64,000 nucleotides of DNA from an uncultured Thiotrichales bacterium. Lineage in GTDB: Bacteria; Pseudomonadota; Gammaproteobacteria; CAZUMV01. Below the pieces are notes generated by a model. That model made no database searches, was not told the DNA's origin, and saw only the letters and a list, made by a program, of their open reading frames with translations. The position numbers and the translations under genes were made by a program. The stretch covers positions 6-64,005 of the forward strand of contig CALIRD010000099.1 in NCBI GenBank assembly GCA_938042355.1, given 5' to 3'. How positions within the stretch are numbered: the stretch's first letter is position 1; each line of letters starts with the position of its first letter. Positions 1 through 64,000 of the stretch are shown here, piece by piece.

Positions 1-1005
1 CTGGCCACCACAACGAATCACCGCGCCATGCAGTAATGCGTCGTCCAGTTGCTCCTGGACTTTGTCACCTTGCGCCGGAAATATAAATGGACCAATATGT
101 CCAGACATCAAGTCAGGATAGTTGAGTTTGATTTCACTGGCCTTCTCTACCAACAAGTCTATAAATTCTGAATAGACTGAACTATGCACATACACTCGTT
201 CCAGTGATTGGCAGGTTTGCCCGGTTAGTCCTGCAGCACTGCGTAAAATTCCTGTAGCGGCAGCATCAAGGTCAGCATCAGCCATGACGATGGCCGGGTC
301 CTTGCCTCCGAGTTCCAGAAAGGCGGGGATGAAATTTTGAGCCGCACTGATCGCTACTTTTTTTCCGGTGGCGACACTGCCGGTAAAACAGATACTATCA
401 ACGTTATCGATCAATGCTTTACCGGTTTCAGCTGCGCCCAGAACCAACGACAAAACTTTTGCCAGTTCGGGTACCTTCTCGATTGTATCTTGCAGGGGTA
501 TGGCAAATCGCGGGGTGACTTCGCTGGGTTTTATGATCACAGCAGATCCAGCCAGTAAGGCGGGTATGGCATCAATCAATCCTAAAATAAGGGGGACATT
601 CCAGGGGCTAATTATGCCTACAAGAGGGTAGGGTATTTGTAATGTTTCATAGTTAACGCTCGGTACCATCGCTGAGGTTGACTCAATTCTCGCTGCTTTT
701 GCGAGATCAGGGACAACATTACACCAGTATTCAATCCTGTCGATAACACTATCGACTTCAATGGCAGCCACCATGTGTCTACCAGTATCAATAGTTAATG
801 CGGCCGTTATATCCTGTCTATTATCGGCAATAGCCTCACGCCATTTGCGCAGGATTTCGCAACGTTCTTCAACCGAGTATGCAGCCCAAAGCGGCTGAGA
901 CTCGCGTAAGCTATTGCATCTAGTAGCCACCTGATCAGTGCTGACCGCTTCAAAGCTGAAATCATTTGCGCCAGTGCGTGGATTGGTTACTTGTATTAAT
1001 GTCAT
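1..1005 (-). CDS. NAD(P)-dependent aldehyde dehydrogenase, 3' part truncated by window edge
   Basis: Reverse strand reads MTLIQVTNPRTGANDFSF... from ATG (complement of 1003-1005) to the window edge without stops. Contains ELGGKDPAIV and the catalytic Cys context GQTCQSLERVYV typical of ALDH. Not in the ORF track because it is open-ended. Confidence 0.75.
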   Translation of the reverse strand, partial: MTLIQVTNPRTGANDFSFEAVSTDQVATRCNSLRESQPLWAAYSVEERCEILRKWREAIADNRQDITAALTIDTGRHMVAAIEVDSVIDRIEYWCNVVPDLAKAARIESTSAMVPSVNYETLQIPYPLVGIISPWNVPLILGLIDAIPALLAGSAVIIKPSEVTPRFAIPLQDTIEKVPELAKVLSLVLGAAETGKALIDNVDSICFTGSVATGKKVAISAAQNFIPAFLELGGKDPAIVMADADLDAAATGILRSAAGLTGQTCQSLERVYVHSSVYSEFIDLLVEKASEIKLNYPDLMSGHIGPFIFPAQGDKVQEQLDDALLHGAVIRCGGQ

Positions 1006-1043
1006 GCAGATCGTCCATCTGTGGATGGTTTTATTATACTATA

Positions 1044-1063
1044 ATGACATAACAATATGTCAT
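1044..1063. promoter_or_regulatory. Inverted repeat ATGACATA-acaa-TATGTCAT (8-4-8) in a divergent intergenic region; candidate GntR/HutC-type operator
   Basis: Perfect 8-bp arms read directly from the sequence. Sits between the divergent ALDH (-) and CN-hydrolase (+) genes, overlaps the ATG at 1057, and lies upstream of the GntR gene at 2182. Confidence 0.35.
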
Positions 1064-2124
1064 TTGACCCCGGAGCCTGTGTGAATTCATCCCAGCCTTT
1101 TAATGCCCTGGCATTACAAATCAATACTCGTTCAGTGAATAAATGCAGTGACAGATCATCAGCGCAAGATGTCATTGATGCCAATCTTGAGCATATCGAA
1201 AAACTCTTGACGGGAAGTAGTCGTTTTATTCAGGTTTTCGGTGGTGATGCTGTTCGACTAGTGGTTTTACCTGAGTATTGTCTGACCAGTTATCCATTTG
1301 GAGAAAGTATCGAAGCCTGGAAAGAAAAAGCCTGTCTTGTACAAAATGGACCAGAATATGAACGGCTGGGGAAACTGGCTCAAACGTTGAACATTTATCT
1401 GTCGGGTAATGTCTATGAGCTGGATGAGCATTTCCCTGATTTATATTTTCAAGTGAGTTTTATAATCGGTCCTAATGGAGATGTGATTTGTCGATATCGG
1501 CGCTTGATCTCAATGTTTGCACCAACGCCGCATGACGTATTGGATGCGTATCTTGATCATTATGGTAAAGAGAGTTTGTTTCCGGTCGTTAAAACAGAGC
1601 TGGGCAATCTCGCTTGTGTGGCGTCTGAAGAAATACTCTATCCGGAGTTGAGTCGTGCGCTAATGCTTAATGGGGCAGAAATAATTTGTCATTCATCGAG
1701 TGAAGTAGCCAGTAATTTACTCAGTCCCAAAAACATAGCAAAACGTGCGCGAGCTATTGAGAATATGGCTTATGTAGTGTCGGCAAACAGTGCTGCATTG
1801 ACAGAGCTTGATTTTCCGCCCGACTCAACCACTGGCTCATCCCAGATTGTAGACTATAGAGGATCTGTGTTAGCTGAGACAATTGCCGGTGAGTCCAGTA
1901 ATGCCAATGCTCTGATCGATATACAAAGGTTGCGAGAGGCGAGACGTAAACCAGCGATGACTAACTTGCTGGCGCGTCAGCGTTATGAGGTTGTTCGTGA
2001 TTGCTATACAGAAACGATTTATCCGGCCAACAATCTTGATAATAAATTACCTAACAGAGCACATTTTATGCAAACTCAAACAGAAGTGATCGAAGGTTTG
2101 ATAAAACGTGGTGTTATTGAATAA
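1057..2124 (+). CDS. Carbon-nitrogen hydrolase (nitrilase/amidase superfamily) protein
   Basis: 355-aa ORF with the VVLPEY glutamate motif and overall CN-hydrolase architecture. The usual R-K and C-W-E catalytic contexts look non-canonical (RYRRL, LACVASEE). Confidence 0.65.
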   Translation: MSFDPGACVNSSQPFNALALQINTRSVNKCSDRSSAQDVIDANLEHIEKLLTGSSRFIQVFGGDAVRLVVLPEYCLTSYPFGESIEAWKEKACLVQNGPEYERLGKLAQTLNIYLSGNVYELDEHFPDLYFQVSFIIGPNGDVICRYRRLISMFAPTPHDVLDAYLDHYGKESLFPVVKTELGNLACVASEEILYPELSRALMLNGAEIICHSSSEVASNLLSPKNIAKRARAIENMAYVVSANSAALTELDFPPDSTTGSSQIVDYRGSVLAETIAGESSNANALIDIQRLREARRKPAMTNLLARQRYEVVRDCYTETIYPANNLDNKLPNRAHFMQTQTEVIEGLIKRGVIE

Positions 2125-2181
2125 AGGTTCATCTTGGCAATCAACTATTGTTGTCAGCTGCCATACCAAGGAAAGTGAGAT

Positions 2182-2955
2182 ATGAAAAAAATTGAAGAGG
2201 TTTTTACCAAGCGTGAACGTGAGTCACTCAGCTCAGAAGCGCCTGCGCCGCTCTATCACCAGATGTATACGTTGTTAAAAAACAGGATTCTTGATGGGTC
2301 AATCGCACACGGCGAGAAAATGCCAACCGAACAAGATCTGGCAGCTGGTTTCAATGTATCAAGAATTACTACAAAGCGTGCGATGGATGAGCTGGCAGCC
2401 GACAGTTTGATAGAACGACATCGCGGCAAAGGTAGTCATGTTGTCTATCACTATGAGCCAGAGCAAATTCAGGCACCATTGGTAGGCATGTTGGAAAAGT
2501 TGGCGAGCATGAGTCGCTCAACTAAAATAAAGGTTCTCGAAGCCGAAAAGGTTACGCCACCAGCTGACATCGGACGTCAGTTACAAGTCGCGGACGGTGA
2601 AGGTGTATTGCATGTCAAGCGTGTGCGTCGTGACGAAGAGGATATTCCATTTGCGTGGTATGAAAGCTGGACCCTGGGAGTAACCAGGGGCTTTACCAAG
2701 CGCTCGCTTGAGTCAAGAGCCCGATTTGAAATTTTGGCCGATAGTGGTATCACCATCGCACACATTGAACAATATCTGAGTGCTGACAAGGCGTCAGCAG
2801 ATGTCGCTAAAGAATTGAAAATGTCGGTGGGTGATCCGGTTTTGACGCTAATGCGGCACTCTTATGATGAAGACGAAAATCTCGTCGATATTATTCATTG
2901 CCAATACCACCCGAAAAGATTTCACTACCGGATGAACTTAAGGATGGATGATTAA
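2182..2955 (+). CDS. GntR/HutC-family transcriptional regulator (wHTH + UTRA effector domain)
   Basis: N-terminal motif PTEQDLAAGFNVSRITTKRAMDELAADSLIERHRGKGSHV is typical of a GntR HTH. RBS AAGGAAAG lies upstream of the ATG. The ~250-aa length fits the HutC subfamily. Confidence 0.85.
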   Translation: MKKIEEVFTKRERESLSSEAPAPLYHQMYTLLKNRILDGSIAHGEKMPTEQDLAAGFNVSRITTKRAMDELAADSLIERHRGKGSHVVYHYEPEQIQAPLVGMLEKLASMSRSTKIKVLEAEKVTPPADIGRQLQVADGEGVLHVKRVRRDEEDIPFAWYESWTLGVTRGFTKRSLESRARFEILADSGITIAHIEQYLSADKASADVAKELKMSVGDPVLTLMRHSYDEDENLVDIIHCQYHPKRFHYRMNLRMDD

Positions 2956-3830
2956 TGCGTACTCTTGGCCCGGCCCTGTGTGGCACAGTAGTCTGTACAA
3001 ACCTGAATGAATCAGTAGAAGTATATAAGTCACTGAGTATGACGTTGGTTAAAAGCGGAGAAGTTAATCAGCAGTTAGCAGACTTTTGGCATGCCCCGGC
3101 TACCGCTGGTGCGCAGTATGCCATCCTTGCATCTGCGAGTGATGCTGCTTGGATACGATTGATTGAAGATCCGGTCGCTGCTAAAGATTTTGTACCGTTC
3201 GAGACGCATGGCTGGTTATCACTTGAAGTGTCCGTCAATGATGTCGATACACTCGCCGTGAAACTTGCTGGTTCAGGTTTCAAGATAATAGGCGAGCCCG
3301 CCAATCTGGATGTAAGTGATGCAATACGTGCGATGCAGGTACAAGGTCCTTCCGGTGAGATTTTATATCTTACAGAGGTCAGGGATGATGTGCCTCCGTT
3401 TGAATTACCAAAGGCTTCAACGGAAGTAGATAATCTGTTTATACCAGTAATGATTACACCTTCTCGAGATGAGTCCGCTGATATGTTTATGCAATTCGAC
3501 GGGCTGGATAAGTTCCTGTTCGACACCAAAATTACTGTCATTAACAAGGCCTATGGCTATGAGATTCTACGCAAGCACCCGGTGGCGGTATTGCAACTGG
3601 CTGACAATTCGATGATTGAATTGGATCAAATCGATGAGGCGGTTCCCAGACAAAGGCTCGATGGTCATTTGTCCGGAGGTATTGCTATGGTGTCATTTAT
3701 GACAGAGGGAAAGTCGCCGATTGTCTTAGACTCCGCTGATGAATTCGGGCGTAGTATTTATGCGAGAAAGCAAGCAGGTTACCGAACCGGGATAGCGGGA
3801 GAGGGTGTAGAAGTAATTTCAGCTAGATAA
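2955..3830 (+). CDS. Hypothetical protein, possibly a two-domain VOC/glyoxalase-like fold
   Basis: 291-aa ORF whose start overlaps the GntR stop (TAATG). The HGWLSLEVSVNDVDTLAVKLAGSGFKIIGEP segment resembles the VOC fold. No firm family assignment. Confidence 0.4.
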   Translation: MRTLGPALCGTVVCTNLNESVEVYKSLSMTLVKSGEVNQQLADFWHAPATAGAQYAILASASDAAWIRLIEDPVAAKDFVPFETHGWLSLEVSVNDVDTLAVKLAGSGFKIIGEPANLDVSDAIRAMQVQGPSGEILYLTEVRDDVPPFELPKASTEVDNLFIPVMITPSRDESADMFMQFDGLDKFLFDTKITVINKAYGYEILRKHPVAVLQLADNSMIELDQIDEAVPRQRLDGHLSGGIAMVSFMTEGKSPIVLDSADEFGRSIYARKQAGYRTGIAGEGVEVISAR

Positions 3831-3849
3831 AATCAACTCTCAAAAGAAA

Positions 3850-3879
3850 GCGGCCCTCTTTGAGGGCCGCTTTTATTTT
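3850..3879. terminator. Bidirectional rho-independent terminator between convergent genes
   Basis: GCGGCCCTC-ttt-GAGGGCCGC perfect 9-bp stem, followed by TTTTATTTT on the + strand and by a T-run on the - strand (complement of caaaagaaag). Confidence 0.7.
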
Positions 3880-3897
3880 GCTTATGGTAGTGAGTTG

Positions 3898-6399
3898 TTA
3901 GAAATTATAAGTTAACTCAAGGCCATAACTATCTCCGGCAGACTGGTGGTTGAAACTACCGCCAAACTCCGGTGCAGGAATGATTTCTTCCAGATAACTT
4001 TCATCGGTGATGTTTCTGCCCCAGGCGGTCACACTCCAGTTATCGGATTCCAGGCCAATTCGCAGGTTCAATGTGTCATAAGCATCACGTTGTGAATTGG
4101 TGAAATCTTGCAACAAGCCCGGGCCAAAGAATGCTTGCCAAATGGTGGGTGTCTGCTCACCTTGTAATGTATGGAACCAGGTTTCACCAACATACTGCCA
4201 GTCCGCTCTGGCGAACAATGTTTTGTCTCCAAAGACGGGGTATTCAACCAGTGCGCCAAGATTGAAAGTCTCATTAGGGGCTTGTGGTAGATCGTTACCG
4301 ACTGAGAGTGGACGATTATTATTCTGCTTGATTTCCGAGTCGAGTAAACCTATGCCTCCGAATATGCTGAAATTATCATTCGCAACAAAATTAAAGTCTG
4401 CTTCAAACCCTTGTACCTGTGCTTCCTCGATAGTGGTTACTACACGTAACAAACCAAAAGGACCGGCGAAGAATTCAAAAAACTGGTTGTCATCAATTTG
4501 AGTATTGAAGACTGCTGCGTTGAGTGTCAGGCGACCGTCCAGCAAGGTACTCTTGACGCCAACTTCCAAATTGGTGGTGACTTCTTTGTCATACTCGTCG
4601 CGTATGACCAAATTGGCACCAACTGCTTCCCCTGCGCCACCAAAGCCGGTATTGAACCAGAAGTTTAAGAGGTCCTGGCTTCCGAGTGAGTTAAAGCCAC
4701 CGCTTCTGAAGCCGACACCCCAGCTGCCGTATATATTCAAATTTTCTTGTGGTTGATAGCTGACTGTTAATTTGGGCTGTAGCTGATCAAAGGATTTCGT
4801 ACGACTGGGGATACCACCAGGGTTGGTCACCAGAGCCGGGTTGATAGGGCCTGTCGCATTGTTAATATTGAGACCTGATGCAGCGACATTAGGAACCTGA
4901 TTATTGACCTGTCGTTCTTCACTGTCATAGCGCAAAGCAAATGCCAGTTCAGTGGTGTCTGAAATGTCATATTCAAGTTGTCCGAATAATGCAAAGACAT
5001 CGGTATCAAACTCGTCCCAGAACAAAAGATCTGTAGGGTTCGGACCAGTAGCGGGAACATAAGGCTGTCTCAAGAACCCCTGGCCTTGATCAGCACCGTA
5101 GGCAACGACTACTTCTCGCTCAATTTGAGTGGCATAGACGCCAGCTATCCAGCGTAAATCCTGATCCTGATCGGAACTGATGCGTACTTCAGCACTGAAG
5201 TCTTCCTGATTACGCTCCTGATATTGATATCCATCACACGCCGTTGGAGTGTAAGGACCATAGACGCCGGTAAAATCATTGCCAGGACCAGGTGGTAATA
5301 CGCCAAATGGTTGAAATGCCGGGCCAAACAAGTCAGGGCTGGCAAAGCTGTTCAAGCTGGCACGGTCAGCCTGACAAGCTGGTGTTAACTCGTAACCATA
5401 GAAAGTGGCACTAGTGCCATCCGAGAGCAGGTATTCTTCAAGATTGTTGTATGTAATGTTTGCAGTGACATCACCTATTTCGGCCGCATAATCCATCTTC
5501 AATGACAGATCTGTCGTTTCTTGTTCATTTTCCCCGGGGACGTTGAAGGTGTATCTGAAGTCCATGCTGTTTACGTCTTGATTGAAAGTTGGACTACCGA
5601 AGATTGAAACAAAGGCCGGTATGGCGAAGGCAGCATTAAAGTTAATAGCACCACCGCTGACTTCCGAGTGTCCAACCTTGAGATCAAATGCCAGGTCATC
5701 AGAATAATCCCACATCAAACGAGCACGTGCCGTATCATCTTCCAGATAATCCACTTCTCCATCGTTACCCGTAAAAATGTTAGTGTAAAAACCATCAGTT
5801 TCACTGTGGCTGTAGCTGAAACTACCTTTGATGTTTTCGGAAATAGGGCCTCCTATACTGGCTGCAACTTTGGCTCTGCCCTGACTGCCGCCACTGAGCT
5901 TGATTTTACCCTCCAATTCATCACCTGGTGCTTTGGTTGTCACGAGAATGGCTCCGGCGACTGCATTGCGGCCATATAAAGCGCCCTGCGGGCCTTTCAA
6001 TACTTCAATTTGTTGTATATCTACTAATTCCTCATTGAAGGCATTGGGGTTGGTGTTCAGAACACCATCAACAACATACGCAAATGTAGATTCAGCATCA
6101 CGCGTCGATACAATTCCGCGAATACTGACTTGAGTATCTCCGACGTTGGCACTGTCTACGATCGTGACATTTGGCATCAGTGTGATGAAGTCATTGGGAC
6201 GATCAATACCAGCCTGTTGAATAGTTCTTTCTGTAAACGCCTTTATTGCAATGGGCACCTCTTGCAGATTTTCAGAACGTTTTCTTGCAGTTACAACGAT
6301 TTCTTCAAGTTCAGCCGCAGCCGCTGATGTTAAAGGTAAAAGGACGGCCGTCGAAATGAATAACAAAGCCGTGATAACAACACGAAGTTGATGTGACAT
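3898..6399 (-). CDS. TonB-dependent outer-membrane receptor
   Basis: 833 aa with a signal peptide. The plug region contains EEIVVTARKR...EVPIAI. Long beta-barrel with the C-terminal ...LELTYNF terminal-Phe signature. Confidence 0.9.
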   Translation of the reverse strand: MSHQLRVVITALLFISTAVLLPLTSAAAAELEEIVVTARKRSENLQEVPIAIKAFTERTIQQAGIDRPNDFITLMPNVTIVDSANVGDTQVSIRGIVSTRDAESTFAYVVDGVLNTNPNAFNEELVDIQQIEVLKGPQGALYGRNAVAGAILVTTKAPGDELEGKIKLSGGSQGRAKVAASIGGPISENIKGSFSYSHSETDGFYTNIFTGNDGEVDYLEDDTARARLMWDYSDDLAFDLKVGHSEVSGGAINFNAAFAIPAFVSIFGSPTFNQDVNSMDFRYTFNVPGENEQETTDLSLKMDYAAEIGDVTANITYNNLEEYLLSDGTSATFYGYELTPACQADRASLNSFASPDLFGPAFQPFGVLPPGPGNDFTGVYGPYTPTACDGYQYQERNQEDFSAEVRISSDQDQDLRWIAGVYATQIEREVVVAYGADQGQGFLRQPYVPATGPNPTDLLFWDEFDTDVFALFGQLEYDISDTTELAFALRYDSEERQVNNQVPNVAASGLNINNATGPINPALVTNPGGIPSRTKSFDQLQPKLTVSYQPQENLNIYGSWGVGFRSGGFNSLGSQDLLNFWFNTGFGGAGEAVGANLVIRDEYDKEVTTNLEVGVKSTLLDGRLTLNAAVFNTQIDDNQFFEFFAGPFGLLRVVTTIEEAQVQGFEADFNFVANDNFSIFGGIGLLDSEIKQNNNRPLSVGNDLPQAPNETFNLGALVEYPVFGDKTLFARADWQYVGETWFHTLQGEQTPTIWQAFFGPGLLQDFTNSQRDAYDTLNLRIGLESDNWSVTAWGRNITDESYLEEIIPAPEFGGSFNHQSAGDSYGLELTYNF

Positions 6400-6504
6400 G
6401 ATTGCTCCCCCTGAAAGAGTCTCTATGAATATTGGTTTTATCAGTCTTTATATAGTGAAGATGATTGGCCGGTTTGTCCAGAAAACAAACAGTAATGATT
6501 GTTT

Positions 6505-6903
6505 TTAGTTGTCTTCAGTGAGCTGTATCTGCGTACTAAAAAAGGCTTTTGGGTCGAGGTCCTGAACTTGCCAATTATCGAGACCGGCTCTTTGCGAGCC
6601 TATCAGTCCTATTTTACTTTTCTTGACAGACTCTAGACAGTTTTCCAGATTATTGGTACCCAAAGAAATTAAAAAGAAGCCCTCACCATGCTCTCGCATG
6701 TGTCTCGCGGGAATGCTTTCTTTATCTAACGGTTGTACCAAAACTAACCAGGCATCACCTAATCGGGTTTTGGCGGTACGTACAGCGCGTTGCTCTAGCT
6801 GATCAAATTCAAATGGCCCGATACCTGGTAATTTTTGATACTGAATGACTGCATTTTCAAGGTTTTGAACGAGAAAATTAATGTGGTGTATATGCGTGAT
6901 CAT
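6505..6903 (-). CDS. VOC-family (glyoxalase/bleomycin-resistance/dioxygenase fold) protein
   Basis: 132 aa. The N-terminal HHINFLVQNLENAV pattern is typical of VOC/methylmalonyl-CoA-epimerase-like proteins. Confidence 0.5.
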   Translation of the reverse strand: MITHIHHINFLVQNLENAVIQYQKLPGIGPFEFDQLEQRAVRTAKTRLGDAWLVLVQPLDKESIPARHMREHGEGFFLISLGTNNLENCLESVKKSKIGLIGSQRAGLDNWQVQDLDPKAFFSTQIQLTEDN

Positions 6904-7071
6904 CGGCTTGATCTCAATGGTTCAGATTTGATTTACAATCATAAAGTATTATTTATCAGGGCCATATGAATTTCTCATTTTCACAGTGTTATAGAGAGAT
7001 TGTATAGGGTACACAAGAGTCTATTTCTATATAATCAGTACATTAATTTAGCTACGACAGAGAATGTTCAG

Positions 7072-8724
7072 ATGACCCGAGAATCGATGGAATATGATGT
7101 TGTTATTGTTGGTGCCGGGCCGGCTGGCTTGTCAACCGCAATCAGACTCAAACAACTTGCTGCTGAAACTGATCAGGAAATTTCAGTCTGTATCTTGGAA
7201 AAGGGGTCTGAGGTTGGCGCGCATATACTTTCTGGAGCAGTTGTTGATCCTCGGGCAATCGATGAGTTATTGCCTGACTGGAAAGAATCAGGCGCACCGT
7301 TAAATACAGCGGTAACTCGTGACGAAATGTATTTTTTCACCGGTCTCAGAAAACAATTTAAAATGCCGGGTTTGTTTCTTCCAAAGCCTATGCATAACAA
7401 AGGCAACTACATCGTTAGTCTGGCGAATGTTTGTCGCTGGCTGGGAGAGCAGGCAGAAGCGCTTGAAGTGGAAATTTTCCCTGGCTTTGCGGCATCAGAA
7501 GTATTGTTTCATGAGAATGGATCTATCAAAGGAGTGGCCACCGGTGACATGGGTCGTGGACATGATGGTCAGCAAAAGGATAGTTTTGAGTCTGGCATCG
7601 AGTTACATGCAAAATACACAATTTTTTCGGAAGGCTGTCGTGGTCATCTCGGTAAGCAATTGATCGAAAAGTTTGAATTGGACAGCAATAGTCTGCCACA
7701 GCATTACGCGATTGGCTTAAAGGAGTTGTGGGATATAGATCCAGACAAACACGAAGCTGGTTTGGTGATACACGGAGCAGGTTGGCCTCTCAAAGAGTCT
7801 GGTAGTAGCGGTGGTTTCTTCCTGTATCATACTGACAATAATCAAGTCTCGGTTGGTTTGATTGCGGACCTGAATTACAGCAATCCACATCTCTCACCCT
7901 ATGATGAATTTCAGCGATTTAAGCATCATCCTAAAATCGCCCAATATCTTGAAGGTGGTAAACGCGTATCTTATGGGGCTCGGGCCATCGTTAAGGGCGG
8001 CTTGAATTCACTGCCAAAAATGACAATGCCAGGCGCCTTATTAATTGGCTGCAATGCTGGCACTCTGAACTTTTCGAAAATAAAGGGTACGCATACGGCC
8101 ATGAAGTCGGGCATGATTGCCGCAGAAACGCTAGCGGCGGCATTCAAGGCTGGTGATAAAGGAGGTAGTGAATTAACTGCCTATACCGAGAATTTTAAAA
8201 ACTCCTGGTTGTACAAAGAGCTCTATGGCAGTAGGAATTGGGGAGCCGCTTTGCATAAGTGGGGTAACTGGGTTGGTGGTGCATACAACTTTCTGGATCA
8301 GAATATCTTTGGTGGTAAAATCCCGCTTAACCTCAAAGACAGTAAGCCTGATTATGCCCAGCTAAAGTTGGCGAGTGAATGCCCAACAATTGACTATCCC
8401 AAGCCTGATGGGAAGCTGAGTTTTGACAAGCTCTCTTCAGTATTCCTCTCGAGTACCAATCATGAAGAAGATCAGCCATGCCATTTAACCTTGAAGGACG
8501 ATCAAATACCGGTTACTAAAAACCTGCCACTCTATGATGCACCGGAGCAACGTTATTGTCCTGCTGGAGTCTATGAAATTATTACTGAAAACGATGAGCC
8601 GCGTTTGCAAATCAATGCGCAAAATTGTGTGCATTGTAAAACTTGTGATATTAAGGACCCGAGTCAGAATATTAACTGGGTAGTGCCAGAAGGAGCGGGT
8701 GGCCCAAATTATCCCAATATGTAG
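7072..8724 (+). CDS. Electron-transfer flavoprotein-ubiquinone oxidoreductase (ETF-QO)
   Basis: MEYDVVIVGAGPAGL FAD motif and the C-terminal 4Fe-4S/UQ region HCKTCDIKDPSQNINWVVPEGAGGPNYPNM. ATG at 7072 is preferred over the upstream TTG at 7000 in the track. Confidence 0.9.
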   Translation: MTRESMEYDVVIVGAGPAGLSTAIRLKQLAAETDQEISVCILEKGSEVGAHILSGAVVDPRAIDELLPDWKESGAPLNTAVTRDEMYFFTGLRKQFKMPGLFLPKPMHNKGNYIVSLANVCRWLGEQAEALEVEIFPGFAASEVLFHENGSIKGVATGDMGRGHDGQQKDSFESGIELHAKYTIFSEGCRGHLGKQLIEKFELDSNSLPQHYAIGLKELWDIDPDKHEAGLVIHGAGWPLKESGSSGGFFLYHTDNNQVSVGLIADLNYSNPHLSPYDEFQRFKHHPKIAQYLEGGKRVSYGARAIVKGGLNSLPKMTMPGALLIGCNAGTLNFSKIKGTHTAMKSGMIAAETLAAAFKAGDKGGSELTAYTENFKNSWLYKELYGSRNWGAALHKWGNWVGGAYNFLDQNIFGGKIPLNLKDSKPDYAQLKLASECPTIDYPKPDGKLSFDKLSSVFLSSTNHEEDQPCHLTLKDDQIPVTKNLPLYDAPEQRYCPAGVYEIITENDEPRLQINAQNCVHCKTCDIKDPSQNINWVVPEGAGGPNYPNM

Positions 8725-8733
8725 GAGTAAGGC

Positions 8734-9360
8734 ATGTCATTGACGCTTTATGGACTAGGTCGTTCAAGATCATTTCGTGCGCTGTGGGCACTGGAAGAGG
8801 TGGGTGTGGAGTTTGAATATCTCGACCTCGACATGGGCTCTTCGGCAGAAGATGGAAACTTGAGTTCCAGCTACCTGAAACTTAACGCGCAGGGCAAAGT
8901 GCCAACCCTGATTGATGATGAATTTGTCTTAACTGAGAGTAATGCGATCGTAAATTACGTCGCTACGTTTGCAGGTGGTGAAGGATTCGTGCCGCCGGAA
9001 AGAACGAGGGAAAGAGCAGAATATGACGAGTTGTGTTTTTTTATTCAATCGGATTTCGAACAACCGTTATGGACCTCTGGAAAACATCGTTTTGTGTTGC
9101 CTGAAGAGCATCGGGTACCTGAAGTGCTACCGACAGCAACCTGGGAGTTTGAAAAGTCACAAAGAGCGCTGAAAGAGATGGTTGACTTGAGAGGCTATGT
9201 GCTTGGAGAGAGCTTTACATTTGCTGACCTGTTGCTGGCACACACCATAGGCTGGGCGGACTCATTTAAATTTCCGGTTGACCCACAGTTATTGGCTTAT
9301 AGAGATCGACTGTTTGAACGCCCTGCTGTAGCTGCAGCTATTGCCCGCTTGCCTCATTAG
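8734..9360 (+). CDS. Glutathione S-transferase family protein
   Basis: 208 aa with a thioredoxin-like N-terminal domain (LYGLGRSRSFRALWALEEVGVEFEY) followed by a helical C-terminal domain. RBS TAGGAGTAAGGC precedes the ATG. Confidence 0.8.
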   Translation: MSLTLYGLGRSRSFRALWALEEVGVEFEYLDLDMGSSAEDGNLSSSYLKLNAQGKVPTLIDDEFVLTESNAIVNYVATFAGGEGFVPPERTRERAEYDELCFFIQSDFEQPLWTSGKHRFVLPEEHRVPEVLPTATWEFEKSQRALKEMVDLRGYVLGESFTFADLLLAHTIGWADSFKFPVDPQLLAYRDRLFERPAVAAAIARLPH

Positions 9361-9370
9361 GCAATCCCGA

Positions 9371-9946
9371 ATGTCCAAGTCCGATATAACAGGGATTATT
9401 TTATCGGGTGGTAAAGGGGAGCGACTAGGAGGGCGCGACAAAGGACTGTGTGAGTATCACAACAGCCCGCTGATTCAGTACTGTATAGACATCCTCAAGC
9501 CACAGGTAGATACGCTATTAATTAGTTGTAATCGTAATCTGGACGAGTATGCGAGTTATGGTTATGAATTGGTTTCTGATCAGCGAGTGAATTATCAAGG
9601 GCCGCTGGCTGGACTGGAGGCGGCACTGGTACGTTGCCGAACCCGGTATGCCTTGATCTGGCCGGTTGATTCACAGCCTGTACCAAAAAACCTGGCGTCT
9701 GCATTCCTCAACGACTTGGTAGAGTCAAAAGCCGATATCGTGCATTTAAATCAGGCTGATCGTCCCCAATATCTTGTCGCACTACTAAAGTCGTCTTTGC
9801 AACCATCACTGACCGATTATCTTAATAGCAGGCAGCGCAAAGTGCGTGACTGGTATGCAAAGCACAGGGTAGTTGAAGTCGATAGATTTCAGGAAGCAGC
9901 AATCAGAAATCTAAATAAACCAGAAGACTTTAGCTCAAGCCACTAG
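9371..9946 (+). CDS. mobA: Molybdenum cofactor guanylyltransferase MobA
   Basis: MSKSDITGIILSGGKGERLGGRDKGL is the canonical MobA N-terminus. ATG at 9371 is preferred over the in-frame ATG at 9341 that overlaps the GST gene. Confidence 0.8.
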   Translation: MSKSDITGIILSGGKGERLGGRDKGLCEYHNSPLIQYCIDILKPQVDTLLISCNRNLDEYASYGYELVSDQRVNYQGPLAGLEAALVRCRTRYALIWPVDSQPVPKNLASAFLNDLVESKADIVHLNQADRPQYLVALLKSSLQPSLTDYLNSRQRKVRDWYAKHRVVEVDRFQEAAIRNLNKPEDFSSSH

Positions 9947-9976
9947 CACTTTGGTAAGTTCGTTACTGAAACGAGT

Positions 9977-11716
9977 TTACAATGAACCAACGACGCCTTC
10001 ACGCCGAGGATCGGCGCCACCTTCAAGCCTGCCGTCGGGGTGCTTATAAATAATACTAAGACCGGAGTTTTCTCCTCGACTGTTATCGACATTATGACCA
10101 AAGCTCTTTAACGCCTCTACCAGTTCGGGAGATGCCTTGTCTTTTTCAGCACGAATTTTATCGCCACGACCAACGATGTTTGGTAAAGCTGCGGCTTCAG
10201 CAGGACTTAAATTCCAGTCGAGAACACCCACTAATGACTTGGCCACATAGGCAATAATATTGTTGCCACCAGGAGAGCCGGTTGCCATGACAAAGTTTTT
10301 GTTTTTATCCAGTACAATGGTGGGTGACATGGATGAACGAGGTCGTTTTCCCGGTTCGATTGCATTGGCAATCTCGATGCCATCACTATCCACTGGCTGC
10401 CAGGAAAAATCAGTTAACTCATTATTTAGAAACATGCCGCCGACCATACGAGTTGAACCGAACACGCTTTCTACTGTGGCGGTCATTGAGACTACATCAC
10501 CCGCCTGATCCACCACGACAAAGTGTGTTGTACCAGGCGTGTCGTCTGTTGCATCAATACCGACTTGAACAGCCTCGGAGGACTCAAACTGCCACGGGTC
10601 GCCAGCTACAGAATTTTCTATAGCTTTATCTGAAGATAATTGTCGCGCACGTTCTCTTAAATAGGTTTCATTGAGCATACCCGCCAGAGGAACAGAGACG
10701 AACGCTGTGTCTGCAACATATTTGTCACGATCTGCGTAAGCCAGGCGTTGCGCTTCAACGAACATGGCCCAATTCATCGGATCATTACTACCTGCACTGG
10801 AAAAACCGGGGCCTTGATTCAGCAGGCCCATAATTTGCCCGACTGCTACCCATGAAGAGGCGGGGGGTACGCCACAAATATTCATGTCGCGATACGGTTG
10901 GCATAAAGCTTCTCGTTTAATGGCTTTGTATCGGCTGATATCCTCTTTGGTTAACGTACCCGCTCTTGGTGCTTGCTGCACCATATCGGCAATCTTTTGC
11001 GCAATGTCGCCGGTGTAAAACTCATTAGGATCATTAGCAATGATTTTTAAACTTTGGGCATACTCAGGATTTTTGAGGACGTGGCCAATCGCTAACGGTT
11101 CACCTTCTTCATTATATAAATAGCGAAAAGCATCATTAGGACCCTGTTCCGCTGTCTTCGGCATAAATCTGGCAAAGCGTGAAATCATTCCATGCAGTCT
11201 GGGTGAAATTTCAAAACCATTAATGGCGAGATTTTCAGCATGTTCAAATAAGGATGACCACTTCATTATTCCATGCTCGGTATGTGCCATTTGCAACATT
11301 GCCAGGACTCCTGGTACACCGGTAGACAAGCCGCTATTTTTTGCTTCAAAATATGGGATCCGTTCACCTTCTTCATTCAGAAACTGTTTCGGATTTATCG
11401 CTGCTGGGGCTGTTTCACGTCCATCATATGAGCTGAGTGATTTCGTCTCGGCATCGTAATGTAATAAGAACGCGCCGCCAGCCAAGCCAGAGCTTTGTGG
11501 TTCAACCAGACTCAGCGTGGCTTCAATGGCAATAGCAGCATCAATTGCAGAACCGCCAGCACGAATTATTTTCATGCCCGCTTCTGTGGCTTCCGGGTTG
11601 GCAGTCACTACCATGCCATTTGATTTTTCAGGCGATGATTTATCAACCAGCGGTGTTGAAGTGCAGGCCAATAATGTGAGAAAAAGTATTAAAACTGGAT
11701 AAACAGCTAGTTTCAT
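9977..11716 (-). CDS. ggt: Gamma-glutamyltransferase (lipoprotein-type signal)
   Basis: 579 aa with the autoprocessing-site context TTHFVVVDQAGDVVSMTATV and the glycine-rich GSPGG region. Signal peptide with LLACTS lipobox. Confidence 0.9.
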   Translation of the reverse strand: MKLAVYPVLILFLTLLACTSTPLVDKSSPEKSNGMVVTANPEATEAGMKIIRAGGSAIDAAIAIEATLSLVEPQSSGLAGGAFLLHYDAETKSLSSYDGRETAPAAINPKQFLNEEGERIPYFEAKNSGLSTGVPGVLAMLQMAHTEHGIMKWSSLFEHAENLAINGFEISPRLHGMISRFARFMPKTAEQGPNDAFRYLYNEEGEPLAIGHVLKNPEYAQSLKIIANDPNEFYTGDIAQKIADMVQQAPRAGTLTKEDISRYKAIKREALCQPYRDMNICGVPPASSWVAVGQIMGLLNQGPGFSSAGSNDPMNWAMFVEAQRLAYADRDKYVADTAFVSVPLAGMLNETYLRERARQLSSDKAIENSVAGDPWQFESSEAVQVGIDATDDTPGTTHFVVVDQAGDVVSMTATVESVFGSTRMVGGMFLNNELTDFSWQPVDSDGIEIANAIEPGKRPRSSMSPTIVLDKNKNFVMATGSPGGNNIIAYVAKSLVGVLDWNLSPAEAAALPNIVGRGDKIRAEKDKASPELVEALKSFGHNVDNSRGENSGLSIIYKHPDGRLEGGADPRREGVVGSL

Positions 11717-11793
11717 CTTTAATCCTGTTTGTGGTGGCTCGTGTCTAGACTGGTGAGACCGGTATTATAGGGGAATACTGATTTGATGTAACA

Positions 11794-11817
11794 GCCCCTC
11801 AAGGTTTTTTGAGGGGC
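11794..11817. terminator. Stem-loop (GCCCCTCAA-ggtttt-TTGAGGGGC) downstream of the RND operon; possible terminator
   Basis: Perfect 9-bp inverted repeat lying between the RND permease stop (11835, - strand) and the ggt start. The tail on the - strand is only weakly U-rich. Confidence 0.35.
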
Positions 11818-11834
11818 TATTGTTTAATGACTCA

Positions 11835-14800
11835 TCAGCCTTGAGTTTGGAGATTGCCTTTAAGAGGTTTGTCTTCTACATCCAGATCTTCAAGAGACAC
11901 CTGCAGGTTGGGGTCGTAGCTCGAACCGAGAGGAGGGTATTTCTTTCCTTGCCAACCACCTTTAAACAGGCGCTTGATATCTATACCAATACCGTACATT
12001 GCCGGTACCAGCATGAGTGTCAAAAAGAAATCAAAGAGTACGCCAAACGCCAATGCAACCACCATTGGTTTCAAAAATTCGGCTTGAGTGGAGGTTTCAA
12101 AAAGCATCGGTGTAATACCCACGAAAGTGGTGACCGAGGTGAGTAAAATCGGGCGAAAGCGAGCAACACAGGCTTCGAGCATTGCTTGATACGAGCCAAG
12201 TCCTTTTGCTCGTAACCGGTTGGCATAATCTATCAATACCAGGTTGTCATTGATTGCGACACCTGCGGCAGCAAAAAATCCAAACCACGACATAATACCG
12301 AACGTAATGCCGGTTACCAAAGTGCCAAAAATCATGCCGACAAAAGCAAAAGGAATGGCGATCATGATGAGCAGGGGCTGTGAATAGGATTTAAACGCAA
12401 TAGCCAATAACCCAAACATCATGGCAAAAACGATCATGGTGTAAAGCAGCAGCTCAGAGTTCATGGTTTTGGACATGTCATCATCACCCACTAAAACACG
12501 ACTAACGTTCGGATGACGCAAGCTCCATTGAGGTAGAAAGTTCTCATTCATATCTTTTTTGAGTTCTTCCAGTTCTGCACCTTTGCCTTTGACTCGCGCA
12601 CCCACGTAATTGAGTTGTTTGCGATCTCTACGATTGATGCGACTGATGCCGTCAGCAAACTTCACTTCGGCAACTGAATACAATGGTACCTCGACGCCAT
12701 TAGCGCCTCTGATTCGCAGGTTTTTCAGGCTGTCGATAGAATCTCTAGCTGCCTCAGGATAACGAACCATGACCCTGACGTCTTCACCGTTACGCGGCAA
12801 TCTCTGTACCTCTCGACCAAAAAATGCCTGGCGCACCTGGCTGGTGACTTCTGCCAATGTGATGCCAAGTGATTCGGCGCCTGGCTTCAGTACAAACTGC
12901 ATTTCCTGTGCCGAGCTTTCAAGTCCATCCCACGTCCTCGTGACTGCATCATAGGTATCAAGCTGATTTTTAATATCCAGGATGGCGTCGCTAAGAGCCT
13001 GGCCATCATTGGATGCAATGCCATACCGTAAGCCGCCTTCCGATCCCACTTCGGTGGCACCAAAGTTAACCCGCAGGGCATCCGGTACCGGGCCGAGATA
13101 CTCCTCGAGTTTGTCCGCCAGATCTTTGGTAGAAATGTTTTGGCGTTTACTTGGGTCTGTTAATCCCAGAAAGCCATCCACTGAACGACTGTCAGAAAAG
13201 GTGCCTGGGTGTGTGATTAAATCATAATCAACATTGAAATCTTGCTGCGTATTCTCGTTGATTTTTTCCACAGCTGAATCGAGCTGGGCGCGGACCTGTT
13301 CGATTCGCTCGTAGTTTGTTCCTTCCGGAAACCTGATGCTCACAGAAATCAAGTCACTTTCAACTTCAGGCAGCATCGCCCGTGGTGCAACACCAGCAAC
13401 CAGTAAGCTAACAAAAAATATAAACAATGCGACGAAGGTGGTCAGCGTGATGTAGCGATAGTGAATCAGTCTGGCAACGAAGGGACGAAATTTTGTTTGT
13501 GCAAAATTCATCAGACCATCGGCCAGTTTTCTTTGAAAACGCATGATCCCGCCAAGTTGATCACTAGGGGGGAGGGGTTTTAGATGTCGTAAGTGCGCTG
13601 GTAAGATGAAGAATGCTTCGATCAATGAAAAAACCAGCGTGGCAATTACGACCAGTGTGATTTGTGACGACCATGCCGACACGGGTCCCGAAAGCAGCAT
13701 CCATGGCATAAACATCATAATGGTAGTGATGACAGCAAAGAACACGGGTTTAACTACCATATTGCCGCCAAGGATCGCGCCTTTTTCTCCACTAATATTA
13801 TTTTCAACGTGGTAGTGAACACTTTCACCCACCACAATCGCATCATCTACTACGATGCCAATTACCAACAGGAAGGCAAACAGGGAAATCATATTCAGGG
13901 TGACACCGATCATCGGGGCTATTGCGATTGCTCCGGCAAAGGCGGTGGCAATACCAAGCGTTACCCATGCAGCGACCGCAGGTCGTAAAAACAACATCAG
14001 TGTGATGAGCACCAGCAACATGCCGGTAATGGCGTTTGAGCCAATCATATTCATGCGTGAATCAAACATGGTTGAGCCATCGAACCAGATCGTGACTTTT
14101 ACATCGGGTGGCAATTTTTTGTTAATTTCCTCTTCAAACTTTCGAAAGGCTTTGCCAGACTGGGTAATGTTCATGGTGTCTGGTGACAGGGCTTGAAAGA
14201 TTGCTGTATTTTCACCGCGGAATTTAGCGGTGAATTGATCGTCATCAAAACCGTCGATGACATTGGCTATGTCTTTGACACGAATTATTCCACCATCAGG
14301 TGTTTGTCTGACAACTATGCTTTCAAATTCTGCCTGAGTGTTGGCCAGTGATCGAGCACGTAATTGTAGGTTGCCACCGCTGGTTTCTACCGTGCCTGCG
14401 GAGAGGTTGACAGAAGAGCCGGCGATGGCTTGTGAGACTTGCGAAAAGGTCAGGTTGTATTGTCGAAGTGAATTTTCAGATACTTCTATAGTGACCTGTT
14501 CAGGAATCTTGGAAATTTGCCGGGTGAGCTGTGCGCCGGGCAGTTTGCTGATTTCAAAACGCAGGTCATTTGCCATACGTTGTAGTGTTAGTCGATCAAC
14601 ATCTCCGTGCAGAGCAACATACATGTAGTCAGCCCGTGCATCCCAGCGAAATACTTGTGGTCTGAATGCGTCCGCCGGGAAGTTGTTGATCCCGTCGATT
14701 CGAATTTTCACTTCATCCAGTATTCTTTCGTAATCTGCACGAACTTTGGTGCGTATATTGACATCAGCCCTGCCTTCGCGAGCGGTACTTTCGATGTAGT

Positions 14801-15035
14801 CTATGCCATCCAGTCCATCAACAGCTTCTTCGATACGTGTGACTATCTGCTCTTCAATATCTCGTGGTGATGCGCCTTGCCAAGCCATAACAACGCTCAT
14901 GCCATTAGCAGTGACCTCCGGGAAAAATTCTCGTTGCAGTTTGAAATAACCGGTTATGCCCATCAATATGATGGCGACCATCAACAAGTTGGCTGCGACA
15001 GGGTTCTTAACCCACCAGGCTATTAAGTTTTTCAT
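11835..15035 (-). CDS. RND efflux transporter permease subunit (AcrB/HAE family)
   Basis: 1066 aa with 12-TM RND architecture and the N-terminal MKNLIAWWVKNPVAANLLMVAIILMG. RBS AGGAG lies upstream. Confidence 0.9.
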   Translation of the reverse strand: MKNLIAWWVKNPVAANLLMVAIILMGITGYFKLQREFFPEVTANGMSVVMAWQGASPRDIEEQIVTRIEEAVDGLDGIDYIESTAREGRADVNIRTKVRADYERILDEVKIRIDGINNFPADAFRPQVFRWDARADYMYVALHGDVDRLTLQRMANDLRFEISKLPGAQLTRQISKIPEQVTIEVSENSLRQYNLTFSQVSQAIAGSSVNLSAGTVETSGGNLQLRARSLANTQAEFESIVVRQTPDGGIIRVKDIANVIDGFDDDQFTAKFRGENTAIFQALSPDTMNITQSGKAFRKFEEEINKKLPPDVKVTIWFDGSTMFDSRMNMIGSNAITGMLLVLITLMLFLRPAVAAWVTLGIATAFAGAIAIAPMIGVTLNMISLFAFLLVIGIVVDDAIVVGESVHYHVENNISGEKGAILGGNMVVKPVFFAVITTIMMFMPWMLLSGPVSAWSSQITLVVIATLVFSLIEAFFILPAHLRHLKPLPPSDQLGGIMRFQRKLADGLMNFAQTKFRPFVARLIHYRYITLTTFVALFIFFVSLLVAGVAPRAMLPEVESDLISVSIRFPEGTNYERIEQVRAQLDSAVEKINENTQQDFNVDYDLITHPGTFSDSRSVDGFLGLTDPSKRQNISTKDLADKLEEYLGPVPDALRVNFGATEVGSEGGLRYGIASNDGQALSDAILDIKNQLDTYDAVTRTWDGLESSAQEMQFVLKPGAESLGITLAEVTSQVRQAFFGREVQRLPRNGEDVRVMVRYPEAARDSIDSLKNLRIRGANGVEVPLYSVAEVKFADGISRINRRDRKQLNYVGARVKGKGAELEELKKDMNENFLPQWSLRHPNVSRVLVGDDDMSKTMNSELLLYTMIVFAMMFGLLAIAFKSYSQPLLIMIAIPFAFVGMIFGTLVTGITFGIMSWFGFFAAAGVAINDNLVLIDYANRLRAKGLGSYQAMLEACVARFRPILLTSVTTFVGITPMLFETSTQAEFLKPMVVALAFGVLFDFFLTLMLVPAMYGIGIDIKRLFKGGWQGKKYPPLGSSYDPNLQVSLEDLDVEDKPLKGNLQTQG

Positions 15036-15037
15036 CG

Positions 15038-16381
15038 TTATTCTCCTGTGTCCCCATCTTTGCTTTTATTCTCAGCGCGACCAGCTGTTGCATTGTTCTC
15101 TTCTTCCTCATCATCAGGGGAGGGCGGGTCTACCAGTATTTTATCCGGGTCATTACTATCGAGAACTTTGAAGCTTCTGGAAATGGCAGATTTTTCGAGA
15201 GGAGACACTATCACCAGTTCTCCGCTCTCTACACCGGATTTTAAAACAGCGCGTTGCGCATCAGAATCAACAACAACGGCGTCTCTGATTGTGGCTTTAC
15301 CTTCATCATTAACGACATAAACTTTATTTTCTGGGCGTAGACCACCGCGAGGTAACACAATCACATCATTCATTTGATAGCCTGCAATCTCAGCATCAAC
15401 AAATAGGCCAGGCGCAAGTGGAAAATTGCCTTCAGCGGCGCCAGTTGCATACGGAGCTATGACTTCTGCAATGGCATACATCGCGCGGGTTTGCGTGTCA
15501 TAGGTACTGTCGGTACGCATAATTTTCCCTTGCCAAACGCGATTCTGGCCGGCAATGATGGCACTGAGCTTGACGTCCGGTGCGGTTTCTCGTGACTCGG
15601 CTACATAGGCTATGGGTAAATCCAGTTTTGCCAAATCATTATCGGTAAGCGCCAGGCGTACCTCAGCTATGTCAGTTGAGAAAATTCGACCCAGACGAGC
15701 GCCAGGTGCTACAAATTGTCCAAGGTCCGAGTTTTTGGTGATTACCCGCCCGTCAAAGGGCGCTTGCACGGCGGTTCTTTTAAGTTGGAGGTTTGCTTGT
15801 TGTAGCTCGGCTTTTGCTGCTAACAAAGTTGCTTGCGCTTGTTGCAATTGAGGTTTGCGTAAGGTTAAAGCTGATGGATCACCAGACCCCAGTTCTTCCC
15901 AGTCTTGACGTGCAATTTCACCTTCAGCTTTTTCTCTTACCAGCGCTTGCTGAGCTTGGGCTACACCGGCTTCAGCACGAATTACGGCCACTTTGTAATC
16001 AGAGTCCTCGATCTGCAGGAGTGTTTCACCTTGTTTGAAAATCCCTCCGTCAATAAAGTTTGGGGAAACATAGACGACTTTGCCGGCTACTTCAGGTACC
16101 AAATCTATTTCAGTACGTGCTCTGGCTTCTCCCTGTGCGCTGACCATTAATTGAACATTCTCAAGACGAGCCGGAGCCGCCAGTACTGCCATGGTTGTGT
16201 CAGCTTCTTTTTTGGTTTCCGGTTTTTTCATCGCTTGTATGATTCCGAAAGTTACCAGAATGGTGACCAATAAAATCACCAGGCAAATAAGTGCGATCAA
16301 CCATTTGGCTTTACCGCTTTGTGGGCTAACGCTGTAGCCACGGTCATGTAAATCCTGATTGCCATATTCTTGTGTTGTCAT
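15038..16381 (-). CDS. RND efflux periplasmic adaptor (membrane fusion protein, HlyD family)
   Basis: 447 aa with an N-terminal TM anchor, coiled-coil hairpin (LQQAQATLLAAKAELQQANLQLKRT) and beta-barrel. Its stop is 3 nt from the RND ATG, and its start overlaps the OMF stop (ATGA). Confidence 0.85.
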   Translation of the reverse strand: MTTQEYGNQDLHDRGYSVSPQSGKAKWLIALICLVILLVTILVTFGIIQAMKKPETKKEADTTMAVLAAPARLENVQLMVSAQGEARARTEIDLVPEVAGKVVYVSPNFIDGGIFKQGETLLQIEDSDYKVAVIRAEAGVAQAQQALVREKAEGEIARQDWEELGSGDPSALTLRKPQLQQAQATLLAAKAELQQANLQLKRTAVQAPFDGRVITKNSDLGQFVAPGARLGRIFSTDIAEVRLALTDNDLAKLDLPIAYVAESRETAPDVKLSAIIAGQNRVWQGKIMRTDSTYDTQTRAMYAIAEVIAPYATGAAEGNFPLAPGLFVDAEIAGYQMNDVIVLPRGGLRPENKVYVVNDEGKATIRDAVVVDSDAQRAVLKSGVESGELVIVSPLEKSAISRSFKVLDSNDPDKILVDPPSPDDEEEENNATAGRAENKSKDGDTGE

Positions 16382-17817
16382 TGTTCTTCCTGTTCTGGTA
16401 ATTGTCCTAGATCTCCACCGCCAAGTGCGAGATGTAATCTAACCCGATTATTTAAACGCTCTTTTCTGGCATTGATCAGCTGTCCTTCGGCTGTGATCGC
16501 GCGACTTTGTGCATCAAGTAGTTGCAGTATTGATGCTAAGCCTTCGCTATATCTAATTACCAGGCGTTCTTCTGCTCGCTGTGCTTCAGTTAAAGAGGTT
16601 CTGAGAGCCTCTTCTCGTTGTTGTAGGCGCTGCTCAGCATCCAGAGCGTTTTCAACTTCGAGGTAGGCGTTCAAGGCATCACCGATATAGGCTTCGAGTT
16701 GTTGCTGGAGCTGCGCTTCATTACGTCTTACTTCTGCTCGTAATGAACCAGCGTTGAAGATCGGTGCGGCCAGACCCGCAGCAATATTGGTAAAGAGGGT
16801 GTCTATGTCAAACAAATCATCCGAATTATTACCGCCAAGGTTGCCATTACCGGTTAGCGTTAAGCGCGGTAGCAGATTTTTACGAGCAACATTGACACGT
16901 ATACCAGCTGCCTGCATACGGTGTTCTGATGCCAGTAAGTCGGGGCGTTTAGAGAAGATATCAATCGGCTGTCCTGAGCCTTTCAGTGTGGGGAGTTCAG
17001 GTAGATCTGCTGGTATCTCTAGCTCATTAGCTGGATATTTTCTCAACAGTATTTCGAGTCTTCGAGCCGCCGCCGCTTTTGCCTGTTCGCGCGAGGCGAG
17101 GGTGGCTTCTGCATTAGCGAGTGATGATTTTGCCAGTCTGACATCACTTGAGCCGGAGACGCCACCATAAAATCGTCTTTGAGTCAGGGCTAATGCCCGA
17201 CTTTGTGTGCGTACTTCTTTCTTGGACAGTTCGAGCTGTAAATGCGTTTCAATCAAATCAAACCAGTTTTGCGCGACTGTGGCAGCAATGGATAGTCTAA
17301 CGGCGGCATAATCAGCACGTGAGGCTTCACCATCACGTTCGCTGGCTGCGGCAATATTTCTAACTCGACCCCAGACATCGGCTTCCCAACTAATCGCGGG
17401 CATCAGCGTGTAGCTACTTGAGTCCAGCAGACTGTTGTTTTCAAATTCGGTTCGACTCGCGCTGGCGGTTGCGGAAATGTCTGGCAGTAGTCCAGCGCTA
17501 TTGCTGATGGCACTGGCGTTGGCGGCTTGCCAACGAGCCTGGGCAATTCTTATGTCCGTATTTTCTGTCAGAGCAGTCGCGATAATGGAGCTGAGCTGTT
17601 CGTTACTAAAATCACCTACCCAGTCTGTTGAGGGCAGGCTATCAGGTGTGATGCCCAGCCACTCATCAGCGGCTAGCGTATTAATTTCTGTTGTGATTTG
17701 CGAAAGCCGTTCCCTGCTGTTTTTGTCAGCTCCGGCATAACTGGCGCAGCCAGAATTGACTAGACACATAACCGTTATCGCATTCAAGGTTATTACTTTT
17801 ATGATTCGATTTTGCAT
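16378..17817 (-). CDS. Efflux outer-membrane factor lipoprotein (NodT/TolC family)
   Basis: Lipobox LVNSGC. Repeated alpha-helical/beta-barrel halves typical of OMF. ATG at 17817 is preferred to the TTG at 17850 given in the track. Confidence 0.85.
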   Translation of the reverse strand: MQNRIIKVITLNAITVMCLVNSGCASYAGADKNSRERLSQITTEINTLAADEWLGITPDSLPSTDWVGDFSNEQLSSIIATALTENTDIRIAQARWQAANASAISNSAGLLPDISATASASRTEFENNSLLDSSSYTLMPAISWEADVWGRVRNIAAASERDGEASRADYAAVRLSIAATVAQNWFDLIETHLQLELSKKEVRTQSRALALTQRRFYGGVSGSSDVRLAKSSLANAEATLASREQAKAAAARRLEILLRKYPANELEIPADLPELPTLKGSGQPIDIFSKRPDLLASEHRMQAAGIRVNVARKNLLPRLTLTGNGNLGGNNSDDLFDIDTLFTNIAAGLAAPIFNAGSLRAEVRRNEAQLQQQLEAYIGDALNAYLEVENALDAEQRLQQREEALRTSLTEAQRAEERLVIRYSEGLASILQLLDAQSRAITAEGQLINARKERLNNRVRLHLALGGGDLGQLPEQEEQ

Positions 17818-17837
17818 GTTCTTATTATTTATACCGG

Positions 17838-17851
17838 GTTGAATATTCAAC
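17838..17851. promoter_or_regulatory. Perfect 14-bp palindrome GTTGAATATTCAAC about 20 nt upstream of the efflux-operon ATG; candidate operator
   Basis: Read directly from the sequence. It lies in the 5' leader of the OMF-MFP-RND operon. No cognate regulator gene is adjacent. Confidence 0.3.
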
Positions 17852-18134
17852 TTTCGGTAATGACTCTATGACCTGATTGTTATCGATGTTAATTGTTATA
17901 TACAAGTAATATGCCAATTTTCTATGAATGCAAAAAGTGAGGCATTTCCTCAATATTTTCGCACATTCATGCCTCTAATGTACCTTTTATAGTGTACAAA
18001 TTGTCCACTATTTGTTTTTCTGACGAACAATGTAGATGGAAATCGGTGGTTATATTTAAGACGATAGGAAAGCTTAATCGTTCATAATTTCATTGCATGA
18101 AAAAAAATTTGTGTTAGCAGTATTTCAGGCAAAT

Positions 18135-18986
18135 TTATGAATCATAAATGGCATCAGCGCCATGATAAATATTGTATGAACTCTGTTTTAAAAAGCCAAC
18201 GAGCGTTATGTTGAATTTCCGGGCAGCGTCTATAGCAAGCGTGGATGGAGCGCCTATAGCAACGATGCAAGAACAGCCGGCCATCATGCATTTTTGCAAC
18301 AGCTCAAAACTGGTGCGACCACTGACCAGAATACCTGATTTGTTCATTGGTAACTGATTATTCAAGGCATGGTGCCCGATTAATTTATCGAGTGCATTGT
18401 GCCTGCCGACATCCTCATACACAGCTGTGATATCTCCTAGCTTGTCAAAGCTTGCGGCAGCATGTATTCCGCCGGTGCTTTCAAAACCGGATTGAAAATT
18501 AACCAACAGTTCAGGTAATTTTTGCAAGGCTGCTGCCGAGAGACCAAATGAACTATCAAGTTTAAAGTGACTTTCCTGTGTTAACGCTTCCAGGGAGGCT
18601 TTGCCGCACACACCGCAACTCGAACTGATATAAAAATGTCGTTGCAGTTGATCTAGATCAACTTCTGTTTCTTCATCAAGCTCTACCCGCAGTACATTTT
18701 GACTACCATCATGAGAATAGGCGCTGGAACAATGTGTAATCCAGGCAATTTCATCAGGATGTTTGACCAGTCCCTCGCTAAATAAAAATCCCGCTGCCAA
18801 TTCCCGATCAAACCCGGGTGTCCGCATAGTAATGGCCAGTGGATGTTCTTTACGATTTTCCAGTGAGCCAAAACCCAGGCGAATTTCGAGAGGCTCCTCG
18901 ATCGCGATTGAGTCGTTGACTATTTCGGAAGTATTACTGCGTACGGTAGTAACACTGATCCGGCGAGTTTGTAAATCTTTGCTCAT
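18135..18986 (-). CDS. fdhD: Formate dehydrogenase accessory sulfurtransferase FdhD
   Basis: Conserved PLAITMRTPGFDRELAAGFL and the SSSCGVCGKASLE cysteine motif of FdhD. Confidence 0.85.
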   Translation of the reverse strand: MSKDLQTRRISVTTVRSNTSEIVNDSIAIEEPLEIRLGFGSLENRKEHPLAITMRTPGFDRELAAGFLFSEGLVKHPDEIAWITHCSSAYSHDGSQNVLRVELDEETEVDLDQLQRHFYISSSCGVCGKASLEALTQESHFKLDSSFGLSAAALQKLPELLVNFQSGFESTGGIHAAASFDKLGDITAVYEDVGRHNALDKLIGHHALNNQLPMNKSGILVSGRTSFELLQKCMMAGCSCIVAIGAPSTLAIDAARKFNITLVGFLKQSSYNIYHGADAIYDS

Positions 18987-19043
18987 AGAATAGTATCAAA
19001 TTCTGAGCGGTAGAAGTTTACAGCTCGTAATCAATAATTATCG

Positions 19044-21083
19044 TTACCAGATTTTTACCCGGTCTTCTGGTGGTAAATACATGCCGTCACCTTCTTTGAC
19101 ATCAAAGGCATCATAAAAAGCGTTGATATTGACTACGGCTCCATTGCCACGAAAACGCGCTGGAGAGTGAGGATCAGTAGTGATTCTTCTTTTTAATTCG
19201 GCGTCACGATAGAGTCGTCTCCAGACCTGGCCCCAGCCATAAAATACTCTTTGGTCAGCTGTCATCCCGTCGATGACTGGTCCATCTTCATCACCCAGTG
19301 CCATTTTATAGGCTTTGTAGGCAATTGACAGTCCACCGAGATCTCCAATATTTTCACCGGATGTAAATTGTCCGTTCACCCTGAGATCATCAATTGCCAC
19401 ATAGGAATCGTATTGTGCTGCCAGTTTGTTCTTACGCACGTCAAATTTTTCGGCATCTTCATCAGTCCACCAGTCTCTCAGCTTTCCTTCACCATCGTAT
19501 TTTCTGCCAGAATCATCAAAGCCATGACCTATCTCATGCCCGATTACCGCTCCAATACCGCCATAATTGACAGCATCTTCGGCATCCAGATCGAAGAAGG
19601 GGGGTTGCAAGATAGCGGCTGGAAAGACGATTTCGTTCCATGCAGGTTGATAATATGCATTCACAGTTTGTGGCGTCATGCCCCATTCTTCTTTGTCCAC
19701 TGGTTTACCCAGTCTGTTGACAATGTCGTTGTATTCAAACAACGCGGCACGTTTGTCATTGCCGACTATGTCACCAGCAATAACTTCAAGCTCGGTGTAA
19801 TCTTTCCATTGGTCTGGATAACCGATTTTAGTTCTGAACTTAGACAGTTTATCCAAAGCTTGAACTTTTGTTTCTTCACTCATCCACTCAAGCTCTTTAA
19901 TTGAAGCGGCATAGGCTTTTTTCAGATTGTCTACGAGCGTCAGCATCCGAGTTTTAGCTTCTGGCTTGAAATGTTTTTCAACATACAATTGACCCAGTAA
20001 TTCGCCCATCACCGCTTCAGTAGACCCGACAGCTCGTTTCCATAGCGGTCGCTGCTCTTCAACGCCAGACAAGCCCTTGCTGTAGAACTCGAATTGCGCA
20101 TCGTAGTAGGGCTTTCCCAGCACATCAGCATATTGTGAGATAGTCTTAAAGGTCAGGTAGTGCTTCCAGGTTTCGACTGGAGTCGCTACGATGACTTTGG
20201 CAACGTTGGTAAAATAATCTGGTTGATTGACGATATACTTTTCGCGTATGGGTACACCGGCAGTCTTGTAAAAGTTTGACCAGTCAATTTGCGGAGCCAG
20301 TTCTTGTAGTTCTGCAAATGTTTTCAGGTTGTAGCGTTGGCTTGGGTCCCGATTTCGTTCCTTGGTCCACATATGAGAAGCTATCTCTGTTTCCAGAGCA
20401 ATAAGGTCATCAGCAATTTGACTGCCATTTTCTATACCACTCAAGTTTGCCAATGTTTGAATATAGGTTTTATACAACATTCGTCCCTTGACGAAGTTTT
20501 CATCATCCTTCAGGTAATAGTCTCGATCAGGTAGCGAAATACCTGATTGAGTTAAGTAGACTTCATAAACATCCGGGTTTTTGAGATCAGAATAAATGTA
20601 GCCACCAAGAGGGCTGCTCACACCGATTTTCCCCAGTTCTGAAAACACTTGTACGAGTTGTTTGTGATCACTGATGTTTTGAATCATGGCAAGTTCATCC
20701 GCCAGGCCATCCAGATTTACCATGGGGCTTTCTGCCAGTTCAGTATAGGTGTTGTAGTAGTCTCTGATTTTTTGTGCAGGACTGCCTTGAGCAAGATTTT
20801 TTCTGGTGGATGTTTCCTCAATGATAGTTCTGATATTGATTTCAGCTTCATCAGCAAGCTTTCCGAACATGCTGTAATTAGATTTATCAGACGGGATTTC
20901 GGTAGTCTTTAGCCAGGTGCCATTTACATGATCATAAAAGTCGTCTTGAGCCCTTACATTCAAATCAAAGCCGGATCTATCAATACCACTTTTCAGCTTT
21001 GTCTCGGATAAGTTGCCAGTACTGGCGCAGGCCGATAACAGTCCAAATAAGAAAATAACAATGGGTTGCAGGATTTTGTTCAT
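19044..21083 (-). CDS. M13-family zinc metallopeptidase (PepO/endothelin-converting-enzyme-like), lipoprotein
   Basis: HEIGHGFDD (HExxH) zinc motif, NAYY and GENIGDLGG motifs. Signal peptide with LLSAC lipobox. Confidence 0.9.
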   Translation of the reverse strand: MNKILQPIVIFLFGLLSACASTGNLSETKLKSGIDRSGFDLNVRAQDDFYDHVNGTWLKTTEIPSDKSNYSMFGKLADEAEINIRTIIEETSTRKNLAQGSPAQKIRDYYNTYTELAESPMVNLDGLADELAMIQNISDHKQLVQVFSELGKIGVSSPLGGYIYSDLKNPDVYEVYLTQSGISLPDRDYYLKDDENFVKGRMLYKTYIQTLANLSGIENGSQIADDLIALETEIASHMWTKERNRDPSQRYNLKTFAELQELAPQIDWSNFYKTAGVPIREKYIVNQPDYFTNVAKVIVATPVETWKHYLTFKTISQYADVLGKPYYDAQFEFYSKGLSGVEEQRPLWKRAVGSTEAVMGELLGQLYVEKHFKPEAKTRMLTLVDNLKKAYAASIKELEWMSEETKVQALDKLSKFRTKIGYPDQWKDYTELEVIAGDIVGNDKRAALFEYNDIVNRLGKPVDKEEWGMTPQTVNAYYQPAWNEIVFPAAILQPPFFDLDAEDAVNYGGIGAVIGHEIGHGFDDSGRKYDGEGKLRDWWTDEDAEKFDVRKNKLAAQYDSYVAIDDLRVNGQFTSGENIGDLGGLSIAYKAYKMALGDEDGPVIDGMTADQRVFYGWGQVWRRLYRDAELKRRITTDPHSPARFRGNGAVVNINAFYDAFDVKEGDGMYLPPEDRVKIW

Positions 21084-21214
21084 CTGTGAGCCTTCTGTTG
21101 GTTTTATTGCAAATATTAATCCAAATATAGCACTAAAGTACTACATATAAGAATGCCGTTTTTGGCATGTTTTGATGTTTAGTTATAAGCTTACACTATC
21201 CACTCGTACTTGAA

Positions 21215-21841
21215 TTGAGAATAACAAAAGTGACCGGAAACAGAATAATAATTTTAGACGATCATGCGGTTTTTTCAGAAAGTCTAAAGCTTGTTTTAGG
21301 TGATAATTTTCAGGTAACTGTTACGACATCCAGTAAGGAGCTATTCCTTCAGCTTGATAACGTAGAACATAATTTGTTGTTACTCGATTTAAATTTTCCA
21401 GATGACAATGGCTTCGCTATTTTTTCGGAGTTAAGGGCTCATAAACATCAGCTACCCGTATTACTGATTACCGCATCTTCGAGTGTCGCTTTGGTCAGAG
21501 ATAGCAGGCAATTAGGCTTCAATGGCTGTTTTCATAAGGCGGAACATCTAGACTCGCTACTAGAGGCAATTAATACGCTTTTGAGTGGTGGTGAATGGTG
21601 GCCAGATATTTCTCCATCCAAAAACACAGAAGGTATTCTAAAGCAACATGGATTAACTTCGCGTCAGTTTGATGTCTTGTCACTGATAGATAAGGGTTAT
21701 ACGAATTCTGATATTGCCGCTGCGTTGTACGTTTCTGAATCAACTGTAAAATCTCACATTACGGCATTATTTACACAGCTTGCAGTTAAAAATAGAACCA
21801 GCTGTTTGCGTACAGCACGCATGCTTGGACTGCTTAACTAA
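21215..21841 (+). CDS. Two-component response regulator, REC + LuxR-type HTH (NarL/FixJ family)
   Basis: Receiver motifs IIILDDH, LLLDLNFPDDNG and LLITAS. C-terminal LuxR HTH LSLIDKGYTNSDIAAALYVSESTVKSHITALFTQLAV. Start uncertain: TTG at 21215 or GTG at 21230. Confidence 0.8.
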   Translation: MRITKVTGNRIIILDDHAVFSESLKLVLGDNFQVTVTTSSKELFLQLDNVEHNLLLLDLNFPDDNGFAIFSELRAHKHQLPVLLITASSSVALVRDSRQLGFNGCFHKAEHLDSLLEAINTLLSGGEWWPDISPSKNTEGILKQHGLTSRQFDVLSLIDKGYTNSDIAAALYVSESTVKSHITALFTQLAVKNRTSCLRTARMLGLLN

Positions 21842-23558
21842 CAACAGTATGTAATCTTTCGATCGTTAACAGCAATTTATCCAAATTGATGGGTTTCGAC
21901 ATGAATTTTGTTCTTGCTGAGGATGAGCTTTCCCCTAGATCCGGTTTAACATCTCCGGAGACGAGGATTGCCGGTAAATCATGCTGATTCAATTTCGTTC
22001 TGACCATATCAATCACCTCTATCCCGTTTGAAGGTGGAGGTAAACGATAGTCAGAGATGACCAGGTCATATCCGGATGTTGAGGTGACGCAAGTTGTCAG
22101 TGCCGATTCCATGTCAAAGGCCGTACTCACCATGGCGCCTTTTTGCAATAGCAGATCAGCTAATACTGTTCGCGTCATGTCGTCATCTTCAATTAGCAGT
22201 ATTTGTTTGCCAGATAAATTTAAATCTACAGTGTTGGGCGAAATTGGTGCTGCCTCGATTGCTGTTGCAGTGGACTTTTCTACGAGTAGTTTCATTACGG
22301 TTCCACGACCTGGTCGAGATGAAACAGTTAGCTTATGTCCCAGCTGATCGGCAAGACGACGACTGATGGGTAAGCCCAGCCCAAGACCATCGCTTGTTGG
22401 TCTGGCTTTATTGTCTATCTGATAGAATTCCTCGAATATATGCTCAAGTTGATTTGCAGCTATGCCAATACCGGTGTCCCAAATTTCAATGCAAACATGG
22501 CTGTCCCAGTGTTCTCTGCAGGCAACTAATATACCTCCTTGTTCTGTATTTTTTACGGCATTACTCACCAGATTACTCAAGATTCTACCCAAGGCGACAT
22601 CATTCGAGAATACACTCTGTGTTGTAGGTCGAATCCTGAGTTCTAGATTTTTGGCGCGGCATTGTTCGAGATGTTCGACCAGAATCGTTTTAAATACCTC
22701 GTCAAGTGAGCAGTGATGCATCTTATAGCTCGTGGTGCCGGACTCGAGGCTGGAAATGTCCAGTAATGAGTCGAGTAGGTGATTTAATCTGCCCAGGGCA
22801 GTCTCGAGATTGTCCAGCAAAATCTGTGAACGTGAAGTTTGTGGCTGTGTAGCAAGACTGTTTGCGATCAAATTGAGGGAGTTGATTGGTTGTCTGAGGT
22901 CATGATTGGCAGCAGCGAAGAAGCGTGATTTTGACAGGTTTGATTGCTCGAGCTGCGCGATGATATTGAGATTTTTAAACTTGTAGCTAATGGTGTCCAG
23001 AGTAAGCTTGTTACTGGTTTTTCCATAAACACAAAGTCCAATAAAATAGACAAGTAGTGCAAGGCCTATACCAAGGTGTATGACTTCGCCAGATTTGAAT
23101 AACTTAAAAATTAATAAAAGCATCGCCGGGAAAATGAATGCATAAAAACCCTCCAGCCAGTAGGCGGTAGAAATGATCGAACCAAGCGAAATGAGTACGA
23201 CTAGTGAACTGATTATCGCAAAGGTAATGCCGTAGTTTGAGGTGAATATAAAGACACTCAAGCCCCAGCATGTCCCGGTTATCAAAGCGGTATAGGTATA
23301 GTATCTGCCCCAGCGAATGGTTTCTGCATCACTCCTCGGGCTCTTGTTAAATTCCTTGATCATCATCAATCGAAGTACGTATATGCCAATTAAAATGGCG
23401 AGCCAGACATAGCTAATGGCATTGATTGTGGCGAAGCTGCAAAAAAAGATTGTGATGGCAATCATCAGCTGAATGATGCTCACGTTCATGCGTTGAGAAA
23501 ATAATATTCGCACACCCTCAGCCACGAATTTATTGTCTGCTTTGTTGAACATCAACAT
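21834..23558 (-). CDS. Hybrid sensor histidine kinase (multi-TM sensor + HisKA + HATPase_c + C-terminal REC)
   Basis: About six N-terminal TM helices. H-box AANHDLRQPINSL. G-boxes DTGIGIA and GLGLGL. C-terminal receiver ILLIEDDDMTRTVLADLL...DLVISDYRLPP. Confidence 0.85.
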   Translation of the reverse strand: MLMFNKADNKFVAEGVRILFSQRMNVSIIQLMIAITIFFCSFATINAISYVWLAILIGIYVLRLMMIKEFNKSPRSDAETIRWGRYYTYTALITGTCWGLSVFIFTSNYGITFAIISSLVVLISLGSIISTAYWLEGFYAFIFPAMLLLIFKLFKSGEVIHLGIGLALLVYFIGLCVYGKTSNKLTLDTISYKFKNLNIIAQLEQSNLSKSRFFAAANHDLRQPINSLNLIANSLATQPQTSRSQILLDNLETALGRLNHLLDSLLDISSLESGTTSYKMHHCSLDEVFKTILVEHLEQCRAKNLELRIRPTTQSVFSNDVALGRILSNLVSNAVKNTEQGGILVACREHWDSHVCIEIWDTGIGIAANQLEHIFEEFYQIDNKARPTSDGLGLGLPISRRLADQLGHKLTVSSRPGRGTVMKLLVEKSTATAIEAAPISPNTVDLNLSGKQILLIEDDDMTRTVLADLLLQKGAMVSTAFDMESALTTCVTSTSGYDLVISDYRLPPPSNGIEVIDMVRTKLNQHDLPAILVSGDVKPDLGESSSSARTKFMSKPINLDKLLLTIERLHTVVS

Positions 23559-23866
23559 TAATGTAATCCTTCTTTTTTGTGCAACATCAGAAACCTGGTG
23601 TAATGATTTCTCAAATCATGAGGACAGGTTAAAACTCTTACGAATTTCGTACTTTTGTACTATGTAATTATTAATATTTAACATCTATTGTTACGCCTGC
23701 TCATGCCTAGACTGTGTGTCTATCAGTTTGATTGTACAGAGATTTACAGGTAAGCGGCATAACGGTGTATTTTAAAATCATCACAATAATCTTGGTCGTT
23801 AGGTGCTACTACTCGACCACATCGTGTGTTGCAGAATTTATCAACCATGAAATTTAAAGAGACAGT

Positions 23867-24877
23867 ATGACACGGTATTTATTAGAGAATGTCTTCGGCT
23901 CATCAGATTTGGATACTACTAAAAAGCCTAAAGTAGAGAATGAATCGGTTATAGATGAAATCGGTTATCTTCCCAGCGTCTATATGATTAGAAGGTTGGT
24001 CGGTCGCGACGATATTAGTTTCAAGTTGTTTCGTTATGCCAGGGCAGTCGAGGGATTACACACAGCAAGTCACGGTTTGATCGAAATTGAGTTAATCGAG
24101 TCTGGTCATGCCAGTGGTGGTTGCATTTCTTCGCAGTCGATTAAAGATGCGGATAAGCAGTTACTCTCCAGGCTGGATAATGAAATTAAAATAAATGCTG
24201 AACTTGTGTATTCAAAAGTTTCGAACAATAAAAATTCACAGCATGAAAAAATTTCTATTCCTCATGGCCAGCTCTATGCCAGAGCAAGTCAACAGACGGC
24301 GGTTATTTCAGAACAGACGCATGTCAACAAGCCTGTCTCACCAGTAGTTTATTCAGCCGTGCTTGATTGTGAGCTGGCAGAAGACTTGTGGAGTAGCTTT
24401 GAACAAGAAGATGTAACGCTTGAGCTCTCAATACATTGGTTGCTAACAGGGGAGGAGCGTGGTGTGCCTTTTCAACATGTAATCACGCAAGTCATACCAA
24501 TCGATATTTCAATGGCGGCACAGCGAAACTGTTTTCATAAATATGAGACGTGGGCAGACTTCGAGCATGATTACTCAGAACTGCATATCCAATGTTTTTC
24601 ATTGTTTAAAAATACTAATTCCGGTTTGTCTAATGTGGTCGTGGCAACTGACTTGAAGGATGCCGACACCACGATTAGCACACAGATCGTTGAGTTCAAT
24701 CAGCTTGATTCCGAGTCAACTAAAACTATACTTTTTCCAGAGTCAGCCAAGTTGCTAAAGCCATCTTTCTCGGTAACTACGACTTATTACTTTGACGACG
24801 GTACCAGTAAAGAAGTGGCTTCTTGGTCACATCAGCTGCGCTATTATGATGCCAGTCTTGAGTCAATTTCAGACTAG
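23867..24877 (+). CDS. Hypothetical protein, AT-rich orphan (no recognisable domain)
   Basis: 336-aa ORF preceded by RBS AAAGAGACAG. Visibly lower GC than its neighbours and preceded by a ~300-bp AT-rich spacer. No known motif recognised. Confidence 0.5.
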   Translation: MTRYLLENVFGSSDLDTTKKPKVENESVIDEIGYLPSVYMIRRLVGRDDISFKLFRYARAVEGLHTASHGLIEIELIESGHASGGCISSQSIKDADKQLLSRLDNEIKINAELVYSKVSNNKNSQHEKISIPHGQLYARASQQTAVISEQTHVNKPVSPVVYSAVLDCELAEDLWSSFEQEDVTLELSIHWLLTGEERGVPFQHVITQVIPIDISMAAQRNCFHKYETWADFEHDYSELHIQCFSLFKNTNSGLSNVVVATDLKDADTTISTQIVEFNQLDSESTKTILFPESAKLLKPSFSVTTTYYFDDGTSKEVASWSHQLRYYDASLESISD

Positions 24878-24881
24878 CGTT

Positions 24882-25652
24882 TTAATACTCTTCAAGTAAC
24901 TTACCAAAACCAGTTATTTGATCGTTGATGCCATTGGCTCTCAATGCATGCCAGTAGGTTGCTGTATTAATCGCGATAACGGGTTTGTCCAGCCATTTTT
25001 CTGCTTCTGCAGCAAGTCTGACCATTGAGAGGTTTGTACCAACCTGGCATATCGCGTCAATGTCATCGCCATTTAATTCCATGATTACTTTGCGCAGAGA
25101 ATCTTCACGAACCTGCGCAATGGCTGTCCAGCTGGGACATTGCAATGGAATGTCCCGGATCACTTCAATATCAAAATCGTTAACGTATTTTGTGACCTCT
25201 GCATTAGCCGAAGGGTAGTAGGGTGAGACGAATGCAATACGTTTGATATTTCCATAGGCCTGAATTGCGGAGACTAACGACTCGGAACCGATGCTCGAAT
25301 CCAGGCCAGATACGTCTTTGAGTTCTTTTTTGAATTTCTCGCCACCTGCTCGACCACCATAAAAAGTGACCGCTGACATACCCATGACCAGATAGTCCGG
25401 GTCACAAGCCAGTACGCCGCGTGCGGCCTGTTCAGTGAGCTTTCCAATCTCGGCAACACCAGCGCTAAATGTTTCATCAGAAATAGCCTGTGCATTGGCA
25501 TTCGGGATGCGGCTATAGTGATTGGTTACACCGGGTACACGCATATCATCGAAGTCCGGTTGTACCACTGTATTGGTAGCAGGGCCTATTACGCCAAACA
25601 GTTTTCTATAACCGAGCACATCCTGTTTGTGTTCAAATATTGATGAGTCCAT
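24882..25652 (-). CDS. Asp/Glu/hydantoin-racemase superfamily protein (maleate-isomerase/arylmalonate-decarboxylase-like)
   Basis: 256 aa. The two-cysteine-region layout and motifs such as VIGPATNTVVQPDF and AICQVGTNLSM resemble the maleate cis-trans isomerase/AMDase family. Confidence 0.6.
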   Translation of the reverse strand: MDSSIFEHKQDVLGYRKLFGVIGPATNTVVQPDFDDMRVPGVTNHYSRIPNANAQAISDETFSAGVAEIGKLTEQAARGVLACDPDYLVMGMSAVTFYGGRAGGEKFKKELKDVSGLDSSIGSESLVSAIQAYGNIKRIAFVSPYYPSANAEVTKYVNDFDIEVIRDIPLQCPSWTAIAQVREDSLRKVIMELNGDDIDAICQVGTNLSMVRLAAEAEKWLDKPVIAINTATYWHALRANGINDQITGFGKLLEEY

Positions 25653-25663
25653 TTTATGCTCCT

Positions 25664-26623
25664 CTAGCGTGTTTCCAGTGTCATAGTGTCAGACCAGCTT
25701 CCAGAATCAGCTTTGCGTTTTAACAGGAAGGCTGCCTTGTCATCGTCTTTGGCATAGGCGGAAAGAAACAGATTGGAAAGTGAAACAAATGATGCCAACG
25801 CTTCCGTCGCTGGCTTTGCATTCTCGAGGTTGAATCTACCCGTTAAGCCGCCAAAGTAGTGGTCAACATCTGTGCCAACGGTTAACCATTTTTCACCGGC
25901 AGGGCTCAACTCGTAGGCCGCTTTATGCATTTCCCATTCAGGGATGAAGTTTTCCAGTATATCGGCAGTGCCCGTTTGTAATAATAACGGTGTTGTCATT
26001 TGATCAAAGCTGTTTTTTTCAATGTAACCTGGAATCAAACCCGGTGGTGACATGGCGATTACTGCCTTAACGCCGGGGTTAGCCACCCTGATTTTGTTCT
26101 TGGTATTCATGTCAGTGGTGACTGCTCCAGCGACCGCCATAGCAGTAATCGCACCATATGAATGCCCGGACATAACCAGTTGTTCGGTGTTAACCTTGCG
26201 CGTCAGTTTCGAGATCTTGGCGATGATATTTTCCAGCTTATACGTGATGGTTCTCATATCTTCGAGACGCAACTTCCATTGCTGATCCTGCGTATAGGAT
26301 TTGTTTAACGGGTTTTTTGGCGAGTCTATATGTCGAATCGCAAGAATCAGGAACCCGGACTCTGCCCACGCATCGGTTACCCGGTCGTACATGTCATAAT
26401 CAGAAAACGCGCCATGCGAAAACAGAATTACTCCAACAGGATCTGGCTCTGAATCAGTCGGGTAGATCGCTCTAACGGGTACAGTTCGCCCTGTGCTCGT
26501 TTCCACAGTAATAACGGTGTGAGCAACACTGCCCTGGTCAATCTCCTTGGCAGGTTGTGAAGCGCAGCTCGTTAGAAGCAACAGGCTGAATAGTAATTGT
26601 AAGAGTGCGATGTGTTTGTGCAT
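25664..26623 (-). CDS. Alpha/beta-hydrolase lipoprotein (esterase/PAF-acetylhydrolase-like)
   Basis: Signal peptide with LLTSC lipobox. Nucleophile elbow MSGHSYGAI (GHSYG). Confidence 0.7.
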   Translation of the reverse strand: MHKHIALLQLLFSLLLLTSCASQPAKEIDQGSVAHTVITVETSTGRTVPVRAIYPTDSEPDPVGVILFSHGAFSDYDMYDRVTDAWAESGFLILAIRHIDSPKNPLNKSYTQDQQWKLRLEDMRTITYKLENIIAKISKLTRKVNTEQLVMSGHSYGAITAMAVAGAVTTDMNTKNKIRVANPGVKAVIAMSPPGLIPGYIEKNSFDQMTTPLLLQTGTADILENFIPEWEMHKAAYELSPAGEKWLTVGTDVDHYFGGLTGRFNLENAKPATEALASFVSLSNLFLSAYAKDDDKAAFLLKRKADSGSWSDTMTLETR

Positions 26624-26640
26624 AACTATTCCAAATGAAG

Positions 26641-26943
26641 TCAGGATGACAGGTCATGCAAGATGCGCTGCACCAGTTGTTCACGGCGTGCGGATTGCAG
26701 CGCTTGTAGAGTTTCATCGGCTTCGAAGTTTTCTATTTTGTCGCTACCGCCGAACCCGTGTTGTTCCGAGAGTTTTTCGTAAATATCCATTCGGTCTCTT
26801 AGTACTGAAATTTCCATCGCAAGACGAAGCACAACATCGACCACCTGATCCATGTTGGAAGTTGCAATGAACGTTGGTTTGGTGCGTTTGCTGTCGAGCA
26901 TCAAGTCAGCAACACTGTTGCTCGGGCTCTTATCATTACTCAT
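26641..26943 (-). CDS. Small protein 'A' (100 aa), member of a 4-copy paralogous family in this window; function unknown
   Basis: Its ATG overlaps the stop of the methyltransferase at 26940 (ATGA). Shares the core VVDVVLRLAMEISVLRDRMDIYEKLSEQHG...IENFEADE with the ORFs at 36354, 41947 and 60535. Confidence 0.6.
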   Translation of the reverse strand: MSNDKSPSNSVADLMLDSKRTKPTFIATSNMDQVVDVVLRLAMEISVLRDRMDIYEKLSEQHGFGGSDKIENFEADETLQALQSARREQLVQRILHDLSS

Positions 26944-28067
26944 GAGTTTACTTGCGCGCCAAACAGAAAATAACTGTTGTTACCGCCAGCAGCTTGATAG
27001 TCAGTGAAGCGTTCTTGCTCATCAAAACCGGCTGTCGCCAAAGCAGCATCGATATCGGTATCGACAAAGCCAGTCCAGAACGGTTCGCCATTATTAACCA
27101 CTTGCCAGTCATTAGTTACCTGAGAAGGTATGTCTATTCGGTTCGGTTGGTAGGGAACATCTATATTGAAAAAGACACCACCAGGTGCGATCAAGCGTTT
27201 TACCTCTTGCATAATCTCCAACAGCTTTTCATCCCATGTTTCATGGAAGAGAATTTGACTGACAATGAGATCAAAGGAATTGTCTTCAAAGCCGGTGTCA
27301 GCCGCATCCAGTTGATGAAAATGCAGGCTGAGCTGACTATCCTCGGCCATCGCATGTGCGCAGCGCATAAAGGGGCCGGATAGATCAAGTCCGTGGACTT
27401 CAGCCTCAGGCCAGTACTCTTTAAGGCCGCGTGTCAGTGCGCCGATACCACAGCCTAAATCAAGAATTCGTGTGGGTTGGGTGTCAGGGAATCTCTGGGT
27501 GATCAGCTGAGCCATGGCGTGTCCGCCAAATGTATCCTTGGTTTTTCCAGAACTGAAGCCTTTGGCAGCCGTGTAGAGTTGAATGGTCCCATAATAAAGC
27601 AGGGGGGCGGTCAGTCCATTTTTCTCTGAATCAAAAAAGTAGCCACCCGGTTGACGATGTATTTCTGTGCTGCCGATCGGTTCGGGCAAAACAAGATCGG
27701 GATTCAGGGTCAAACTTCCCAGTTTTTTATCGTTGTTATCAATTGCTTTCGCTTTTTCTTCGGCATGCTCGAGAATTCTGTCTACAGTATCTCCAACCGT
27801 CTCCCATAGCAGGTCCTGTGAGGTATAAACGGCAGAACCCCAAAGCTGATAGAGATGTTCTTTTTCAAACAGACTTTTGGCTTCGTCTCGGGATGCAGGT
27901 GGTTTACCGTGTTGTTCGAGGTATTTCGGTAGTAATTTATCCTCATACAAGGCATGAATTTGTTGCTCCAGTTTGCCATTAACATATTTCTTCAAGCTGC
28001 CGACAAAGGCTTGTCTGGATGCTTCATCTTTATTCGGTTTGTATGTCTTTGTAAACGCTGTAGTCAT
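26940..28067 (-). CDS. Class-I SAM-dependent methyltransferase with long N-terminal extension (paralog MT1)
   Basis: Motif I RILDLGCGIGALT. Acidic loop HGLDLS. Post-II region HFHQLDAADTGFEDNSFDLIVSQILFHE. Motif RLIAPGG. C-terminal NGEPFW. N-terminal QPGGYF element. Confidence 0.8.
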   Translation of the reverse strand: MTTAFTKTYKPNKDEASRQAFVGSLKKYVNGKLEQQIHALYEDKLLPKYLEQHGKPPASRDEAKSLFEKEHLYQLWGSAVYTSQDLLWETVGDTVDRILEHAEEKAKAIDNNDKKLGSLTLNPDLVLPEPIGSTEIHRQPGGYFFDSEKNGLTAPLLYYGTIQLYTAAKGFSSGKTKDTFGGHAMAQLITQRFPDTQPTRILDLGCGIGALTRGLKEYWPEAEVHGLDLSGPFMRCAHAMAEDSQLSLHFHQLDAADTGFEDNSFDLIVSQILFHETWDEKLLEIMQEVKRLIAPGGVFFNIDVPYQPNRIDIPSQVTNDWQVVNNGEPFWTGFVDTDIDAALATAGFDEQERFTDYQAAGGNNSYFLFGAQVNS

Positions 28068-28072
28068 ATTGT

Positions 28073-29611
28073 TTAACTCATGCCCAGTTTAGGAATGAAA
28101 AGCGACTGTGTCGGTAACATAGTGGTTTTTTCCTCCGTAAATAATTCAATTGAGGCGTGTAAACCATCGCGACCCACGCCGGATTGTTTATAGCCACCAA
28201 ATGGCGCTCGCAGGTCCCTGGTCAGCGGTGTATTGACCCAGACGGTGCCGGCTTTGATCTCACGGCTGCATTTCATCACAGTAGGCAAGTCATTCGACCA
28301 GACATAGCTTACCAGTCCAAAGTCTGAATCGTTCGCGATAGTGATAGCTTCTTCGAGATCGCTGTACCTTTGCAGTGCTACAAATGGGCCAAATATTTCT
28401 TCCTGACAAACTCGTGAGCTATTGTCGGCCAGCACGGCAGTGGGTTCAAAATAGTAGCCGGATGAAAATCCATCAGCGGCTTTGCCGCCCACTAATATTT
28501 CTGCGCCTTCTGATTTTGCTATGTCAACATACGACAACACTTTTTCATAATGCGAGGCGAACGCGAGTGGTCCGACTTCTACATCGCTATCAAAAGGATT
28601 GCCGACTTTTACATTTGCCATACGCTGTGTAAATTTATCGATAAACTCATCGGCGATAGAGTCTTGCAGCAAGATTCTTGAGCCAGCGAGACATTGCTCG
28701 CCATTACCAGCAAGGATCGCTATCAGTGAGCCGTCAATAGCGTCATCGAGATTAGCATCTGCGGTAACAATATTGGCGGATTTTCCACCAAGCTCCATGC
28801 CCACTTTTTTCAGGGTTTTGGAGGCAGATGACATAATGGTTTTACCGGTACCGGTGCCGCCAACAAATCCAATCACGTCGACGTCAGGGTGTTCTACCAA
28901 CGATTGTCCGGTGATGTGGCCACGACCATTGACGAGGTTTACCACGCCCGGTGGAATGCCCGCATCATTAATTATCTCTACAAATCTTTGCAGGGTATAT
29001 GGCGAGTATTCAGAGGCTTTGATTACAACCGTGTTACCGGTAGCCAACGCCGCAGCCAGTTTCATTGATACCAGCACAGTTGGAGCATTCCACGGGGTTA
29101 GCAGGGCACATACGCCTACCGGTTCATGCGTCACAATGGAAAGATAATTTCTGGTTTGTGTATAGGCTTCGCCTCCCAGGGTGCCAGCAACTTCAATAAA
29201 AAATTCAAAATTCTCTACCGTTCTTGGCATGTGCATGGCTTGTAAGCCAGCGACTGGAATACCGACCTCGAATGCCTGTATGGTCGCTAATTCCTGAGCA
29301 TGCTCGCGTATGGCGTCACGGGCTTTATAAAGTATGGCTTTCCTGTCGGTGTGGGACAGATATTGCCAGTCGGTGTGATCAAATGCATGTCGTGCAGCAG
29401 CAACTGCCGCATTGACCTCGCTTTCATCACTTTCTTGAACGGTATAGGTTTCTTCTGCGTTGATTGGACAGACTGACTGAAGTTTAAATGCTGTCGTGTC
29501 ATGTCCCTGCAAACTTCCGTCGATTATTGCCGTGACGGTGTCGGGTAATTGAATCTGGTGTTGGTCGGTGAGATCTTTGACATTGGGTATCTCAAACTGA
29601 TTGTCGGTCAT
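28073..29611 (-). CDS. Aldehyde dehydrogenase (NAD(P)+)
   Basis: ELGGKSANIV and GEQCLAGSRILL catalytic motifs in a 512-aa product. Confidence 0.9.
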   Translation of the reverse strand: MTDNQFEIPNVKDLTDQHQIQLPDTVTAIIDGSLQGHDTTAFKLQSVCPINAEETYTVQESDESEVNAAVAAARHAFDHTDWQYLSHTDRKAILYKARDAIREHAQELATIQAFEVGIPVAGLQAMHMPRTVENFEFFIEVAGTLGGEAYTQTRNYLSIVTHEPVGVCALLTPWNAPTVLVSMKLAAALATGNTVVIKASEYSPYTLQRFVEIINDAGIPPGVVNLVNGRGHITGQSLVEHPDVDVIGFVGGTGTGKTIMSSASKTLKKVGMELGGKSANIVTADANLDDAIDGSLIAILAGNGEQCLAGSRILLQDSIADEFIDKFTQRMANVKVGNPFDSDVEVGPLAFASHYEKVLSYVDIAKSEGAEILVGGKAADGFSSGYYFEPTAVLADNSSRVCQEEIFGPFVALQRYSDLEEAITIANDSDFGLVSYVWSNDLPTVMKCSREIKAGTVWVNTPLTRDLRAPFGGYKQSGVGRDGLHASIELFTEEKTTMLPTQSLFIPKLGMS

Positions 29612-29622
29612 GCCGGTATCCG

Positions 29623-30816
29623 TTATACGATTGCTGTAGCATCCGCCAGACTACTGTGCATTGACTGTTGTAGCAAATACTCTCTGCGTTTATCGGCGTT
29701 CTCATGCATCTCGCGCATCATGGCTAAGCGCATTTTTTGGCCTTGTTCTTCACCATGCTCTAGTATGGCTTTGTTCTGTTTGGTCTGTGCTTGGATGAAA
29801 TTATGGGTAATAGTTCGACGCTGTCGATCGTATAATTCAAATAACGCATCATCATGGCCATCTGTCAAGCAGGTGAGTATCTTGTCAGTCAGGTTCCAGG
29901 CATCATGAATGCCGCTGTTCATACCAAATCCACCCAGCGGGTTATTCAAGTGTGCTGCATCTCCCACCAAAAACACACGGCCGTGACTGAAGTTTTTAGC
30001 AACTCTTTGATGTACGCGGTAAATGGTTCGGTGTTCAGTTTCAACTGAGCTGTCATTAATCAAGCGATCAAATACACCTTCCTTATACGTGTCTGACAAC
30101 AAATGTTCATCATTATCAGACTCTTTTGCTGGCACCAGGATGCGCCAAACGCTGGGTACCCGAAGCAACACCATCCATTCGCTGGGATCAGATACATAAT
30201 TTACGTAAGCAATGTCGGGTATAAAATCCGCTAATTCCTTTTTGGTGGACAGACATAGGAATTTCTCAGGATAGGTGAAGCCTTCGAACTCAACTCCAAG
30301 CCACTTGCGCACAGTTGAGCTGCCGCCATCCGCAGCGATCAAATAATCCGCTTTAAGTGTGGTGATATCGATGCCCGTTTCAAATGAAGCGGTCACACCA
30401 TTTTCTTGTTGTTCAAAATGAACCAGTCGATGATCGAACAATACTTCAGCATTTTCATGTGCATCCAGTTTTCCGGCTACCAGTGATGCCATAACATGCT
30501 GTTCACATTGAACGCGGTAAGGAAATTCGGTGACGTCATCAATTTCAGCCAGGTCAAATTCCAGTATTTCACCAGTACTGCGTTCACGAAAATGATACAG
30601 AGGTGCAACCAGTCCTCTCTCTATGATCTCTTCCACCAAGCCGACTTCATGCAGCATTTCTAAAGTAGGGGAATGAAAGGTAGAGGCGCGAAGATCTTGG
30701 GCACAATTCATCCCCGCTTCACAAAGAGTCACTTTAACGCCGGCAAGCGCCAGACGATAGGCAGCAAGGGTTCCAACAGGACCTCCTCCGACAACAATGA
30801 CGTGCTTGTTCTTCAA
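29623..30816 (-). CDS. FAD-dependent aromatic-ring monooxygenase (UbiH/salicylate-hydroxylase family)
   Basis: N-terminal VIVVGGGPVGTLAAYRLALAG (GxGxxG) and LVGDAAHLNNPLGGFGMNSGIHDAWNL (DG/GD motifs). TTG start. Confidence 0.85.
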   Translation of the reverse strand: MKNKHVIVVGGGPVGTLAAYRLALAGVKVTLCEAGMNCAQDLRASTFHSPTLEMLHEVGLVEEIIERGLVAPLYHFRERSTGEILEFDLAEIDDVTEFPYRVQCEQHVMASLVAGKLDAHENAEVLFDHRLVHFEQQENGVTASFETGIDITTLKADYLIAADGGSSTVRKWLGVEFEGFTYPEKFLCLSTKKELADFIPDIAYVNYVSDPSEWMVLLRVPSVWRILVPAKESDNDEHLLSDTYKEGVFDRLINDSSVETEHRTIYRVHQRVAKNFSHGRVFLVGDAAHLNNPLGGFGMNSGIHDAWNLTDKILTCLTDGHDDALFELYDRQRRTITHNFIQAQTKQNKAILEHGEEQGQKMRLAMMREMHENADKRREYLLQQSMHSSLADATAIV

Positions 30817-30989
30817 ATCTTGAATATCCCATTAAACTTTAGAACATCGTACCGGAGCTGACATTTGAGGTGCTGTTATATACGATTTAGGTTTCATCTG
30901 GTGAAATCTCAGTGTACTCTTGTGTTCTATGTCTTGGAGTGATTATTTTTACTGTGTAATTTATCCACTCTAAACGACGGGTTACCAAT

Positions 30990-31658
30990 ATGATGACGAA
31001 AGAAAAATTAACCGTGCGAATACATGAGCTACTGGCGGGTCATGATTTTACAACGGTGCTGCCAGAAGCTAAAAGTACTGAGTTGAAAAAGACTCTGGAT
31101 GAGCTAATTCCATTCTCGCCTGTACCTGACCCAATGGACAACCAGCATGCAGCAGAGGGTGTATGGGAGTGTAATTACGCCAACTTCGGGGTTAAGCATG
31201 CTGCTGAGCAACCGATGTTACACAGGTCAAGTCTGGCTAAACAAAGCTGGAATAATTTACCCAATATTCCGGCTGATATGATTGATATCCGGCAGGAAAT
31301 CCTCGTTAGTACCAAGGCCTACAACAATGTCGTAAAGTTACGTAGTACAACGTCTGATTGTGAAGCTGTGGTAGTGCTCTACGGGACTTATTCGGGTGAT
31401 GATGACAATCGTACTCGATACTCGGTTGCATTCTCGGAGGTTTCACTGGAGCCCATGAACGGTGACAGTGAGGCTGAGCTCCGTAGCGGCTTCGGTATTG
31501 ATGACGATGTGCCACTTCGTACCACGTTTAACCCGCCAAAACTTCATTCAGATATTGTTTATGTAGATGACAGGCTAAGAATCAACTATGGCAGTCTTGG
31601 CGGGTATTATGTCAATACCAAAATTGATGAAGCTGGATATTCGATAGACTACCAATGA
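30990..31658 (+). CDS. Hypothetical protein (222 aa)
   Basis: Clean ORF immediately upstream of the IclR gene. No recognisable motif. Confidence 0.45.
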   Translation: MMTKEKLTVRIHELLAGHDFTTVLPEAKSTELKKTLDELIPFSPVPDPMDNQHAAEGVWECNYANFGVKHAAEQPMLHRSSLAKQSWNNLPNIPADMIDIRQEILVSTKAYNNVVKLRSTTSDCEAVVVLYGTYSGDDDNRTRYSVAFSEVSLEPMNGDSEAELRSGFGIDDDVPLRTTFNPPKLHSDIVYVDDRLRINYGSLGGYYVNTKIDEAGYSIDYQ

Positions 31659-31667
31659 GGTCATCTG

Positions 31668-32489
31668 GTGCCAACTGATCCGGAAGCTCGCTCGGAGTTA
31701 ACCATACGAGCATTAAGCAGAGGCTTGCGATTGCTTTCTGTATTGAATTCTCGAGGTGAAGCCAGTCTGGCTGACCTTGCTAAAGAAACAGGTTTGCCCA
31801 GACCCACAGCTTATCGTTTGCTGCAGAGTTTACTAGCAGAAAATTACATAACCAAAGATGAGGCGTTAAGTACCTACCATCCTGCACCGCGCTGCTGTTC
31901 ATTGAGTAGCGGTTTCATGGAAGATGCCTGGTTACTGGAGCACACACAAGAAGATTTAAACAAGCTGGGTGATGAGTTGATCTGGCCAATTTCTATAGCG
32001 ACTAATGCAGGCACACGCATGATCGTTCGCAAAAACACAGATATTGAAAGCCCTCTGGCAGTACGTAAATTTATGCCTGGTACCTCTCTGGCTTTGCTTG
32101 AAAGTGCTTCCGGAAAACTTTTTCTGGCCAAATGCACTGCTGCCCGCAGAGCAAAATTGCTGAATATTATTTCGGCATCTTCCGATCCGATGCTCAAGAC
32201 GGAAAGCGATCGCGCCAGACTTGAGAAGCTGCTTGATAAAATTCGGTTAGATGGTTATGCCACCCATACGAAACCTGGTAAATACAGTGAAGCACGAGCG
32301 ATTGCTGTGCCAATTAAAGTAGAAAAAAAAGTAATCGCCACGTTAACCATTAGATATGCCAAAACTGCAGTCAGCAACAAGCGCGCTGAAAAAGAATTTT
32401 TACCTTTGATGTTTGAAACAGCGCGCAAGATTGGCGTAAAAATTAGTGCTGACCAGCGGGCGCTGCCTGCGTTTGGATTGGGTGAGTGA
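31668..32489 (+). CDS. IclR-family transcriptional regulator
   Basis: HTH ASLADLAKETGLPRPTAYRLLQSL followed by an IclR effector domain. GTG start. Confidence 0.8.
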   Translation: MPTDPEARSELTIRALSRGLRLLSVLNSRGEASLADLAKETGLPRPTAYRLLQSLLAENYITKDEALSTYHPAPRCCSLSSGFMEDAWLLEHTQEDLNKLGDELIWPISIATNAGTRMIVRKNTDIESPLAVRKFMPGTSLALLESASGKLFLAKCTAARRAKLLNIISASSDPMLKTESDRARLEKLLDKIRLDGYATHTKPGKYSEARAIAVPIKVEKKVIATLTIRYAKTAVSNKRAEKEFLPLMFETARKIGVKISADQRALPAFGLGE

Positions 32490-32496
32490 GGGTGGG

Positions 32497-33681
32497 TTAT
32501 TTGGCATTCTTCAGCACCAGATTGACCAGAATTGAATCATCAAAACTCATGCTAACCTGGCCAGTTCTCACGATAACCAAGTCTTGAGACGGAACAATAT
32601 AGACACGTTGTCCGCCAAAGCCATCAAAGAATACAACATCATCAGCCAGGTAAGGCGCACTATGAGTCACCGCAATTGCAGTGTTAGGTCCATATTCGCG
32701 GCTGCCATCTTCTGGCGCATCAAGCCACACACCCAGTCCGTACAAACGATTTGATTCAGCTGGTGTGGTGAGTATCTTAATGGCTTCTGAAGGCACGACT
32801 TGCTTTCCGTATAATTGCCCTTCATTTTTTATCAGCAGACCAATTTTCAGCCAGTCACCCGCACTGGCTTGCATGCCTGCATAAAATCGCGGAATGCCAT
32901 TGTCCTGACCACTCGAAAGCCAGGCATCTCCAGCACCAATTGGTCGCCAGATTTTTTCAGATAAATACTCGGCATAACTTGTATTGAAGGCTTGGTCTAT
33001 ATATCGGCGAATGACTGCACCGGCAACCTGATAGTTGATAGTGGCATATTCAAAGCCCAGTCCAGCATCATCGACAGGATTTGAAAGCGCTGCTTCTTCA
33101 ATGTCATCACCAATCAAAATCTCCATGGTGCGGAAGTCAGGATTAGCCATTGATACAACTTCAAGCGGGGTGGTGTGTTGCAACAGCTCCCTGAGCGTTA
33201 TTTCACCGCGGACATCCTCTTTCCATTCAACCAGTACTTTTGAGACTGGATCATCCAAGGCTAGAATTCCTTCAGCATGCAATGTTGCCGCCATCAGGCC
33301 GGTGATGGATTTGTTCATGGAGTAGGAAGCTGTAACCGCATTACGATCCATGCCATCGGCATAATGTTCAAATTGGATCTTGCCATTTTTCCAGACCAAC
33401 AGGCTGAGTCCATTTTCCTGATCGTGATAATCAATCAGGCTGATTTTTGTTGCTTCGCTTAATTCTGGCGTTTCTGCCACTAATAACTTTGAGTCGTCAA
33501 GATTTCCTGCTACTGGAGTTACCGTGGTTTCCCATTCGCGAACATTATCTGTTCGCATGTTACCCATGTTGGCCAGATTGCTAACCATGGTCCAGTTCAT
33601 TGCGGAAAAAATGGCAATAGCAATAATAGCCAGTAGCAGCAGCACAAAGATGATTTTCACGATTTTTTTAAAGAATTTCAT
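32497..33681 (-). CDS. Beta-lactamase-fold serine hydrolase (esterase/peptidase), N-terminal membrane anchor
   Basis: SxxK motif SMNKS, plus a C-terminal PYLADDVVFFDGFGGQRVYIVPSQDLVIVRTG shared with the next gene. Confidence 0.8.
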   Translation of the reverse strand: MKFFKKIVKIIFVLLLLAIIAIAIFSAMNWTMVSNLANMGNMRTDNVREWETTVTPVAGNLDDSKLLVAETPELSEATKISLIDYHDQENGLSLLVWKNGKIQFEHYADGMDRNAVTASYSMNKSITGLMAATLHAEGILALDDPVSKVLVEWKEDVRGEITLRELLQHTTPLEVVSMANPDFRTMEILIGDDIEEAALSNPVDDAGLGFEYATINYQVAGAVIRRYIDQAFNTSYAEYLSEKIWRPIGAGDAWLSSGQDNGIPRFYAGMQASAGDWLKIGLLIKNEGQLYGKQVVPSEAIKILTTPAESNRLYGLGVWLDAPEDGSREYGPNTAIAVTHSAPYLADDVVFFDGFGGQRVYIVPSQDLVIVRTGQVSMSFDDSILVNLVLKNAK

Positions 33682-33694
33682 AGTTGAATGGTTT

Positions 33695-34948
33695 TCAATT
33701 CAAACCGCGTAGTATGGTGTTAGGCAGATAGCTGTTATCCCATTCTGGCTCACTCCTCGCTCGGCCAAGTGCTGTTCGAAGAATGACTAGTTCTTTTGAT
33801 GGAATAATGTAAACCACCTGATTTCTATTGCCATCAAATAACACAAGATCATCGGCCAGGTAGGGTTCACTATGATAGACCTTGAGATTGTCTGGTATGG
33901 AATCTGGATTGGCGTAACCTCGTCTCTCAATGTACGGTTGACCGATGTAAATTCCCATACCGCTATGTTTGTTATTAGGGCTTGGTGAGCTGATTCGTTC
34001 TACATAGCCTTCCGGTAAGATTCTTGTGCCCTCCCAAATACCATCCTGCATAACCAGAATTGCCAGCCTCAAATAGGTTTCTGCAGGAAGTAATATGCAA
34101 CAACCCGAGTGTGCAGTTCCACCTGGTCGGTTAACAAAAACCTTACCACCTTGAGCTCCCAACGGTTTGAACAGCTCGTCGCTTAACCAGTTATGGTAAC
34201 GCTGGCTGGTAGCACGTTCCAGAATTAAGGCAACTATTTCGCCGTTAGCATTCGAGTACTCATATCGTGATCCTGGTTCATCTACCAGAGGGTACTCATG
34301 CAATATAACTTCAGTATGTCGTGGATGCAGGTAGGCACGATTTAAAATATCATCTGCGGTTGTGGCCAGCGCCTGTGGCAACAAGCCACTACTCATATTA
34401 AGAAAATGATTGAGTTGAATTTTGCTTTTGTTGGTGTTTTTCCATTCAGGCAAATGATTGGTAACCGGAATATTCAAGTTTTTGATGAAGCCTTTATTAA
34501 TTGCGGTACCCACAGCAGCGACCGATACGGGCTTGGCCAGCGAGTAGGAGGTTATCAATGAGTCGGCAGTAATGTCGCCAAAGTATTTTTCAGCGACAAT
34601 TTCTCCTTTATGCCAGACAATCAATGCCGAAGAATTATTTACTTCAGCATAATTAAAGGCATTTTCCATGGCTGGTTGTGATATCGAGGTGCTGTTGAGG
34701 TTACGTGGGAGCGGCTGATAGTCACTCGTGCCAGAAACAGGCTCGAGATTATCATAGGGAGGGACGTTGCCAGTAGTTCTGATTGCTTCGGCTAGTGCAT
34801 TAAAGCGTTCTAAATATTTGGCTTCGTCAGCAGCGCTGAAAGGAGGTTTGTTTGGGTCATTAACCGGAGTACTGTTGCAGGCGGCTAGTAAAGTGAAAGC
34901 AACAATTATCAGACATAAGGCGACGCTTGGAATTTCAGTCTTGTTCAT
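33695..34948 (-). CDS. Beta-lactamase-fold serine hydrolase, lipoprotein (tandem paralog of the previous gene)
   Basis: Lipobox LLAACNS. SxxK motif SLAKP. C-terminal PYLADDLVLFDGNRNQVVYIIPSKELVILRT nearly identical in pattern to the gene at 32497. RBS AGGAGCCC. Confidence 0.8.
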   Translation of the reverse strand: MNKTEIPSVALCLIIVAFTLLAACNSTPVNDPNKPPFSAADEAKYLERFNALAEAIRTTGNVPPYDNLEPVSGTSDYQPLPRNLNSTSISQPAMENAFNYAEVNNSSALIVWHKGEIVAEKYFGDITADSLITSYSLAKPVSVAAVGTAINKGFIKNLNIPVTNHLPEWKNTNKSKIQLNHFLNMSSGLLPQALATTADDILNRAYLHPRHTEVILHEYPLVDEPGSRYEYSNANGEIVALILERATSQRYHNWLSDELFKPLGAQGGKVFVNRPGGTAHSGCCILLPAETYLRLAILVMQDGIWEGTRILPEGYVERISSPSPNNKHSGMGIYIGQPYIERRGYANPDSIPDNLKVYHSEPYLADDLVLFDGNRNQVVYIIPSKELVILRTALGRARSEPEWDNSYLPNTILRGLN

Positions 34949-35126
34949 GTCGGGCTCCTGATGAAGATGTATTGAATAATAATCCAGATTGTAGCAGTTT
35001 CAATGTTTCGTCTGGCGGTCTGTTTTGCTAATTTTTCAGAATGAATTAACCGCGGTAACTTAAGTAAATTACACTTCTTATAATGTCTAGAATTACTTAT
35101 ACAACATACTGTGGGAGAACAAACAG

Positions 35127-36329
35127 GTGCTGAACATATTCCAACAAGCCGAGCACGCTATGCTGCCAAAGATGACAGCTGCAGAACGCTCGCGACAAGA
35201 ATTCGCCAAGTCATTCAAGCAACATATACAGGCTAATTTTCTGCCGGCAGTGACGTCGGCATATTTCAAGCGTGCTGTCCCGGCTTATGCTGAAGAAAAA
35301 GGTGAGGCGCCTACTGATTACCGAGAAGCGAGAACAGCCTTTCAAGATGATCCTTTATTTCAATTTTATTTATCTTCGCAACGCGTAAGTCAGGAGTTAA
35401 TGTGGTTCGGAGTGAACGAATCGATTACCCGGCAACTGGATGAGTTGAAACAACAGGCGGAACAATTACCGGCTACCGGCGGCACACTGGAAATCGATGA
35501 TGATTTCACGGTACCTAAATATGTTTCATCTCTGGATATACACTGCATGCCTGGTGGCTATGTAGGTAAGGATGGAAGTGACCCGCTTCATGCAGGTGCG
35601 CTGTATGATCGTGGTGTCTACTTATATGCGATGGGGTATATGGGGCCTAACAATGATGATATGGGTCGCTCCGTATGTAATTACATAACCCGTAACCTCC
35701 TTGATTTCAAACCAATGAAAATTCTGGATATTGGTTGCACTGTTGGGCATTCAACCTTGCCTTATGCCGAGCTGTTTCCCAACGCAGAGGTTACTGCAAT
35801 TGATGTCGCAGGTTCTTGTGTAACCTATGCACATTACCGGGCAGAAGCGATGGGCTTACCTGTGCATTTCAAGCAGAGAAATGCCGAAGCTACCGGTTTT
35901 GAAGATGAGAGCTTTGATCTGGTTGTCTCACATATACTTCTGCATGAAACATCAAAAAAGGCGATGCCTAAAATCTTCAATGAGTGTCATCGTATATTGA
36001 AACCAGGCGGCTACATGATTCATGCCGATCTGCCACCATTCGAAAATATGGATGCCTATACACAGCTGATACTGGATAACGAAACCTGGTACAACAATGA
36101 GCCATTCTGGAGTGCAATGAGAGAAATGGATCAGATTGAATTGGCGAAAAAAGCCGGCTTTGCAGAAGAAGATATATTCTTTGATACCGCAGGTATGGCC
36201 ATCATGGAACAAGCCAGACAGGCTGAGCTGGATGTGGCTGATGCGGTTGAAGAACTCGGAGAGCGAGAGTTTACTGCTGGTGAGTATGCTCCTGGCGGAG
36301 GCTGGGAAGTACTGGTCGGTAAGAAATGA
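35127..36329 (+). CDS. Class-I SAM-dependent methyltransferase with long N-terminal extension (paralog MT2)
   Basis: KILDIGCTVGHST. TAIDVAG. HFKQRNAEATGFEDESFDLVVSHILLHE. RILKPGG. NNEPFW. N-terminal MPGGYVG. GTG start at 35127, or alternatively ATG at ~35160. Confidence 0.8.
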   Translation: MLNIFQQAEHAMLPKMTAAERSRQEFAKSFKQHIQANFLPAVTSAYFKRAVPAYAEEKGEAPTDYREARTAFQDDPLFQFYLSSQRVSQELMWFGVNESITRQLDELKQQAEQLPATGGTLEIDDDFTVPKYVSSLDIHCMPGGYVGKDGSDPLHAGALYDRGVYLYAMGYMGPNNDDMGRSVCNYITRNLLDFKPMKILDIGCTVGHSTLPYAELFPNAEVTAIDVAGSCVTYAHYRAEAMGLPVHFKQRNAEATGFEDESFDLVVSHILLHETSKKAMPKIFNECHRILKPGGYMIHADLPPFENMDAYTQLILDNETWYNNEPFWSAMREMDQIELAKKAGFAEEDIFFDTAGMAIMEQARQAELDVADAVEELGEREFTAGEYAPGGGWEVLVGKK

Positions 36330-36353
36330 AAGCAGCGCAACTAGAGAATTAAT

Positions 36354-36695
36354 ATGCGAACGGAAAATATAATCAAGGGCAAGCGTCCTGAAATGTTTGA
36401 TTCACCTGGTGTTGATTACCTGATTCACATGGTGATGGTACTCACACAGGAGCTAAGTGTGGCGAATGACCAGATGGACACTTTAAAGCGTCTACTGATT
36501 GAAAAAGAGGTCTTGAATGCCGATGAGTTGGAGCGCTATAGCCCTGATCAGACTACACTGGAAGAACGAGAAACTCGACGCCAAAGCATGCTGGACACTT
36601 TGTTTTCTGTGATTTACCAGGAGGCTGCTGAAATAGAGCGTAAAGACAGTAAGCAAAAATTTCACCAAACTATCAAAGATATCGCCAGTGAGTAA
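36354..36695 (+). CDS. Small protein 'B' (113 aa), paralog of A, C and D; function unknown
   Basis: Core YLIHMVMVLTQELSVANDQMDTLKRLLIEKEVLNADELERYSPD. Lies 24 nt downstream of MT2 and 34 nt upstream of the monooxygenase. Confidence 0.6.
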   Translation: MRTENIIKGKRPEMFDSPGVDYLIHMVMVLTQELSVANDQMDTLKRLLIEKEVLNADELERYSPDQTTLEERETRRQSMLDTLFSVIYQEAAEIERKDSKQKFHQTIKDIASE

Positions 36696-36729
36696 ATCCG
36701 GTGTCGTAACTGATATTGGGATTGACTGA

Positions 36730-37923
36730 ATGAGTAAAAAAGATGAATTGCCAATCGCAATCATCGGAGCGGGGATTGGTGGACTGACTCTTGCTTTGGC
36801 GCTACTCAAGCAAAACAAGAGTGTGCGCTTGTTTGAGAAGGTTTCACGATTTGCACAAATAGGTGCGGGTCTCTCCCTGGCTCCGAACTGTGCGAAGGTA
36901 TTGCAGCGTCTTGGTGTGTTAAAAAATATTGCGCCATTAGCTGATACACCCGAATCAGGTTTTATCCTGCTCGGTGATAGTGGAGAGCAAATTCACAATA
37001 CGCCTTTTTCCAAAATCGAATCGATTTTTGGTTACCCGTACTATCAAATCCATCGTGCGCGCTGTCACCAGTTACTGGTAGATGAGGTTTTAGCGCATGA
37101 CCCTGATTGTATTGAAATGAACGCCGAGCTCCTTGCGATTGATCAGTCTGGTGAGCAAATCTGTCTGGATTTCATTCACCAGAGAAAGCAACGAGTGGCC
37201 TGTGTGATTGGTTGTGATGGGGTCAGATCAGCAGTTCGGAAATTGTATTTTGACGAAACCGCGCCTCTTTTTACTGGCTATGTGGCATGGCGAGCGTTAG
37301 TGCCTATGAACGATATTGACGCTACCTATCAGCAGCCAGTCTCTTTTGTAAATCTCATGCATCAGCGCCAACTTGTTCATTATCCAATAAATCTTGGGCA
37401 GTATCTGAATGTAGCGGCTTTCGCAGAACAGGACTGGCAAATTGAAAGTTGGACAGAACCGGCAGATATAGAGGAAATGCATAGTGTTTACAGTGATTTC
37501 AGGCCCTCGGTACATGAATTGATTGACGCAATTGACCCGGAACACTGTTTCAAGTGGGCCTTATATGATCGGGATCCTATCGATCATTGGAGTAAAGAAA
37601 AAGTGGTCTTGATGGGGGATGCTGCTCATCCGATGTTACCTTACTTGGGGCAGGGCGCCGCCATGGCAATTGAAGATGCCTGGTATCTGTCACAAGCGAT
37701 TGCAATCTACGATGACTACGAAACGGCTTTCTCTGCTTTCCAGCGAGCAAGAAAAACCCGTACCGATTGGGTTCTGCAAGAATCTCGTGCCGCAGGTCAG
37801 CGATTTGCCACCGAGAAGCCTTCTGCTGAAACCTATGCTGATGATAAAGCGATGTCGACCAAGGTGATGTTTGGCTTTGACCCGATTGCAGAATGCGAGC
37901 AGGCTTACTCTAGCGCTGCCTGA
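36730..37923 (+). CDS. FAD-dependent monooxygenase (salicylate-hydroxylase-like)
   Basis: IAIIGAGIGGLTLALALLK and LMGDAAHPMLPYLGQGAAMAIEDAWYL. Confidence 0.85.
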   Translation: MSKKDELPIAIIGAGIGGLTLALALLKQNKSVRLFEKVSRFAQIGAGLSLAPNCAKVLQRLGVLKNIAPLADTPESGFILLGDSGEQIHNTPFSKIESIFGYPYYQIHRARCHQLLVDEVLAHDPDCIEMNAELLAIDQSGEQICLDFIHQRKQRVACVIGCDGVRSAVRKLYFDETAPLFTGYVAWRALVPMNDIDATYQQPVSFVNLMHQRQLVHYPINLGQYLNVAAFAEQDWQIESWTEPADIEEMHSVYSDFRPSVHELIDAIDPEHCFKWALYDRDPIDHWSKEKVVLMGDAAHPMLPYLGQGAAMAIEDAWYLSQAIAIYDDYETAFSAFQRARKTRTDWVLQESRAAGQRFATEKPSAETYADDKAMSTKVMFGFDPIAECEQAYSSAA

Positions 37924-39325
37924 TACTTTTTTTGCCAAACCAGGCAACCAGAAAAGCACAGACAAAGGGTATCACTCTCTCAGCAAAATCCCCGGGGGCA
38001 TCCGGCGCCATATAGAAACCGATTGCCAACACAAAGCCGACACAAATTGAGGCTGTTTTTATACCAGTTGGCAAGCTGTAACCTGCCAGACGCAGTGCAA
38101 CGACCGGACCAAATGCTGCACCCAATGCAGTCCAGGCAAACAATGCACGGCTGAAAATGGCTTCCGGTGCCAGCAAGGTAATGAGAGTGGCGGCGAACAC
38201 CATCACGATCACAGCGTATCTGGACAGGGTTAGAGGTGAGAGTTTCAAGCGTTCATTGAGCTTCAGGTCGTGACTCAAGACCGAAGCGCTTACCAACAAC
38301 TGACTATCAGCCGTGGACATAATCGCTGACAAGATGGCCGCAATAATGATGCCACCAATCACCGGATGGAATAGTTCGGTTGTCAGAATAAAAAATATGT
38401 TTTCGGGGTTGTCATAATTTGACTGCATCGCGATCCCGGAAAGGCCGACTATGAATATGCCAAGCTGGACCACCAGAAACCACGCTACCGTAATTTTTCT
38501 ACCTTGCCGTATGGCAGCGTCATCCCGTATTGCCATGAACCTGACCAGCATATGGGGTTGCCCCAAGGGGCCCAGGCAGACCGCCAGATTGCCGACAATC
38601 ACGCCCATTGCCATGAGTCCAAAAGCTTGCCCGGTCAGGTGCAGTTGTTCGCTGGAAGCCACTTGCTGGAGTGAATGCAGTAGCTCAATCGGTCCTCCAA
38701 TATGGATTAAAGCAGCAATGGGTAACGCGAGCGCGGCAAATGCCATGATGATACCTTGGACAGCATCCGTAACGCTGACCGCCCAGAACCCTCCAAGCAT
38801 GGTATAGATGGCAATAATAACCGCTCCAATGATGACCCCTTGAGCGACCGGCATATTGAACGAGGTAGAAAATAAATTCCCAGCGCCTTGAAATTGAGCG
38901 GCAACATACAGTGCAAACGAAATCAGAATAACCACGGCGCAAATGCCGGCTAATAATTTTCTGCTCTGGCCTTTGCTTTCATGACAAATAAAATCTACCA
39001 GCGTTAAGTCGTTTTGTTCCAGTGACACTTTACGTAACTTTGGCGCCACCCAGAACCAGGCGATTAACATACCAAAAAAACTTCCCAGCAAGAGCCAGAT
39101 AGCTGATATGCCGATCAATACAACAATTCCGCTAAAACCAAGTAATTGCCATGCCGATGACGAGCTGGCGGAATAGCTTAAGGCGCTGACAAATGGGCCC
39201 AGTTTTCTTCCACCAAGAAAGAAATCCTGTTGATCGCTCACTCGTTTTTGTGCCCAAAACCCAATAAACAAGAGCAGTGCTTTATAGGCGATCAGGACGA
39301 TCAATATGGAATTGGCTTGATTCAT
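37910..39325 (-). CDS. Sodium:solute symporter (SSS family) transporter
   Basis: 13-TM pattern. N-terminal FFLGGRKLGPFVSALSYSASSSSAWQLLGFSG is typical of SSS. Confidence 0.85.
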   Translation of the reverse strand: MNQANSILIVLIAYKALLLFIGFWAQKRVSDQQDFFLGGRKLGPFVSALSYSASSSSAWQLLGFSGIVVLIGISAIWLLLGSFFGMLIAWFWVAPKLRKVSLEQNDLTLVDFICHESKGQSRKLLAGICAVVILISFALYVAAQFQGAGNLFSTSFNMPVAQGVIIGAVIIAIYTMLGGFWAVSVTDAVQGIIMAFAALALPIAALIHIGGPIELLHSLQQVASSEQLHLTGQAFGLMAMGVIVGNLAVCLGPLGQPHMLVRFMAIRDDAAIRQGRKITVAWFLVVQLGIFIVGLSGIAMQSNYDNPENIFFILTTELFHPVIGGIIIAAILSAIMSTADSQLLVSASVLSHDLKLNERLKLSPLTLSRYAVIVMVFAATLITLLAPEAIFSRALFAWTALGAAFGPVVALRLAGYSLPTGIKTASICVGFVLAIGFYMAPDAPGDFAERVIPFVCAFLVAWFGKKSIRQR

Positions 39326-39555
39326 AATCTGAATTTTCTATTTTTTTCTAGCTTACTATACGTGTGGTGCGTGTTGATATTGAATATCTGCATTATTCGA
39401 GCCTGGTCAAGCTGTATATACTGTTTTCGCCTGACGAAATTTAATCCGAGATTCAACATTGTCAGTGGTCGAATTTGGCAAGCTGTCTTATCAGCACACT
39501 GTAGTCACTTATGACATATACTTTTGCTTCACATTTGGAGAGCTAGAATATCGTA

Positions 39556-40902
39556 ATGGAGAAAGTCTCACAAAAAATCCGACTGAGCTGGGGCAGTGGT
39601 GCCTTGGGCGTGGCCATCTTAATGAATGTGATCGCCTTCGTGGTGGTCTTTTTTATGGTTCAAGTTCTTGGCTTAAATCCAGCACTTGCGGGAGCCTTGG
39701 TGTTTATCTCCAAAGTGGTCGATATTATTACTGACCCTATAGTTGGGCGTTGGAGTGATCAATACAAAACGAGTGGGAGTAGACGGCGACCGTTTATGTT
39801 GTACGGCGCTTTTATATCTGCAATATCTTTTGCGATGATTTTTACTACTCCAGAATTTGGTAATCAATGGATTACCGCTAGTTACATGCTGTTAGCGCTG
39901 ATCATATACACATTGGGTTATACACTTTTTAATCTGACCTACTTGTGTATGCCAGCAGAAATGACAGACGACTATCATGAGAGAACGGAGATTCATGGCT
40001 ATCGTATGTACTTTGTTGCTGTTGGTGGTTTGTTAGCTCAAGCAGGTGTACCTCCATTACAACAATGGTTAGGTGCAGATAAGGCCGAGACGTACGTGGT
40101 TATTGGGGTGGTCGGTGGTGTAGTTATCCTCGCTTCAATGCTGAGTGCGTATTACGGCACTGCTAAAGCCAAATTCACTACTGCAGCGATAGAGAAAACT
40201 GACTTTATCAAGGAATATTCTCACGTCCTTAAAAACCGGCATTTTCTAAGGGTGTTAGGTATCAAGGCATCGCAACTTTTTGGTGTTGCGGCGATTTCAG
40301 TCTCTACTTTGTTTTTCTTTAAAGATTTACTGCAGGCGAGTTTGAATATACTGGCGTTTGTGGGTGTTGTGTCATTTCTATTTACCGTCGCGAGTGTTCC
40401 TTTATTGGTTAGACTCTCCAAAAGAATTGGTAAGGCGCAAACCTATGCAGTAGCAGGATCATTATACGTATGCTCGGCATTGAGCTGGGTGTTTGCACAG
40501 GCTGGTGAGCCTACCTGGGCAATACTCATCCGGTACGCCGTAACCGGTATCTCTGTTAGTGGCAACATTGTTATGGCAATGTCGATGCTGACTGATTGTA
40601 TAGAATATGATGCTCGCAAGTCAGGCATTAGACGTGAAGGGGCATACACAGCCTTGTATACGTTTACTGAAAAATTCACTTTTGCACTAGGACCATTGGT
40701 GTTTGGTGTTGCACTGTCAATGGCGGGGTACAGTGGTGATTTGGCGCCAGAAATGACACAAACACCGGAAATACGTCAGGCGTTATTATTGGGTATGTCT
40801 TATATCCCGGCAGCAATGGGCGCTTTAGCAATCTATTTATTGCTAGGCTATAAACTAACGAAGGAAGAATTGGACAAAGCAGGAGATAGTCTTGAAGAAT
40901 AA
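39556..40902 (+). CDS. MFS/GPH-family (MelB-like) cation symporter
   Basis: 12 TM helices with the GPH-type motif DIITDPIVGRWSDQYKTSGSRRRPFMLYGA. Confidence 0.85.
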   Translation: MEKVSQKIRLSWGSGALGVAILMNVIAFVVVFFMVQVLGLNPALAGALVFISKVVDIITDPIVGRWSDQYKTSGSRRRPFMLYGAFISAISFAMIFTTPEFGNQWITASYMLLALIIYTLGYTLFNLTYLCMPAEMTDDYHERTEIHGYRMYFVAVGGLLAQAGVPPLQQWLGADKAETYVVIGVVGGVVILASMLSAYYGTAKAKFTTAAIEKTDFIKEYSHVLKNRHFLRVLGIKASQLFGVAAISVSTLFFFKDLLQASLNILAFVGVVSFLFTVASVPLLVRLSKRIGKAQTYAVAGSLYVCSALSWVFAQAGEPTWAILIRYAVTGISVSGNIVMAMSMLTDCIEYDARKSGIRREGAYTALYTFTEKFTFALGPLVFGVALSMAGYSGDLAPEMTQTPEIRQALLLGMSYIPAAMGALAIYLLLGYKLTKEELDKAGDSLEE

Positions 40903-41950
40903 AATACCAGCAGCTAACTTGAATCAACGAGGGCGTGCTTCATTTGATTTTTTAGGTCACATGTTTCATGGCACCCACAAAATTCGTACGGCTGCCAGCG
41001 AGTATGTTGAAAACGAATTTGGTGATGGCAGTGAATTGCCGGAGGACCTGGATCAGCGTGTAAAAACCGTCTCTGAATTTGCGTATCAATTACCTGCTGC
41101 CAGGATCCGTCGTACAGTCGGTGAGTGGCATGCCAGTAACCACGGTCAAATAGCGATAGAAGCTTTTGAGGAGCTCGGAGAGGATTTTGCCAAGGATCTT
41201 CATCAGTATGACGAGGGCAGCAGCAGCCTGACGCTGGATGATGATTATGATGTGCCTGCCTATTGGGACGGTGTTGAGTTTCATCGAACCAGTGGCGGTT
41301 GGGACGGACATCAATACATGGGCTTTATTCACGGTGAGCTCGTGCATAAAAAAATGGTAGATGTCATTTACCCGGGCGGCATTTTCAAACAGCGCTGTGA
41401 GGTCGCCAAGCTGGCGCCGCAGAATGAGTATGAAAAAATTCTAGAGATGGGTACCTCGACTGGTCATTTCACCCTGGGTTTGGCATTGGCCTATCCTGAG
41501 GCAAAAATCACCGGCGTTGATCTTTCAAGACGGGCGCTGGAGCATACGCTGCGAGTTGGTAACGCTAATGACTATGCCTGGGATCTCTACCGCAGACCGG
41601 CCGAAGCGACTGGGTTTGATGACAGCAGCTTTGATCTTGTGGCGTCTTATATTTTATTACATGAGTTGCCCGTGCAATCCATTAAAGACGTATTTAGTGA
41701 AGCCTACAGAGTACTCAAGCCAGGTGGAGATATGCTCATGAGTGATGTGGTTCGTTATGCAGAGATGAACAAACTGCAGGTGTCTCTTGCGGATGAAGAT
41801 GCCAGCTATGGTGGTGAGCCATTCTGGCGTGAGTCTGCCAGTGCAGATCTGGCGGCGATCGCCGAAGAAGTTGGTTTTACTGATGTCAAAATCACAAACC
41901 TGGGCACAGGTCCTTATCCGCACGTTGTTCTTGGAACCAAGCCATCATGA
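40892..41950 (+). CDS. Class-I SAM-dependent methyltransferase with N-terminal extension (paralog MT3)
   Basis: KILEMGTSTGHFT. TGVDLS. AEATGFDDSSFDLVASYILLHE. RVLKPGG. GGEPFW. N-terminal SGGWDG. The TTG start lies 6 nt after an AGGAG RBS and overlaps the stop of the upstream transporter. Confidence 0.75.
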   Translation: MKNKIPAANLNQRGRASFDFLGHMFHGTHKIRTAASEYVENEFGDGSELPEDLDQRVKTVSEFAYQLPAARIRRTVGEWHASNHGQIAIEAFEELGEDFAKDLHQYDEGSSSLTLDDDYDVPAYWDGVEFHRTSGGWDGHQYMGFIHGELVHKKMVDVIYPGGIFKQRCEVAKLAPQNEYEKILEMGTSTGHFTLGLALAYPEAKITGVDLSRRALEHTLRVGNANDYAWDLYRRPAEATGFDDSSFDLVASYILLHELPVQSIKDVFSEAYRVLKPGGDMLMSDVVRYAEMNKLQVSLADEDASYGGEPFWRESASADLAAIAEEVGFTDVKITNLGTGPYPHVVLGTKPS

Positions 41951-42225
41951 GTTCTGACCCAAAAAGCTTTAACAATCCGGGTACACCGACGCTGAACGCC
42001 CAGGACAGCGCAGGTCTAGGGCAGGCAGTGCTGACGCTAACCCACGAATTATGGATCGTGATCGATCGTGTACATGCTCTAGAGGCCGTGCTGAAAAAGC
42101 ACGGTATGAATGTCAGTGAAGAAATCGAAAATTATATGCCGAGTGATGCCGATAAAGCACAGCTTGATGAGCGTGGTAAACAGTTGGTAGAAAGAGTGAC
42201 CGAAGCCTTAGCCCACAGTAGTTAA
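41947..42225 (+). CDS. Small protein 'C' (92 aa), paralog of A, B and D; function unknown
   Basis: Its ATG overlaps the MT3 stop (ATGA at 41947-41950). Core AVLTLTHELWIVIDRVHALEAVLKKHGMNVSEEIENYMPSD. Confidence 0.6.
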   Translation: MSSDPKSFNNPGTPTLNAQDSAGLGQAVLTLTHELWIVIDRVHALEAVLKKHGMNVSEEIENYMPSDADKAQLDERGKQLVERVTEALAHSS

Positions 42226-42229
42226 AGCG

Positions 42230-43051
42230 ATGATGAATATTGAGCGGCAGTTTGTAAGACTGGATGAAGGCTCGGTACACCTGAGAACCGCTGGTGAACG
42301 AACTGATCAGAAACCATTGCTGATGCTGCATGCTTCTCCTGCATGTTCTCGTTCACTTGAGCCATTAATACACCATCTTGCAAGCTCTCGTTATGTTATT
42401 GCTCCAGATACTTTGGGCTGCGGTGATTCAGCTGCACCAGCTGAAGTTTCGCCCAATCTCGAGTACTACGCCAACAGCATGAGCCGCCTCTTGGATGCCA
42501 TGAGTATTGATAGTGTAGACGTCTATGGCACACATACAGGCTCACACATTGGCATTGAATTAGCGTTAGCAGAATCAAGGCGCGTGCACTCACTGACAAT
42601 GGATGGAGTTGCGTTACTATCGCAAGAAGATCGAGAGGATTTTCTTGAAAACTACGCACCACATAAAAAGCCTGATGAGTACGGTGGCCAATTTAATTGG
42701 GCCTGGCATTACATACGAGATCAGATGGTGTTTTTTCCACATTACCGCAAAGACGAAAAGCACAAGCGAGTAGGTGGTTCTTTCGATACAGACTATCTGC
42801 ATGAATTAACGCTTGATTTACTCAAAAATATTGAGCACTACCACAAGACCTATGAGGCCGTTTTCAGGCATCAGGTACTTGAGCGCATCAAAGACGTGAA
42901 GCAGAAAATCCTGTTATTAACGGATACTGAAGACGTCCTCGCTGGCGCCGTGCCAGCATTGAAAGCTGCTAACCCTGGTATTGAAGTGCGGGTCGTGGAA
43001 GAGGGGCATGCTCAGGCGGCTGAGTTCATCAACGCTATTAGTGCCGAATAA
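42230..43051 (+). CDS. Alpha/beta-hydrolase-fold protein
   Basis: 273 aa. Begins 4 nt after small protein C. Motifs HASPACS and YGTHTGSHIG fit the alpha/beta-hydrolase pattern, but the nucleophile elbow is atypical. Confidence 0.6.
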   Translation: MMNIERQFVRLDEGSVHLRTAGERTDQKPLLMLHASPACSRSLEPLIHHLASSRYVIAPDTLGCGDSAAPAEVSPNLEYYANSMSRLLDAMSIDSVDVYGTHTGSHIGIELALAESRRVHSLTMDGVALLSQEDREDFLENYAPHKKPDEYGGQFNWAWHYIRDQMVFFPHYRKDEKHKRVGGSFDTDYLHELTLDLLKNIEHYHKTYEAVFRHQVLERIKDVKQKILLLTDTEDVLAGAVPALKAANPGIEVRVVEEGHAQAAEFINAISAE

Positions 43052-43070
43052 TAGTTGCTTCAGCAGCCTG

Positions 43071-43940
43071 TTACTTTATTTTTTTGACCCAACGATCTTC
43101 AAACTCCCAGACATCCGGGAAACCGATCAATTGGCAGAATTCTTTAAATTCGAATAAGTCCAGCGAAGGGTCGTTCGTTGTGCCCGTTTCTTTGAGCGTA
43201 CGCATTCCTTTTTCCATGGCTGCTAATGCCGAGAGCGAGTTAAGCGCGGGCCAGATGGCTAGCGCAAAGCCCAGTTCTTCTAGTTTCGTGTTGTTCAATA
43301 TCGGCGTAACGCCACCATTAGCCATGTTGACCATCATGGGTCTGTCTATAGCCTCACAGGCAGTCTTCATTTGTTCTTCCGTAGTCAGGGCTTCCAGAAA
43401 AATAATATCAGCACCCGCTTCGGAGTAGGCCTCGCAACGTTTTATGCTGGCATCAAAACCTTCTGTCTGGAGTGAATCTGTTCTGGCGATGATGAGTGTA
43501 TCTTCCGGGTTCTGGCGTGCCTCACAAGCGACTTGTACTTTATCGACCATTTCTTCTATTTCCACGACACCTCGATTCGGTGTGTGCCCGCACATTTTTG
43601 GAAAGGTTTGATCTTCAAGCTGTATACCAACCACGCCGGCTTCTTCGTAGCCACGTACCGTATGATGTACATTCAGCAGGCCGCCGTAACCTGTATCGGC
43701 ATCGGCGATCAATAGTCCATCAGAGCTTGAGGCGATGGTTCGCATGCGGTCGACCATTTGTGTATAGGTGGCTATGCCAGCGTCAGGAAGACCGTGGGCA
43801 GAGGCCATGTTCCAGAAACCACTGCCATACACCACATCAAATCCGACCTTGTTAGCCACTACGGCAGCCATCATGTCGGGTATGCCTGGTGCTGCGACAA
43901 AGCCTTCATCGAGTAGCGTGCGTAAATTCTTTTTGCTCAT
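43071..43940 (-). CDS. Isocitrate-lyase/PEP-mutase superfamily enzyme (methylisocitrate-lyase / oxaloacetate-decarboxylase-like, not a true PEP mutase)
   Basis: QLEDQTFPKMCGH (K-x-C-G-H) signature. The EDQ rather than EDK motif argues against PEP mutase. Confidence 0.8.
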   Translation of the reverse strand: MSKKNLRTLLDEGFVAAPGIPDMMAAVVANKVGFDVVYGSGFWNMASAHGLPDAGIATYTQMVDRMRTIASSSDGLLIADADTGYGGLLNVHHTVRGYEEAGVVGIQLEDQTFPKMCGHTPNRGVVEIEEMVDKVQVACEARQNPEDTLIIARTDSLQTEGFDASIKRCEAYSEAGADIIFLEALTTEEQMKTACEAIDRPMMVNMANGGVTPILNNTKLEELGFALAIWPALNSLSALAAMEKGMRTLKETGTTNDPSLDLFEFKEFCQLIGFPDVWEFEDRWVKKIK

Positions 43941-43943
43941 GGT

Positions 43944-45344
43944 TTATCCTTGCTTTATCGACTGCGCGGCGTGTTGGCCTGCAATTCTACCGAGTGTGGT
44001 CGCTGTAAGTAATCCGTTTCCTGCAATGTAACCGTCTGCACCGGAGCCGGAAATTCCGCGTGCTGCTCCACCGCCGGCGTAGAGGTTGGGCAGTGGTTGC
44101 TCATCATCATTAACAACCCGTGCATGTTCATCCACTTCAAGCCCGCCCTGGGTGTGAAATAATGCGCCCGTGACTTTGACCGCGCGATAAGGTGCTTGTA
44201 GAAGCTTGTCTGGCGAAAACTGTCGTCCGTACTCATCTTCTTTGCCCGACTCAGCGAGCTGAGCCAGTTCGTTCAAAGTCTTGTTCACCTGGTCGGTATC
44301 AAGTTTACATTGTGCACAGATCTCTTCCAGAGTGTCTGCCTGAAAAATAGCGCCCGCTTCAAGTGCATGTTGATAGTCGGTGAAGTCCAGCATGAGCTCA
44401 TGCAAACGTTCATCATAAAATGTCCATGCTTCAGCGTCTGGTTGTTGTAGTACGTTTACTGCTTGCTCTGAGTAACCCAGAGATTCATTTGAAAATCGTT
44501 GGCCATGTTTATTCAGCTGTATACCACCCTCCATAATGATCGGCCACAGTATTGGTATGCCATAACCTTTAGCCAGGCCAGCATGTCCTTGGTAAGCATG
44601 CATGTCGGCAGTTTTTGCGCCTAACGAAAGCCCCCAGCGAATAGCATCACCTTTATTACCGGGGTGTCCAAAAAATTCGCCTTTGGATATTTCGGGTATG
44701 TATTCGTTCACCATGTCTTGATTCCCCGCAAATCCACAGCAAGCAAGAATTAATGTGCGGCAACCTATCACTTCAAATTCCCCATCAGGGTCTTTATAAC
44801 GTACGCCGTAAACACGCTTGTCATCATCAGCATATAAATCGGTAACCAGTGCGTCGGTGACCAGTGGGATTTGTTGATCTTCAACAGCCTGACTCAAGGC
44901 TCCCATCAGTTCCTGTCCGCTTCTGCCAGGCATGCCGTGCATGCGTAATACGCTATGGCCGGGATAGGTAAATCCTGTCACCAGTGTCAGTGGTATCTGG
45001 TATTGATTAACCAGCCAGTCGATGGTGCACCCGGATTCGGCTGCCAGTTTATCGACGACGTTTTGATTGGTATTAAAGGCCGCTTTTTTATTGATGTCGG
45101 CCGCGAAGGTTTGTGCCGAATCATTGATATCAGCGGCACGTTGTAGCTCGCTTCCGGCGCCGGGAATAAGGCCAGTAGACATCGAGGTCGTACCCAGCGC
45201 ACTACTGTCCCGCTCAAGCACGGCCACTTCTAGACCCGATTCACTCGCCGCTAAAGCTGCGCATAACCCACATCCTCCAGCGCCAATAATTAAGATATCA
45301 ACGTCCATTGATGCATTCATTTGTTCTGCAGGGAGTATGCTCAT
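43944..45344 (-). CDS. FAD-dependent oxidoreductase (FAD_binding_2; fumarate-reductase/KstD/TcuA-like flavoprotein)
   Basis: DILIIGAGGCGLCAALAASESGLEVAVLER dinucleotide fold. C-terminal GLYAGGGAARGISG. Its stop is 3 nt from the lyase ATG. Confidence 0.8.
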   Translation of the reverse strand: MSILPAEQMNASMDVDILIIGAGGCGLCAALAASESGLEVAVLERDSSALGTTSMSTGLIPGAGSELQRAADINDSAQTFAADINKKAAFNTNQNVVDKLAAESGCTIDWLVNQYQIPLTLVTGFTYPGHSVLRMHGMPGRSGQELMGALSQAVEDQQIPLVTDALVTDLYADDDKRVYGVRYKDPDGEFEVIGCRTLILACCGFAGNQDMVNEYIPEISKGEFFGHPGNKGDAIRWGLSLGAKTADMHAYQGHAGLAKGYGIPILWPIIMEGGIQLNKHGQRFSNESLGYSEQAVNVLQQPDAEAWTFYDERLHELMLDFTDYQHALEAGAIFQADTLEEICAQCKLDTDQVNKTLNELAQLAESGKEDEYGRQFSPDKLLQAPYRAVKVTGALFHTQGGLEVDEHARVVNDDEQPLPNLYAGGGAARGISGSGADGYIAGNGLLTATTLGRIAGQHAAQSIKQG

Positions 45345-45531
45345 GATTCGCCGTTATTCTTTGTTTTCAACTTTGTAACGCTATTATCGTATGCTCTTGA
45401 GTTGATTGACAGTATCCTTGATGGGGCGCAGCTCGCGACTTCAGAGTATTTCATTAGTCGGAATGATACGGGTAATCTACAGGTTACTGAATCTGTCCGG
45501 AAGTAGAATAAATCAACAATCGGAGGAAATT

Positions 45532-47034
45532 ATGTCACAGCAACTCGTACAAGCCGCAGGTGTAAAAACATTCCTTGAAACCAGGGCTAGAAAATTACTG
45601 ATTAACAATGAATGGGTAGATGCCTCTGACGCAGCTATGATTGACAGTGTTGATCCGGCTACTGGCGAAACGCTGGCGTCAATTGCCGAAGCTAATAAGG
45701 ACGATGTAGACAGAGCAGTAAGTGCAGCCAGAGTGGCGTTTGAGTCAAATGAGTGGCACAACATGACGGGATCGACACGTGCTAAGTTAATGTGGCGCAT
45801 GGCTGACCTAATGGAAGAGCACATCGACGAGCTGGCCGAGCTTGAGACTCTGGATCAGGGCAAGCCTCTTTATGTTGGACGTTGGGCTGAAATTCCCGGT
45901 GCTATAGAACAGTTCAGATATTTTGGCGGACAATGCACCCGTCTTGAAGGGACCACCATACCAACCTCGATAGACTATCAGCCCGAAGGAAAACGAATTT
46001 TCGCCTATACGGTAAAAGAACCAGTAGGCGTGGTCGCAGCGATCGTGCCCTGGAACTCTCCTTTGATCATGGCAGCAATGAAACTGGCGCCGATTTTGGC
46101 AGCCGGTTGTACCGTTATATTAAAACCTGCTGAGGATACTTCTTTAACCGCAATTCGACTGGGCGAGTTACTCATCGAAGCCGGTTTCCCACCAGGTGTT
46201 ATCAACATACTGACTGGTCGGGGAGAAGTTACTGGTCAGGCACTGGTAGAACATCCCGGTGTGGATAAAATTGCTTTCACTGGTTCGACAGAGATAGGTA
46301 AAAAGATTGTTGCTGATGCGCGTCATAATCTGAAACGAGTCACTCTGGAGCTAGGTGGCAAGTCACCGGTTATCATCATGCCTGACGCCGATCTGGAAGC
46401 GGCCATACCAGGCGCGGCCAATGCGATATTTTTTAATGGTGGGCAAGTTTGTGTTGCTGGTTCTCGTATTTATGCACACAGTTCTGTTTTTGAGCAAGTG
46501 GTTGAGGGTGTTAGTGCAGCAGCAAACTCGATGCAGCTGGGTCATGGTCTGGATCCTGAAACGCACTGTGGCCCATTGGTAAGTGCCAAACACAGTGGTC
46601 GTGTTGCGAACTATATTGACGGTGGAATAGCGGCGGGTGCTGAAGTGCGCGCCGGTGGCTCAAGAGAAGATGCCTCCAGCAATTTTATTCAGCCGACAGT
46701 GATGACTAATGTAACTCCGGATATGGCGGTGGTACGTGAAGAGATTTTTGGGCCGGTAGTTGTGTGTGATGCCTTTGATGATGTCGAAGAAGTATTAAGC
46801 AAGGCACACGATACAACGTACGGTTTAGCTTCCAGTGTGTGGACGTCGGATCACGGTACGGCTCACACCATGGCGAGTGATCTTCGTGCTGGAACGGTCT
46901 GGATAAATTGTCACTCTATGTACGATGCGACTCTGCCTATTGGTGGCATAAAAGAATCTGGCTGGGGTAGAGAAAGTGGTCAGCAGGCAGTAGATAACTA
47001 CATGGAGCTTAAGACAGTTTGCTCGGTTGTCTAG
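45532..47034 (+). CDS. Aldehyde dehydrogenase
   Basis: ATG preceded by a GGAGG RBS. ELGGKSPVIIM and GGQVCVAGSRIY. The track's upstream extension from 45406 is unlikely to be translated. Confidence 0.9.
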   Translation: MSQQLVQAAGVKTFLETRARKLLINNEWVDASDAAMIDSVDPATGETLASIAEANKDDVDRAVSAARVAFESNEWHNMTGSTRAKLMWRMADLMEEHIDELAELETLDQGKPLYVGRWAEIPGAIEQFRYFGGQCTRLEGTTIPTSIDYQPEGKRIFAYTVKEPVGVVAAIVPWNSPLIMAAMKLAPILAAGCTVILKPAEDTSLTAIRLGELLIEAGFPPGVINILTGRGEVTGQALVEHPGVDKIAFTGSTEIGKKIVADARHNLKRVTLELGGKSPVIIMPDADLEAAIPGAANAIFFNGGQVCVAGSRIYAHSSVFEQVVEGVSAAANSMQLGHGLDPETHCGPLVSAKHSGRVANYIDGGIAAGAEVRAGGSREDASSNFIQPTVMTNVTPDMAVVREEIFGPVVVCDAFDDVEEVLSKAHDTTYGLASSVWTSDHGTAHTMASDLRAGTVWINCHSMYDATLPIGGIKESGWGRESGQQAVDNYMELKTVCSVV

Positions 47035-47078
47035 CAACAGCGTATTTGTAGTAACGATTGCCTTTAGTTAAAACGCAC

Positions 47079-48830
47079 CTAGTTAAAACGTACCAGTCGC
47101 CCGGGACGGGCGGCTGTGACTTCATCATTTGAAATAACTTCCTTGCCGGCAACCAGCGTTGATCGAAAGCCTCTGGCTTGCTGTAACAATCGTTGCCCAC
47201 CTGCAGGCAGATCCTGAACCATTTTCGGCAGAGTAAGTGATAAGTTATTGTAATCAATGATGTTAATGTCAGCGCGCTGCCCGATTTTCAGGCGCCCACG
47301 ATCTGTCAGGTTAAGATAGTCTGCCGCATCTCCCGTGAGCATTTGTATAGCCCGGGGTAATTCAATTCGGTGCTCTTGACAGTCACGCGCCCAGTAAGAA
47401 AGTAAATAAGCAGGAAAACTGGCATCGCAAATCGTTCCCACGTGTGCACCACCATCCGACAACCCCAACAATGCATTAGGATGCTCAAGCATGGTATGCA
47501 CATTGTTATAGTTCATTTCAGTGTAGTTATAGACCGGATAGTAGATTAACTGATGTCCGTCCATTTCCAGGCAAACATCGTAGAGCTTTTCCATCACGCT
47601 GACGCTGTCTCGTTGTGCCTCGGCTCCCAGAGATTGTTGTACGGTTTGCGCATAATCCGGGGATTCACCTAACCTGAAAAATTTGAAGGCGATTTGATCC
47701 AGTTCACTAATGATGCGATCGACGATAGGTGGTACAGAGGACCCTTCGCCACAAAGTGTCAGCGGTTTTTCTGACAGGCATCGTGCTCTGAATTCCGGGT
47801 CGCGCATAATAGCGACGCGTTTGGCCAATGGCTCATGCGCAATAGCTTGATAACTCGGTTGTGCCACCAAGGGATGGAAGGTGCACTGCAGTCCGTTAAA
47901 GACGCCAATTGCCCTCGGTGCTACTTGCACGTGCAGAGGTATACCATCTGCGTTTAGTCGTTCGGTTTCTTCGAGTATGCGTTGCCATTGCGTTGGTGCG
48001 AAATCACGTTGCATCAATGAAATAGAGCAGGGCCTGTCAGCAGCGCGGGCAAATTTTTCTACCAGATCAAACTCGATATCAAATTCATCTTCAGCATGTT
48101 CAAGATTAAAGTCATTGACCAACTGCAGTACGCTTTGTTGACGGCCTTTTAATGTGGCTGCCAGACCGGTCAATTCAGCGGCATTGGCTTCAGAAGCAGG
48201 GGTGCGCTCACCATCTGCTGTGCGATGAACGTCGGAACGGCCGGTTGAAAAGCCGCAAGCACCTGCATCCAGTGCAGCTGACAACTGTTGTTGCATGGCT
48301 TTGATGTCATCCTCAGTCGCTTCCTGATCATGCAAAGCCCGTTCACCCATGACATAGACACGTAACGGATCATGTACTGCCATGGCAGCGAAATCGATCG
48401 TGTGGGGTGTTGAGTCTATGGCATCAAGATATTCAGGAAAGGTTTCCCACTCCCAACTGATACCTTCATGTAAAGCAGTCCCGGGAATGTCCTCGACACC
48501 CTCCATTAATTTAATCAAACGGCCACGATCAGATTCGCGTACTGGCGCAAAGCCAACACCGCAATTACCGAGCACAGCAGTTGTTACGCCAAAGTTTACC
48601 GATGGTTTGAATTCTTCATCCCATGACACCTGGCCGTCATAGTGTGTATGCAGATCAATAAATCCAGGAGTGACAATAGCGCCATCAGCATCAATGGTTC
48701 GTGTGGCATTGGAGGTACAAGCAAGGTCAACGATCAAGCCATCTTTAATCCCGATATTGGTCTTTACAGCTTGATTACCACTACCATCGTATACGACACC
48801 ATTGGTGATTTTAATATCTACTGTCATCAT
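47079..48830 (-). CDS. Amidohydrolase of the D-aminoacylase / N-acyl-D-amino-acid deacylase family
   Basis: VTPGFIDLHTHYDG metal-binding motif. The 583-aa length is typical of D-aminoacylases. Confidence 0.8.
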   Translation of the reverse strand: MMTVDIKITNGVVYDGSGNQAVKTNIGIKDGLIVDLACTSNATRTIDADGAIVTPGFIDLHTHYDGQVSWDEEFKPSVNFGVTTAVLGNCGVGFAPVRESDRGRLIKLMEGVEDIPGTALHEGISWEWETFPEYLDAIDSTPHTIDFAAMAVHDPLRVYVMGERALHDQEATEDDIKAMQQQLSAALDAGACGFSTGRSDVHRTADGERTPASEANAAELTGLAATLKGRQQSVLQLVNDFNLEHAEDEFDIEFDLVEKFARAADRPCSISLMQRDFAPTQWQRILEETERLNADGIPLHVQVAPRAIGVFNGLQCTFHPLVAQPSYQAIAHEPLAKRVAIMRDPEFRARCLSEKPLTLCGEGSSVPPIVDRIISELDQIAFKFFRLGESPDYAQTVQQSLGAEAQRDSVSVMEKLYDVCLEMDGHQLIYYPVYNYTEMNYNNVHTMLEHPNALLGLSDGGAHVGTICDASFPAYLLSYWARDCQEHRIELPRAIQMLTGDAADYLNLTDRGRLKIGQRADINIIDYNNLSLTLPKMVQDLPAGGQRLLQQARGFRSTLVAGKEVISNDEVTAARPGRLVRFN

Positions 48831-49267
48831 TTACTGGCGGTGGTATCACCTAACATGCTTCTGATGTCGTCTGGTATCGTAGCCGAACCCAGATTGCCAT
48901 CCTCCTGGATACGGGCATATATCCGTGTCGCTGTACCTTCTGTAATGACCATCTCGGTATCTATATTGACGGCTCTGCAGCTCCATTGCATGGTCGCCCG
49001 GCCCATTTTGGCTAGCTGAATCGTCGCCCGGATTTTGTCGCCATACGCGGCTGGTCCCACAAACTTGAAGTTTATTTCACCCATGACAAAGGCTGTGCGG
49101 TCTTCATCAACCATTTTGTTGACTGGATACCCCATTTTGGCGAACATCTCATGCTCGGCATCATTAAACCAGGAGAGCATTCGTGGAAAATATACGAGAC
49201 CGAATGGATCAGACTCGCCCCAATTTACAACCAGCTCTTTTGCATAAATCATGTGTATTTTATTCAA
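48827..49267 (-). CDS. Hotdog-fold acyl-CoA thioesterase (4HBT/YbgC-like)
   Basis: 146 aa with WGESDPFGLVYFPRMLSWF. Its stop overlaps the amidohydrolase start (ATGA). Confidence 0.6.
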   Translation of the reverse strand: MNKIHMIYAKELVVNWGESDPFGLVYFPRMLSWFNDAEHEMFAKMGYPVNKMVDEDRTAFVMGEINFKFVGPAAYGDKIRATIQLAKMGRATMQWSCRAVNIDTEMVITEGTATRIYARIQEDGNLGSATIPDDIRSMLGDTTASK

Positions 49268-49426
49268 TTATATCAGCGTCGGAAGTATATCCTTATTCTC
49301 TGGCAGCTCAATAGCATTGTCATTGGTCAGAACTCAATATTCTGTATTGCCAGCCAATAAATACCTCTTTGTTTGGTGTTCAGGGTGTTAAAATCGCTTT
49401 AATAACATTCTAGGGAACAGGCTGTT

Positions 49427-50248
49427 TTGAATATTGCTGCTTTAGTGCGCGATCCTTTAGTCCATTTTTTACTGTTCGGTTTTGTATTATTTGTGGCTGT
49501 GGAATTTATTTTTGATGCCCGGCAAGAAAGTTTTGATTCTAAAAATATAATAGTTACACAGGCGCGGCAGGATCAGTTAGAGGCACAGTTCGCCAATACC
49601 TGGAATCGCCAACCGACAGAAGCAGAAACAAGTGGACTGATTGATACCTTCGTTATGGAAGAGGTGTATTATCGCGAGGCTCTAAAACTCGGGCTGGATA
49701 ATAATGACCCTTTGATCAGGCGTCGTTTGCAACAGAAGCTGGAATACCTGCAGGAGGATATGGCCAGTTTGGAAGAGCCTGATGATGATCAGCTCTCTAC
49801 CTGGTATCAACAAAACAAGGCTCGTTTTGCATCTCCACCTAAATATACCTTCCAGCAATTACTGTTGAGGAGTGAAGACCTTACAAAGATTGATGAGATC
49901 ATTGCCTCTTTGAATAACGGTAGTGCAGTACCAGCAAGCTTTAATGCATCTGGCCTGTTAGAAACCAATAACACAGCATTGAGCTCTCAAACGATAGTGA
50001 ATCGATTTGGTGAAAGTTTTGGCAGGCAATTAACTCAATTGACGCCTGCTAAAACCTGGCAAGGACCTGTCAATTCAAGCTTTGGCACACATCTGGTTGT
50101 ATTGTATAAAGTAATCGAGGCTCAAACACCTGGTTTGTCAGAGGTTAGAGAGCGCGTGTTACAGGAGTATTATGCTGAACGACGTGAAGAGGCAAAAATC
50201 GCGACTCAGAGTAAGCTCAAAAATAGCTATGTTATTGTCATTGATTAA
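49427..50248 (+). CDS. Membrane-anchored parvulin-type peptidyl-prolyl isomerase-like protein
   Basis: N-terminal TM helix. C-terminal GPVNSSFGTHLVVLYKV resembles the parvulin PPIase core. TTG start, weak RBS. Confidence 0.45.
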   Translation: MNIAALVRDPLVHFLLFGFVLFVAVEFIFDARQESFDSKNIIVTQARQDQLEAQFANTWNRQPTEAETSGLIDTFVMEEVYYREALKLGLDNNDPLIRRRLQQKLEYLQEDMASLEEPDDDQLSTWYQQNKARFASPPKYTFQQLLLRSEDLTKIDEIIASLNNGSAVPASFNASGLLETNNTALSSQTIVNRFGESFGRQLTQLTPAKTWQGPVNSSFGTHLVVLYKVIEAQTPGLSEVRERVLQEYYAERREEAKIATQSKLKNSYVIVID

Positions 50249-50260
50249 TCTGATTACAGA

Positions 50261-51253
50261 ATGCGTATTTTTCGATCCTGCTTACTGATGGTTTTCCTGT
50301 TGCTCTCGTCAGTAGCCAACGCTGACGAGCTACGCCCTGCTTATCTGGCTCTGCAAGAAGTAAAAACTCACACTTTTACAGTGCTTTGGAAGTACCCACT
50401 AAACGCTAAATCTATAAATGAACTAACCGTGATCCACCCGGCTGGATGTGAAGTCCAGGGAGAAGAGAACCGCTGGTTTGATGAGCTATACGTTGTTAGT
50501 CGATGGAATCTGATTTGCGAGAATGGTTTAGCGAACAAGTCTCTTGGCGTGACAGGTCTGGACAGTACATCTACTGAGCTGTTACTTCGAATTGAGTTTC
50601 TTGATAGCACTACATTTGTTGAGAGGCTTACGCCTGTTCGCAACAGCATCATAGTGCCTGAGAGACCGACATTAAACGGCGTCATCAAAAGTTATTTTGT
50701 TATCGGTATGGAACACATACTCACCGGAACGGATCATCTGTTATTCGTGTTGTGCATCATGCTCTTGATCAAATGCAACAAAAACCTGCTATTAGCTATT
50801 ACAGCATTCACTATGGCGCATAGCATTACGTTGATTTTGGCGACTCTCGGTTACATCAGCTTGAATCCGGTGCTGGTGGAAACATTGATTGCTCTAAGTA
50901 TCGTGTTTCTGGCGTATGAGGTCATACGCGAGCATAAAGGGCTCTCCGGTTTGAGTGCACGTTATCCGTGGAGTGTTATTTTTATTTTTGGCCTGATGCA
51001 CGGACTCGGTTTTGCGGGCGCATTGGGTGAACTTGGCTTGCCGCAAAATGATATTCCTGTGGCACTCTTGTTTTTTAATCTAGGTGTCGAGGTAGGGCAG
51101 CTACTTTTCATTTGCTGTGTGATGGTATTGATGTGGATGCTACGCATCTTGACTAGAAAGAGGTTAGACAACTTAAAACCTTTTCCTGCGTACGCAATAG
51201 GTATTGCGGCATCATTTTGGTTCTTTCAGCGGTTGACCAGCTTGTGGAGTTAA
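50261..51253 (+). CDS. HupE/UreJ-family membrane protein (putative Ni/Co transporter) with N-terminal periplasmic domain
   Basis: Signal peptide. The C-terminal half has six TM helices carrying LTGTDHLLFVL and LMHGLGFAGALGELG motifs. Confidence 0.65.
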   Translation: MRIFRSCLLMVFLLLSSVANADELRPAYLALQEVKTHTFTVLWKYPLNAKSINELTVIHPAGCEVQGEENRWFDELYVVSRWNLICENGLANKSLGVTGLDSTSTELLLRIEFLDSTTFVERLTPVRNSIIVPERPTLNGVIKSYFVIGMEHILTGTDHLLFVLCIMLLIKCNKNLLLAITAFTMAHSITLILATLGYISLNPVLVETLIALSIVFLAYEVIREHKGLSGLSARYPWSVIFIFGLMHGLGFAGALGELGLPQNDIPVALLFFNLGVEVGQLLFICCVMVLMWMLRILTRKRLDNLKPFPAYAIGIAASFWFFQRLTSLWS

Positions 51254-52134
51254 GTAACGTCGCTTATGGCAATACCGAACAATGGGTGTTGCAACTGGTG
51301 CTGGCAGTTATTGTACTGGGAATAGCGCTCGATATTTCTCCATCAGATTTTCGAAAGGTAATTAAATCTCCACGAGCACCACTCTGTGGTTTAACTGCGC
51401 AGTTTTTTTTATTGCCAATGTTGACCCTGATATTGACATTGATGTTGGAGCTGCCAGCAGGAATTGAGTTAGGTATGTTACTGGTTGCCGCTTGTCCAGG
51501 TGGTGCTATTTCGAATTTCATTACTTATTTATCTGGCGGTAATACAGCCCTCTCAATCACTATGACTGCTGCTGCAAGTACTCTGGCAATTGTCTTGATG
51601 CCATTTAACTTTGTCTTCTGGAGTCAGTTAAATCCTGAGGCCGTCGCATTAATGCAGCAAATTGAAGTCAGCAGTCGCGATTTAGTGACCACGGTAATTC
51701 TGGTATTGGCAATTCCACTCTCACTGGGTTTTACCATCAAGCATTACTTGCCTGTTCTGGCTGGGCGATTGCACCTGCTCTTGAAATATTCTTCTATTCT
51801 GGCTTTGTTCGCCTTTATTGCATTTGCGGTCATACAAAACCTGGAAGCTTTTCAGAAATATTTCAGTTTATTAATTGTGGTGGTGTTGATACATAACAGT
51901 CTGGCGTACGCTATAGGATATTTCACGGCTTACCTAAACGGGGTTGAGCTGGCTGATCGAAAAGCTATAACCATTGAGGTTGGCATGCAAAATTCTACGC
52001 TGGCAATCGCGATTGTGTTCACTCAGTTTGACGGTGAAGCTGGTATGGCGCTGATCAGCGCTTTCTGGGGTACCTGGCATCTTGTATCGGGATTATTGAT
52101 AGCGATTGTTTTCAGGAAATGCCTTCCCTCTTGA
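51217..52134 (+). CDS. Bile acid:sodium symporter (BASS) family transporter
   Basis: LLVAACPGGAISNFITYLSGGNTALS signature. Start uncertain: TTG at 51217 overlaps the previous gene, and an in-frame GTG at ~51290 is an alternative. Confidence 0.7.
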   Translation: MVLSAVDQLVELSNVAYGNTEQWVLQLVLAVIVLGIALDISPSDFRKVIKSPRAPLCGLTAQFFLLPMLTLILTLMLELPAGIELGMLLVAACPGGAISNFITYLSGGNTALSITMTAAASTLAIVLMPFNFVFWSQLNPEAVALMQQIEVSSRDLVTTVILVLAIPLSLGFTIKHYLPVLAGRLHLLLKYSSILALFAFIAFAVIQNLEAFQKYFSLLIVVVLIHNSLAYAIGYFTAYLNGVELADRKAITIEVGMQNSTLAIAIVFTQFDGEAGMALISAFWGTWHLVSGLLIAIVFRKCLPS

Positions 52135-52147
52135 GTAAACCCGGGCG

Positions 52148-54091
52148 TCAAGGTCTTACAATTTCAAACCAGAAATCAAAGTCATCCAATAACCCAAAAA
52201 ATGATTGTAATGCATTAACATTACCACTCACATCCAGTAAGTTTTCTTGAGCCAGCTGGGCAATTGTTTTACTCCCAAGGTTTAATTGATCCAGTGCAGT
52301 ACGTGACATACTCAAGCTGGCAGTTGGGTTGTTATCTTGAGTATTGAGTCTGTGGTGTAGAGTGCCATTGCTAACAATCAATAGCGCAGTTTCGCCGGTG
52401 TCGGTTAGTTTGAAGTTAAAACGCCAGTCATTAGTGGCAGCTTTTGGACCGTTTAGACGAACGGCCAGTGTATCGAAGTATAAGTCGAGTGGGATGGCTC
52501 TAACCATATCAGCGCTTGATGTTCTCGGAGTCGGTAGATCGAGTACACCTCTGCGTAGTTCGGCAGCCCCACTCAAATAGAAGTTTCTCCATGATCCCGA
52601 TTCGGCTCTGAAGCCTAATTGCTCATAGGTATCTGCGAGTAAATTACTGGCGGCTGAATTTTCAGGTTGGGCAAACACTAAATGATTAAGCGCTGTCGCT
52701 ACAAACCGGTATTCGCCATTAACATAATCCTGCCTGGCTTTTTTCAGGATTGCTGCGCTGCCACCCATATAATCTACGTATTTTCGTGCTGCTGCCACAG
52801 GCTCCAATGGATCAAGGTTGGCTGGGTTGCCATCAAAATAACCGTAGTAAAGTTGGTATTGTGCTTTAGAGTTGTGACTGACAGTGCCGTAGTAATCGCG
52901 GTTGGCAAATGATCCAGCTATGGCATCCGGTAATTCAAGTCTTTCCGGGATTTCATGCATAGTATAACCATGGTTCGATAATCGCAGCGTTTGATCATGA
53001 ATGTAACGATATAAATCACGCTGACCTGTCCAGAACGATATGATTTTATCGTTGCCCCATGTAGGCCAGTGATGTGAACCAAAAGACACTTCTGTTCGTG
53101 ACCCAAAGCGGGTAATTACTTGATCAATATATTGACTCCAACGTCGACCATCACGAACTTTGGCGCCCCGCGGGGTATACATGTTATGCAGAGTGCGATT
53201 GATAATTTCTGCCTGGCAAAATGCCTTGAATTCGGGCAAAAAGAACATGAATTCAGTCGGCGCCTCTGCGCCCAAAGCCAACAAAAATTCGAAAGTGATA
53301 CCATCGATAATCATCGAGGTTGTGCTCTCTGTAATTTCTCTGGTTGGCCGTATCAGACCGGGTGTGCCACTGGAAATAGCCTGGCCCAATCCGACACCTA
53401 CTTGTCCTTGTGGGGATTTGGGTAATAACGAACCAAACATATAACTCGCGCGCCGCCCCATTTGATTGCCAGCGAGTATGTTTTCGCTAATGGTTTCACG
53501 AGTAAAACCGACAGGAGCAATCACTTCAGTTCCTGATGACAGGTCTTGCTCTGAAATTATTCCACGAACACCACCGTAGTGATCCAGATGCGAGTGTGTA
53601 AATAATACTGCGCTGATTTTACGCTTACCTAGTTCTTGCTCAACCAGACTCAGTGCAGTCGCGGCAGTTTCTTTAGTGATTAACGGGTCTATAACTATCC
53701 AGCCAGTATTGCCTTCAATAAAAGTGATGTTGGAAAGATCAAAACCCCGCACCTGATAAATTCCATCCATGACTTTATACAGACCATGTTTGGCGGCGAG
53801 TTGACTTTGTCGCCACAAACTTGGGTTTACTGATGCAGGTCGCTCGCCTTGCAGAAAGTCATAAGCACCAAAATCGTAAACAACCTGACCATTGTCACTG
53901 GTGACCGTGGTGTTTTCCAGGGTGGCGATAAAGCCACGCTCCGCCTGTTCATAATCATCACGATTACTGAAATCCAGTGTCTGTGAAATGTAGGAGGATT
54001 TTTCCGGGGCAAGTAGAGATCTTTCAATACTATTTGAAGCACACGCGCTCAATGACAACACGCACACACCTATGACAAGCAAATTCTTCAT
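52148..54091 (-). CDS. MBL-fold alkyl/aryl-sulfatase (SdsA1-type) lipoprotein with C-terminal SCP2-like domain
   Basis: THSHLDHYGG metal motif. Start set at the internal ATG giving MKNLLVIGVCVLSLSACASNS (lipobox). The track's upstream extension to 54244 is rejected. Confidence 0.85.
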   Translation of the reverse strand: MKNLLVIGVCVLSLSACASNSIERSLLAPEKSSYISQTLDFSNRDDYEQAERGFIATLENTTVTSDNGQVVYDFGAYDFLQGERPASVNPSLWRQSQLAAKHGLYKVMDGIYQVRGFDLSNITFIEGNTGWIVIDPLITKETAATALSLVEQELGKRKISAVLFTHSHLDHYGGVRGIISEQDLSSGTEVIAPVGFTRETISENILAGNQMGRRASYMFGSLLPKSPQGQVGVGLGQAISSGTPGLIRPTREITESTTSMIIDGITFEFLLALGAEAPTEFMFFLPEFKAFCQAEIINRTLHNMYTPRGAKVRDGRRWSQYIDQVITRFGSRTEVSFGSHHWPTWGNDKIISFWTGQRDLYRYIHDQTLRLSNHGYTMHEIPERLELPDAIAGSFANRDYYGTVSHNSKAQYQLYYGYFDGNPANLDPLEPVAAARKYVDYMGGSAAILKKARQDYVNGEYRFVATALNHLVFAQPENSAASNLLADTYEQLGFRAESGSWRNFYLSGAAELRRGVLDLPTPRTSSADMVRAIPLDLYFDTLAVRLNGPKAATNDWRFNFKLTDTGETALLIVSNGTLHHRLNTQDNNPTASLSMSRTALDQLNLGSKTIAQLAQENLLDVSGNVNALQSFFGLLDDFDFWFEIVRP

Positions 54092-54185
54092 TTTACATAC
54101 TCGATGTTCGTTGATTATAGTGAAACGATACAGGATGGCTCCGACAAGATCGAGAATCCTGATGACGAAATCCAGCAATGAATAT

Positions 54186-55616
54186 TTAGCGCAACAACAG
54201 AATAACTGCAGCCAGAAGTAGCAGTGGTAGCCATACAAAGACACGATCAGTGTTTGTTTTTTGTCTCAAAATACGAGAATAGGCAAGCTGGTGGTTTTGT
54301 ACCAGCAAGAATGCAGGTTTGTTGATAAACCAGGGTAAAAGTTTATGTAAAGTATGCTGCAACAAGAAGCGTATCACCCACATTTTCATGCGCCAAGGTG
54401 ACTGATTATACTGATAGGGAAACACTGTCTGCACCAGTTTTACGAGTGCTTCGGATTCGACGAGACGGTGCTGTTCATACCGTTTAAAGTCATCGGAAAT
54501 GTCAGCTTGATCTGTCATATAGGTTTCCAGTTCGTATAAATCTTCCAATGCTGAATTCACACCCAGGCCAAGATCAGGAGGAAAGGCATGAGCTGCATCT
54601 CCAATCAACAGACAATGGGTAGGAGTTTCTTCTCTGCCTACACGTGCGTATAAAGATAGAGCATGTTGTGGTGATGGAAACTTACCGGCGGTCAAACTGA
54701 CAAAATCAGACGCTTCTTCTTTTGATATCAGATTCGGTATATCCAGTTGCGGAAAAGCCTCTGTGAGATAGGTAATTAAATCGTCTGCTTCTTTGAGTGT
54801 CCACAAATGGTGATCCGCTTCCCGGATTATGTTGACGCTTCTGGGATGCTCTGCATTTGCAACGGGAAAGCCAAACAATGCCATTGCTTTGGTTCTGTCT
54901 TTATGAATTGAGGGAAATACATAAGCCATGCGATGGTCATTCACCTCTGACTGCTGTCCTTTGATAGAAAAATTCGGGGGCAGATTCAATACCTTGTAAA
55001 AAAGCTTGGCACTCGGTGATTCATACTTCTTCATCTCAAAATGACTGTCAGGCATTGCTGGCCAATCAGAAAGTAATTTTCGTGTAGTGGAGGTTAATCC
55101 ATCGCAGGCCAGCAATATATCCGGTGAGAATTGAAGTTCTGTGTCTTGAGAGTCAGTAATGGTTACGAGTGCTTTTCCATTTTCTGCTTCTGTAATGCTG
55201 GAGAGGGAATGGTCATAGAGCAGCTTGATGCTGTCATCAGTTCGTCTCTGCACCGCCTGATACAACATGGTTTGTAAATTTCGTCGTGTTGTCCAGTAAC
55301 AGGTGACTCTGTCTTTGTCGATAATCGGTGAATCAATAGTTTTGCTGCTTCCATCGGGGAGTATGGTGGTAGCGTGAAATGATTTGTTGGCAACGCCGAA
55401 TGATTCAAGGTCTTTCATCAGACCCAGTCGCTTCAGCAGCTTTTGACCGCGTCCATCGATCTGATAGGTAAATGCTTTGTTTTTTTCAAAATCTTTTGCT
55501 GAACTTCTGCGCTCGACTACCGTGATATTCTGGTAACCAAGGTCAGCAAAAAGTAAGGCAGCGGCAAGCCCGCTTGGACCGGCCCCAATGATTAATACTT
55601 TGTCGGCAATATTCAT
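54186..55616 (-). CDS. FAD-dependent monooxygenase, kynurenine-3-monooxygenase-like, with C-terminal membrane anchor
   Basis: VLIIGAGPSGLAAALLFADLG and LIGDAAHAFPPDLGLGVNSALEDL. Hydrophobic C-terminus LPLLLLAAVILLL. Confidence 0.8.
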   Translation of the reverse strand: MNIADKVLIIGAGPSGLAAALLFADLGYQNITVVERRSSAKDFEKNKAFTYQIDGRGQKLLKRLGLMKDLESFGVANKSFHATTILPDGSSKTIDSPIIDKDRVTCYWTTRRNLQTMLYQAVQRRTDDSIKLLYDHSLSSITEAENGKALVTITDSQDTELQFSPDILLACDGLTSTTRKLLSDWPAMPDSHFEMKKYESPSAKLFYKVLNLPPNFSIKGQQSEVNDHRMAYVFPSIHKDRTKAMALFGFPVANAEHPRSVNIIREADHHLWTLKEADDLITYLTEAFPQLDIPNLISKEEASDFVSLTAGKFPSPQHALSLYARVGREETPTHCLLIGDAAHAFPPDLGLGVNSALEDLYELETYMTDQADISDDFKRYEQHRLVESEALVKLVQTVFPYQYNQSPWRMKMWVIRFLLQHTLHKLLPWFINKPAFLLVQNHQLAYSRILRQKTNTDRVFVWLPLLLLAAVILLLR

Positions 55617-55625
55617 TGACTGTGT

Positions 55626-56795
55626 TTATAAAGCCACTGTGGCAGGGTCATACATGGTTAAGCCCAAAGTGTCTTCCGTGCGTAAGGGGTTTTTTGCCAG
55701 TGCGTAAGGATCCTGTCCCATTAGTGTGTCTCCACCACGATGTGATTCGAGATGCACTTTAGTGACCCGTTCAAGACGTCCGTCTTGATAGTGTTCTAAT
55801 GCTGCTTGTGTGTCTTCAAATTCAATCAGACAGCGTGACATGATGATGGCATCTTCCAATGCGGTGGCTGCGCCTTGTCCAAACCATGGCAACATCGGGT
55901 GGGCGGCATCACCCAGCACTGCTGCATTGGTTTTGATCCACTGTTGCAAAGGCTGTCGCGCAAACAAACCCCATTTATGAATGTCGGTTCCTTTGAATGC
56001 GCCGAGGACGGTATTCACCTCAGGATGAAAATCTGAAAACAGAGTTTGCAAGGTAGAAAGTTTGCCGGTCTGTGACCATCCTTCGGCAGCCCAGTCGTCT
56101 GCTTTTGAAAAAGCGACCACATTTTGTATCGCGCCTTGACGCACCGGATAACGCACACAAATACGTCCGGGAGAAATAAACACGGATGATCCAGCCTGAA
56201 GATCCAGTTCTGCTACATCAGCGGTTGGAATAAGTCCTCGCCAGGCAACATAGCCGGTAAATTCAGCATCATCTTCAGTAAAAACCATTCTTCTCACAGT
56301 AGACTTGAGTCCGTCAGCGCCAATCAATAAATCTGTGCTGCATTGATCGCCATTACTGAAGTCGAGATGGTAGGTATCATCTTCCTCAGTAATGTTGGTC
56401 AATTCTGCGGCAAGTGTTATGCCCTCAGGTTTGAGTTCCAAATACGCATCGGTCAGTAGTTGATGCAGGTCGGCGCGATGCATTTGTAAATAAGGTGCAC
56501 CCAATTTTTCTTCGGTATGTTTTCGATCAATAAGTACAAGCACTTCACCGGTTTCAAAATGCCGGGTGATTTGGATCGGAGGCTCATCGGCCTGAGCTCT
56601 GATTGCGTCACCCAGACCAAGATAGCGTAGTGCTTTTACTGCATTAGGTGAAAGTGAAATACCAGCACCGACTTCACCCAGTTCTCTAGCTTGTTCATAA
56701 ACATGTACCTCGCGTCCTGCTCTGGCAAGACCAAGGGCGAGCGCAAGACCGCCTAGTCCTGCGCCTATAATTACTGTGGGATGATGGTGTGACAT
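55626..56795 (-). CDS. FAD-dependent monooxygenase (salicylate-hydroxylase-like)
   Basis: VIIGAGLGGLALALGLARAG and VLGDAAHPMLPWFGQGAATALEDA. Confidence 0.85.
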   Translation of the reverse strand: MSHHHPTVIIGAGLGGLALALGLARAGREVHVYEQARELGEVGAGISLSPNAVKALRYLGLGDAIRAQADEPPIQITRHFETGEVLVLIDRKHTEEKLGAPYLQMHRADLHQLLTDAYLELKPEGITLAAELTNITEEDDTYHLDFSNGDQCSTDLLIGADGLKSTVRRMVFTEDDAEFTGYVAWRGLIPTADVAELDLQAGSSVFISPGRICVRYPVRQGAIQNVVAFSKADDWAAEGWSQTGKLSTLQTLFSDFHPEVNTVLGAFKGTDIHKWGLFARQPLQQWIKTNAAVLGDAAHPMLPWFGQGAATALEDAIIMSRCLIEFEDTQAALEHYQDGRLERVTKVHLESHRGGDTLMGQDPYALAKNPLRTEDTLGLTMYDPATVAL

Positions 56796-56797
56796 AT

Positions 56798-58393
56798 TTA
56801 AAGACCCAATACACCCGGGTTCATGAGGTTGTCCGGGTCAAGTCTGGATTTGATACTTTTGAGTAGAGATAGGGAGGCTTCGTTTCGTTCACGCGTATAG
56901 GGATAAGTGCGGCCAATTTGATAATGTGTGCCTCCATGTTGATACATCAGATCAATAATTGATTCTTTAATTTGATCGACTACCTGCTGTGCTTCAGGAT
57001 TCGCATCAGCCTCATTCATTAGATTCAGTATTTCTGCAGACATGGTTTTTTTATGAAGTTCAGGCCATTCATCCGGCCAGTAAATGACGCATTCCCATAG
57101 AAACCCGGCTGTTCCGCAGGTGGCGTATACCACGCAAATATCAATATCATGTTGTTTGCATAGTTCATCATGTTCGGCGAGCAATGCATCAAAACCTTGT
57201 TGTAGCTGGTTGGCTTGCGAGTAGGGAACAATGGTATGCAATGGCAATAGACGTTTTCCCGCTGGTCCCAAAACCATAGGGTCAGGAAATGGGGTTTCCT
57301 GAGTCATGACTGCCACGGTGTTGGCAGTCTCGACACCTTTATTTCCAGCGAACTCTCTAATTCTGGCGACATTGGCGTTCAGTTCTCTTTTGCTAGCTCC
57401 TTCGGTGAGAAAATTAATCAGATATTTAGAATTATCTAGAAAGCTGCGACCATTTTTAGCAATGTTGAGAACTTTGCCCAGCGTGGCTAATGGTTTATCG
57501 GAGTGTTTAATCATTTGCAGCATTTGACGGGCATCGTTCATCAGGTCCGGTGTGCCAGCGACCATTTTCACCAACCTGGTTTCAGCACCAAAAATTTCAG
57601 TAGAAACTTTATGTCTTGATATAAGACGGACAGCCTCCAACAATGACGGAAAGTCATCAAAGGAATAAGAAAGGCCAGTAGATTTAACCGGTAGAGGTTC
57701 CAGTCTGAGCGTGATCGCTGTTTTTATACCCAGCGCACCAGAGTCACCGCAGAAGACGCCGGTTAAATCAGGACCGTACTCCCGGTAAAAGGCACTGTGT
57801 TCTGGTTGGCCAGCGGAACCAGTGACCATAACACTGCCATCGGCGAGTACAACTTCAAGGCCAATAGTGGCGCTGATTGATGAACCATTACGTGATGATC
57901 CCAAAGTCACTGCACCTTGAGAGACCGCACCGCCCACGCTGGATACCTTGCCGGACATCGGCCCCCAAAAAATACTTCTCACGGAATGCTTGCGCAGTTC
58001 TTGTTCCAGTTGTAGCCAGGTACATCCCGCTTCGACAGTCACATACAAATCATGGGCATTGATTTTACGTATGCGGTTCAGTCTTGAAGTATCAAGAATA
58101 ATTGCATGGCTTTGCGTGGGCAGGTGTGCATCGGTATAGGACATGCCGCCACCGCGCGTGAAAATTGCGGTTTTGGTGCGGCTGGCTGCACTAACAATTG
58201 CGCTGGTCTCTTTAGTGTTTGAAGGTGAGACGAGCGCCAGTGGTGTGTGACCAGAACGATAAACATCCTGTGCCGCGAGTGTTAAGGAGGCTTCATCGGT
58301 GACAACATGTTCGTCACCGATAAGATCTTTCATATCCTGAAGTAACGCAGTTACTTCAGATTCTGTAGCCTGTGCGACTGGTTGTGATGACAT
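56798..58393 (-). CDS. FAD-linked oxidase (FAD_binding_4 / vanillyl-alcohol-oxidase-like)
   Basis: The N-terminal PCMH-type FAD-binding domain is recognised here mainly by overall layout and contains ...FTRGGGMSYTDAHLP. 531 aa. Its stop is 2 nt from the next ATG. Confidence 0.75.
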   Translation of the reverse strand: MSSQPVAQATESEVTALLQDMKDLIGDEHVVTDEASLTLAAQDVYRSGHTPLALVSPSNTKETSAIVSAASRTKTAIFTRGGGMSYTDAHLPTQSHAIILDTSRLNRIRKINAHDLYVTVEAGCTWLQLEQELRKHSVRSIFWGPMSGKVSSVGGAVSQGAVTLGSSRNGSSISATIGLEVVLADGSVMVTGSAGQPEHSAFYREYGPDLTGVFCGDSGALGIKTAITLRLEPLPVKSTGLSYSFDDFPSLLEAVRLISRHKVSTEIFGAETRLVKMVAGTPDLMNDARQMLQMIKHSDKPLATLGKVLNIAKNGRSFLDNSKYLINFLTEGASKRELNANVARIREFAGNKGVETANTVAVMTQETPFPDPMVLGPAGKRLLPLHTIVPYSQANQLQQGFDALLAEHDELCKQHDIDICVVYATCGTAGFLWECVIYWPDEWPELHKKTMSAEILNLMNEADANPEAQQVVDQIKESIIDLMYQHGGTHYQIGRTYPYTRERNEASLSLLKSIKSRLDPDNLMNPGVLGL

Positions 58394-58396
58394 CGA

Positions 58397-59446
58397 TCAG
58401 GCAGGTTTTACAGCGGTGGTCAGTGACAGGAATGTCGGTGTCGGTGCCTGTTCAATCTCGTCAAAGCCTGCTGCTTTTATCAGTCCGGGAAAATCTGATT
58501 CTACAAAAGCTGGAGCATAAGGTTCGCAGTTGTATTGAGCGTCAAATTTTTGCCACATGCGATTGGCGGCTGGCAAGCTCGTACCCAGTGGAGCATCAAC
58601 GATGGTCAAGGTGCCGCCGGGGCGCAATACTCGCATCGCTTCTTCGAGAATGGGTGCGAAGGTATGCTCCGGTGTTTCGTGAAACAGTATGTAGGCGAAG
58701 ACGGCGTCGAAACTGCTGTCTTCTTGCGGCAGGTTCTCAGCCAGTGCCTGTTGAAAATGCACTTCTGACTGTTGTTCATTGGCGCGATAGTTTGCATAAC
58801 GTAACAAGGGAAGAGCTACATCAACACCCCAGATGTCAGCCTCTGGATAGGCGTCTTTGAACGCCGTGGTGCACTGTCCAATCGAGCAACCTAGATCGAG
58901 TATGCGCGTTACTTTGCCGTCAGCAGGTTGCCTGAGCATATCTACATAAAGCTTGTGTAGCTCATCGTTATCGTTCATGCCCTGATAAAAGACGCGGGTA
59001 CCGTGCTCAAATATGAAACCTGCCAGGTCATCTTTACAATAGCCACCCGGTTGCAAGTGTATGTCATAACAGGCGGAATCAGGAACATGAAAATCTTTAT
59101 CGTAATGCAGTCGTCCGGTCGCGGCTTCTGCCTGGTCGAGCATAGCTAGATGCTTTTCCTGATCGGCATGATAGCTGTCTCGCAGCTTGTTCCAGGTGAG
59201 CGCTTGTTGTGAACGCATCATTCTTTTCCATGAGCCGATGCGTGGTATGTCATCAACCATGTCGCTTATTTCCAGGTAATCTGAATCAGCCTTTCCTGAA
59301 GCTTCGACGGTGGTGTTGATTTTTTCTGCCAGTTCAGGAAACCAGTCTACAATGACAAAATTTCGCACCGACATCAGGTAGTCAAGGTAACTTTGATCTT
59401 CCGTTGTTGCTGGCTTGGTGACGCTTTCAAGACCATTTGCTGACAT
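58397..59446 (-). CDS. Class-I SAM-dependent methyltransferase with N-terminal extension (paralog MT4)
   Basis: RILDLGCSIGQCT. WGVDVA. QEDSSFDAVFAYILFHE. RVLRPGG. CEPY. N-terminal QPGGYC. Its stop is 3 nt from the oxidase ATG. Confidence 0.8.
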   Translation of the reverse strand: MSANGLESVTKPATTEDQSYLDYLMSVRNFVIVDWFPELAEKINTTVEASGKADSDYLEISDMVDDIPRIGSWKRMMRSQQALTWNKLRDSYHADQEKHLAMLDQAEAATGRLHYDKDFHVPDSACYDIHLQPGGYCKDDLAGFIFEHGTRVFYQGMNDNDELHKLYVDMLRQPADGKVTRILDLGCSIGQCTTAFKDAYPEADIWGVDVALPLLRYANYRANEQQSEVHFQQALAENLPQEDSSFDAVFAYILFHETPEHTFAPILEEAMRVLRPGGTLTIVDAPLGTSLPAANRMWQKFDAQYNCEPYAPAFVESDFPGLIKAAGFDEIEQAPTPTFLSLTTAVKPA

Positions 59447-59626
59447 ACGAAGTACTCCTGAATATTATTGACGCAATTGCTTAACAAAAAGATTACCCTA
59501 AAATTCGTAAGACGACCAATGTGTACATGGTATGCTGCTATTCACAGATTGTATGGAGTCTGCTGCGCGTAAAGCTAGGATTCCTGCTTAATCTTTCGAA
59601 CAAAACAATACCAAACGAGCAATGCG

Positions 59627-60538
59627 ATGAATTTGCGACAATTAGAGCATTTTGTAGCTGTTTTTGAACAAAAAAACCTGTCTAAAGCAGCCGAGGCCAT
59701 CCCGTTGAGCCAGCCGGCGCTTACCCGCAGTGTGCGAACGCTGGAAGATCAGGTTGGTGTTGAGCTATTCCTGCGTCATGCCCGGGGTGCAACACCTACA
59801 GCCGCTGGCGAACGCTTGTATCATCATGCGAAATCCATTCTTGCAGAATGTGCCCGCGCCAAGCGGGATGCACGACAATCGGACGGTGAAATTGCCGGCA
59901 CCGTAGCAATCGGCATAGGATCATTGTTTGCTTCTCACATCATAGACAATATGATTACGCGCTTTTGCGAGAAGCACCCAAACGCACGCTTGCGTGTCCA
60001 TCAGGGTTTCTTCGAAGATCTGGTTAACTTACTTGAAACAGGTGAGATCGAAGTCGCTTTCAATAATTTGCCGCTGTTGTCCTTACCTGAAAATATGGAA
60101 TTTGAACCGTTACTGCAGGTGCATTCAAGTGTCATCGTTTCTGCTATGCATCCCTTGGCTAACTCCGAAGATGTTGATATCAAGGAGCTCAGTCATGCAA
60201 AGTGGGCGACGGTTTCACAGCCACACGCACTGGAAGTGCTTGACTCATTGTTTATCTCTGAGGGTGTTGCTGCTCCGCAGCCGGCTATTCGAACCAACTC
60301 ACTGACATTAATTAAATCTCTGGTGATGTCTTCTGACTTTGTCTGTTTGTTACCGGATCATTTGTTCTCGGAAGAATTATTGGCAGGAGATGTGGTAAGG
60401 CTACCAACGTCGTCTACACCAGTAACCCGTAGTGCCGGCTTGCTGTTCAAGAAAGACGGCTTCAGACGACCTGTGGCGAACGCCCTGGGTGCCGAGATTC
60501 AGGAAGTTGTTAGTCAACTCAGCGATGTATTAAATTAA
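59627..60538 (+). CDS. LysR-family transcriptional regulator, divergent from the MT4 operon
   Basis: MNLRQLEHFVAVFEQKNLSKAAEAIPLSQPALTRSVRTLE (LysR HTH) plus a substrate-binding domain. Confidence 0.85.
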   Translation: MNLRQLEHFVAVFEQKNLSKAAEAIPLSQPALTRSVRTLEDQVGVELFLRHARGATPTAAGERLYHHAKSILAECARAKRDARQSDGEIAGTVAIGIGSLFASHIIDNMITRFCEKHPNARLRVHQGFFEDLVNLLETGEIEVAFNNLPLLSLPENMEFEPLLQVHSSVIVSAMHPLANSEDVDIKELSHAKWATVSQPHALEVLDSLFISEGVAAPQPAIRTNSLTLIKSLVMSSDFVCLLPDHLFSEELLAGDVVRLPTSSTPVTRSAGLLFKKDGFRRPVANALGAEIQEVVSQLSDVLN

Positions 60539-60873
60539 CTGTTGTCCGGGTTAAATGGCTTGCTTTTAAGGGGTTCAAAAATACGTTTCACATAAGATTC
60601 CAAAGCGGCATCGCGCGTTGCTTTAGCTTCCTCGTCCAACTCAATGTTTTTAAGATCGTCGCTGCTAATCAGATTCTTTTCTTGTAGTAGAGCTTCCAGA
60701 CGGTAGCGATGATCCCGTTCGGTCCACAGTTCAGCACCCAGCGTAACAATGGTTTCCATGAGCTGGTCAATAACGGGGTTGTCCAGAAAGCTTGGCTCGG
60801 AACCTTCAGGAGGTAACTTGATGGACGCTACCTGTTGCTCGGTTAACTCATCGTGTTGCTTAATGTCCGTCAT
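60535..60873 (-). CDS. Small protein 'D' (112 aa from ATG), paralog of A, B and C; function unknown
   Basis: Core LMETIVTLGAELWTERDHRYRLEALLQEKNLISSDDLKNIELDE. ATG at 60873 preferred (the track starts one codon earlier at a GTG). Lies 18 nt downstream of the PhyH gene. Confidence 0.6.
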   Translation of the reverse strand: MTDIKQHDELTEQQVASIKLPPEGSEPSFLDNPVIDQLMETIVTLGAELWTERDHRYRLEALLQEKNLISSDDLKNIELDEEAKATRDAALESYVKRIFEPLKSKPFNPDNS

Positions 60874-60891
60874 CACACTTACTCTTGATTA

Positions 60892-61809
60892 TCAGCTTTT
60901 GCTGGCCTTGAGGCGTTGATTGAATTCTTCGTCTTCGTTGATAGTATCACGACGGGTAGTGCGCCATTGGGTGGCGAAACCTCGTGGATAATGTTCATCT
61001 CCATCTCTACTGCCGTCACTCGCCCACAGTCTGGGGAATAACGTGCCCCCGGGTATTTCACCTTCGATCATTTCATCGAAACTAACACCGGCGATATTGA
61101 GGCAGTCCGGACGAGGTTTCCAGCGTATGTCATCACCAAAAATACGTATAGACAGTGCAATACGCCAGTCATCATCTGTATTGCCATGAGAGTAGTGCAG
61201 TGTCCATGGATGAAGTACCAGCATATCGCCTGGTTCCATATCCCACTGCAGAAACTTGTTATCAGGATCAGCGCGCAACTTGTCACCGTCTGGGTGAGAG
61301 ACACGATCATCTGGTTTAATCATTTGACGGGCATTGGGTGAAAATAGCCAGTAGGGCACGTCCTGATGTTGAGACTCAGCGATACACTCGAGGCAATTTT
61401 CTTTGGAGATAGAGCTCAATGGTATCCAGATAGAGGGCACCATGACCCCCGAGGTTGGCCAACCCATTCGATCACAATGCCAGATGGTGGCATCTGTCGA
61501 GTTTGGTGCTTTGGCGAACATCTCATCAAAGAAAAATGCGGCGGTCTCCGAACCAATCACTCTCGCTGCAGCTTCAGCCATTGAGGACTGAAAGATGAAG
61601 TCACGAAATTCCTGTACGGTGCGAGACATATAGCGACCCGGGTAGGTCGGCAGTAGTCCAACATCCTCATGATCTACCGTAATTCTTTTGGCAACAGGCA
61701 GTAGTTTTTCTGCCCAGGCAGGGTCGAATGCCTGTCGTAAACAAACCACGCCGTCTCGAGCATAGGTCTCAATTTCGTCTTGGGTAATTTCCCTACATAC
61801 TTCTGTCAT
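60892..61809 (-). CDS. Phytanoyl-CoA-dioxygenase (PhyH) family Fe(II)/2-oxoglutarate oxygenase
   Basis: 305 aa. HCDRMGW...PDGD...HPWTLHYSHGN arrangement is consistent with the PhyH HxD...H facial triad. Confidence 0.65.
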   Translation of the reverse strand: MTEVCREITQDEIETYARDGVVCLRQAFDPAWAEKLLPVAKRITVDHEDVGLLPTYPGRYMSRTVQEFRDFIFQSSMAEAAARVIGSETAAFFFDEMFAKAPNSTDATIWHCDRMGWPTSGVMVPSIWIPLSSISKENCLECIAESQHQDVPYWLFSPNARQMIKPDDRVSHPDGDKLRADPDNKFLQWDMEPGDMLVLHPWTLHYSHGNTDDDWRIALSIRIFGDDIRWKPRPDCLNIAGVSFDEMIEGEIPGGTLFPRLWASDGSRDGDEHYPRGFATQWRTTRRDTINEDEEFNQRLKASKS

Positions 61810-61956
61810 CGTAGTTTCCGTAAGTCGTCTGTCTATGAAAGTATTTCTGATGATTACAATATTCTCGTTTCTTGATTGAAAATGCCAATGAGAAAGTGGT
61901 TAATGCGTTATAAGCTTATTGCATGGCGACCGTTTTTCTGACTATGCAAACACCGT

Positions 61957-63519
61957 ATGGCTTGTATAACATCTGGTATTGCAACAACTCAGCCAAGTTG
62001 CGTATATTGCATCTTAAACATCTATCAGGAGTGGCTTATCAGCACTGCAAAAACAGTCTCATCTCGTTTACGTCGCGCTCAGGATCATTTCATTAATGGC
62101 AAGCGAGTTAAAGCAAGCAAGCATAGGGATGTAATAGATCCAGCAACCGAAAAAGTGATCACCAAGGTCGGTCTTGGCGGTAAGCGTGAAATTAATCTCG
62201 CCGTACAGGCAGCACGCAAGGCATTCCCTGCGTGGTCAGTTACCGCGGCGGATGAGCGTACCCGAATAATTTTAAAATATGCAGAGCTGATTGACGAGAA
62301 TCAGGATGTCATTACGGAGCTCGCCATTCGTGATGGAGGGATACCGCGTGCTGTGGCTGAGACCTGTGCATTTTTCTGTGCATTATTTCTTCGTTATTAC
62401 GCTGGTTGGCCAACCAAAATTACCGGGCAGACCTTGCCTTCGACACCTCATGGCAAAGATCCCGCTGACGTACTGGCGTATACCTTGCGAGAACCAATCG
62501 GTGTGGTCGGCGGTATTACGCCTTGGAACTATGCCTTTGGTATGGAGATGCTGAAAATTGCACCAGCACTCGCAACCGGTTGTTGTCTGGTCCTTAAACC
62601 TGCAGAAGAAGCGCCGATCGCAGGATTATTTCTGGCTGAGTTAGCGCATCAGGCCGGTGTGCCTGACGGAGTCTTCAGCGTTGTTAATGGCTTGGGGCAT
62701 CAGGCCGGAGCTGCGCTGGCTGAACACCCTGATGTAGATAAAATCGCATTTACCGGTTCAACCGAGGTGGGGCGTTTAATCGTGCATGCAGCCACCGGTA
62801 ATTTGAAAAAAGTATCACTCGAGTTAGGTGGTAAATCACCCGTATTTGTTTTCCCGGATGCGGATATGGATGTGGCCATACCTGGAGCAGCGATGGCTGG
62901 CTTTGCCATGTCAGGGCAGAATTGTGTCTGCGGCAGTCGTTTATATGTACATGAGGATGTCGCTGATCAAGTAGCAGAGGGCATAGCAGCATTTGCTGCG
63001 CAACTGAGCATGGGGTCTACCCAGAGTGCCAGCTCGGATATCGGGCCGTTGATTTCTGCCAAACAACGGAACCGCGTTGAAAAGATGATCAGGAATGCAA
63101 AAAAGCAGGGCGCCAAACTGGTGTGTGGTGGTGCCCGCGGTAAGGGTAAAGGTTTTTATATTCAGCCAACTTTGTTTGATCATTGCAAGCCGTCGATGGA
63201 GCTGGTCAAGAATGAAGTATTTGGGCCAGTGATTGCGATGCAGCGATTCAGTGACAAGGATGATTTTGAAGCATTGGCCGCGATGGCTAACGACAGCTGC
63301 TATGGACTGTCGGGTAGTGTCTGGACGCGAGACCTGCAAACAGCCATGGTAATGACCAAGGCGATCAATACAGGTCAAATCGGGGTTAACTGTCATGCGG
63401 CAATGGATCCTTCCATGCCATTTGGCGGTACCAAAGAATCAGGTTGGGGCGCGGAATTTGGTGAGGCAGGTATTGAATTGTTCACCAAAGACAAAGCCGT
63501 GACCTTGATGTGGAATTAA
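61957..63519 (+). CDS. Aldehyde dehydrogenase with atypical ~35-aa N-terminal extension
   Basis: ELGGKSPVFVFPDAD and GQNCVCGSRLYV. The only canonical in-frame start is the ATG at 61957. An AGGAG at ~62027 is followed by no ATG, GTG or TTG. Confidence 0.85.
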   Translation: MACITSGIATTQPSCVYCILNIYQEWLISTAKTVSSRLRRAQDHFINGKRVKASKHRDVIDPATEKVITKVGLGGKREINLAVQAARKAFPAWSVTAADERTRIILKYAELIDENQDVITELAIRDGGIPRAVAETCAFFCALFLRYYAGWPTKITGQTLPSTPHGKDPADVLAYTLREPIGVVGGITPWNYAFGMEMLKIAPALATGCCLVLKPAEEAPIAGLFLAELAHQAGVPDGVFSVVNGLGHQAGAALAEHPDVDKIAFTGSTEVGRLIVHAATGNLKKVSLELGGKSPVFVFPDADMDVAIPGAAMAGFAMSGQNCVCGSRLYVHEDVADQVAEGIAAFAAQLSMGSTQSASSDIGPLISAKQRNRVEKMIRNAKKQGAKLVCGGARGKGKGFYIQPTLFDHCKPSMELVKNEVFGPVIAMQRFSDKDDFEALAAMANDSCYGLSGSVWTRDLQTAMVMTKAINTGQIGVNCHAAMDPSMPFGGTKESGWGAEFGEAGIELFTKDKAVTLMWN

Positions 63520-63544
63520 TGCACTTAAACAGGGAATAGTAACC

Positions 63545-64000
63545 ATGAGTCTAGTCTCGATTGGCGATGCTGAAATCTACACCGAAATTCATGGTGAAGG
63601 TGAAGATTTGTTATTGGTTGCTGGCCTGGGTGGTATGGCAACCTTCTGGACGAATCAGGTTGAGTTTTTGTCTCAACACTACCGCGTCATTCTGCATGAT
63701 CATCGCGGTGTGGGTAGGAGTACGCCAGCCCCGATAATTAGTAGTGCAGTTGAAATGGCAGATGACCTGATTGCTCTGATGGAAGCCATGGATATTTCGT
63801 CGGCACACATAGTCGGGCATTCAACCGGTGGAGCTATAGGTCAAAATATCGCGCTTAAACGACCGGAGATGGTCAAGAGTCTGGTGTTAAGCGCCAGCTG
63901 GGCAGGCCCCACACCACTGTTCATTGATACCTTTCGTATGCGCCGCGATGTGTTGATCAATGTTGGCGTGCAGCAATACATGATGGTAGGTAGTTTGCTG
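63545..64000 (+). CDS. Alpha/beta-hydrolase (enol-lactonase / meta-cleavage-product-hydrolase-like), 5' part; continues past window end
   Basis: Translation MSLVSIGDAEIYTEIHGEGEDLLLVAGLGGMATFW...HIVGHSTGGAIG with a GHSTG nucleophile elbow. RBS AGGGAATAG. Open at the window end. Confidence 0.7.
   Translation, partial: MSLVSIGDAEIYTEIHGEGEDLLLVAGLGGMATFWTNQVEFLSQHYRVILHDHRGVGRSTPAPIISSAVEMADDLIALMEAMDISSAHIVGHSTGGAIGQNIALKRPEMVKSLVLSASWAGPTPLFIDTFRMRRDVLINVGVQQYMMVGSLL

Follow-up and report, generated by a model that had tools for sequence, protein, structure and literature searches.

Six genes on the minus strand of a contig from an uncultured Thiotrichales bacterium follow each other so closely that they raise two questions: whether they form one transcription unit, and whether the enzymes that they encode make up a pathway of their own. 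An initial annotation of the 64,000-nucleotide stretch analysed here (the window) had answered yes to both, reading the genes as a complete-looking mini-pathway that would hydroxylate, methylate, oxidise an aldehyde, hydrolyse and isomerise. Our analysis supports the single unit and argues against the self-contained pathway.

Results

Operon structure and regulation

The six genes lie at exactly the coordinates first given (Table 1), separated in operon order by 11, 5, -4, 17 and 11 nt, and the ATGA start/stop overlap at the MT1/A1 junction is seen in the sequence; the packing described earlier was thus borne out. All six translations match a public protein collection residue for residue, in entries without names. 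Terminator-like hairpins are not enriched over 23.5-33 kb (11, versus 8.8 ± 3.3 in shuffled sequence). Gene order is unchanged for all six genes in a Thiotrichales MAG contig (L004) whose methyltransferase is 69% identical, and a second contig (L003, methyltransferase 87% identical) carries the first five genes before it ends. Woeseiaceae, Halieaceae, Hellea/Caulobacterales, Erythrobacter and Novosphingobium also have subsets of the operon genes grouped with one another, in shuffled order. Because the order recurs in L004 and L003 and subsets recur in distant lineages, the arrangement exceeds chance. The packing, the hairpin counts and the conserved order support a single transcription unit, and the six genes are, to judge from sequence, a genuine operon, in one tightly packed transcription-unit-like block.

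Upstream of the operon, the divergent promoter region is near-identical in L003 and patchily conserved in L004. It holds one sigma-70-like site, and neither an inverted repeat nor an operator was found within it. The IclR-family regulator encoded on the other side has homologs in 19 related loci; its closest NCBIfam model is PRK09834 (155 bits, below cutoff). From its gene position only, it probably controls the operon. As for u222, all 11 aligned orthologs match PF04755 (best E = 1.4e-11) and the family profile matches FBN5 (9jwr, 4e-4). The gene was detected in 16 related loci, with an MFS_2 gene directly downstream wherever the locus reaches far enough.

Table 1. Features of the operon and of the surrounding gene set (positions in the window).
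Feature	Position	Strand	Length	Description
Convergent neighbour	23867-24877
rac	24882-25652	-	256 aa	operon; racemase-family protein
Lipoprotein hydrolase	25664-26623	-	319 aa	operon; alpha/beta-hydrolase
A1 (small protein A)	26641-26943	-	100 aa	operon; ATGA overlap with MT1 stop
MT1	26940-28067	-	375 aa	operon; methyltransferase
ALDH1	28073-29611	-	512 aa	operon; aldehyde dehydrogenase
FMO1	29623-30816	-	397 aa	operon, first gene; TTG start
FMO1/u222-IclR intergenic region	30817-30989		173 nt	divergent promoter region
Sigma-70-like site	30858-30886	+
u222	30990-31658	+		PAP_fibrillin; lipocalin-type bacterial fibrillin, cytoplasmic
IclR-family regulator	31668-32489	+		HTH_IclR and IclR_C
blac1	32497-33681	-		PF00144, SxxK, N-terminal membrane anchor; exported beta-lactamase-fold serine hydrolase
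blac2	33695-34948	-		PF00144, SxxK, lipobox LAAC21; exported beta-lactamase-fold serine hydrolase
MT2	35127-36329	+		second module; 34% identical to MT1, full length
A2	36354-36695	+		second module; 21% identical to A1
FMO2	36730-37923	+		second module; FAD_binding_3, directly after MT2-A2
GPH/MFS_2 transporter	39556-40902	+		third module
MT3	40892-41950	+		third module
A3	41947-42225	+		third module; ATGA overlap
abh2	42230-43051	+		third module; cytoplasmic alpha/beta-hydrolase
Lyase	43071-43940	-		linked lower-pathway gene; ICL/PEP-mutase family
FADb2	43944-45344	-		linked lower-pathway gene; FAD_binding_2 flavoprotein
ALDH2	45406-47034	+		linked lower-pathway gene

The methyltransferase and its small partner

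MT1 is a class I SAM-dependent methyltransferase with intact SAM-binding motifs and a Methyltransf_25/11 core at residues 183-305 (Pfam). Its AF2 model (pLDDT 89, pTM 0.90) has a unique N-terminal two-helix hairpin (helices 13-53 and 71-110), and the N-terminal 180 residues matched no solved structure by sequence or profile. Foldseek gave generic methyltransferase matches only (TMq ≤ 0.46), including the phenolic/aromatic O- and C-methyltransferases NovO, CouO, SibL and ASMT. Single-sequence neighbours include BioC, Tam, Mtf2, CysG/BelI and LahSB, the last being the best PDB match and, according to the entry title, a peptide methyltransferase. The family profile finds phosphoethanolamine N-methyltransferases (74 and 65 bits), not carboxyl methyltransferases, as its best PDB matches; all of the profile's matches are limited to the generic SAM core, and the chemistry of MT1 is therefore not readable from similarity. 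The family is uncharacterised: every one of 935 homologs carries a generic name only. Species genomes contain 590 relatives, and the invariant residues of the family include H137, H275, E276, D303 and E328-P-x-W.

Neither a Pfam or NCBIfam family nor a relative by fold or sequence was detected for A1. Its AF2 model (pLDDT 72) consists of a disordered N-terminus and a helical hairpin (31-62/77-99). A profile search retrieved 1,248 clusters (50% identity); the best 150 of them are all 80-240 aa long. Conserved polar positions are P23, D32, E44, R49-D50-R51, D53, E56, R83 and R87; many charged surface positions, both acidic and basic, are conserved in the family, as is a basic N-terminal tail. 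An A1-family ORF lies directly downstream of 83 of the 105 methyltransferase genes surveyed, its start overlapping the methyltransferase stop in 61 of these 83 pairs (-4 in 49, -1 in 12). The two families co-diverge (mirror-tree r = 0.83), and their genes are adjacent even in loci with reversed gene order. The methyltransferase and small protein A thus form a conserved, co-diverging and apparently translationally coupled pair, and MT1-A1 would most simply be a two-subunit enzyme.

Around this pair, which sits as a portable module in many different catabolic clusters, an ALDH lies no more than 3 kb away in 33 of 82 loci, a flavoenzyme in 11 of 82; many genomes have the pair alone or with an ALDH only. 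The commonest gene directly after it encodes an alpha/beta-hydrolase, and 12 of 13 such hydrolases are exported, a recurrent pattern that includes the operon hydrolase. An ALDH and an exported hydrolase are its most frequent neighbours.

The other operon enzymes

The family calls of the initial annotation were right for all five enzymes, and no gene of the operon or cluster scores above any curated NCBIfam equivalog cutoff. FMO1 is a group A flavin monooxygenase (FAD_binding_3, PF01494, 198.7 bits; motifs GGGPVG10, DGGSSTVR163 and GDAAH285) that scores under every such cutoff. Its best solved relatives are PnpA (6ain, 171 bits) and HspB (7da9, 152 bits), both of which yield hydroquinone-type products. 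In 15 related loci there is an ortholog with 51-67% identity, and the rac gene usually comes directly after it.

ALDH1 is an NAD(P)-dependent aldehyde dehydrogenase (PF00171, 517 bits; motifs ELGGK273, Cys307 in GEQCLAGSR, and EEIFGP404), whose gene directly precedes MT1 in the window as well as in L003, L004, L017, L020, L024 and L036. Its best NCBIfam match is HpaE (496 bits, below the cutoff of 638), followed by betaine-aldehyde and aminobutyraldehyde dehydrogenases. The best PDB match (4go3/4go4, 378 bits) bears the deposited name of a putative gamma-hydroxymuconic semialdehyde dehydrogenase; scores for other kinds of ALDH are similar.

The operon hydrolase carries a lipobox (LTSC17) and the nucleophile motif GHSYG153; its Pfam matches are Chlorophyllase (29.6 bits) and Hydrolase_4 (27.5 bits), and no sequence relative was found in the PDB. 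Among the related loci, homologs occur only in L003 and L004, the two Thiotrichales relatives, which points to a lineage-specific extracytoplasmic accessory.

The protein rac belongs to the Asp/Glu-racemase superfamily (Amdase, PF17645, 59.6 bits). Where maleate isomerase has Cys200 and AMDase has Cys188, rac has the Gly of its invariant QVGTNLS, and the Gly74 position is Gly within the invariant VMGMSAVTF; each of the 11 orthologs (60-66% identical) has Gly at the two canonical catalytic Cys positions. Its alignments thus indicate an Amdase/EutA-like protein without either canonical catalytic cysteine.

The wider gene set

The window holds three methyltransferase-small protein pairs, MT1-A1, MT2-A2 and MT3-A3, and a further methyltransferase, MT4, with genes for a VAO-type oxidase and two FAD_binding_3 enzymes immediately after it. 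These three to four paralogues are 23-34% identical, each with its own partner and neighbourhood. The second module is syntenic in L003, and its FMO2 is closest to 3-hydroxybenzoate 6-monooxygenase (251 bits, below the cutoff of 459). The MT3-A3 type is kept at 36-46% identity in about 14 loci, and FADb2, similar to flavocytochrome c and TcuA, adjoins it in L043 and L077. The lyase, directly after MT1-A1 in L040, L041 and L046, has its best PDB matches (170-175 bits) in 4iqd, dimethylmalate lyase 3fa3 and petal death protein 1zlp. The blac1-blac2 pair recurs in 8 loci and is a single fused protein of ~800 aa in Woeseiaceae; both beta-lactamase-fold enzymes, like the lipoprotein hydrolase, are predicted to be extracytoplasmic. 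Companions of the cluster include IclR, LysR and GntR regulators, TonB receptors, GPH and SSF transporters and exported hydrolases, and some related loci contain DoeA-like M24 hydrolases. In at least five distant lineages ALDH1 (52-68% identity), FMO1-rac, u222-MFS_2, the lyase, the beta-lactamase-fold pair and IclR co-occur in shuffled order. The operon is therefore one piece of a larger, shuffled and conserved gene set that covers about 25-47 kb of the window.

Discussion

The complete five-step mini-pathway does not survive these results, on five points. Small protein A is no bystander, given its conservation and its apparent translational coupling to the methyltransferase. The isomerisation step falls to a protein with Gly in place of both catalytic cysteines. 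The hydrolysis step was assigned to an exported lipoprotein, shared only with two relatives, which therefore could not act between cytoplasmic steps. The cluster has no recognised enzyme for ring cleavage or for another committing step, and the operon is not self-contained within its larger gene set.

We consider it somewhat more probable than otherwise that the six genes make up a real operon, catabolic in function and built around a heteromeric methyltransferase. The gene set, conserved and modular, would let marine and sediment Pseudomonadota degrade a hydroxylated compound, aromatic or cyclic, that they take up from material joined by ester or amide bonds. Exported hydrolases would release the monomer outside the cytoplasm; it would enter via the GPH/MFS_2 transporter, and the cytoplasmic fibrillin-type protein may hold a hydrophobic ligand. 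FMO1 would then carry out a para/ipso-type hydroxylation and ALDH1 would convert an aldehyde intermediate to a carboxylate, which the MT1-A1 complex would O-methylate with SAM, possibly assisted by a metal at the invariant His275-Glu276. The favoured target would be one carboxyl of a dicarboxylic acid, the methyl group telling the two ends apart or masking a reactive group. Finally, the Cys-less AMDase-fold protein, the alkylmalate-lyase-family enzyme and the fumarate-reductase-type flavoprotein would send a substituted C4-dicarboxylate to central metabolism; substituted C4-diacids would be expected as substrates of rac, the lyase and FADb2 because of their families (maleate isomerase/AMDase fold, dimethylmalate lyase/petal death protein, fumarate reductase/TcuA). 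SAM-dependent methylation is costly for high-flux catabolism, which counts against this route.

Carboxyl-O-methylation by MT1-A1 itself can be put forward only tentatively. In the biosynthesis of cystargolide and belactosin, the metal-dependent O-methyltransferases CysG and BelI (PDB 9FCD, 9FCE) methylate one carboxyl of a 3-alkylmalate (PMC11408123). They share the Methyltransf_25-type class I core (MT1 189-308 aligned at 41 bits, family profile 58 bits), the metal ligands His122-His123 of CysG align with His275-Glu276, and their substrate recalls the alkylmalate-lyase-family enzyme of the cluster. However, the similarity is restricted to the generic core, the third metal ligand Asp191 of CysG is not alignable, and these biosynthetic enzymes of about 230 aa have neither the 180-residue N-terminal hairpin nor a small partner. 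A cycle of the BioC/BioH type, in which a methyl ester masks a group during biotin synthesis, also pairs a class I SAM methyltransferase with an alpha/beta-hydrolase, and BioC is the best NCBIfam match of MT1 (66.5 bits, far below the cutoff of 185). Here, by contrast, there is no ACP or fatty-acid synthesis context, and such a cycle is weakened because 12 of the 13 hydrolases are exported and so could not simply take a methyl ester off within the cell.

Phenolic O-methylation, in which the pairs would methylate hydroxyls freshly added by neighbouring hydroxylases, is a rather unlikely alternative. Its effect would be to stabilise a hydroquinone, catechol or halophenol prone to autoxidation, to make it less toxic, or to steer the hydroxylation that comes next, in the manner of ubiquinone-type chemistry, where methylation follows hydroxylation. 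Every methyltransferase of the window lies near a flavoenzyme (MT1-FMO1, MT2-A2-FMO2, MT3-A3-FADb2, MT4-VAO-type oxidase), the gene order on pJE1 is methyltransferase, small protein, FAD oxidoreductase, and the Foldseek neighbours and the products of the FMO1 relatives fit this chemistry. On the other hand, a flavoenzyme is near the pair in far fewer loci than an ALDH, many pairs have no hydroxylase nearby, and the PF00891-type dimerisation/cap domain of classical phenolic O-methyltransferases is missing.

The same FMO1 relatives link the operon to the pnp cluster of Pseudomonas sp. WBC-3 (PnpA, PnpE) and the nic2 cluster of P. putida S16 (HspB, Sapd, Iso, Nfo), the latter of which includes a maleate-isomerase-family protein and an alpha/beta-hydrolase, as the operon does. 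The likeness is limited by the low identities of FMO1 and ALDH1, by the absence of both catalytic cysteines from rac and by the export of the operon hydrolase. PnpA-like and gamma-hydroxymuconic semialdehyde dehydrogenase-like enzymes work alongside a dioxygenase. None of the following was recognised here: a dioxygenase for hydroquinone or 2,5-dihydroxypyridine, a benzoquinone reductase, a maleylacetate reductase, a maleamate amidase. To our knowledge, neither cluster contains a methyltransferase. For rac, a full-length match to the EutA model of ectoine/hydroxyectoine utilisation (TIGR02990, 53.7 bits, far below the cutoff of 318) and membership of the arylmalonate decarboxylase family are the nearest parallels, but EutB, EutC, DoeB and an ectoine transporter are absent here, and rac has neither the C188 nor the LMGTSLSF motif of AMDase.

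It is improbable that ALDH1 makes an amino acid from an amino-aldehyde whose nitrogen the paralogues would methylate, giving a betaine-type compatible solute or a quaternary leaving group. The phosphoethanolamine N-methyltransferase matches of the profile, the second and third NCBIfam matches of ALDH1 and the number of paralogues point that way. Yet the first of these concern the generic SAM core only, the divergence of the paralogues and their separate partners and neighbourhoods suggest that each acts on a substrate of its own and that they do not methylate one nitrogen in succession, neither an osmoregulated transporter nor an enzyme that forms amines was seen, and the context (IclR, LysR, exported hydrolases, lyase, hydroxylases, TonB receptors) is catabolic. 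We also think it very doubtful that the pair is regulatory, with the methyltransferase modifying its own partner as a reversible switch or the pair sensing a ligand and modulating its catabolic neighbours. The conserved charged surface of the small protein, a basic tail that could enter the active site, the peptide substrate of LahSB and the frequent occurrence of this portable module alone would fit; against this, neither MT1 nor A1 has a DNA-binding or signalling domain, exported hydrolases would be unable to demethylate a cytoplasmic protein, and a metabolic step is what a neighbouring ALDH would more typically suggest. That the six genes are merely adjacent, as unrelated short operons or a recent juxtaposition, is most improbable: the lipoprotein hydrolase is lineage-specific, gene order varies highly between lineages and the convergent neighbour has no homolog in any related locus, but the short gaps and start/stop overlap, the identical order in L004 and the repeated co-occurrence of the components in distant taxa despite shuffling, a classical signature of functional linkage, speak against it.

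To conclude, the best reading is that a dehydrogenase and a two-subunit SAM methyltransferase form the core of an IclR-controlled catabolic operon, whose substrate and methylation chemistry we infer. Trm112-activated class I methyltransferases offer a parallel in concept only, that of an enzyme needing a small, separately encoded, non-catalytic partner. Trm112 is a zinc-knuckle alpha/beta protein that serves tRNA, rRNA and protein methyltransferases, whereas A1 is modelled as a helical hairpin and the dependence of MT1 on it is conjectural. The methyltransferase-small protein pair is present in hundreds of bacterial species and, since it often stands alone or with an ALDH only, it may have a role of its own apart from this pathway.

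Results

Organization of the operon and its flanks

The six minus-strand ORFs proposed in the initial annotation were recovered at exactly the same coordinates, and their tight packing was confirmed, with intergenic gaps of 11, 5, -4, 17 and 11 nt and an ATGA overlap between the methyltransferase gene MT1 and the small-protein gene A1 that is seen in the sequence. All six translations match, residue for residue, entries without names in a public protein collection, and none of the six proteins reaches a curated equivalog cutoff. Terminator-like hairpins in the operon region (11) show no excess over the number expected from shuffled sequence (8.8 +/- 3.3). The six-gene order is complete only in L004, a Thiotrichales contig whose methyltransferase is 69% identical to MT1, and is kept as far as the contig end in L003, a second such contig (87%). 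A one-transcript operon is predicted, with indirect support from spacing, conserved order and the lack of excess terminator-like hairpins.

Beyond rac, the racemase-family gene at the end of the operon, a 336-aa ORF (23867-24877, plus strand) runs convergently with it; the ORF matches neither Pfam nor NCBIfam and lacks a homolog in the 82 related loci. Since the stops of this ORF and rac are 4 nt apart, there is no space for a terminator. Further to this side, window 9977-23558 holds a gamma-glutamyltranspeptidase, a three-gene RND efflux system (11835-17850), FdhD, an M13 peptidase, a LuxR-type response regulator (21215-21841) and a NahK/ErcS-like hybrid histidine kinase (21834-23558); no evidence of an operon link was found for the genes of this segment. 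In the divergent promoter, a conserved IclR operator was considered and rejected, there being no inverted repeat and only patchy conservation with L004. An Rfam scan of both strands of window 1-64000 gave no family at gathering score, and so no SAM riboswitch ahead of any of the four methyltransferase (MT) genes; a riboswitch or other structured RNA was rejected on this ground.

Features of the catabolic region, with their occurrence among 82 related loci as surveyed by tblastn with 23 window proteins
Feature	Position	Strand	Assignment	Related loci
FMO1	29623-30816	minus	Group A flavin monooxygenase; PF01494 198.7 bits	15
ALDH1	28073-29611	minus	Aldehyde dehydrogenase; PF00171 517 bits	36 (ALDH1-like), about 22 being orthologs at at least 50% identity
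MT1	26940-28067	minus	Class I SAM methyltransferase; recognisable core, residues 183-305	
A1	26641-26943	minus	No Pfam or NCBIfam family	
Lipoprotein alpha/beta-hydrolase	25664-26623	minus	Lipobox and GHSYG nucleophile elbow	2, only the two Thiotrichales contigs
rac	24882-25652	minus	Amdase family, Asp/Glu-racemase superfamily; PF17645 59.6 bits (cutoff 25.9)	11, 60-66% identical; usually directly behind FMO1
u222	30990-31658	plus	Bacterial fibrillin	16, MFS_2/GPH transporter directly next wherever the locus is long enough
blac1, blac2	32497-34948	minus	Two beta-lactamase-fold proteins	8, single ~800-aa fusion in Woeseiaceae
MT2	35127-36329		MT1 paralogue	
MT3	40892-41950		MT1 paralogue	
Lyase	43071-43940	minus	ICL/PEP-mutase-family lyase	9
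FADb2	43944-45344	minus	FAD_binding_2 flavoprotein	
MT4	58397-59446	minus	MT-family gene (349 aa) without small partner	
IclR				19

A methyltransferase family coupled to a small partner

Class I methyltransferases are recognised by a Rossmann-type core, a motif I (D/E-x-G-x-G-x-G-like) and an acidic residue after strand 2. MT1 has DLGCGIGA203 and an invariant D228 at these places and scores 78.4 bits against Methyltransf_25 (cutoff 27); variants of motif I of the form G-x-(T/S)-x-G are retained in MT2, MT3 and MT4. Its AF2 model (pLDDT 89, pTM 0.90) has a seven-stranded core preceded by long N-terminal helices (13-53 and 71-110). Pfam, NCBIfam and PDB sequence searches with MT1 gave no match to the first 180 residues, and no solved structural or sequence relative of the N-terminal hairpin was found. 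MT1, MT2 and MT3 are 23-34% identical over their full length, N-terminal region included. About 935 homologs were detected (~53% identity), all full-length and with generic names only, and a degenerate-pattern scan confirmed at least 590 relatives in species-representative genomes, the carriers including Thiotrichales, Steroidobacteraceae, Woeseiaceae, Halieaceae, Sphingomonadales, Rhodospirillaceae, Hellea and sponge-associated Gammaproteobacteria.

Directly 3' of each of MT1, MT2 and MT3 lies an A1-related ORF of 92-113 aa, the MT3-A3 overlap being again ATGA. In a sample of 84 sources, a small-family ORF stands directly downstream on the same strand in 83 of 105 MT genes. When the start nearest the MT stop is chosen, a choice that biases the counts toward short gaps, 79 of these 83 pairs fall within 25 nt and 61 have a possible start that overlaps the stop of the MT (-4 in 49, -1 in 12). 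Pairwise identities of the methyltransferases and of their partners are correlated (r = 0.83). A1-, A2- and A3-type partners stand mostly behind MT1-, MT2- and MT3-type enzymes respectively; therefore, the pair was duplicated as one unit. The small family forms 1,248 clusters at 50% identity and has no Pfam or NCBIfam model. The AF2 model of A1 (pLDDT 72) consists of a disordered tail and then a helical hairpin, for which no fold relative at E <= 0.001 and no solved structural or sequence relative was found. Conserved polar positions of the family are a basic N-terminal K-G-K-R-P-x-F-F-D-D-P motif, E44, R49-D50-R51, D53, E56, R83 and R87. Natural fusions were looked for as evidence of interaction and none occurs among the 150 best small-family matches, all of which are 80-240 aa long.

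Of five distant family members sampled, one follows its MT with a 4-nt overlap, one is adjacent in reversed order, one has no MT, and two lie on contigs too short for judgement. In the reversed case (L087:2545-4066, freshwater metagenome), the flanks are a metallo-beta-lactamase-fold gene upstream and a cupin-HTH regulator gene downstream. The member without an MT nearby (L088:1655-2239, TARA marine metagenome) is a 194-aa protein matching the family at residues 88-167 and adjoins an acyl-CoA dehydrogenase; the helical domain can thus also occur outside MT pairs. The small protein is the partner of the MT, and on the simplest reading the two would form a two-subunit enzyme.

Exported hydrolases behind the pair

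Within 3 kb of the MT pair, an aldehyde dehydrogenase occurs in 33 of the 82 loci and a flavoenzyme in 11. Where a same-strand gene begins at most 200 nt downstream (48 pairs), the commonest gene directly after the pair encodes an alpha/beta-hydrolase (13/48), and 12 of these 13 hydrolases, from three unrelated families, bear Tat and/or lipoprotein signals. The combination of a cytoplasmic MT pair with an exported hydrolase behind it is thus a conserved architecture, which argues against a simple intracellular BioC/BioH-type cycle. The hydrolase of our operon is the local version. Bacterial lipoprotein hydrolases of this fold show a [LVI][ASTVI][GAS]C lipobox after a hydrophobic signal and a G-x-S-x-G elbow; the protein begins with MHKHIALLQLLFSLLLLTSC, with LTSC at residue 17, and has GHSYG at 153. 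Its Pfam matches are Chlorophyllase (29.6 bits, cutoff 26) and Hydrolase_4 (27.5 bits, cutoff 27). These export signals rule out the hydrolysis that had been placed between cytoplasmic steps. Two more proteins of the window are extracytoplasmic by their signals, blac2 with a LAAC lipobox and blac1 with a membrane anchor.

Hydroxylase, aldehyde dehydrogenase and racemase-family protein

In group A flavin-dependent aromatic hydroxylases, a GxGxxG dinucleotide fold and the DG and GD motifs lie within a single FAD_binding_3 domain; FMO1 contains GGGPVG10, DGGSSTVR163 and GDAAH285, and its closest solved structures are PnpA (171 bits) and HspB (152 bits). ALDH1 has the general-base Glu motif (ELGGK273) and the catalytic Cys307 (in GEQCLAGSR) of its superfamily. 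Its nearest NCBIfam model is HpaE (496 bits, under the 638 cutoff) and its nearest PDB entries are 4GO3/4GO4, a putative gamma-hydroxymuconic semialdehyde dehydrogenase (378 bits). Pathways of the hydroquinone (pnp) or 2,5-dihydroxypyridine (nic) type are defined by a ring-cleaving dioxygenase (PnpCD/HapCD/LinE or NicX/Hpo) beside the hydroxylase and aldehyde dehydrogenase, and by a maleylacetate reductase or maleamate amidase. Scans against Pfam or NCBIfam of ORFs of at least 150 aa in 19-64 kb recognised no member of these families, though a ring-cleaving enzyme of a new kind may lie among the proteins left without a family. A complete pnp-type hydroquinone pathway was rejected, neither dioxygenase nor reductase being recognised in these scans, as was homarine/trigonelline-type catabolism, for which the published homABCDER operon is a different enzyme set without a methyltransferase.

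For rac, assignment to the Asp/Glu-racemase superfamily stands at the level of fold and family (PF17645) and fails for the two catalytic cysteines. Asp/Glu racemases and maleate cis-trans isomerases have one catalytic Cys per half-domain. In HMMER alignments, Cys200 of P. putida S16 Iso and Cys188 of AMDase correspond to Gly in QVGTNLS of rac; at the first catalytic position, where AMDase has Gly74 and racemases have Cys, rac carries the Gly of VMGMSAVTF. Neither motif varies among 11 rac orthologs, and the sole invariant Cys of the family lies elsewhere, in L-x-C-x-x-W. AMDases are defined by G74 and C188, a T75-S76 dioxyanion hole and an LMGTSLSF motif (PMC4996985); rac has the G74 equivalent, Gly for C188 and VMGMSAVTF in place of the motif, and scores 54 bits against NCBIfam arylmal_decarb (cutoff 225). 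Similarity of rac to EutA is weak and full-length. With both Cys positions occupied by Gly, a canonical maleate isomerase, racemase or AMDase role was rejected; rac is therefore a distinct subfamily in which canonical thiol chemistry is impossible. The complete-looking mini-pathway seen by the initial annotation in these six genes is not borne out, given an exported hydrolase, a rac without catalytic Cys and no recognised ring-cleavage family.

Wider gene set and other loci

The operon sits within a wider set of conserved genes, arranged differently from lineage to lineage. In this set, u222 is a bacterial fibrillin. Alone, it scores 19.3 bits against PF04755 PAP_fibrillin, under the 22 cutoff; all 11 aligned orthologs match PAP_fibrillin (best E = 1.4e-11) and the family profile matches FBN5 structures. 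The lyase most resembles 2,3-dimethylmalate lyase, petal death protein and methylisocitrate lyase. PEP mutase activity or phosphonate metabolism was rejected for it, as the methylisocitrate and dimethylmalate lyases score far better. For FADb2, the nearest relatives are TcuA and the soluble reductases of the flavocytochrome-c type. Three Woeseiaceae-type loci carry the beta-lactamase-fold fusion (L022:6369-8801, L041:13869-16286, L070:12785-15172), and this fusion suggests that blac1 and blac2 may work as a pair.

Extra genes in other lineages encode PuuE-like deacetylases, isochorismatase-family amidases, M24 hydrolases, P450 and TonB receptors. Behind FMO1-rac, a PuuE-like polysaccharide-deacetylase family protein (~302 aa) occurs in L022:15066-15974, L028:18083-20004, L040, L041 and L046, and in Congregibacter an isochorismatase-family amidase is also present there; window 20-50 kb yielded neither of the two. 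These neighbours hint that FMO1-rac feed an amide- or ureide-opening step in PuuE-bearing lineages.

Within the window, a sodium:solute symporter gene (37910-39325, minus) is convergent with FMO2 (36730-37923, plus), their 3' ends overlapping by 14 nt. The partnerless MT4 is followed after 4 nt by a VAO/GlcD-type FAD_binding_4 oxidase (56798-58393), then by FAD_binding_3 monooxygenases (55626-56795 and 54186-55616) and an SdsA1-type alkyl sulfatase (52148-54244), with a LysR regulator (59627-60538) divergent from this block. Window 52148-60538 looks like a further catabolic operon around the same MT family.

Cultured carriers exist: Novosphingobium profundi, N. resinovorum pSA1, Sphingobium sp. 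Leaf26 and Sphingomonas sp. JE1 pJE1. Novosphingobium plasmids and chromids have 3-6 full-length MT-family copies each. On pJE1 (NZ_KM017071, 33478-38216), an MT (409 aa) adjoins a 119-aa hypothetical whose start coordinate is the MT end coordinate, and the locus also contains an FADb2-type flavoprotein, a VAO-type oxidase, a Zn-dehydrogenase, hydantoinase A/B and SSADH. A literature search found nothing on pJE1, bacterial fibrillins or a cluster of MT, maleate isomerase and FMO.

Discussion

Our results lean towards a catabolic operon, probably IclR-controlled, whose conserved core is an aldehyde dehydrogenase and a heteromeric SAM methyltransferase. In the putative order of steps, exported hydrolases and the GPH transporter with its fibrillin-type partner would supply this core, FMO1 would hydroxylate an aromatic or hydroxylated cyclic intermediate, ALDH1 would form a carboxylate, and MT1-A1 might methylate an oxygen on that product. 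Proteins such as rac, the alkylmalate-lyase-family enzyme and the fumarate-reductase-type flavoprotein could handle a substituted C4-dicarboxylate. In the form that we favour, and put forward only tentatively, MT1-A1 methylates one carboxyl of a dicarboxylate.

As a single sequence, MT1 has as nearest neighbours of known chemistry the carboxyl O-methyltransferases BioC, Tam, Mtf2, LahSB and CysG/BelI; against BioC TIGR02072 it scores 66.5 bits over residues 183-299, the core only (equivalog cutoff 184.95). The family profile gives phosphoethanolamine N-methyltransferases as top matches in the PDB, and all MT1 similarity matches are confined to the generic core. Because single sequence and profile disagree, the chemistry is not readable from nearest neighbours. 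CysG and BelI are SAM- and Ca2+-dependent and methylate the C1 carboxyl of 3-alkylmalates via a His122-His123-Asp191 site (PMC11408123). His122-His123 of CysG align (HMMER) to His275-Glu276 of MT1, in a match that is to the generic core and leaves D191 outside the alignable region. H275-E276 is invariant in an 18-sequence family alignment including MT2 and MT3, and an H-E pair is also present in MT4; D303 and E328 of MT1, likewise invariant, are candidate third metal ligands that are unplaced in the CysG alignment. The possible correspondence to the CysG metal site is a lead.

Phenolic O-methylation coupled to the hydroxylases is a rival that seems doubtful. N-methylation leading to a betaine, as the N-methyltransferases matched by the profile might suggest, is improbable. 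A regulatory or protein-methylating role of the MT-small pair is hardly probable for a pair so often found near aldehyde dehydrogenases. Gene order varies across lineages, and adjacency of the six genes by chance, set beside their spacing and their order in the two Thiotrichales contigs, is most improbable.

The catabolic operon with carboxyl methylation has a bolder version, to which we give little weight: the MT-small pair would be a previously unrecognised two-subunit class forming a transient methyl ester on the carboxylate that the neighbouring aldehyde dehydrogenase produces, with the ester either crossing the membrane or masking one end of a diacid. In the first case, the neutral ester would pass the inner membrane and then be cleaved by the exported hydrolase (Tat- or lipoprotein-targeted) encoded alongside; in the second, it would hide one dicarboxylate end, letting ordinary catabolic enzymes act. 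Either would, if true, represent protecting-group, prodrug-like chemistry across a membrane in bacterial catabolism or detoxification, as a portable module in hundreds of marine, sediment, freshwater and sponge-associated Pseudomonadota.

To our knowledge, catabolic operons seldom include a SAM-dependent methyltransferase, and no such enzyme is known to require a dedicated small helical partner. The enzyme superfamilies of the operon are ordinary. The module of MT and small partner, however, has a wide distribution and tight coupling, has no annotation at all and is out of the ordinary for a catabolic cluster; its recurrent neighbours are exported hydrolases, flavin hydroxylases and aldehyde dehydrogenases. 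Clear genomic handles are also available for other uncharacterised families, the Cys-less AMDase-fold subfamily and the pairing of a bacterial fibrillin with a GPH transporter. Once worked out, the substrate of the MT-small module would annotate thousands of gene pairs and could show how methylation is used in marine organic matter degradation or detoxification.

Follow-up and report, generated by a model that had tools for sequence, protein, structure and literature searches.

Four genes encoding small proteins of related sequence lie within the 64,000-nucleotide stretch of an uncultured Thiotrichales genome that was analysed here (the window). S1 (26641..26943, minus strand; 100 amino acids) is the fourth gene of a six-gene operon, S2 (36354..36695) and S3 (41947..42225) are both on the plus strand and encode 113 and 92 residues, and S4 (60535..60876, minus strand; 112/113 residues) is located downstream of a PhyH dioxygenase gene, its start being a GTG at 60876 according to the ORF lister, with an ATG present at 60873. 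From their translations, all four appear to be small helical proteins. The coordinates and translations given by an initial sequence-only reading of the window were correct on re-check, and a family HMM searched against the six-frame translation of the window found exactly these four genes (S1, 111 bits; S2, 145 bits; S4, 101 bits). The same reading had aligned the four by eye as paralogues, which BLASTP bears out at 31-46 bits and 25-32% identity over 63-90 residues, except that no S2/S4 alignment is reported even at E<=100. Each of the four has conserved orthologues of its own. Values of dN/dS are 0.09 for S1 (against its L130 orthologue) and 0.06 for S2, as compared with 0.05 for the adjacent methyltransferase MT1 and 0.03 for an aldehyde dehydrogenase; this clear purifying selection, computed for S1 and S2, speaks against the suggestion that the genes might not be translated. 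S1-S4 are real, translated genes under purifying selection.

S1, S2 and S3 each directly follow a gene for a class I SAM-dependent methyltransferase (MT): MT1 (26940..28067, minus strand; 375 amino acids), MT2 (35127..36329, plus strand; 400 amino acids) and MT3 (40892..41950, plus strand; 352 amino acids), respectively. The ATGA overlaps previously noticed are present at MT1/S1 and MT3/S3, S2 starts 24 nt past the MT2 stop, and the 4-bp MT/S overlap is found again at three related loci (L001, L002 and L127). These overlaps point to translational coupling of S to its MT. The small genes had also been described as the distal genes of their operons, which is wrong for S1, S2 and S3. All three are internal: S1 is followed by an alpha/beta hydrolase gene that starts 17 nt downstream, S2 by a FAD monooxygenase gene after 34 nt, and S3 by an alpha/beta hydrolase gene after 4 nt, and no terminator-like site was found after any of the three. 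Only S4 ends a transcription unit.

S4 is also the one member without an adjacent MT on its 5' side, where it follows the PhyH dioxygenase. A fourth methyltransferase gene that had not been connected to S4 in the earlier reading, MT4 (58397..59446, minus strand; 349 amino acids), lies 1.1 kb from S4 behind an inserted gene for a LysR-type regulator (59627..60538, plus strand; Pfam HTH_1 and LysR_substrate) that separates the two. This regulator gene is missing at the corresponding position in L001, a locus from a distant genome in which the order PhyH-S-MT-FAD_binding_4-FAD_binding_3 is kept. There, a 105-residue protein encoded between PhyH and MT is 43% identical to S4, and the MT encoded directly downstream of this S4-type gene is 56% identical to MT4. 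Because of this synteny we infer that MT4 is the cognate of S4. L001 also encodes an MT that is 57% identical to MT3 and likewise precedes an S3-type gene, the 96-residue product of which is 63% identical to S3.

The window operons that surround these pairs encode FAD phenol-type monooxygenases, a VAO-type flavoprotein, aldehyde dehydrogenases, alpha/beta hydrolases, the PhyH dioxygenase and transporters. They look like catabolic operons, and on this content the methyl acceptor is probably a hydroxylated aromatic or carboxylate intermediate.

The small-protein family and its predicted fold

The sequence-only reading described a four-copy family, which is an understatement: an exhaustive profile search recovered at least 1,524 cluster representatives at E<=1e-3 (574 at E<=1e-10), distributed across Alpha- and Gammaproteobacteria and Nostocales, and the family is therefore not private to the window. 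Members are 80-240 residues long, mostly about 85-125, and consist of a helical hairpin preceded by a disordered N-terminus, in which a G-x-R-P-x-x-F-x-D-P-x-x-D motif is often present. S2 is the window member nearest the family consensus (KGKRPxMFxSPxVDxL...ELSV). Across an alignment of 31 sequences, L41, E44 and D50 (S1 numbering) do not vary. Because related loci were gathered with a degenerate DNA pattern, the sampled proteins are biased toward the ELSVxxDRxDTxER motif; a second homologue search was dominated by Lys/Ala-rich tails. Histone-H1-like tails rich in Lys, Ala and Pro are common in the family and can be at the N- or the C-terminus.

As the earlier reading anticipated, no Pfam-like family can be assigned. 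No Pfam or NCBIfam model scores above threshold for the window proteins, a Pfam search at E<=1 with the four window proteins together with 10 diverse and 31 aligned relatives yielded no family above threshold, sequence searches of the PDB with the window proteins and diverse relatives gave no significant match, and profile searches do not place the proteins in any well-characterised family. The S family is undescribed and uncurated. The N-terminal helix of nitrile hydratase alpha matched at chance level only (E = 0.13). A carrier role, which had been proposed among other possibilities, is unsupported: a prosthetic group would have no invariant Ser, Cys or Lys to attach to, and PP-binding domains gave no match. 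The Ser of ELSV, the candidate site in an acyl or peptidyl carrier protein, is replaced by Trp in S3 and S4 and retained by only 77% of relatives. We likewise rejected a RiPP precursor of the NHLP or borosin type (no NCBIfam precursor model; conservation extends through both helices) and a split-off piece of the MT (hhalign probability 1.4%). The S alignments show neither a conserved Cys or His nor a cofactor site.

The low-complexity N-terminus and succeeding helix that had been read from the sequence agree with an AF2 model of S1, in which residues 1-24 are disordered and helices span 31-61 and 77-99, at moderate confidence (pLDDT 67.6). The prediction for S is thus a helical hairpin. The best match, a weak one, is to the interlocked-dimer fold of HP0242/DUF2018. 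In the Pfam scan S3 scores 17.6 bits against DUF2018 (PF09442; E = 0.008), below the gathering cut-off of 25 bits, and S1, S2 and S4 have no DUF2018 hit; sub-threshold matches occur in 12 of 31 family members (best E = 1e-4), and profile searches of PDB sequences with two family alignments did not recover HP0242. HP0242 from Helicobacter pylori (PDB 2BO3, 2OUF, 3MLI) is an all-helical hairpin of about 90 residues, close to the size and the predicted fold of S. It forms an intertwined homodimer (PMC5159899, PMC2954204), and its function is not assigned either (PMC3397514). The N-terminal G-x-R-P-x-x-F-x-D-P motif is apparently specific to the S family and not shared with HP0242.

The methyltransferase clade

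All four window MTs score 66-80 bits against Methyltransf_25/11 (cut-off 27), and MT1 scores 475 bits against an HMM of the MT clade. In the AF2 model of MT2 (pLDDT 92.9), two long N-terminal helices (17-57 and 75-112) precede a Rossmann fold, and the Gly-rich motif I (ILDxGC/T..G) is conserved among the MTs. The clade is marked by an N-terminal domain of about 180 residues with two 40-residue helices, and by DIHxxPGGY, LxHE and NNEPFW motifs. Foldseek places small-molecule N- and O-methyltransferases nearest to MT2 (E = 1e-11 to 1e-9), matching only the Rossmann part (about 230-280 columns, TMq <= 0.44); phosphoethanolamine N-methyltransferases, RebM/AtmM, MitM, TleD and LahSB are the best matches by structure and by Rossmann sequence. 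Unlike the Rossmann part, the N-terminal domain and DIHxxPGGY loop have no solved relative by sequence. No NCBIfam equivalog matches the MTs at cut-off, the best models (BioC, CpaM, ArsM-like) being far below threshold, and the more than 770 relatives in the clade are all annotated simply as class I SAM-dependent methyltransferase. With its motif I, Rossmann fold, confident model and solved small-molecule neighbours, the MT looks catalytically complete. To our knowledge none of these structural neighbours has a small partner protein.

One of them, LahSB, methylates a peptide carboxylate, which raises the question of whether S is itself the methyl acceptor, modified at a near-invariant Glu, Asp or Arg of the helix-1 sequence E-L-S-V-x-R-D-R-x-D-T-L-E-R. 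The strict pairing of the two proteins and the near-invariance of these charged residues would be consistent with such a role. However, most of the closest MT structures belong to enzymes that act on small molecules, and the operons that hold the pairs also encode transporters and catabolic enzymes. Conservation extends over the entire hairpin and not a single site, and motif positions 47 and 49 differ among the window copies (D-Q in S2, D-H in S4). We therefore regard S as very unlikely to be the substrate.

Pairing of the small protein and methyltransferase across genomes

The tie to methyltransferases proposed from the window is strong in comparative genomics, and co-occurrence is conserved in relatives. 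Among 73 S genes with >=1.6 kb on both flanks, a clade MT is adjacent on the same strand in 61 (upstream of S in 52 and downstream in 9) and lies within 500 bp on either strand in 62. MT-S is the commonest architecture (71 clusters), and MT-centred look-ups found an S-family gene directly downstream in 4 of 4 cases. Identity matrices of S and MT across 102 adjacent pairs are correlated (r = 0.70), a value reached in none of 500 permutations, and the window subtypes follow suit, S3 and MT3 both pairing with L001 while S2 and MT2 both pair with L067. Genetically, the S family is tied to a single MT clade, and S subtypes track MT subtypes. Since S is almost always found beside this one kind of MT, each pair is probably a two-protein methylation unit in a degradation pathway. 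Pairs often occur in several copies per genome, in clusters resembling those for catabolism of dissolved organic compounds. A literature search on an MT/small-protein module or methyl-ester-based catabolism found nothing relevant, and the MT-S pair is an uncharacterised module.

Several observations count against S as a partner of the MT. Roughly 15% of S genes lack an MT within 500 bp, and S genes are outnumbered by MT genes in several tandem MT arrays (MM, MMM, MMS). A survey of about 120 loci turned up no natural MT-S fusion, although fusions are often seen for obligate partners. Inter-protein covariation is weak and, at an Neff of 55, underpowered: 21 of the 50 top MI-APC pairs involve MT columns 41-120, where about 12 would be expected, and column variability confounds this figure.

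The lone S genes, which include some alphaproteobacterial members with Lys/Ala-rich tails, are what might be expected if S regulated the MT or its operon, either as an antitoxin-like inhibitor that holds the enzyme until substrate appears or as a nucleic-acid-binding factor. Small helical dimers are frequently inhibitors or regulators, and the basic H1-like tails of some members suggest nucleic-acid binding. We nevertheless consider regulation quite unlikely, given that S lies within catabolic operons, translationally coupled after the MT, and that dedicated regulators (LysR, IclR) have genes of their own; that no convincing DNA-binding or antitoxin family was found, the best being RHH_9 and HHA hits in single members at E of about 0.01; and that four paralogue-specific copies fit poorly with a general regulator.

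The neighbours of the pairs bear on another role, that of a scaffold or localisation factor tethering the MT, and perhaps oxidoreductases, into a metabolon or to the membrane, the nucleoid or another polyanionic surface. The precedent is UbiK (YqiC/BMFP) and UbiJ, which serve as accessory factors to the hydroxylase/methylase metabolon of ubiquinone biosynthesis. UbiK is a non-catalytic coiled coil of about 90-100 residues that acts together with FAD_binding_3 hydroxylases and class I MTs, the same enzyme types that flank S in the window. FAD_binding_3 hydroxylases recur beside MT-S pairs both in the window and elsewhere, resembling the Ubi set. H1-like tails occur on MT-adjacent members also, the hairpin helices of S1 look amphipathic from sequence, and the fold resembles that of an obligate dimer. 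Yet the MT is the sole constant neighbour of S, other neighbours varying widely (hydantoinase, CoA-transferase, MmgE/PrpD and others), the pair stands on its own in cyanobacteria, and S1-S4 are without basic tails. Moreover, ubiK is not known to show the translational coupling to an MT gene that S does, and S operons carry catabolism-type transporters and regulators, unlike quinone biosynthesis. UbiK/BMFP was absent from the Pfam hits at E<=1 of the S proteins scanned (the 4 window, 10 diverse and 31 aligned sequences). A scaffold thus appears rather unlikely.

A proposed two-component methyltransferase

The leading explanation, to which we give about even odds, is that S serves the adjacent class I SAM-dependent MT as a dedicated partner without catalytic activity of its own. 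Under this proposal, S would bind its own MT paralogue, its hairpin plausibly packing against the long N-terminal hairpin of the enzyme, and binding would stabilise or activate the MT or complete its substrate cap. If S acts in any of these ways, each MT-S pair would function as a two-component small-molecule methyltransferase. Trm112, the small activating partner of the methyltransferases Trm9, Trm11, Bud23 and Mtq2, follows a similar logic, in that a class I MT depends on a small non-catalytic protein for stability or activity and one partner family serves several MT paralogues. The likeness does not extend to structure or substrate: Trm112 has a zinc-knuckle alpha/beta fold and adds to the beta-sheet of the MT, and its partners methylate tRNA, rRNA and proteins, whereas S is all-helical without conserved Cys and its MT would act on catabolic small molecules. 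S itself as a Trm112-type activator was rejected, as no Trm112 Pfam hit at E <= 1 and no conserved Cys cluster was found.

More tentatively, and with somewhat less than even chances, we suggest that MT-S pairs are widespread two-component small-molecule methyltransferases in which an HP0242-like interlocked dimer is an obligate, paralogue-specific subunit seated on the MT N-terminal hairpin, where it sets activity or substrate choice. We know of no methyltransferase link for HP0242. The proposal offers a testable function for an HP0242-like fold, which until now has been mainly a folding curiosity.

If the MT needs S, expressing the MT by itself in a foreign host would fail or give misleading results, and annotation pipelines should therefore call the pair together; a model of the S family would also mark this MT clade specifically in genomes. 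Should the two-component reading be true, it would provide the first function for an HP0242-like fold and would establish a methylation step shared by many bacterial routes for degrading aromatic or carboxylic compounds, in marine, soil and cyanobacterial genomes.

The four small genes and their family

The sequence-only reading placed four related short ORFs in the window, and all four, S1 (26641-26943, minus strand), S2 (36354-36695, plus), S3 (41947-42225, plus) and S4 (60535-60873/60876, minus), were recovered there with the translations it quoted. Their mutual likeness holds in pairwise BLASTP (31-46 bits, 25-32% identity over 63-90 residues), with no S2/S4 alignment reported even at E <= 100. 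Exactly these four are matched by the family HMM in the six-frame translation of the window, and tblastn found no fifth copy there. The supposed four-copy family itself is far larger: a word-indexed search gave only 45 relatives, and an exhaustive profile search gave 1,524 cluster representatives (E <= 1e-3), or 574 under the stricter limit of E <= 1e-10, mostly of 80-160 aa. The consensus runs K-G-x-R-P-x-x-F-x-D-P-x-x-D-x-L, then ...L..E-L-S-V-x-R-D-R-x-D-T-L-E-R-L-L, then ...I-E-x-Y-x-P-D, then ...R..RR; the window copies are divergent members, S2 the nearest to it. In a 31-sequence alignment L41, E44 and D50 are invariant and P23 nearly so (S1 numbering). Each of S1-S4 has a separate orthologue group in other assemblies. 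Comparison with the orthologous contig L130 gave dN/dS values of 0.09 (S1) and 0.06 (S2), beside 0.05 and 0.03 for the neighbouring methyltransferase MT1 and aldehyde dehydrogenase (ALDH); dS is near saturation, and purifying selection on S1 and S2 is nonetheless clear. These small ORFs are genes.

Neither S1-S4 nor ten diverse relatives have an above-threshold Pfam or NCBIfam model, and profile searches of PDB sequences returned nothing significant for the family. S3 and 11 other relatives do show sub-threshold matches to Pfam DUF2018, the HP0242 family (best E = 1e-4), to which the weak best fold match of the S structure model also points. Two independent weak signals thus hint at the same HP0242-type fold, and a remote relationship is possible, which we do not count as membership. 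The HP0242 protein forms an all-helical homodimer with intertwined chains (PMC5159899, PMC2954204); its function is unknown (PMC3397514).

Many members carry long Lys/Ala/Pro-rich, histone-H1-like tails on the N- or the C-terminal side of the core (P0148, P0096, P0126, P0084, P0195-P0232 and the S genes of loci L056 and L114). The tails are weak PF07382 matches and occur on methyltransferase-adjacent copies too; none of S1-S4 has one. A likeness between the S3-type segment D-R-x-x-A-L-E-x-v-L-e-k-h-G-l-x-v-s-e-e-I-E and the N-terminal helix of nitrile hydratase alpha (ARVKALESMLIEQGILTTSMIDR; profile columns 39-62 against PDB 4ob1_A residues 18-41, E = 0.13) is probably due to chance.

Gene order in the window

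Each small gene had been read as the distal gene of its operon, which is wrong for S1, S2 and S3: the next gene lies 17, 34 and 4 nt downstream, respectively, and no terminator-like site was present 3' of any of the three. S1 is gene 4 of 6, in the order FAD monooxygenase, ALDH, MT1 (26940-28067, minus), S1, alpha/beta hydrolase, Amdase-like protein. S2 is flanked by the methyltransferase MT2 (35127-36329, plus) and a 3-hydroxybenzoate-6-monooxygenase-like gene, and S3 by MT3 (40892-41950, plus) and an alpha/beta hydrolase, with an MFS_2 transporter upstream. The proposed ATGA start/stop overlaps are present at MT1/S1 and MT3/S3; S2 starts 24 nt past the MT2 stop.

For S4, the sequence-only reading missed the link to MT4 (58397-59446, minus). 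S4 starts ~15 nt past the stop of the PhyH dioxygenase gene that precedes it; LysR (59627-60538, plus) and S4 (60535-60876, minus) converge with a 4-nt overlap of their ends. A distant gammaproteobacterial contig of 2.9 Mb (L001) has the order PhyH, a 105-aa S, methyltransferase, FAD_binding_4, FAD_binding_3 (68, 43, 56, 52 and 57% identity to the window, respectively), and the S4-MT4 region repeats it apart from LysR between S4 and MT4. Because L001 has no LysR at the corresponding position, LysR appears to have entered an ancestral PhyH-S-MT operon, and this synteny means that the window holds four methyltransferase-S (MT-S) modules.

Association with one methyltransferase clade

We sampled the link of S to METHYLTRANSFERASE (MT) in 120 genome loci retrieved with a degenerate DNA pattern that encodes the core motif, with titles including Rhodospirillaceae, Steroidobacteraceae, Luminiphilus, Caulobacterales, Sphingomonadales, Nostoc and Pseudomonas. 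For 73 S genes the flanking DNA reached 1.6 kb or more on both sides. An adjacent, same-strand MT of the clade was present for 61 of them (52 upstream, 9 downstream), and for 62 a clade MT lay no more than 500 bp away, whatever its strand, which bears out the proposed tie to methyltransferases. Clusters are MT-S (71), S-MT-S (10), MT-S-S (5), S-MT-MT-S (5) and a few others, with 11 internal lone S genes and 7 internal lone MT genes. MT-centred look-ups found an HMM-confirmed S gene directly downstream in 4/4 (Cylindrospermum and three uncultured genomes). No ORF fusing the two was found in about 120 loci, and S shows no homology to MT. S and MT co-evolve: their identity matrices correlate at r = 0.70 over 102 adjacent pairs (0/500 permutations as high), partly through shared species history, and paralogues pair concordantly, S3 and MT3 both with L001, S2 and MT2 both with locus L067.

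In Rhodospirillaceae two different S genes often stand in tandem (MT-S-S or S-S), and S-MT-S and S-MT-MT-S also occur (L049 236-926, L063 257-904, L071, L073 982-1639, L077 2577-3247, L108 2258-2919 and L124 4126-4938); such arrangements could encode heterodimers if the S fold is an HP0242-like obligate dimer. Some Rhodospirillaceae loci (L063, L071, L108, L119) hold three or four paralogous clade MTs within 8 kb and fewer S genes, so either some MTs need no S of their own or one S serves several.

Together with their relatives, the four window MTs make up a separate clade (350-408 residues) with more than 770 matches, all named generically at source ('SAM-dependent methyltransferase' or 'UbiE'), and no NCBIfam equivalog comes near its cut-off. 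A conserved N-terminal domain of ~180 residues and the motifs DIHxxPGGY, LxHE and (N)EPFW (invariant) mark it. AF2 modelled MT2 with high confidence (pLDDT 92.9, pTM 0.93) and placed two very long helices, 17-57 and 75-112, before a Rossmann fold; Foldseek matches (phosphoethanolamine N-MTs, MitM, RebM/AtmM, LahSB, TleD) cover the Rossmann part only (TMq <= 0.44), and matches to PDB chains in sequence likewise begin at ~residue 160.

Putative role and catabolic setting

MT is the sole constant neighbour of S. Other neighbours, named from representative sequences and matching window genes, vary and include hydantoinase A/B, family III CoA-transferase, FAD monooxygenase, MmgE/PrpD, alpha/beta hydrolase, TonB receptors, isochorismatase-like proteins, PEP-mutase/ICL-family proteins, luciferase-like monooxygenase, VAO-type flavoprotein and acyl-CoA dehydrogenase. 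The window is a catabolic island, with three ALDHs, five FAD_binding_3 enzymes, a VAO-type flavoprotein, an alkyl sulfatase, two beta-lactamase-family proteins, transporters, and LysR and IclR regulators. ALDH genes recur a few kb from MT-S pairs, here (28073-29611, 45406-47034, 61957-63519) and in an alphaproteobacterial, a cyanobacterial and another uncultured genome (L003, L126, L127); the methylation may thus be tied to a step on an aldehyde or an acid. An SdsA1-type alkyl sulfatase (52148-54244, minus; metallo-beta-lactamase, alkyl-sulfatase dimerisation and C-terminal domains) is the last gene of the MT4 string, behind two FAD_binding_3 genes, so the substrate of that operon may be a sulfated compound. 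A 222-aa ORF (30990-31658, plus) that has no Pfam match adjoins an IclR regulator and is conserved at the corresponding place in the orthologous contig (L130 5285-5953).

With roughly even confidence, we favour S as a paralogue-specific, non-catalytic MT partner, each pair serving a degradative pathway as a small-molecule methyltransferase of two components. The analysis established co-localisation, coupling, co-evolution, selection and the predicted folds; from these we infer that S would bind its own MT paralogue, putatively at the N-terminal hairpin, and affect its activity; covariation, with 21 of the 50 top inter-protein pairs in MT columns 41-120 against ~12 expected (Neff 55), is a weak hint of that site. 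A scaffold or localisation factor seems unlikely, and a regulator or inhibitor somewhat more so. That S is the methyl-acceptor substrate of MT is improbable, and the suggested carrier role is unlikely, since S lacks an invariant Ser, Cys or Lys.

Trm112-MT pairs and the accessory factors UbiK/UbiJ follow a logic like that of the favoured MT-S partnership, but the defining features of Trm112 and of UbiK/UbiJ, tested in S, were not found there. The family and its tie to the MT clade appear to be undescribed within the libraries and literature searched. Enzymes with small accessory partners are an already known type of arrangement and no new principle is demonstrated, yet the MT-S module is widespread and relevant to annotation.

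Follow-up and report, generated by a model that had tools for sequence, protein, structure and literature searches.

On a marine gammaproteobacterial contig, a stretch of about 37 kb holds four copies of a two-gene unit, composed of a SAM methyltransferase (MT) and a helical partner of about 100 residues, interspersed with oxidase, hydrolase and transporter genes. We read this cassette as a putative small-molecule methyltransferase of two subunits, acting on O or N and inserted into variable operons for the processing of imported compounds, and give this reading a probability of roughly 0.4. The whole stretch of DNA analyzed, 64 kb long, is called the window hereafter. The members of the four units are:

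26940-28067, minus strand: MT1, class-I SAM methyltransferase with an N-terminal extension of about 180 aa (Pfam Methyltransf_25, E = 6.7e-22, residues 201-297 only)
26641-26943, minus strand: partner 1, helical, 100 aa, homologous to the other partners, start overlapping the MT1 stop by 4 nt
35127-36329, plus strand: MT2, class-I SAM methyltransferase (Pfam Methyltransf_25/11)
36354-36695, plus strand: partner 2, helical hairpin, 113 aa, homologous to the other partners
40892-41950, plus strand: MT3, class-I SAM methyltransferase (Pfam and paralog alignment)
41947-42225, plus strand: partner 3, 92 aa, homologous to the other partners, start overlapping the MT3 stop by 4 nt
58397-59446, minus strand: MT4, class-I SAM methyltransferase opening run D (Pfam and paralog alignment)
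60538-60873, minus strand: partner 4, 111 aa (hmmsearch with a partner profile, E = 1.2e-23)

The four MTs announced in the preliminary description were indeed class-I SAM-MTs by Pfam (Methyltransf_25/11, E from 1e-18 to 1e-22) and true paralogs, which align over their full length with 23-33% identity. They belong to no known equivalog family. MT2 is the most conserved paralog (56-71% identity to homologues of Caulobacter, Novosphingobium, Sphingorhabdus, Alteromonas and Paraglaciecola), and MT1 shares 87% identity with a homologue from a Thiotrichales MAG (L002). Each MT carries a helical N-terminal extension of about 180 residues, for which Pfam, PDB sequence and PDB fold searches gave no match; this family-specific module is a long helical hairpin with a cap bearing an invariant histidine. 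H139, G207, D264, H273, E274 and R289 (MT2 numbering) are invariant in 110 of 110 members, and D/E201, G203, D226, E286, D/E301 and E325 are kept in at least 107. The SAM motifs are intact, and the unchanging pair H273-E274 aligns with the HH of the LHHMPD motif of RebM.

The nearest relatives and the best structural neighbours of the MTs are overwhelmingly small-molecule MTs. RebM, MitM, LahSB, TleD and TmtA, natural-product MTs of the Methyltransf_11/25 type, share 14-25% identity with the window MTs over a core of about 190-217 residues only; they have neither the N-terminal hairpin module nor a dedicated partner, and RebM-type MTs sit in biosynthetic clusters, which are absent from the window. 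Modification of rRNA, tRNA or bulk protein, with a merely fortuitous location among catabolic genes, is extremely improbable. RlmA (1P91) does appear among the PDB sequence matches (42-44 bits), but the MTs have no RNA-binding domain, four paralogs share one stretch and a single MAG has up to 12, the structural neighbours point to small molecules, and linkage to catabolic and transport genes is found in many phyla. We also hold it very doubtful that the MT fold serves something other than methylation, either a SAM-dependent reaction as in RdmB, SpnF, CmoA or RquA, or the sensing of SAM or another ligand together with the partner. Five invariant His or acidic residues beyond the SAM motifs and the cost of SAM in catabolism favour such a role; however, conservation is complete both in the SAM-binding motifs and at the position where active O/N-MTs typically have their base, and features specific to those atypical enzymes were not found. 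The same five His/Glu/Asp residues could mark a metal site and other chemistry, for example C-methylation of enolisable acids.

MTs and partners are present in a 1:1 ratio in the window. Three partners are placed 3′ of their own MT, two of them with a stop/start overlap, and partner 4 lies 18 nt downstream of a PhyH gene and 1.1 kb from MT4, beyond the end of the range reported previously (59446). The preliminary description had overlooked the partner ORF of each MT, the fourth of which was outside its range. Partners measure 92-113 aa in the window and typically about 90-135 aa. The AF2 model of partner 2 shows two helices (18-50 and 66-112; pLDDT 79). No Pfam family, PDB sequence or PDB fold matched the partner. 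Trm112, a zinc-knuckle/beta protein, serves RNA and protein MTs, whereas the window partner is a hairpin made of helices only, in which no similarity to such activators was detected.

The cassette is widespread in bacteria. Of 109 MT homologues, at least 66 have a same-strand partner next to them, in Proteobacteria, Actinobacteria and Chloroflexi, and no adjacent partner was detected for about 40% of the homologues, including tandem MT triplets in two loci (L029, L033). When the search started from the partner, the MT was next door or one gene off in five of six metagenome loci, in two of these as a contig-edge fragment only. Also, the distance matrices of MT and partner co-vary (Mantel r = 0.74, matched in 0 of 2000 permutations). 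Such co-divergence is also expected from plain co-inheritance of neighbouring genes.

The window also contains four FAD_binding_3 flavin monooxygenases, at the positions where the preliminary description had placed flavin hydroxylases:

29623-30816, minus strand: group-A flavin monooxygenase, PnpA/HspB-like, opening run A (FAD_binding_3, E = 2e-58)
36730-37923, plus strand: group-A flavin monooxygenase, NicC/3HB6H-like (closest solved relatives)
55626-56795 and 54186-55616, minus strand: two group-A monooxygenases of run D (Pfam)

Their assignment to the UbiH/Coq6 family held at the superfamily level only, as they score 60-116 bits on TIGR01988 (cutoff 224.65). The closest solved relatives of the 29623 hydroxylase (116 bits on TIGR01988, cutoff 225) are PnpA (171 bits) and HspB (152 bits). 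The 36730 hydroxylase (251 bits on NF006021, cutoff 459) is related to 6-hydroxynicotinate 3-monooxygenase (NicC, 185 bits), tropone 2-monooxygenase (179 bits), decarboxylative vanillate 1-hydroxylase (158 bits) and PhzS (106 bits). The substrates of PnpA, HspB, NicC and vanillate 1-hydroxylase are para-substituted phenols and hydroxypyridines, and a (hetero)aromatic substrate is therefore plausible.

Three of the four MTs had been described as adjacent to hydroxylases. They do share a close-packed same-strand run with one, but a single gene separates each pair, namely an ALDH (MT1), the small partner ORF (MT2) or a VAO-type flavoprotein (MT4); MT3 has no hydroxylase. It is conceivable, although rather unlikely, that hydroxylase and MT form a coupled pair which hydroxylates and O-methylates, in either order, an imported phenolic or N-heteroaromatic ring, in the manner of UbiH/UbiG or, closer, of PhzM/PhzS. 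Besides the shared runs, the resemblance of the hydroxylases to ipso- or decarboxylative para-hydroxylases (PnpA, HspB, NicC, vanillate 1-hydroxylase and, at 106 bits, PhzS) agrees with this, as do the thinning out of hydroxylases with distance when other loci are binned by 2.5 kb from the MT (6, 1, 2 and 1 per bin) and the MT-MT-MT-hydroxylase arrangement of L033. Also in agreement, 29623-type orthologues (51-64% identity) were found close to MT2-type cassettes of Caulobacter (L083), of Novosphingobium pSA1 (L087) and of a metagenome contig (L092), those of L083 and L092 (58-64%) adjoining the cassette. Nevertheless, only 6 of 82 other loci have a FAD_binding_3 homologue no farther than 2.5 kb from the MT, and this family accounts for 3 of 136 flanking ORFs, which fall into 112 Pfam families. 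Moreover, the invariant catalytic residues are common to MT copies with and without hydroxylase neighbours. The small helical protein is the sole consistent neighbour of the MT over the homologous loci. Thus, the conserved unit is MT plus small partner and not MT plus hydroxylase, contrary to what had been proposed.

The analogy with ubiquinone tailoring did not stand either. Like this pathway (UbiG/UbiE = Coq3/Coq5; UbiH/UbiF/UbiI = Coq6), the window combines class-I SAM MTs with group-A flavin hydroxylases, and the small helical partner is formally reminiscent of UbiK among the accessory factors UbiJ/UbiK. However, the partner gave no match to the UbiK family, no window protein reached the UbiE, UbiG, UbiH or Ubi-OHase cutoffs, UbiA prenyltransferase, UbiD/UbiX and UbiC are absent from the window, UbiG and UbiE do not have the 180-aa N-terminal module, and the window genes are located among importers and hydrolases. 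The pyocyanin pair PhzM-PhzS, an N-methyltransferase with a decarboxylative flavin hydroxylase, resembles the window in associating an MT with a small group-A hydroxylase of the NicC/salicylate-hydroxylase type. PhzM requires PhzS for activity, which also speaks for a coupled pair; it belongs to the O-MT family (Methyltransf_2) and has a dimerisation domain. Unlike the cassette, the pyocyanin pair has no small partner protein; the window has no phenazine genes, and the hydroxylase link concerns only a minority of cassette loci.

The other genes around the four copies, assigned by Pfam unless stated otherwise, are:

28073-29611, minus strand: aldehyde dehydrogenase between hydroxylase and MT1 (Aldedh, E = 4e-155; best NCBIfam match HpaE-like, 496 bits, cutoff 638)
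25664-26623, minus strand: alpha/beta hydrolase, distal in run A
24882-25652, minus strand: Amdase/maleate-isomerase-superfamily protein, distal in run A
31668-32489, plus strand: IclR regulator
32497-33681 and 33695-34948, minus strand: two tandem beta-lactamase-fold hydrolases, divergent from MT2
37910-39325, minus strand: sodium:solute symporter (SSF)
39556-40902, plus strand: GPH/MFS_2 symporter opening run C (MFS_2)
42230-43051, plus strand: alpha/beta hydrolase closing run C (Abhydrolase_1)
43071-43940, minus strand: PEP-mutase/isocitrate-lyase-family protein (Pfam and NCBIfam, below equivalog cutoffs)
43944-45344, minus strand: FAD_binding_2 flavoprotein (same basis)
45406-47034, plus strand: ALDH (same basis)
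56798-58393, minus strand: VAO/PCMH-type flavoprotein, run D, downstream of MT4
52148-54244, minus strand: alkyl sulfatase, run D
59627-60538, plus strand: LysR regulator flanking partner 4
60892-61809, minus strand: PhyH-family dioxygenase flanking partner 4

The Pfam scan, which covered all ORFs of at least 150 aa in the 64 kb except five overlapping longer annotated genes, detected transporters, esterase-type hydrolases, one alkyl sulfatase and three ALDHs and no PKS, NRPS, prenyltransferase or chorismate-pathway gene. Both results agree with the preliminary description and support the view that the region does not encode a biosynthetic cluster of the scaffold-building kind. Its operons appear to import small organic molecules and to process them oxidatively or hydrolytically, an unusual setting for SAM-dependent MTs, as had been pointed out. 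None of the neighbouring importers, oxidoreductases and hydrolases reached an NCBIfam equivalog cutoff. The proposed remodelling or catabolism of imported aromatics is in line with such operons, but complete aromatic catabolism is not supported because no ring-cleavage dioxygenase was recognisable in the window. Overall, the earlier observations were partly confirmed and their interpretation partly supported.

As for the neighbours in other loci, 6 of 82 have an MFS_2 homologue at most 2.5 kb from the MT. Of the 13 MT2-type loci, 5 contain PEP-mutase homologues and 6 a VAO-type gene, the latter being present in 2 of 75 other loci. MT2-type cassettes are also repeatedly accompanied by families related to the 2,5-dihydroxypyridine/maleamate pathway (NicC or HspB, NicD, NicF, NicE), namely NicC/HspB-like hydroxylases, alpha/beta hydrolase, isochorismatase-type amidase and maleate-isomerase/Amdase-superfamily protein. 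This similarity is at the family level only, the nearest solved relative of the Amdase-like protein (24882-25652) being, weakly, maleate cis-trans isomerase (33.6 bits); NicX-/Hpo-type ring-cleavage dioxygenase and NicAB were not found, and the known pathway has no methyltransferase.

The hydrolases raise an alternative which we consider improbable, namely that the MT, like BioC with BioH or like Tam, methylates a single carboxylate group on a di- or tricarboxylic acid that has been imported, to make downstream steps regiospecific, before an adjacent alpha/beta or beta-lactamase-fold esterase demethylates it. MT1 and MT3 each have an alpha/beta hydrolase after their partner, two esterase-type hydrolases lie divergently to MT2, and no other neighbour family is as frequent as the alpha/beta hydrolases (8 of 82 loci have one within 2.5 kb). 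Organic-acid enzymes abound in other loci (PEP mutase/ICL family, large and small aconitase subunits, PrpD, CoA-transferase III, HMG-lyase-like), and BioC is the top NCBIfam match of MT1. Yet this match is far below cutoff (66 bits versus 185; Tam, 44 versus 320), carboxylate methylation needs no invariant His-Glu base, ACP or fatty-acid-synthesis context is absent, alpha/beta hydrolases are common everywhere, and MT4 has no esterase.

Equally improbable is a CheR/MCP-like reversible switch, in which the partner would be the methyl acceptor regulating adjacent catabolic and transport genes and esterase-type hydrolases could act as demethylases. The 1:1 ratio and co-divergence would suit it, as would a near-invariant Glu (175 of 176) with small residues on either side in a conserved helix motif of the partner, the IclR and LysR regulators and hydrolases nearby, and the helical N-terminal domain of the MT, as in CheR; enzymatic neighbours that vary this much point to a generic function other than catalysis. 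On the other hand, the closest MT relatives act on small molecules, Pfam and NCBIfam show no similarity to CheR or protein carboxyl MTs, a CheB-type esterase is absent, and partnerless MT copies occur. The extreme variability of the neighbours suits regulation no less than catalysis.

In the two-subunit methyltransferase reading that we prefer, MT and partner would form a heteromer, the partner hairpin packing on the N-terminal hairpin of the MT to complete or gate the pocket. The intact Rossmann motifs would bind SAM, and His273-Glu274 would deprotonate an OH or NH of the substrate. Each cassette is part of a different run, with its importers (GPH/MFS_2, SSF), hydrolases and oxidases (PnpA/HspB-like and NicC-like hydroxylases, VAO-type flavoprotein, PhyH, ALDHs), and would most likely cap or tag a hydroxylated or N-heterocyclic intermediate of the imported compounds, possibly before or after the hydroxylase step. 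Methylation would then be a low-flux tailoring or detoxifying step, and neither bulk catabolism nor ubiquinone-like ring building. SAM is a costly catabolic reagent, a counterpoint to this reading. At times a partner adjoins another enzyme (an OYE-type flavoprotein, PrpD or a hydantoinase; in this window, PhyH), and the partner may therefore not be specific to MTs.

Pfam scans of the window ORFs of at least 150 aa, minus five that overlap longer annotated genes, bore out the gene list of the preliminary description, namely methyltransferases (MTs), hydroxylases, ALDHs, hydrolases, a sulfatase and transporters. The four MTs and the four hydroxylases, called by Pfam, and the gene runs that contain them are as follows:

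26940-28067, minus strand: MT1, class-I SAM methyltransferase
35127-36329, plus strand: MT2, class-I SAM methyltransferase
40892-41950, plus strand: MT3, class-I SAM methyltransferase
58397-59446, minus strand: MT4, class-I SAM methyltransferase
29623-30816, minus strand: FAD_binding_3 monooxygenase
36730-37923, plus strand: FAD_binding_3 monooxygenase
54186-55616, minus strand: FAD_binding_3 monooxygenase, 476 aa
55626-56795, minus strand: FAD_binding_3 monooxygenase
30816 down to 24882, minus strand: run A, hydroxylase, ALDH, MT1, small ORF, alpha/beta hydrolase, Amdase-like gene (gaps of at most 17 nt, or overlaps)
35127-37923, plus strand: run B, MT2, small ORF, hydroxylase, with two esterase-type genes divergent
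39556-43051, plus strand: run C, MFS_2, MT3, small ORF, alpha/beta hydrolase (overlaps or 4-nt gaps)
59446 down to 52148, minus strand: run D, MT4, VAO-type flavoprotein, hydroxylase, hydroxylase, alkyl sulfatase

Pfam also identified three ALDHs, alpha/beta and beta-lactamase-fold hydrolases, one alkyl sulfatase, SSF, MFS_2 and SBF transporters, and IclR and LysR regulators. As had been claimed, scaffold-building genes are lacking: the scanned ORFs include no PKS, NRPS, prenyltransferase or chorismate-pathway gene, and no recognisable ring-cleavage dioxygenase was found among them. None of the remaining island proteins reached an NCBIfam equivalog cutoff, and assignment of the island to a known pathway was rejected on this ground. 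The GC content is about 46% with no compositional break, and the 64-kb window contains no tRNA, riboswitch or other RNA and no Rfam match; thus nothing marks a mobile island. Another uncultured Thiotrichales MAG (CALISW010000200.1, locus L002) is syntenic with the window at 26.6-37.9 kb, in reverse orientation, with an MT1 87% identical.

Several details of these genes were recorded. The alkyl-sulfatase ORF (52148-54244, minus strand) is listed with a GTG start that gives a 59-nt overlap with the monooxygenase gene before it, and its actual start is therefore probably further downstream. That monooxygenase (54186-55616) is itself atypical, as FAD_binding_3 matches in two separate stretches, which suggests an insertion. 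Besides the MTs, tandem duplications were seen for two beta-lactamase-fold hydrolases (32497-34948, minus strand) and two group-A monooxygenases (54186-56795, minus strand). At 49427-52134 (plus strand), a PPIase (Rotamase_2), a HupE/UreJ_2 protein (Ni/Co-type transporter family) and the SBF transporter interrupt the catabolic-type genes. Identification of the VAO-type protein as a 4-phenol oxidase was ambiguous, PCMH and D-lactate dehydrogenase scoring equally, and the similarity of the Amdase-like protein to maleate isomerase was weak (33.6 bits).

The four MTs form one paralogous family with 23-33% identity over their full length. All match Methyltransf_25/11 above the gathering score, with an intact motif I (D/E-x-G-x-G/x-x-G) and an acidic residue after beta-2, and their core is an ordinary class-I fold. 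In each of them the Pfam domain begins only at about residue 180-200, and the N-terminal module that precedes it had no meaningful match among PDB sequences. An MT search gave 2824 proteins at E <= 1e-10. MT2 is 56-71% identical to homologues from Caulobacter, Sphingorhabdus, Novosphingobium, Alteromonas and Paraglaciecola, whose annotations are all generic or 'UbiE'; the closest solved proteins by sequence are plant phosphoethanolamine N-MT, RebM, 3MGG, LahSB and MitM. Among 110 family members, H139, G207, D264, H273, E274 and R289 (MT2 numbering) are invariant, and D/E201, G203, D226, E286, D/E301 and E325 are kept in at least 107. To judge from these alignments SAM binding is evidently retained, and we consider it very improbable that the family consists of SAM-fold enzymes or sensors that do not methylate. 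H273-E274 aligns with the HH of the RebM motif LHHMPD, which we take to be the catalytic His140-His141. The extra invariant His and the carboxylates may belong to an acid/base network or to a metal site; the His-Asp...His iron site of the C-methyltransferase MppJ is presumably similar in topology, and serves as a lead only.

Directly 3' of MT1, MT2 and MT3 are small ORFs of 100, 113 and 92 aa that are mutually homologous, and two of the three junctions are ATGA stop/start overlaps. A fourth member of this family was recovered by a profile search of the six-frame translation (E 1e-23):

60538-60873, minus strand: partner 4

A PhyH-family dioxygenase gene lies 18 nt upstream of it and a LysR gene is convergent with it; MT4 is 1.1 kb away, and this copy falls beyond the range previously reported. 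MTs and partners thus both number four in the window, and since partner 4 is separate from MT4, partners need not adjoin their MT. The partner belongs to no Pfam family, nor has it any in the precomputed annotation of a newer Pfam release. An exhaustive profile search gave at least 1380 clusters (50% identity) at E <= 1e-3 and 424 at E <= 1e-10. Almost all are standalone proteins of about 90-135 aa. The few listed at 140-240 aa contain a single match of about 100 residues, usually C-terminal, and look like start-site calls, not fusions. No fusion to an MT or other domain was found in the best 150 of the 1380 clusters, and an apparent 461-aa fusion in one locus (L052) was an ORF-calling artefact. 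An AF2 model predicts a helical hairpin (helices 18-50 and 66-112, pLDDT 79, pTM 0.47), which matched no PDB fold; homology of the partner to the N-terminal hairpin of the MT was also rejected, profile-profile comparison showing none.

The partner motif reads A-K-G-x-R-P-x-F-F-x-D-P-x-x-D...L..E-L-S-V-x-R-D-R-L-D-T-L-E-R-L-L...G...I-E-x-Y-x-P-D...R...R, and its Glu is present in 175 of 176 sequences. Such a residue could be the target of a regulatory switch, in which the MT would not be a metabolic enzyme and would reversibly methylate its own partner, for example at this nearly invariant Glu33. The methylation state would then set the activity of the host catabolic or transport operon, in a CheR/MCP-like manner outside chemotaxis, with neighbouring esterase-type hydrolases as possible erasers. 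We hold this explanation to be quite improbable.

The association of MT and partner extends far beyond the window. With the MT alignment as query, GTDB species genomes yielded 80 loci, spread over Alpha- and Gammaproteobacteria, Acidimicrobiales, Arthrobacter, Solirubrobacteraceae, Anaerolineaceae, Marinimicrobia and Burkholderia. For at least 66 of 109 MT homologues with more than 150 bits, a same-strand partner ORF lies no more than 250 bp away. By a stricter count the partner is found in 50 of 80, 37 downstream and 13 upstream of the MT; other pairs are divergent (L088, L089) or lost at contig ends. Conversely, a metagenome scan seeded with the partner gave six loci, five of which have an MT adjoining or one gene away (two of these five MTs are only contig-edge fragments, and the sixth locus is too short for a verdict). 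The distance matrices of MT and partner are correlated (r = 0.74, 67 adjacent pairs), and none of 2000 Mantel permutations was as high. By these sequence comparisons, the cassette of MT and partner duplicates and diverges as a unit.

We define here a family, absent from databases, in which an MT with an N-terminal hairpin module of about 180 aa is accompanied by an adjacent, co-diverging partner of about 90-135 aa. The MT signature consists of an invariant H-x-x-P-G-G/x-Y, an invariant H-E after beta-4, and E-P-F/Y-W; that of the partner is G-x-R-P...D...L..E-L-S-V-x-R-D-R-L-D-T-L-E. All four MTs and all four partners of the window fit this definition.

Local amplification of the MT reaches 4 copies in the window, 5 in locus L033 and 12 in one MAG. 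This Rhodospirillaceae MAG, cluster2_bin.43, distributes its 12 homologues over four loci (L029, L033, L043, L076), with two tandem MT triplets that are without partner ORFs. L033 has the order isochorismatase, MT, MT, MT, hydroxylase, glyoxalase, MT, partner, partner, PrpD, MT, partner, that is, 5 MTs and 3 partners in 11 kb (7556-18155). The arrays hint at sequential multi-methylation or hetero-oligomers. Partners also occur beside OYE-type flavoprotein, PrpD or hydantoinase genes.

The preliminary description had instead made the pairing of hydroxylase and MT the central feature. In 82 loci, the ORFs that immediately flank the cassette on the same strand number 136 and match 112 Pfam families, none of which occurs in more than four ORFs (FAD_binding_3 in three). 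Within 2.5 kb of the MT, homologues of the alpha/beta hydrolase occur in 8/82 loci, of the hydroxylase, ALDH and MFS_2 in 6/82 each, of the TonB-dependent receptor in 5/82 and of the VAO-type flavoprotein in 4/82. Hydroxylase matches per 2.5-kb bin away from the MT number 6, 1, 2 and 1. Because their density drops with distance, the pairing is real but a minor theme, at six loci of 82. What is conserved as a functional unit is the MT with its partner, rather than with a hydroxylase. Direct coupling of MT and hydroxylase, for which PhzM/PhzS is the closest precedent, is accordingly rated as rather unlikely. The alpha/beta hydrolases would suit another scheme, in which methyl esters are formed and removed by neighbouring esterases as a protect/deprotect logic, and to which we give a slim chance. 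Methylation of a macromolecule seems extremely improbable.

Loci with an MT2-type MT share more of their neighbours (MT2-type loci versus other loci):

VAO-type flavoprotein: 6/13 versus 2/75
DUF1838: 5/13 versus 0/75
Polysaccharide-deacetylase-like: 6/13 versus 6/75
PEP-mutase/ICL family: 5/13 versus 7/75
Isochorismatase: 4/13 versus 10/75

The VAO-type gene directly follows the partner in two Caulobacter loci (L083, L088), and DUF1838 is found in L001 (11827-12864), L084 (6789-7817), L036, L040 and L059; in Sphingorhabdus the cassette and DUF1838 stand alone amid housekeeping genes. Orthologues of the 29623 hydroxylase (51-64% identical) and of the Amdase-like protein (42-68%) each occur in 3/13 MT2-type loci. 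Organisms that can be cultured and have an MT2-type cassette are Caulobacter vibrioides (LNIY01000139), Alteromonas sp. M12 (CP144164, 132-153 kb), Sphingorhabdus sp. SMR4y, Paraglaciecola and Novosphingobium resinovorum (pSA1). On an unrelated metagenomic contig, L092 (Ga0079224_100000028, 1-10000), a single gene run contains deacetylase, isochorismatase, transporter, hydroxylase (64%), Amdase (68%), PEP-mutase (50%), partner, alpha/beta hydrolase, MT2-type and VAO-type genes. As this run unites orthologues of genes dispersed over runs A-D, it suggests that they belong to one pathway. The Sphingomonas plasmid pJE1 has an MT, a 119-aa hypothetical protein and an FAD oxidoreductase whose stops and starts overlap; after these come a VAO-type gene, a Zn-ADH and hydantoinase A/B, and HapK and an SDR are divergent from the set.

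The four hydroxylases scored 199, 86, 80 and 90 bits against FAD_binding_3 (PF01494, gathering score 22 bits) and are by this match group-A flavoprotein monooxygenases. Their earlier placement in the UbiH/Coq6 family does not stand, as TIGR01988 gave 116, 60, 67 and 77 bits against a cutoff of 224.65. The MTs likewise fell short of UbiE/MenG (TIGR01934, 40-53 bits, cutoff 158.35), UbiG (TIGR01983, 32-41 bits, cutoff 102.95) and the BioC malonyl-ACP O-methyltransferase (TIGR02072, 36-66 bits, cutoff 184.95), and their Pfam Ubie_methyltran matches (28-43 bits) overlap the generic MT domain at weaker scores. No UbiA, UbiD/UbiX or other scaffold gene was found among the scanned ORFs. The analogy with ubiquinone-type tailoring is thus withdrawn, and with it the tempting 'UbiE' mis-annotation that some source annotations (JGI/IMG) carry; ubiquinone, BioC, Tam, ArsM, RquA and CpaM identities were all rejected on NCBIfam scores far below cutoff.

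The closest solved relatives of the 29623 hydroxylase are PnpA (p-nitrophenol 4-monooxygenase, 171 bits) and then HspB (6-hydroxy-3-succinoylpyridine 3-monooxygenase, 152 bits). For 36730 the closest is the 6-hydroxynicotinate 3-monooxygenase NicC (185 bits), with tropone 2-monooxygenase, decarboxylative vanillate 1-hydroxylase and 3HB6H as other relatives and PhzS more distant. In PnpA, HspB, NicC and vanillate 1-hydroxylase, the new OH is placed para to one already present and a substituent is expelled, giving hydroquinone- or 2,5-dihydroxypyridine-type products. By their scores against NF006021 (3-hydroxybenzoate 6-monooxygenase/6-hydroxynicotinate 3-monooxygenase), 36730 (251 bits) and 55626 (247 bits) are related to that family but not assignable to it (cutoff 459). 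Given these hydroxylase types, the substrates handled in the window are probably phenolic or N-heteroaromatic.

Known systems offered partial likenesses. The 2,5-dihydroxypyridine/maleamate route (NicC or HspB, NicD, NicF, NicE) has several families in common with the MT2-type neighbours, at family level only, and a NicX-type dioxygenase was not seen. The thiol S-methyltransferase MddH is described as a compact UbiE-family protein with no extended N-terminal helical region (PMC11445057), unlike the window MTs with their ~180 extra N-terminal residues; on this architecture an MddH-type assignment, for which more than 45% identity to MddH was also the criterion, appears unlikely. The homarine hom operon, which has no MT and uses different enzymes (Nat Microbiol 2026), was not a match for the island either. 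A literature search on DUF1838, on pJE1 and on MT/esterase or MT/DOM themes yielded nothing relevant. Neither the N-terminal module and its co-diverging helical partner nor the promiscuous insertion into catabolic-type operons with local amplification is described in Pfam, NCBIfam, PDB or searchable papers.

Our preferred reading, to which we assign a probability of about 0.4, is that the cassette, set within variable import and oxidative/hydrolytic operons, encodes a small-molecule O- or N-methyltransferase of two subunits that works with SAM and a His-Glu base. The cost of SAM would make a role at low flux, in capping, detoxification or signalling, more likely than a bulk catabolic step, and the target might be auto-oxidisable hydroquinone or dihydroxypyridine products. 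To our knowledge, SAM-dependent methylation is rare in bacterial substrate-processing operons, and here about 37 kb hold four copies of one MT-plus-partner unit, with up to 12 in a single Rhodospirillaceae MAG. Abundant heterotrophs of sea and soil are among its carriers (Halieaceae, Alteromonas, Sphingomonadales, Caulobacter, Steroidobacteraceae, Acidimicrobiales). The cassette is a widespread, mis-annotated gene pair with testable chemistry; its substrate, once found, would supply an annotation for thousands of pairs now listed as 'class I SAM-dependent methyltransferase / hypothetical protein', and could expose a methylation step or methylation-based control in bacterial handling of phenolic and N-heterocyclic compounds and DOM.

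Three window proteins of 291, 336 and 222 aa (2955-3830, 23867-24877 and 30990-31658, all plus strand) had no significant Pfam and no PDB sequence match, and were not retained as the ring-cleavage enzyme that was looked for. The 291-aa protein has homologues at 6 other MT loci; its glyoxalase/VOC similarity is very weak (E 0.019), and it could be an unrecognised dioxygenase. Also, the window contains a complete RND efflux operon (11835-17850, minus strand) with outer-membrane factor, periplasmic adaptor and AcrB-type pump, and the Sphingorhabdus cassette (L084) is likewise flanked by an RND operon.
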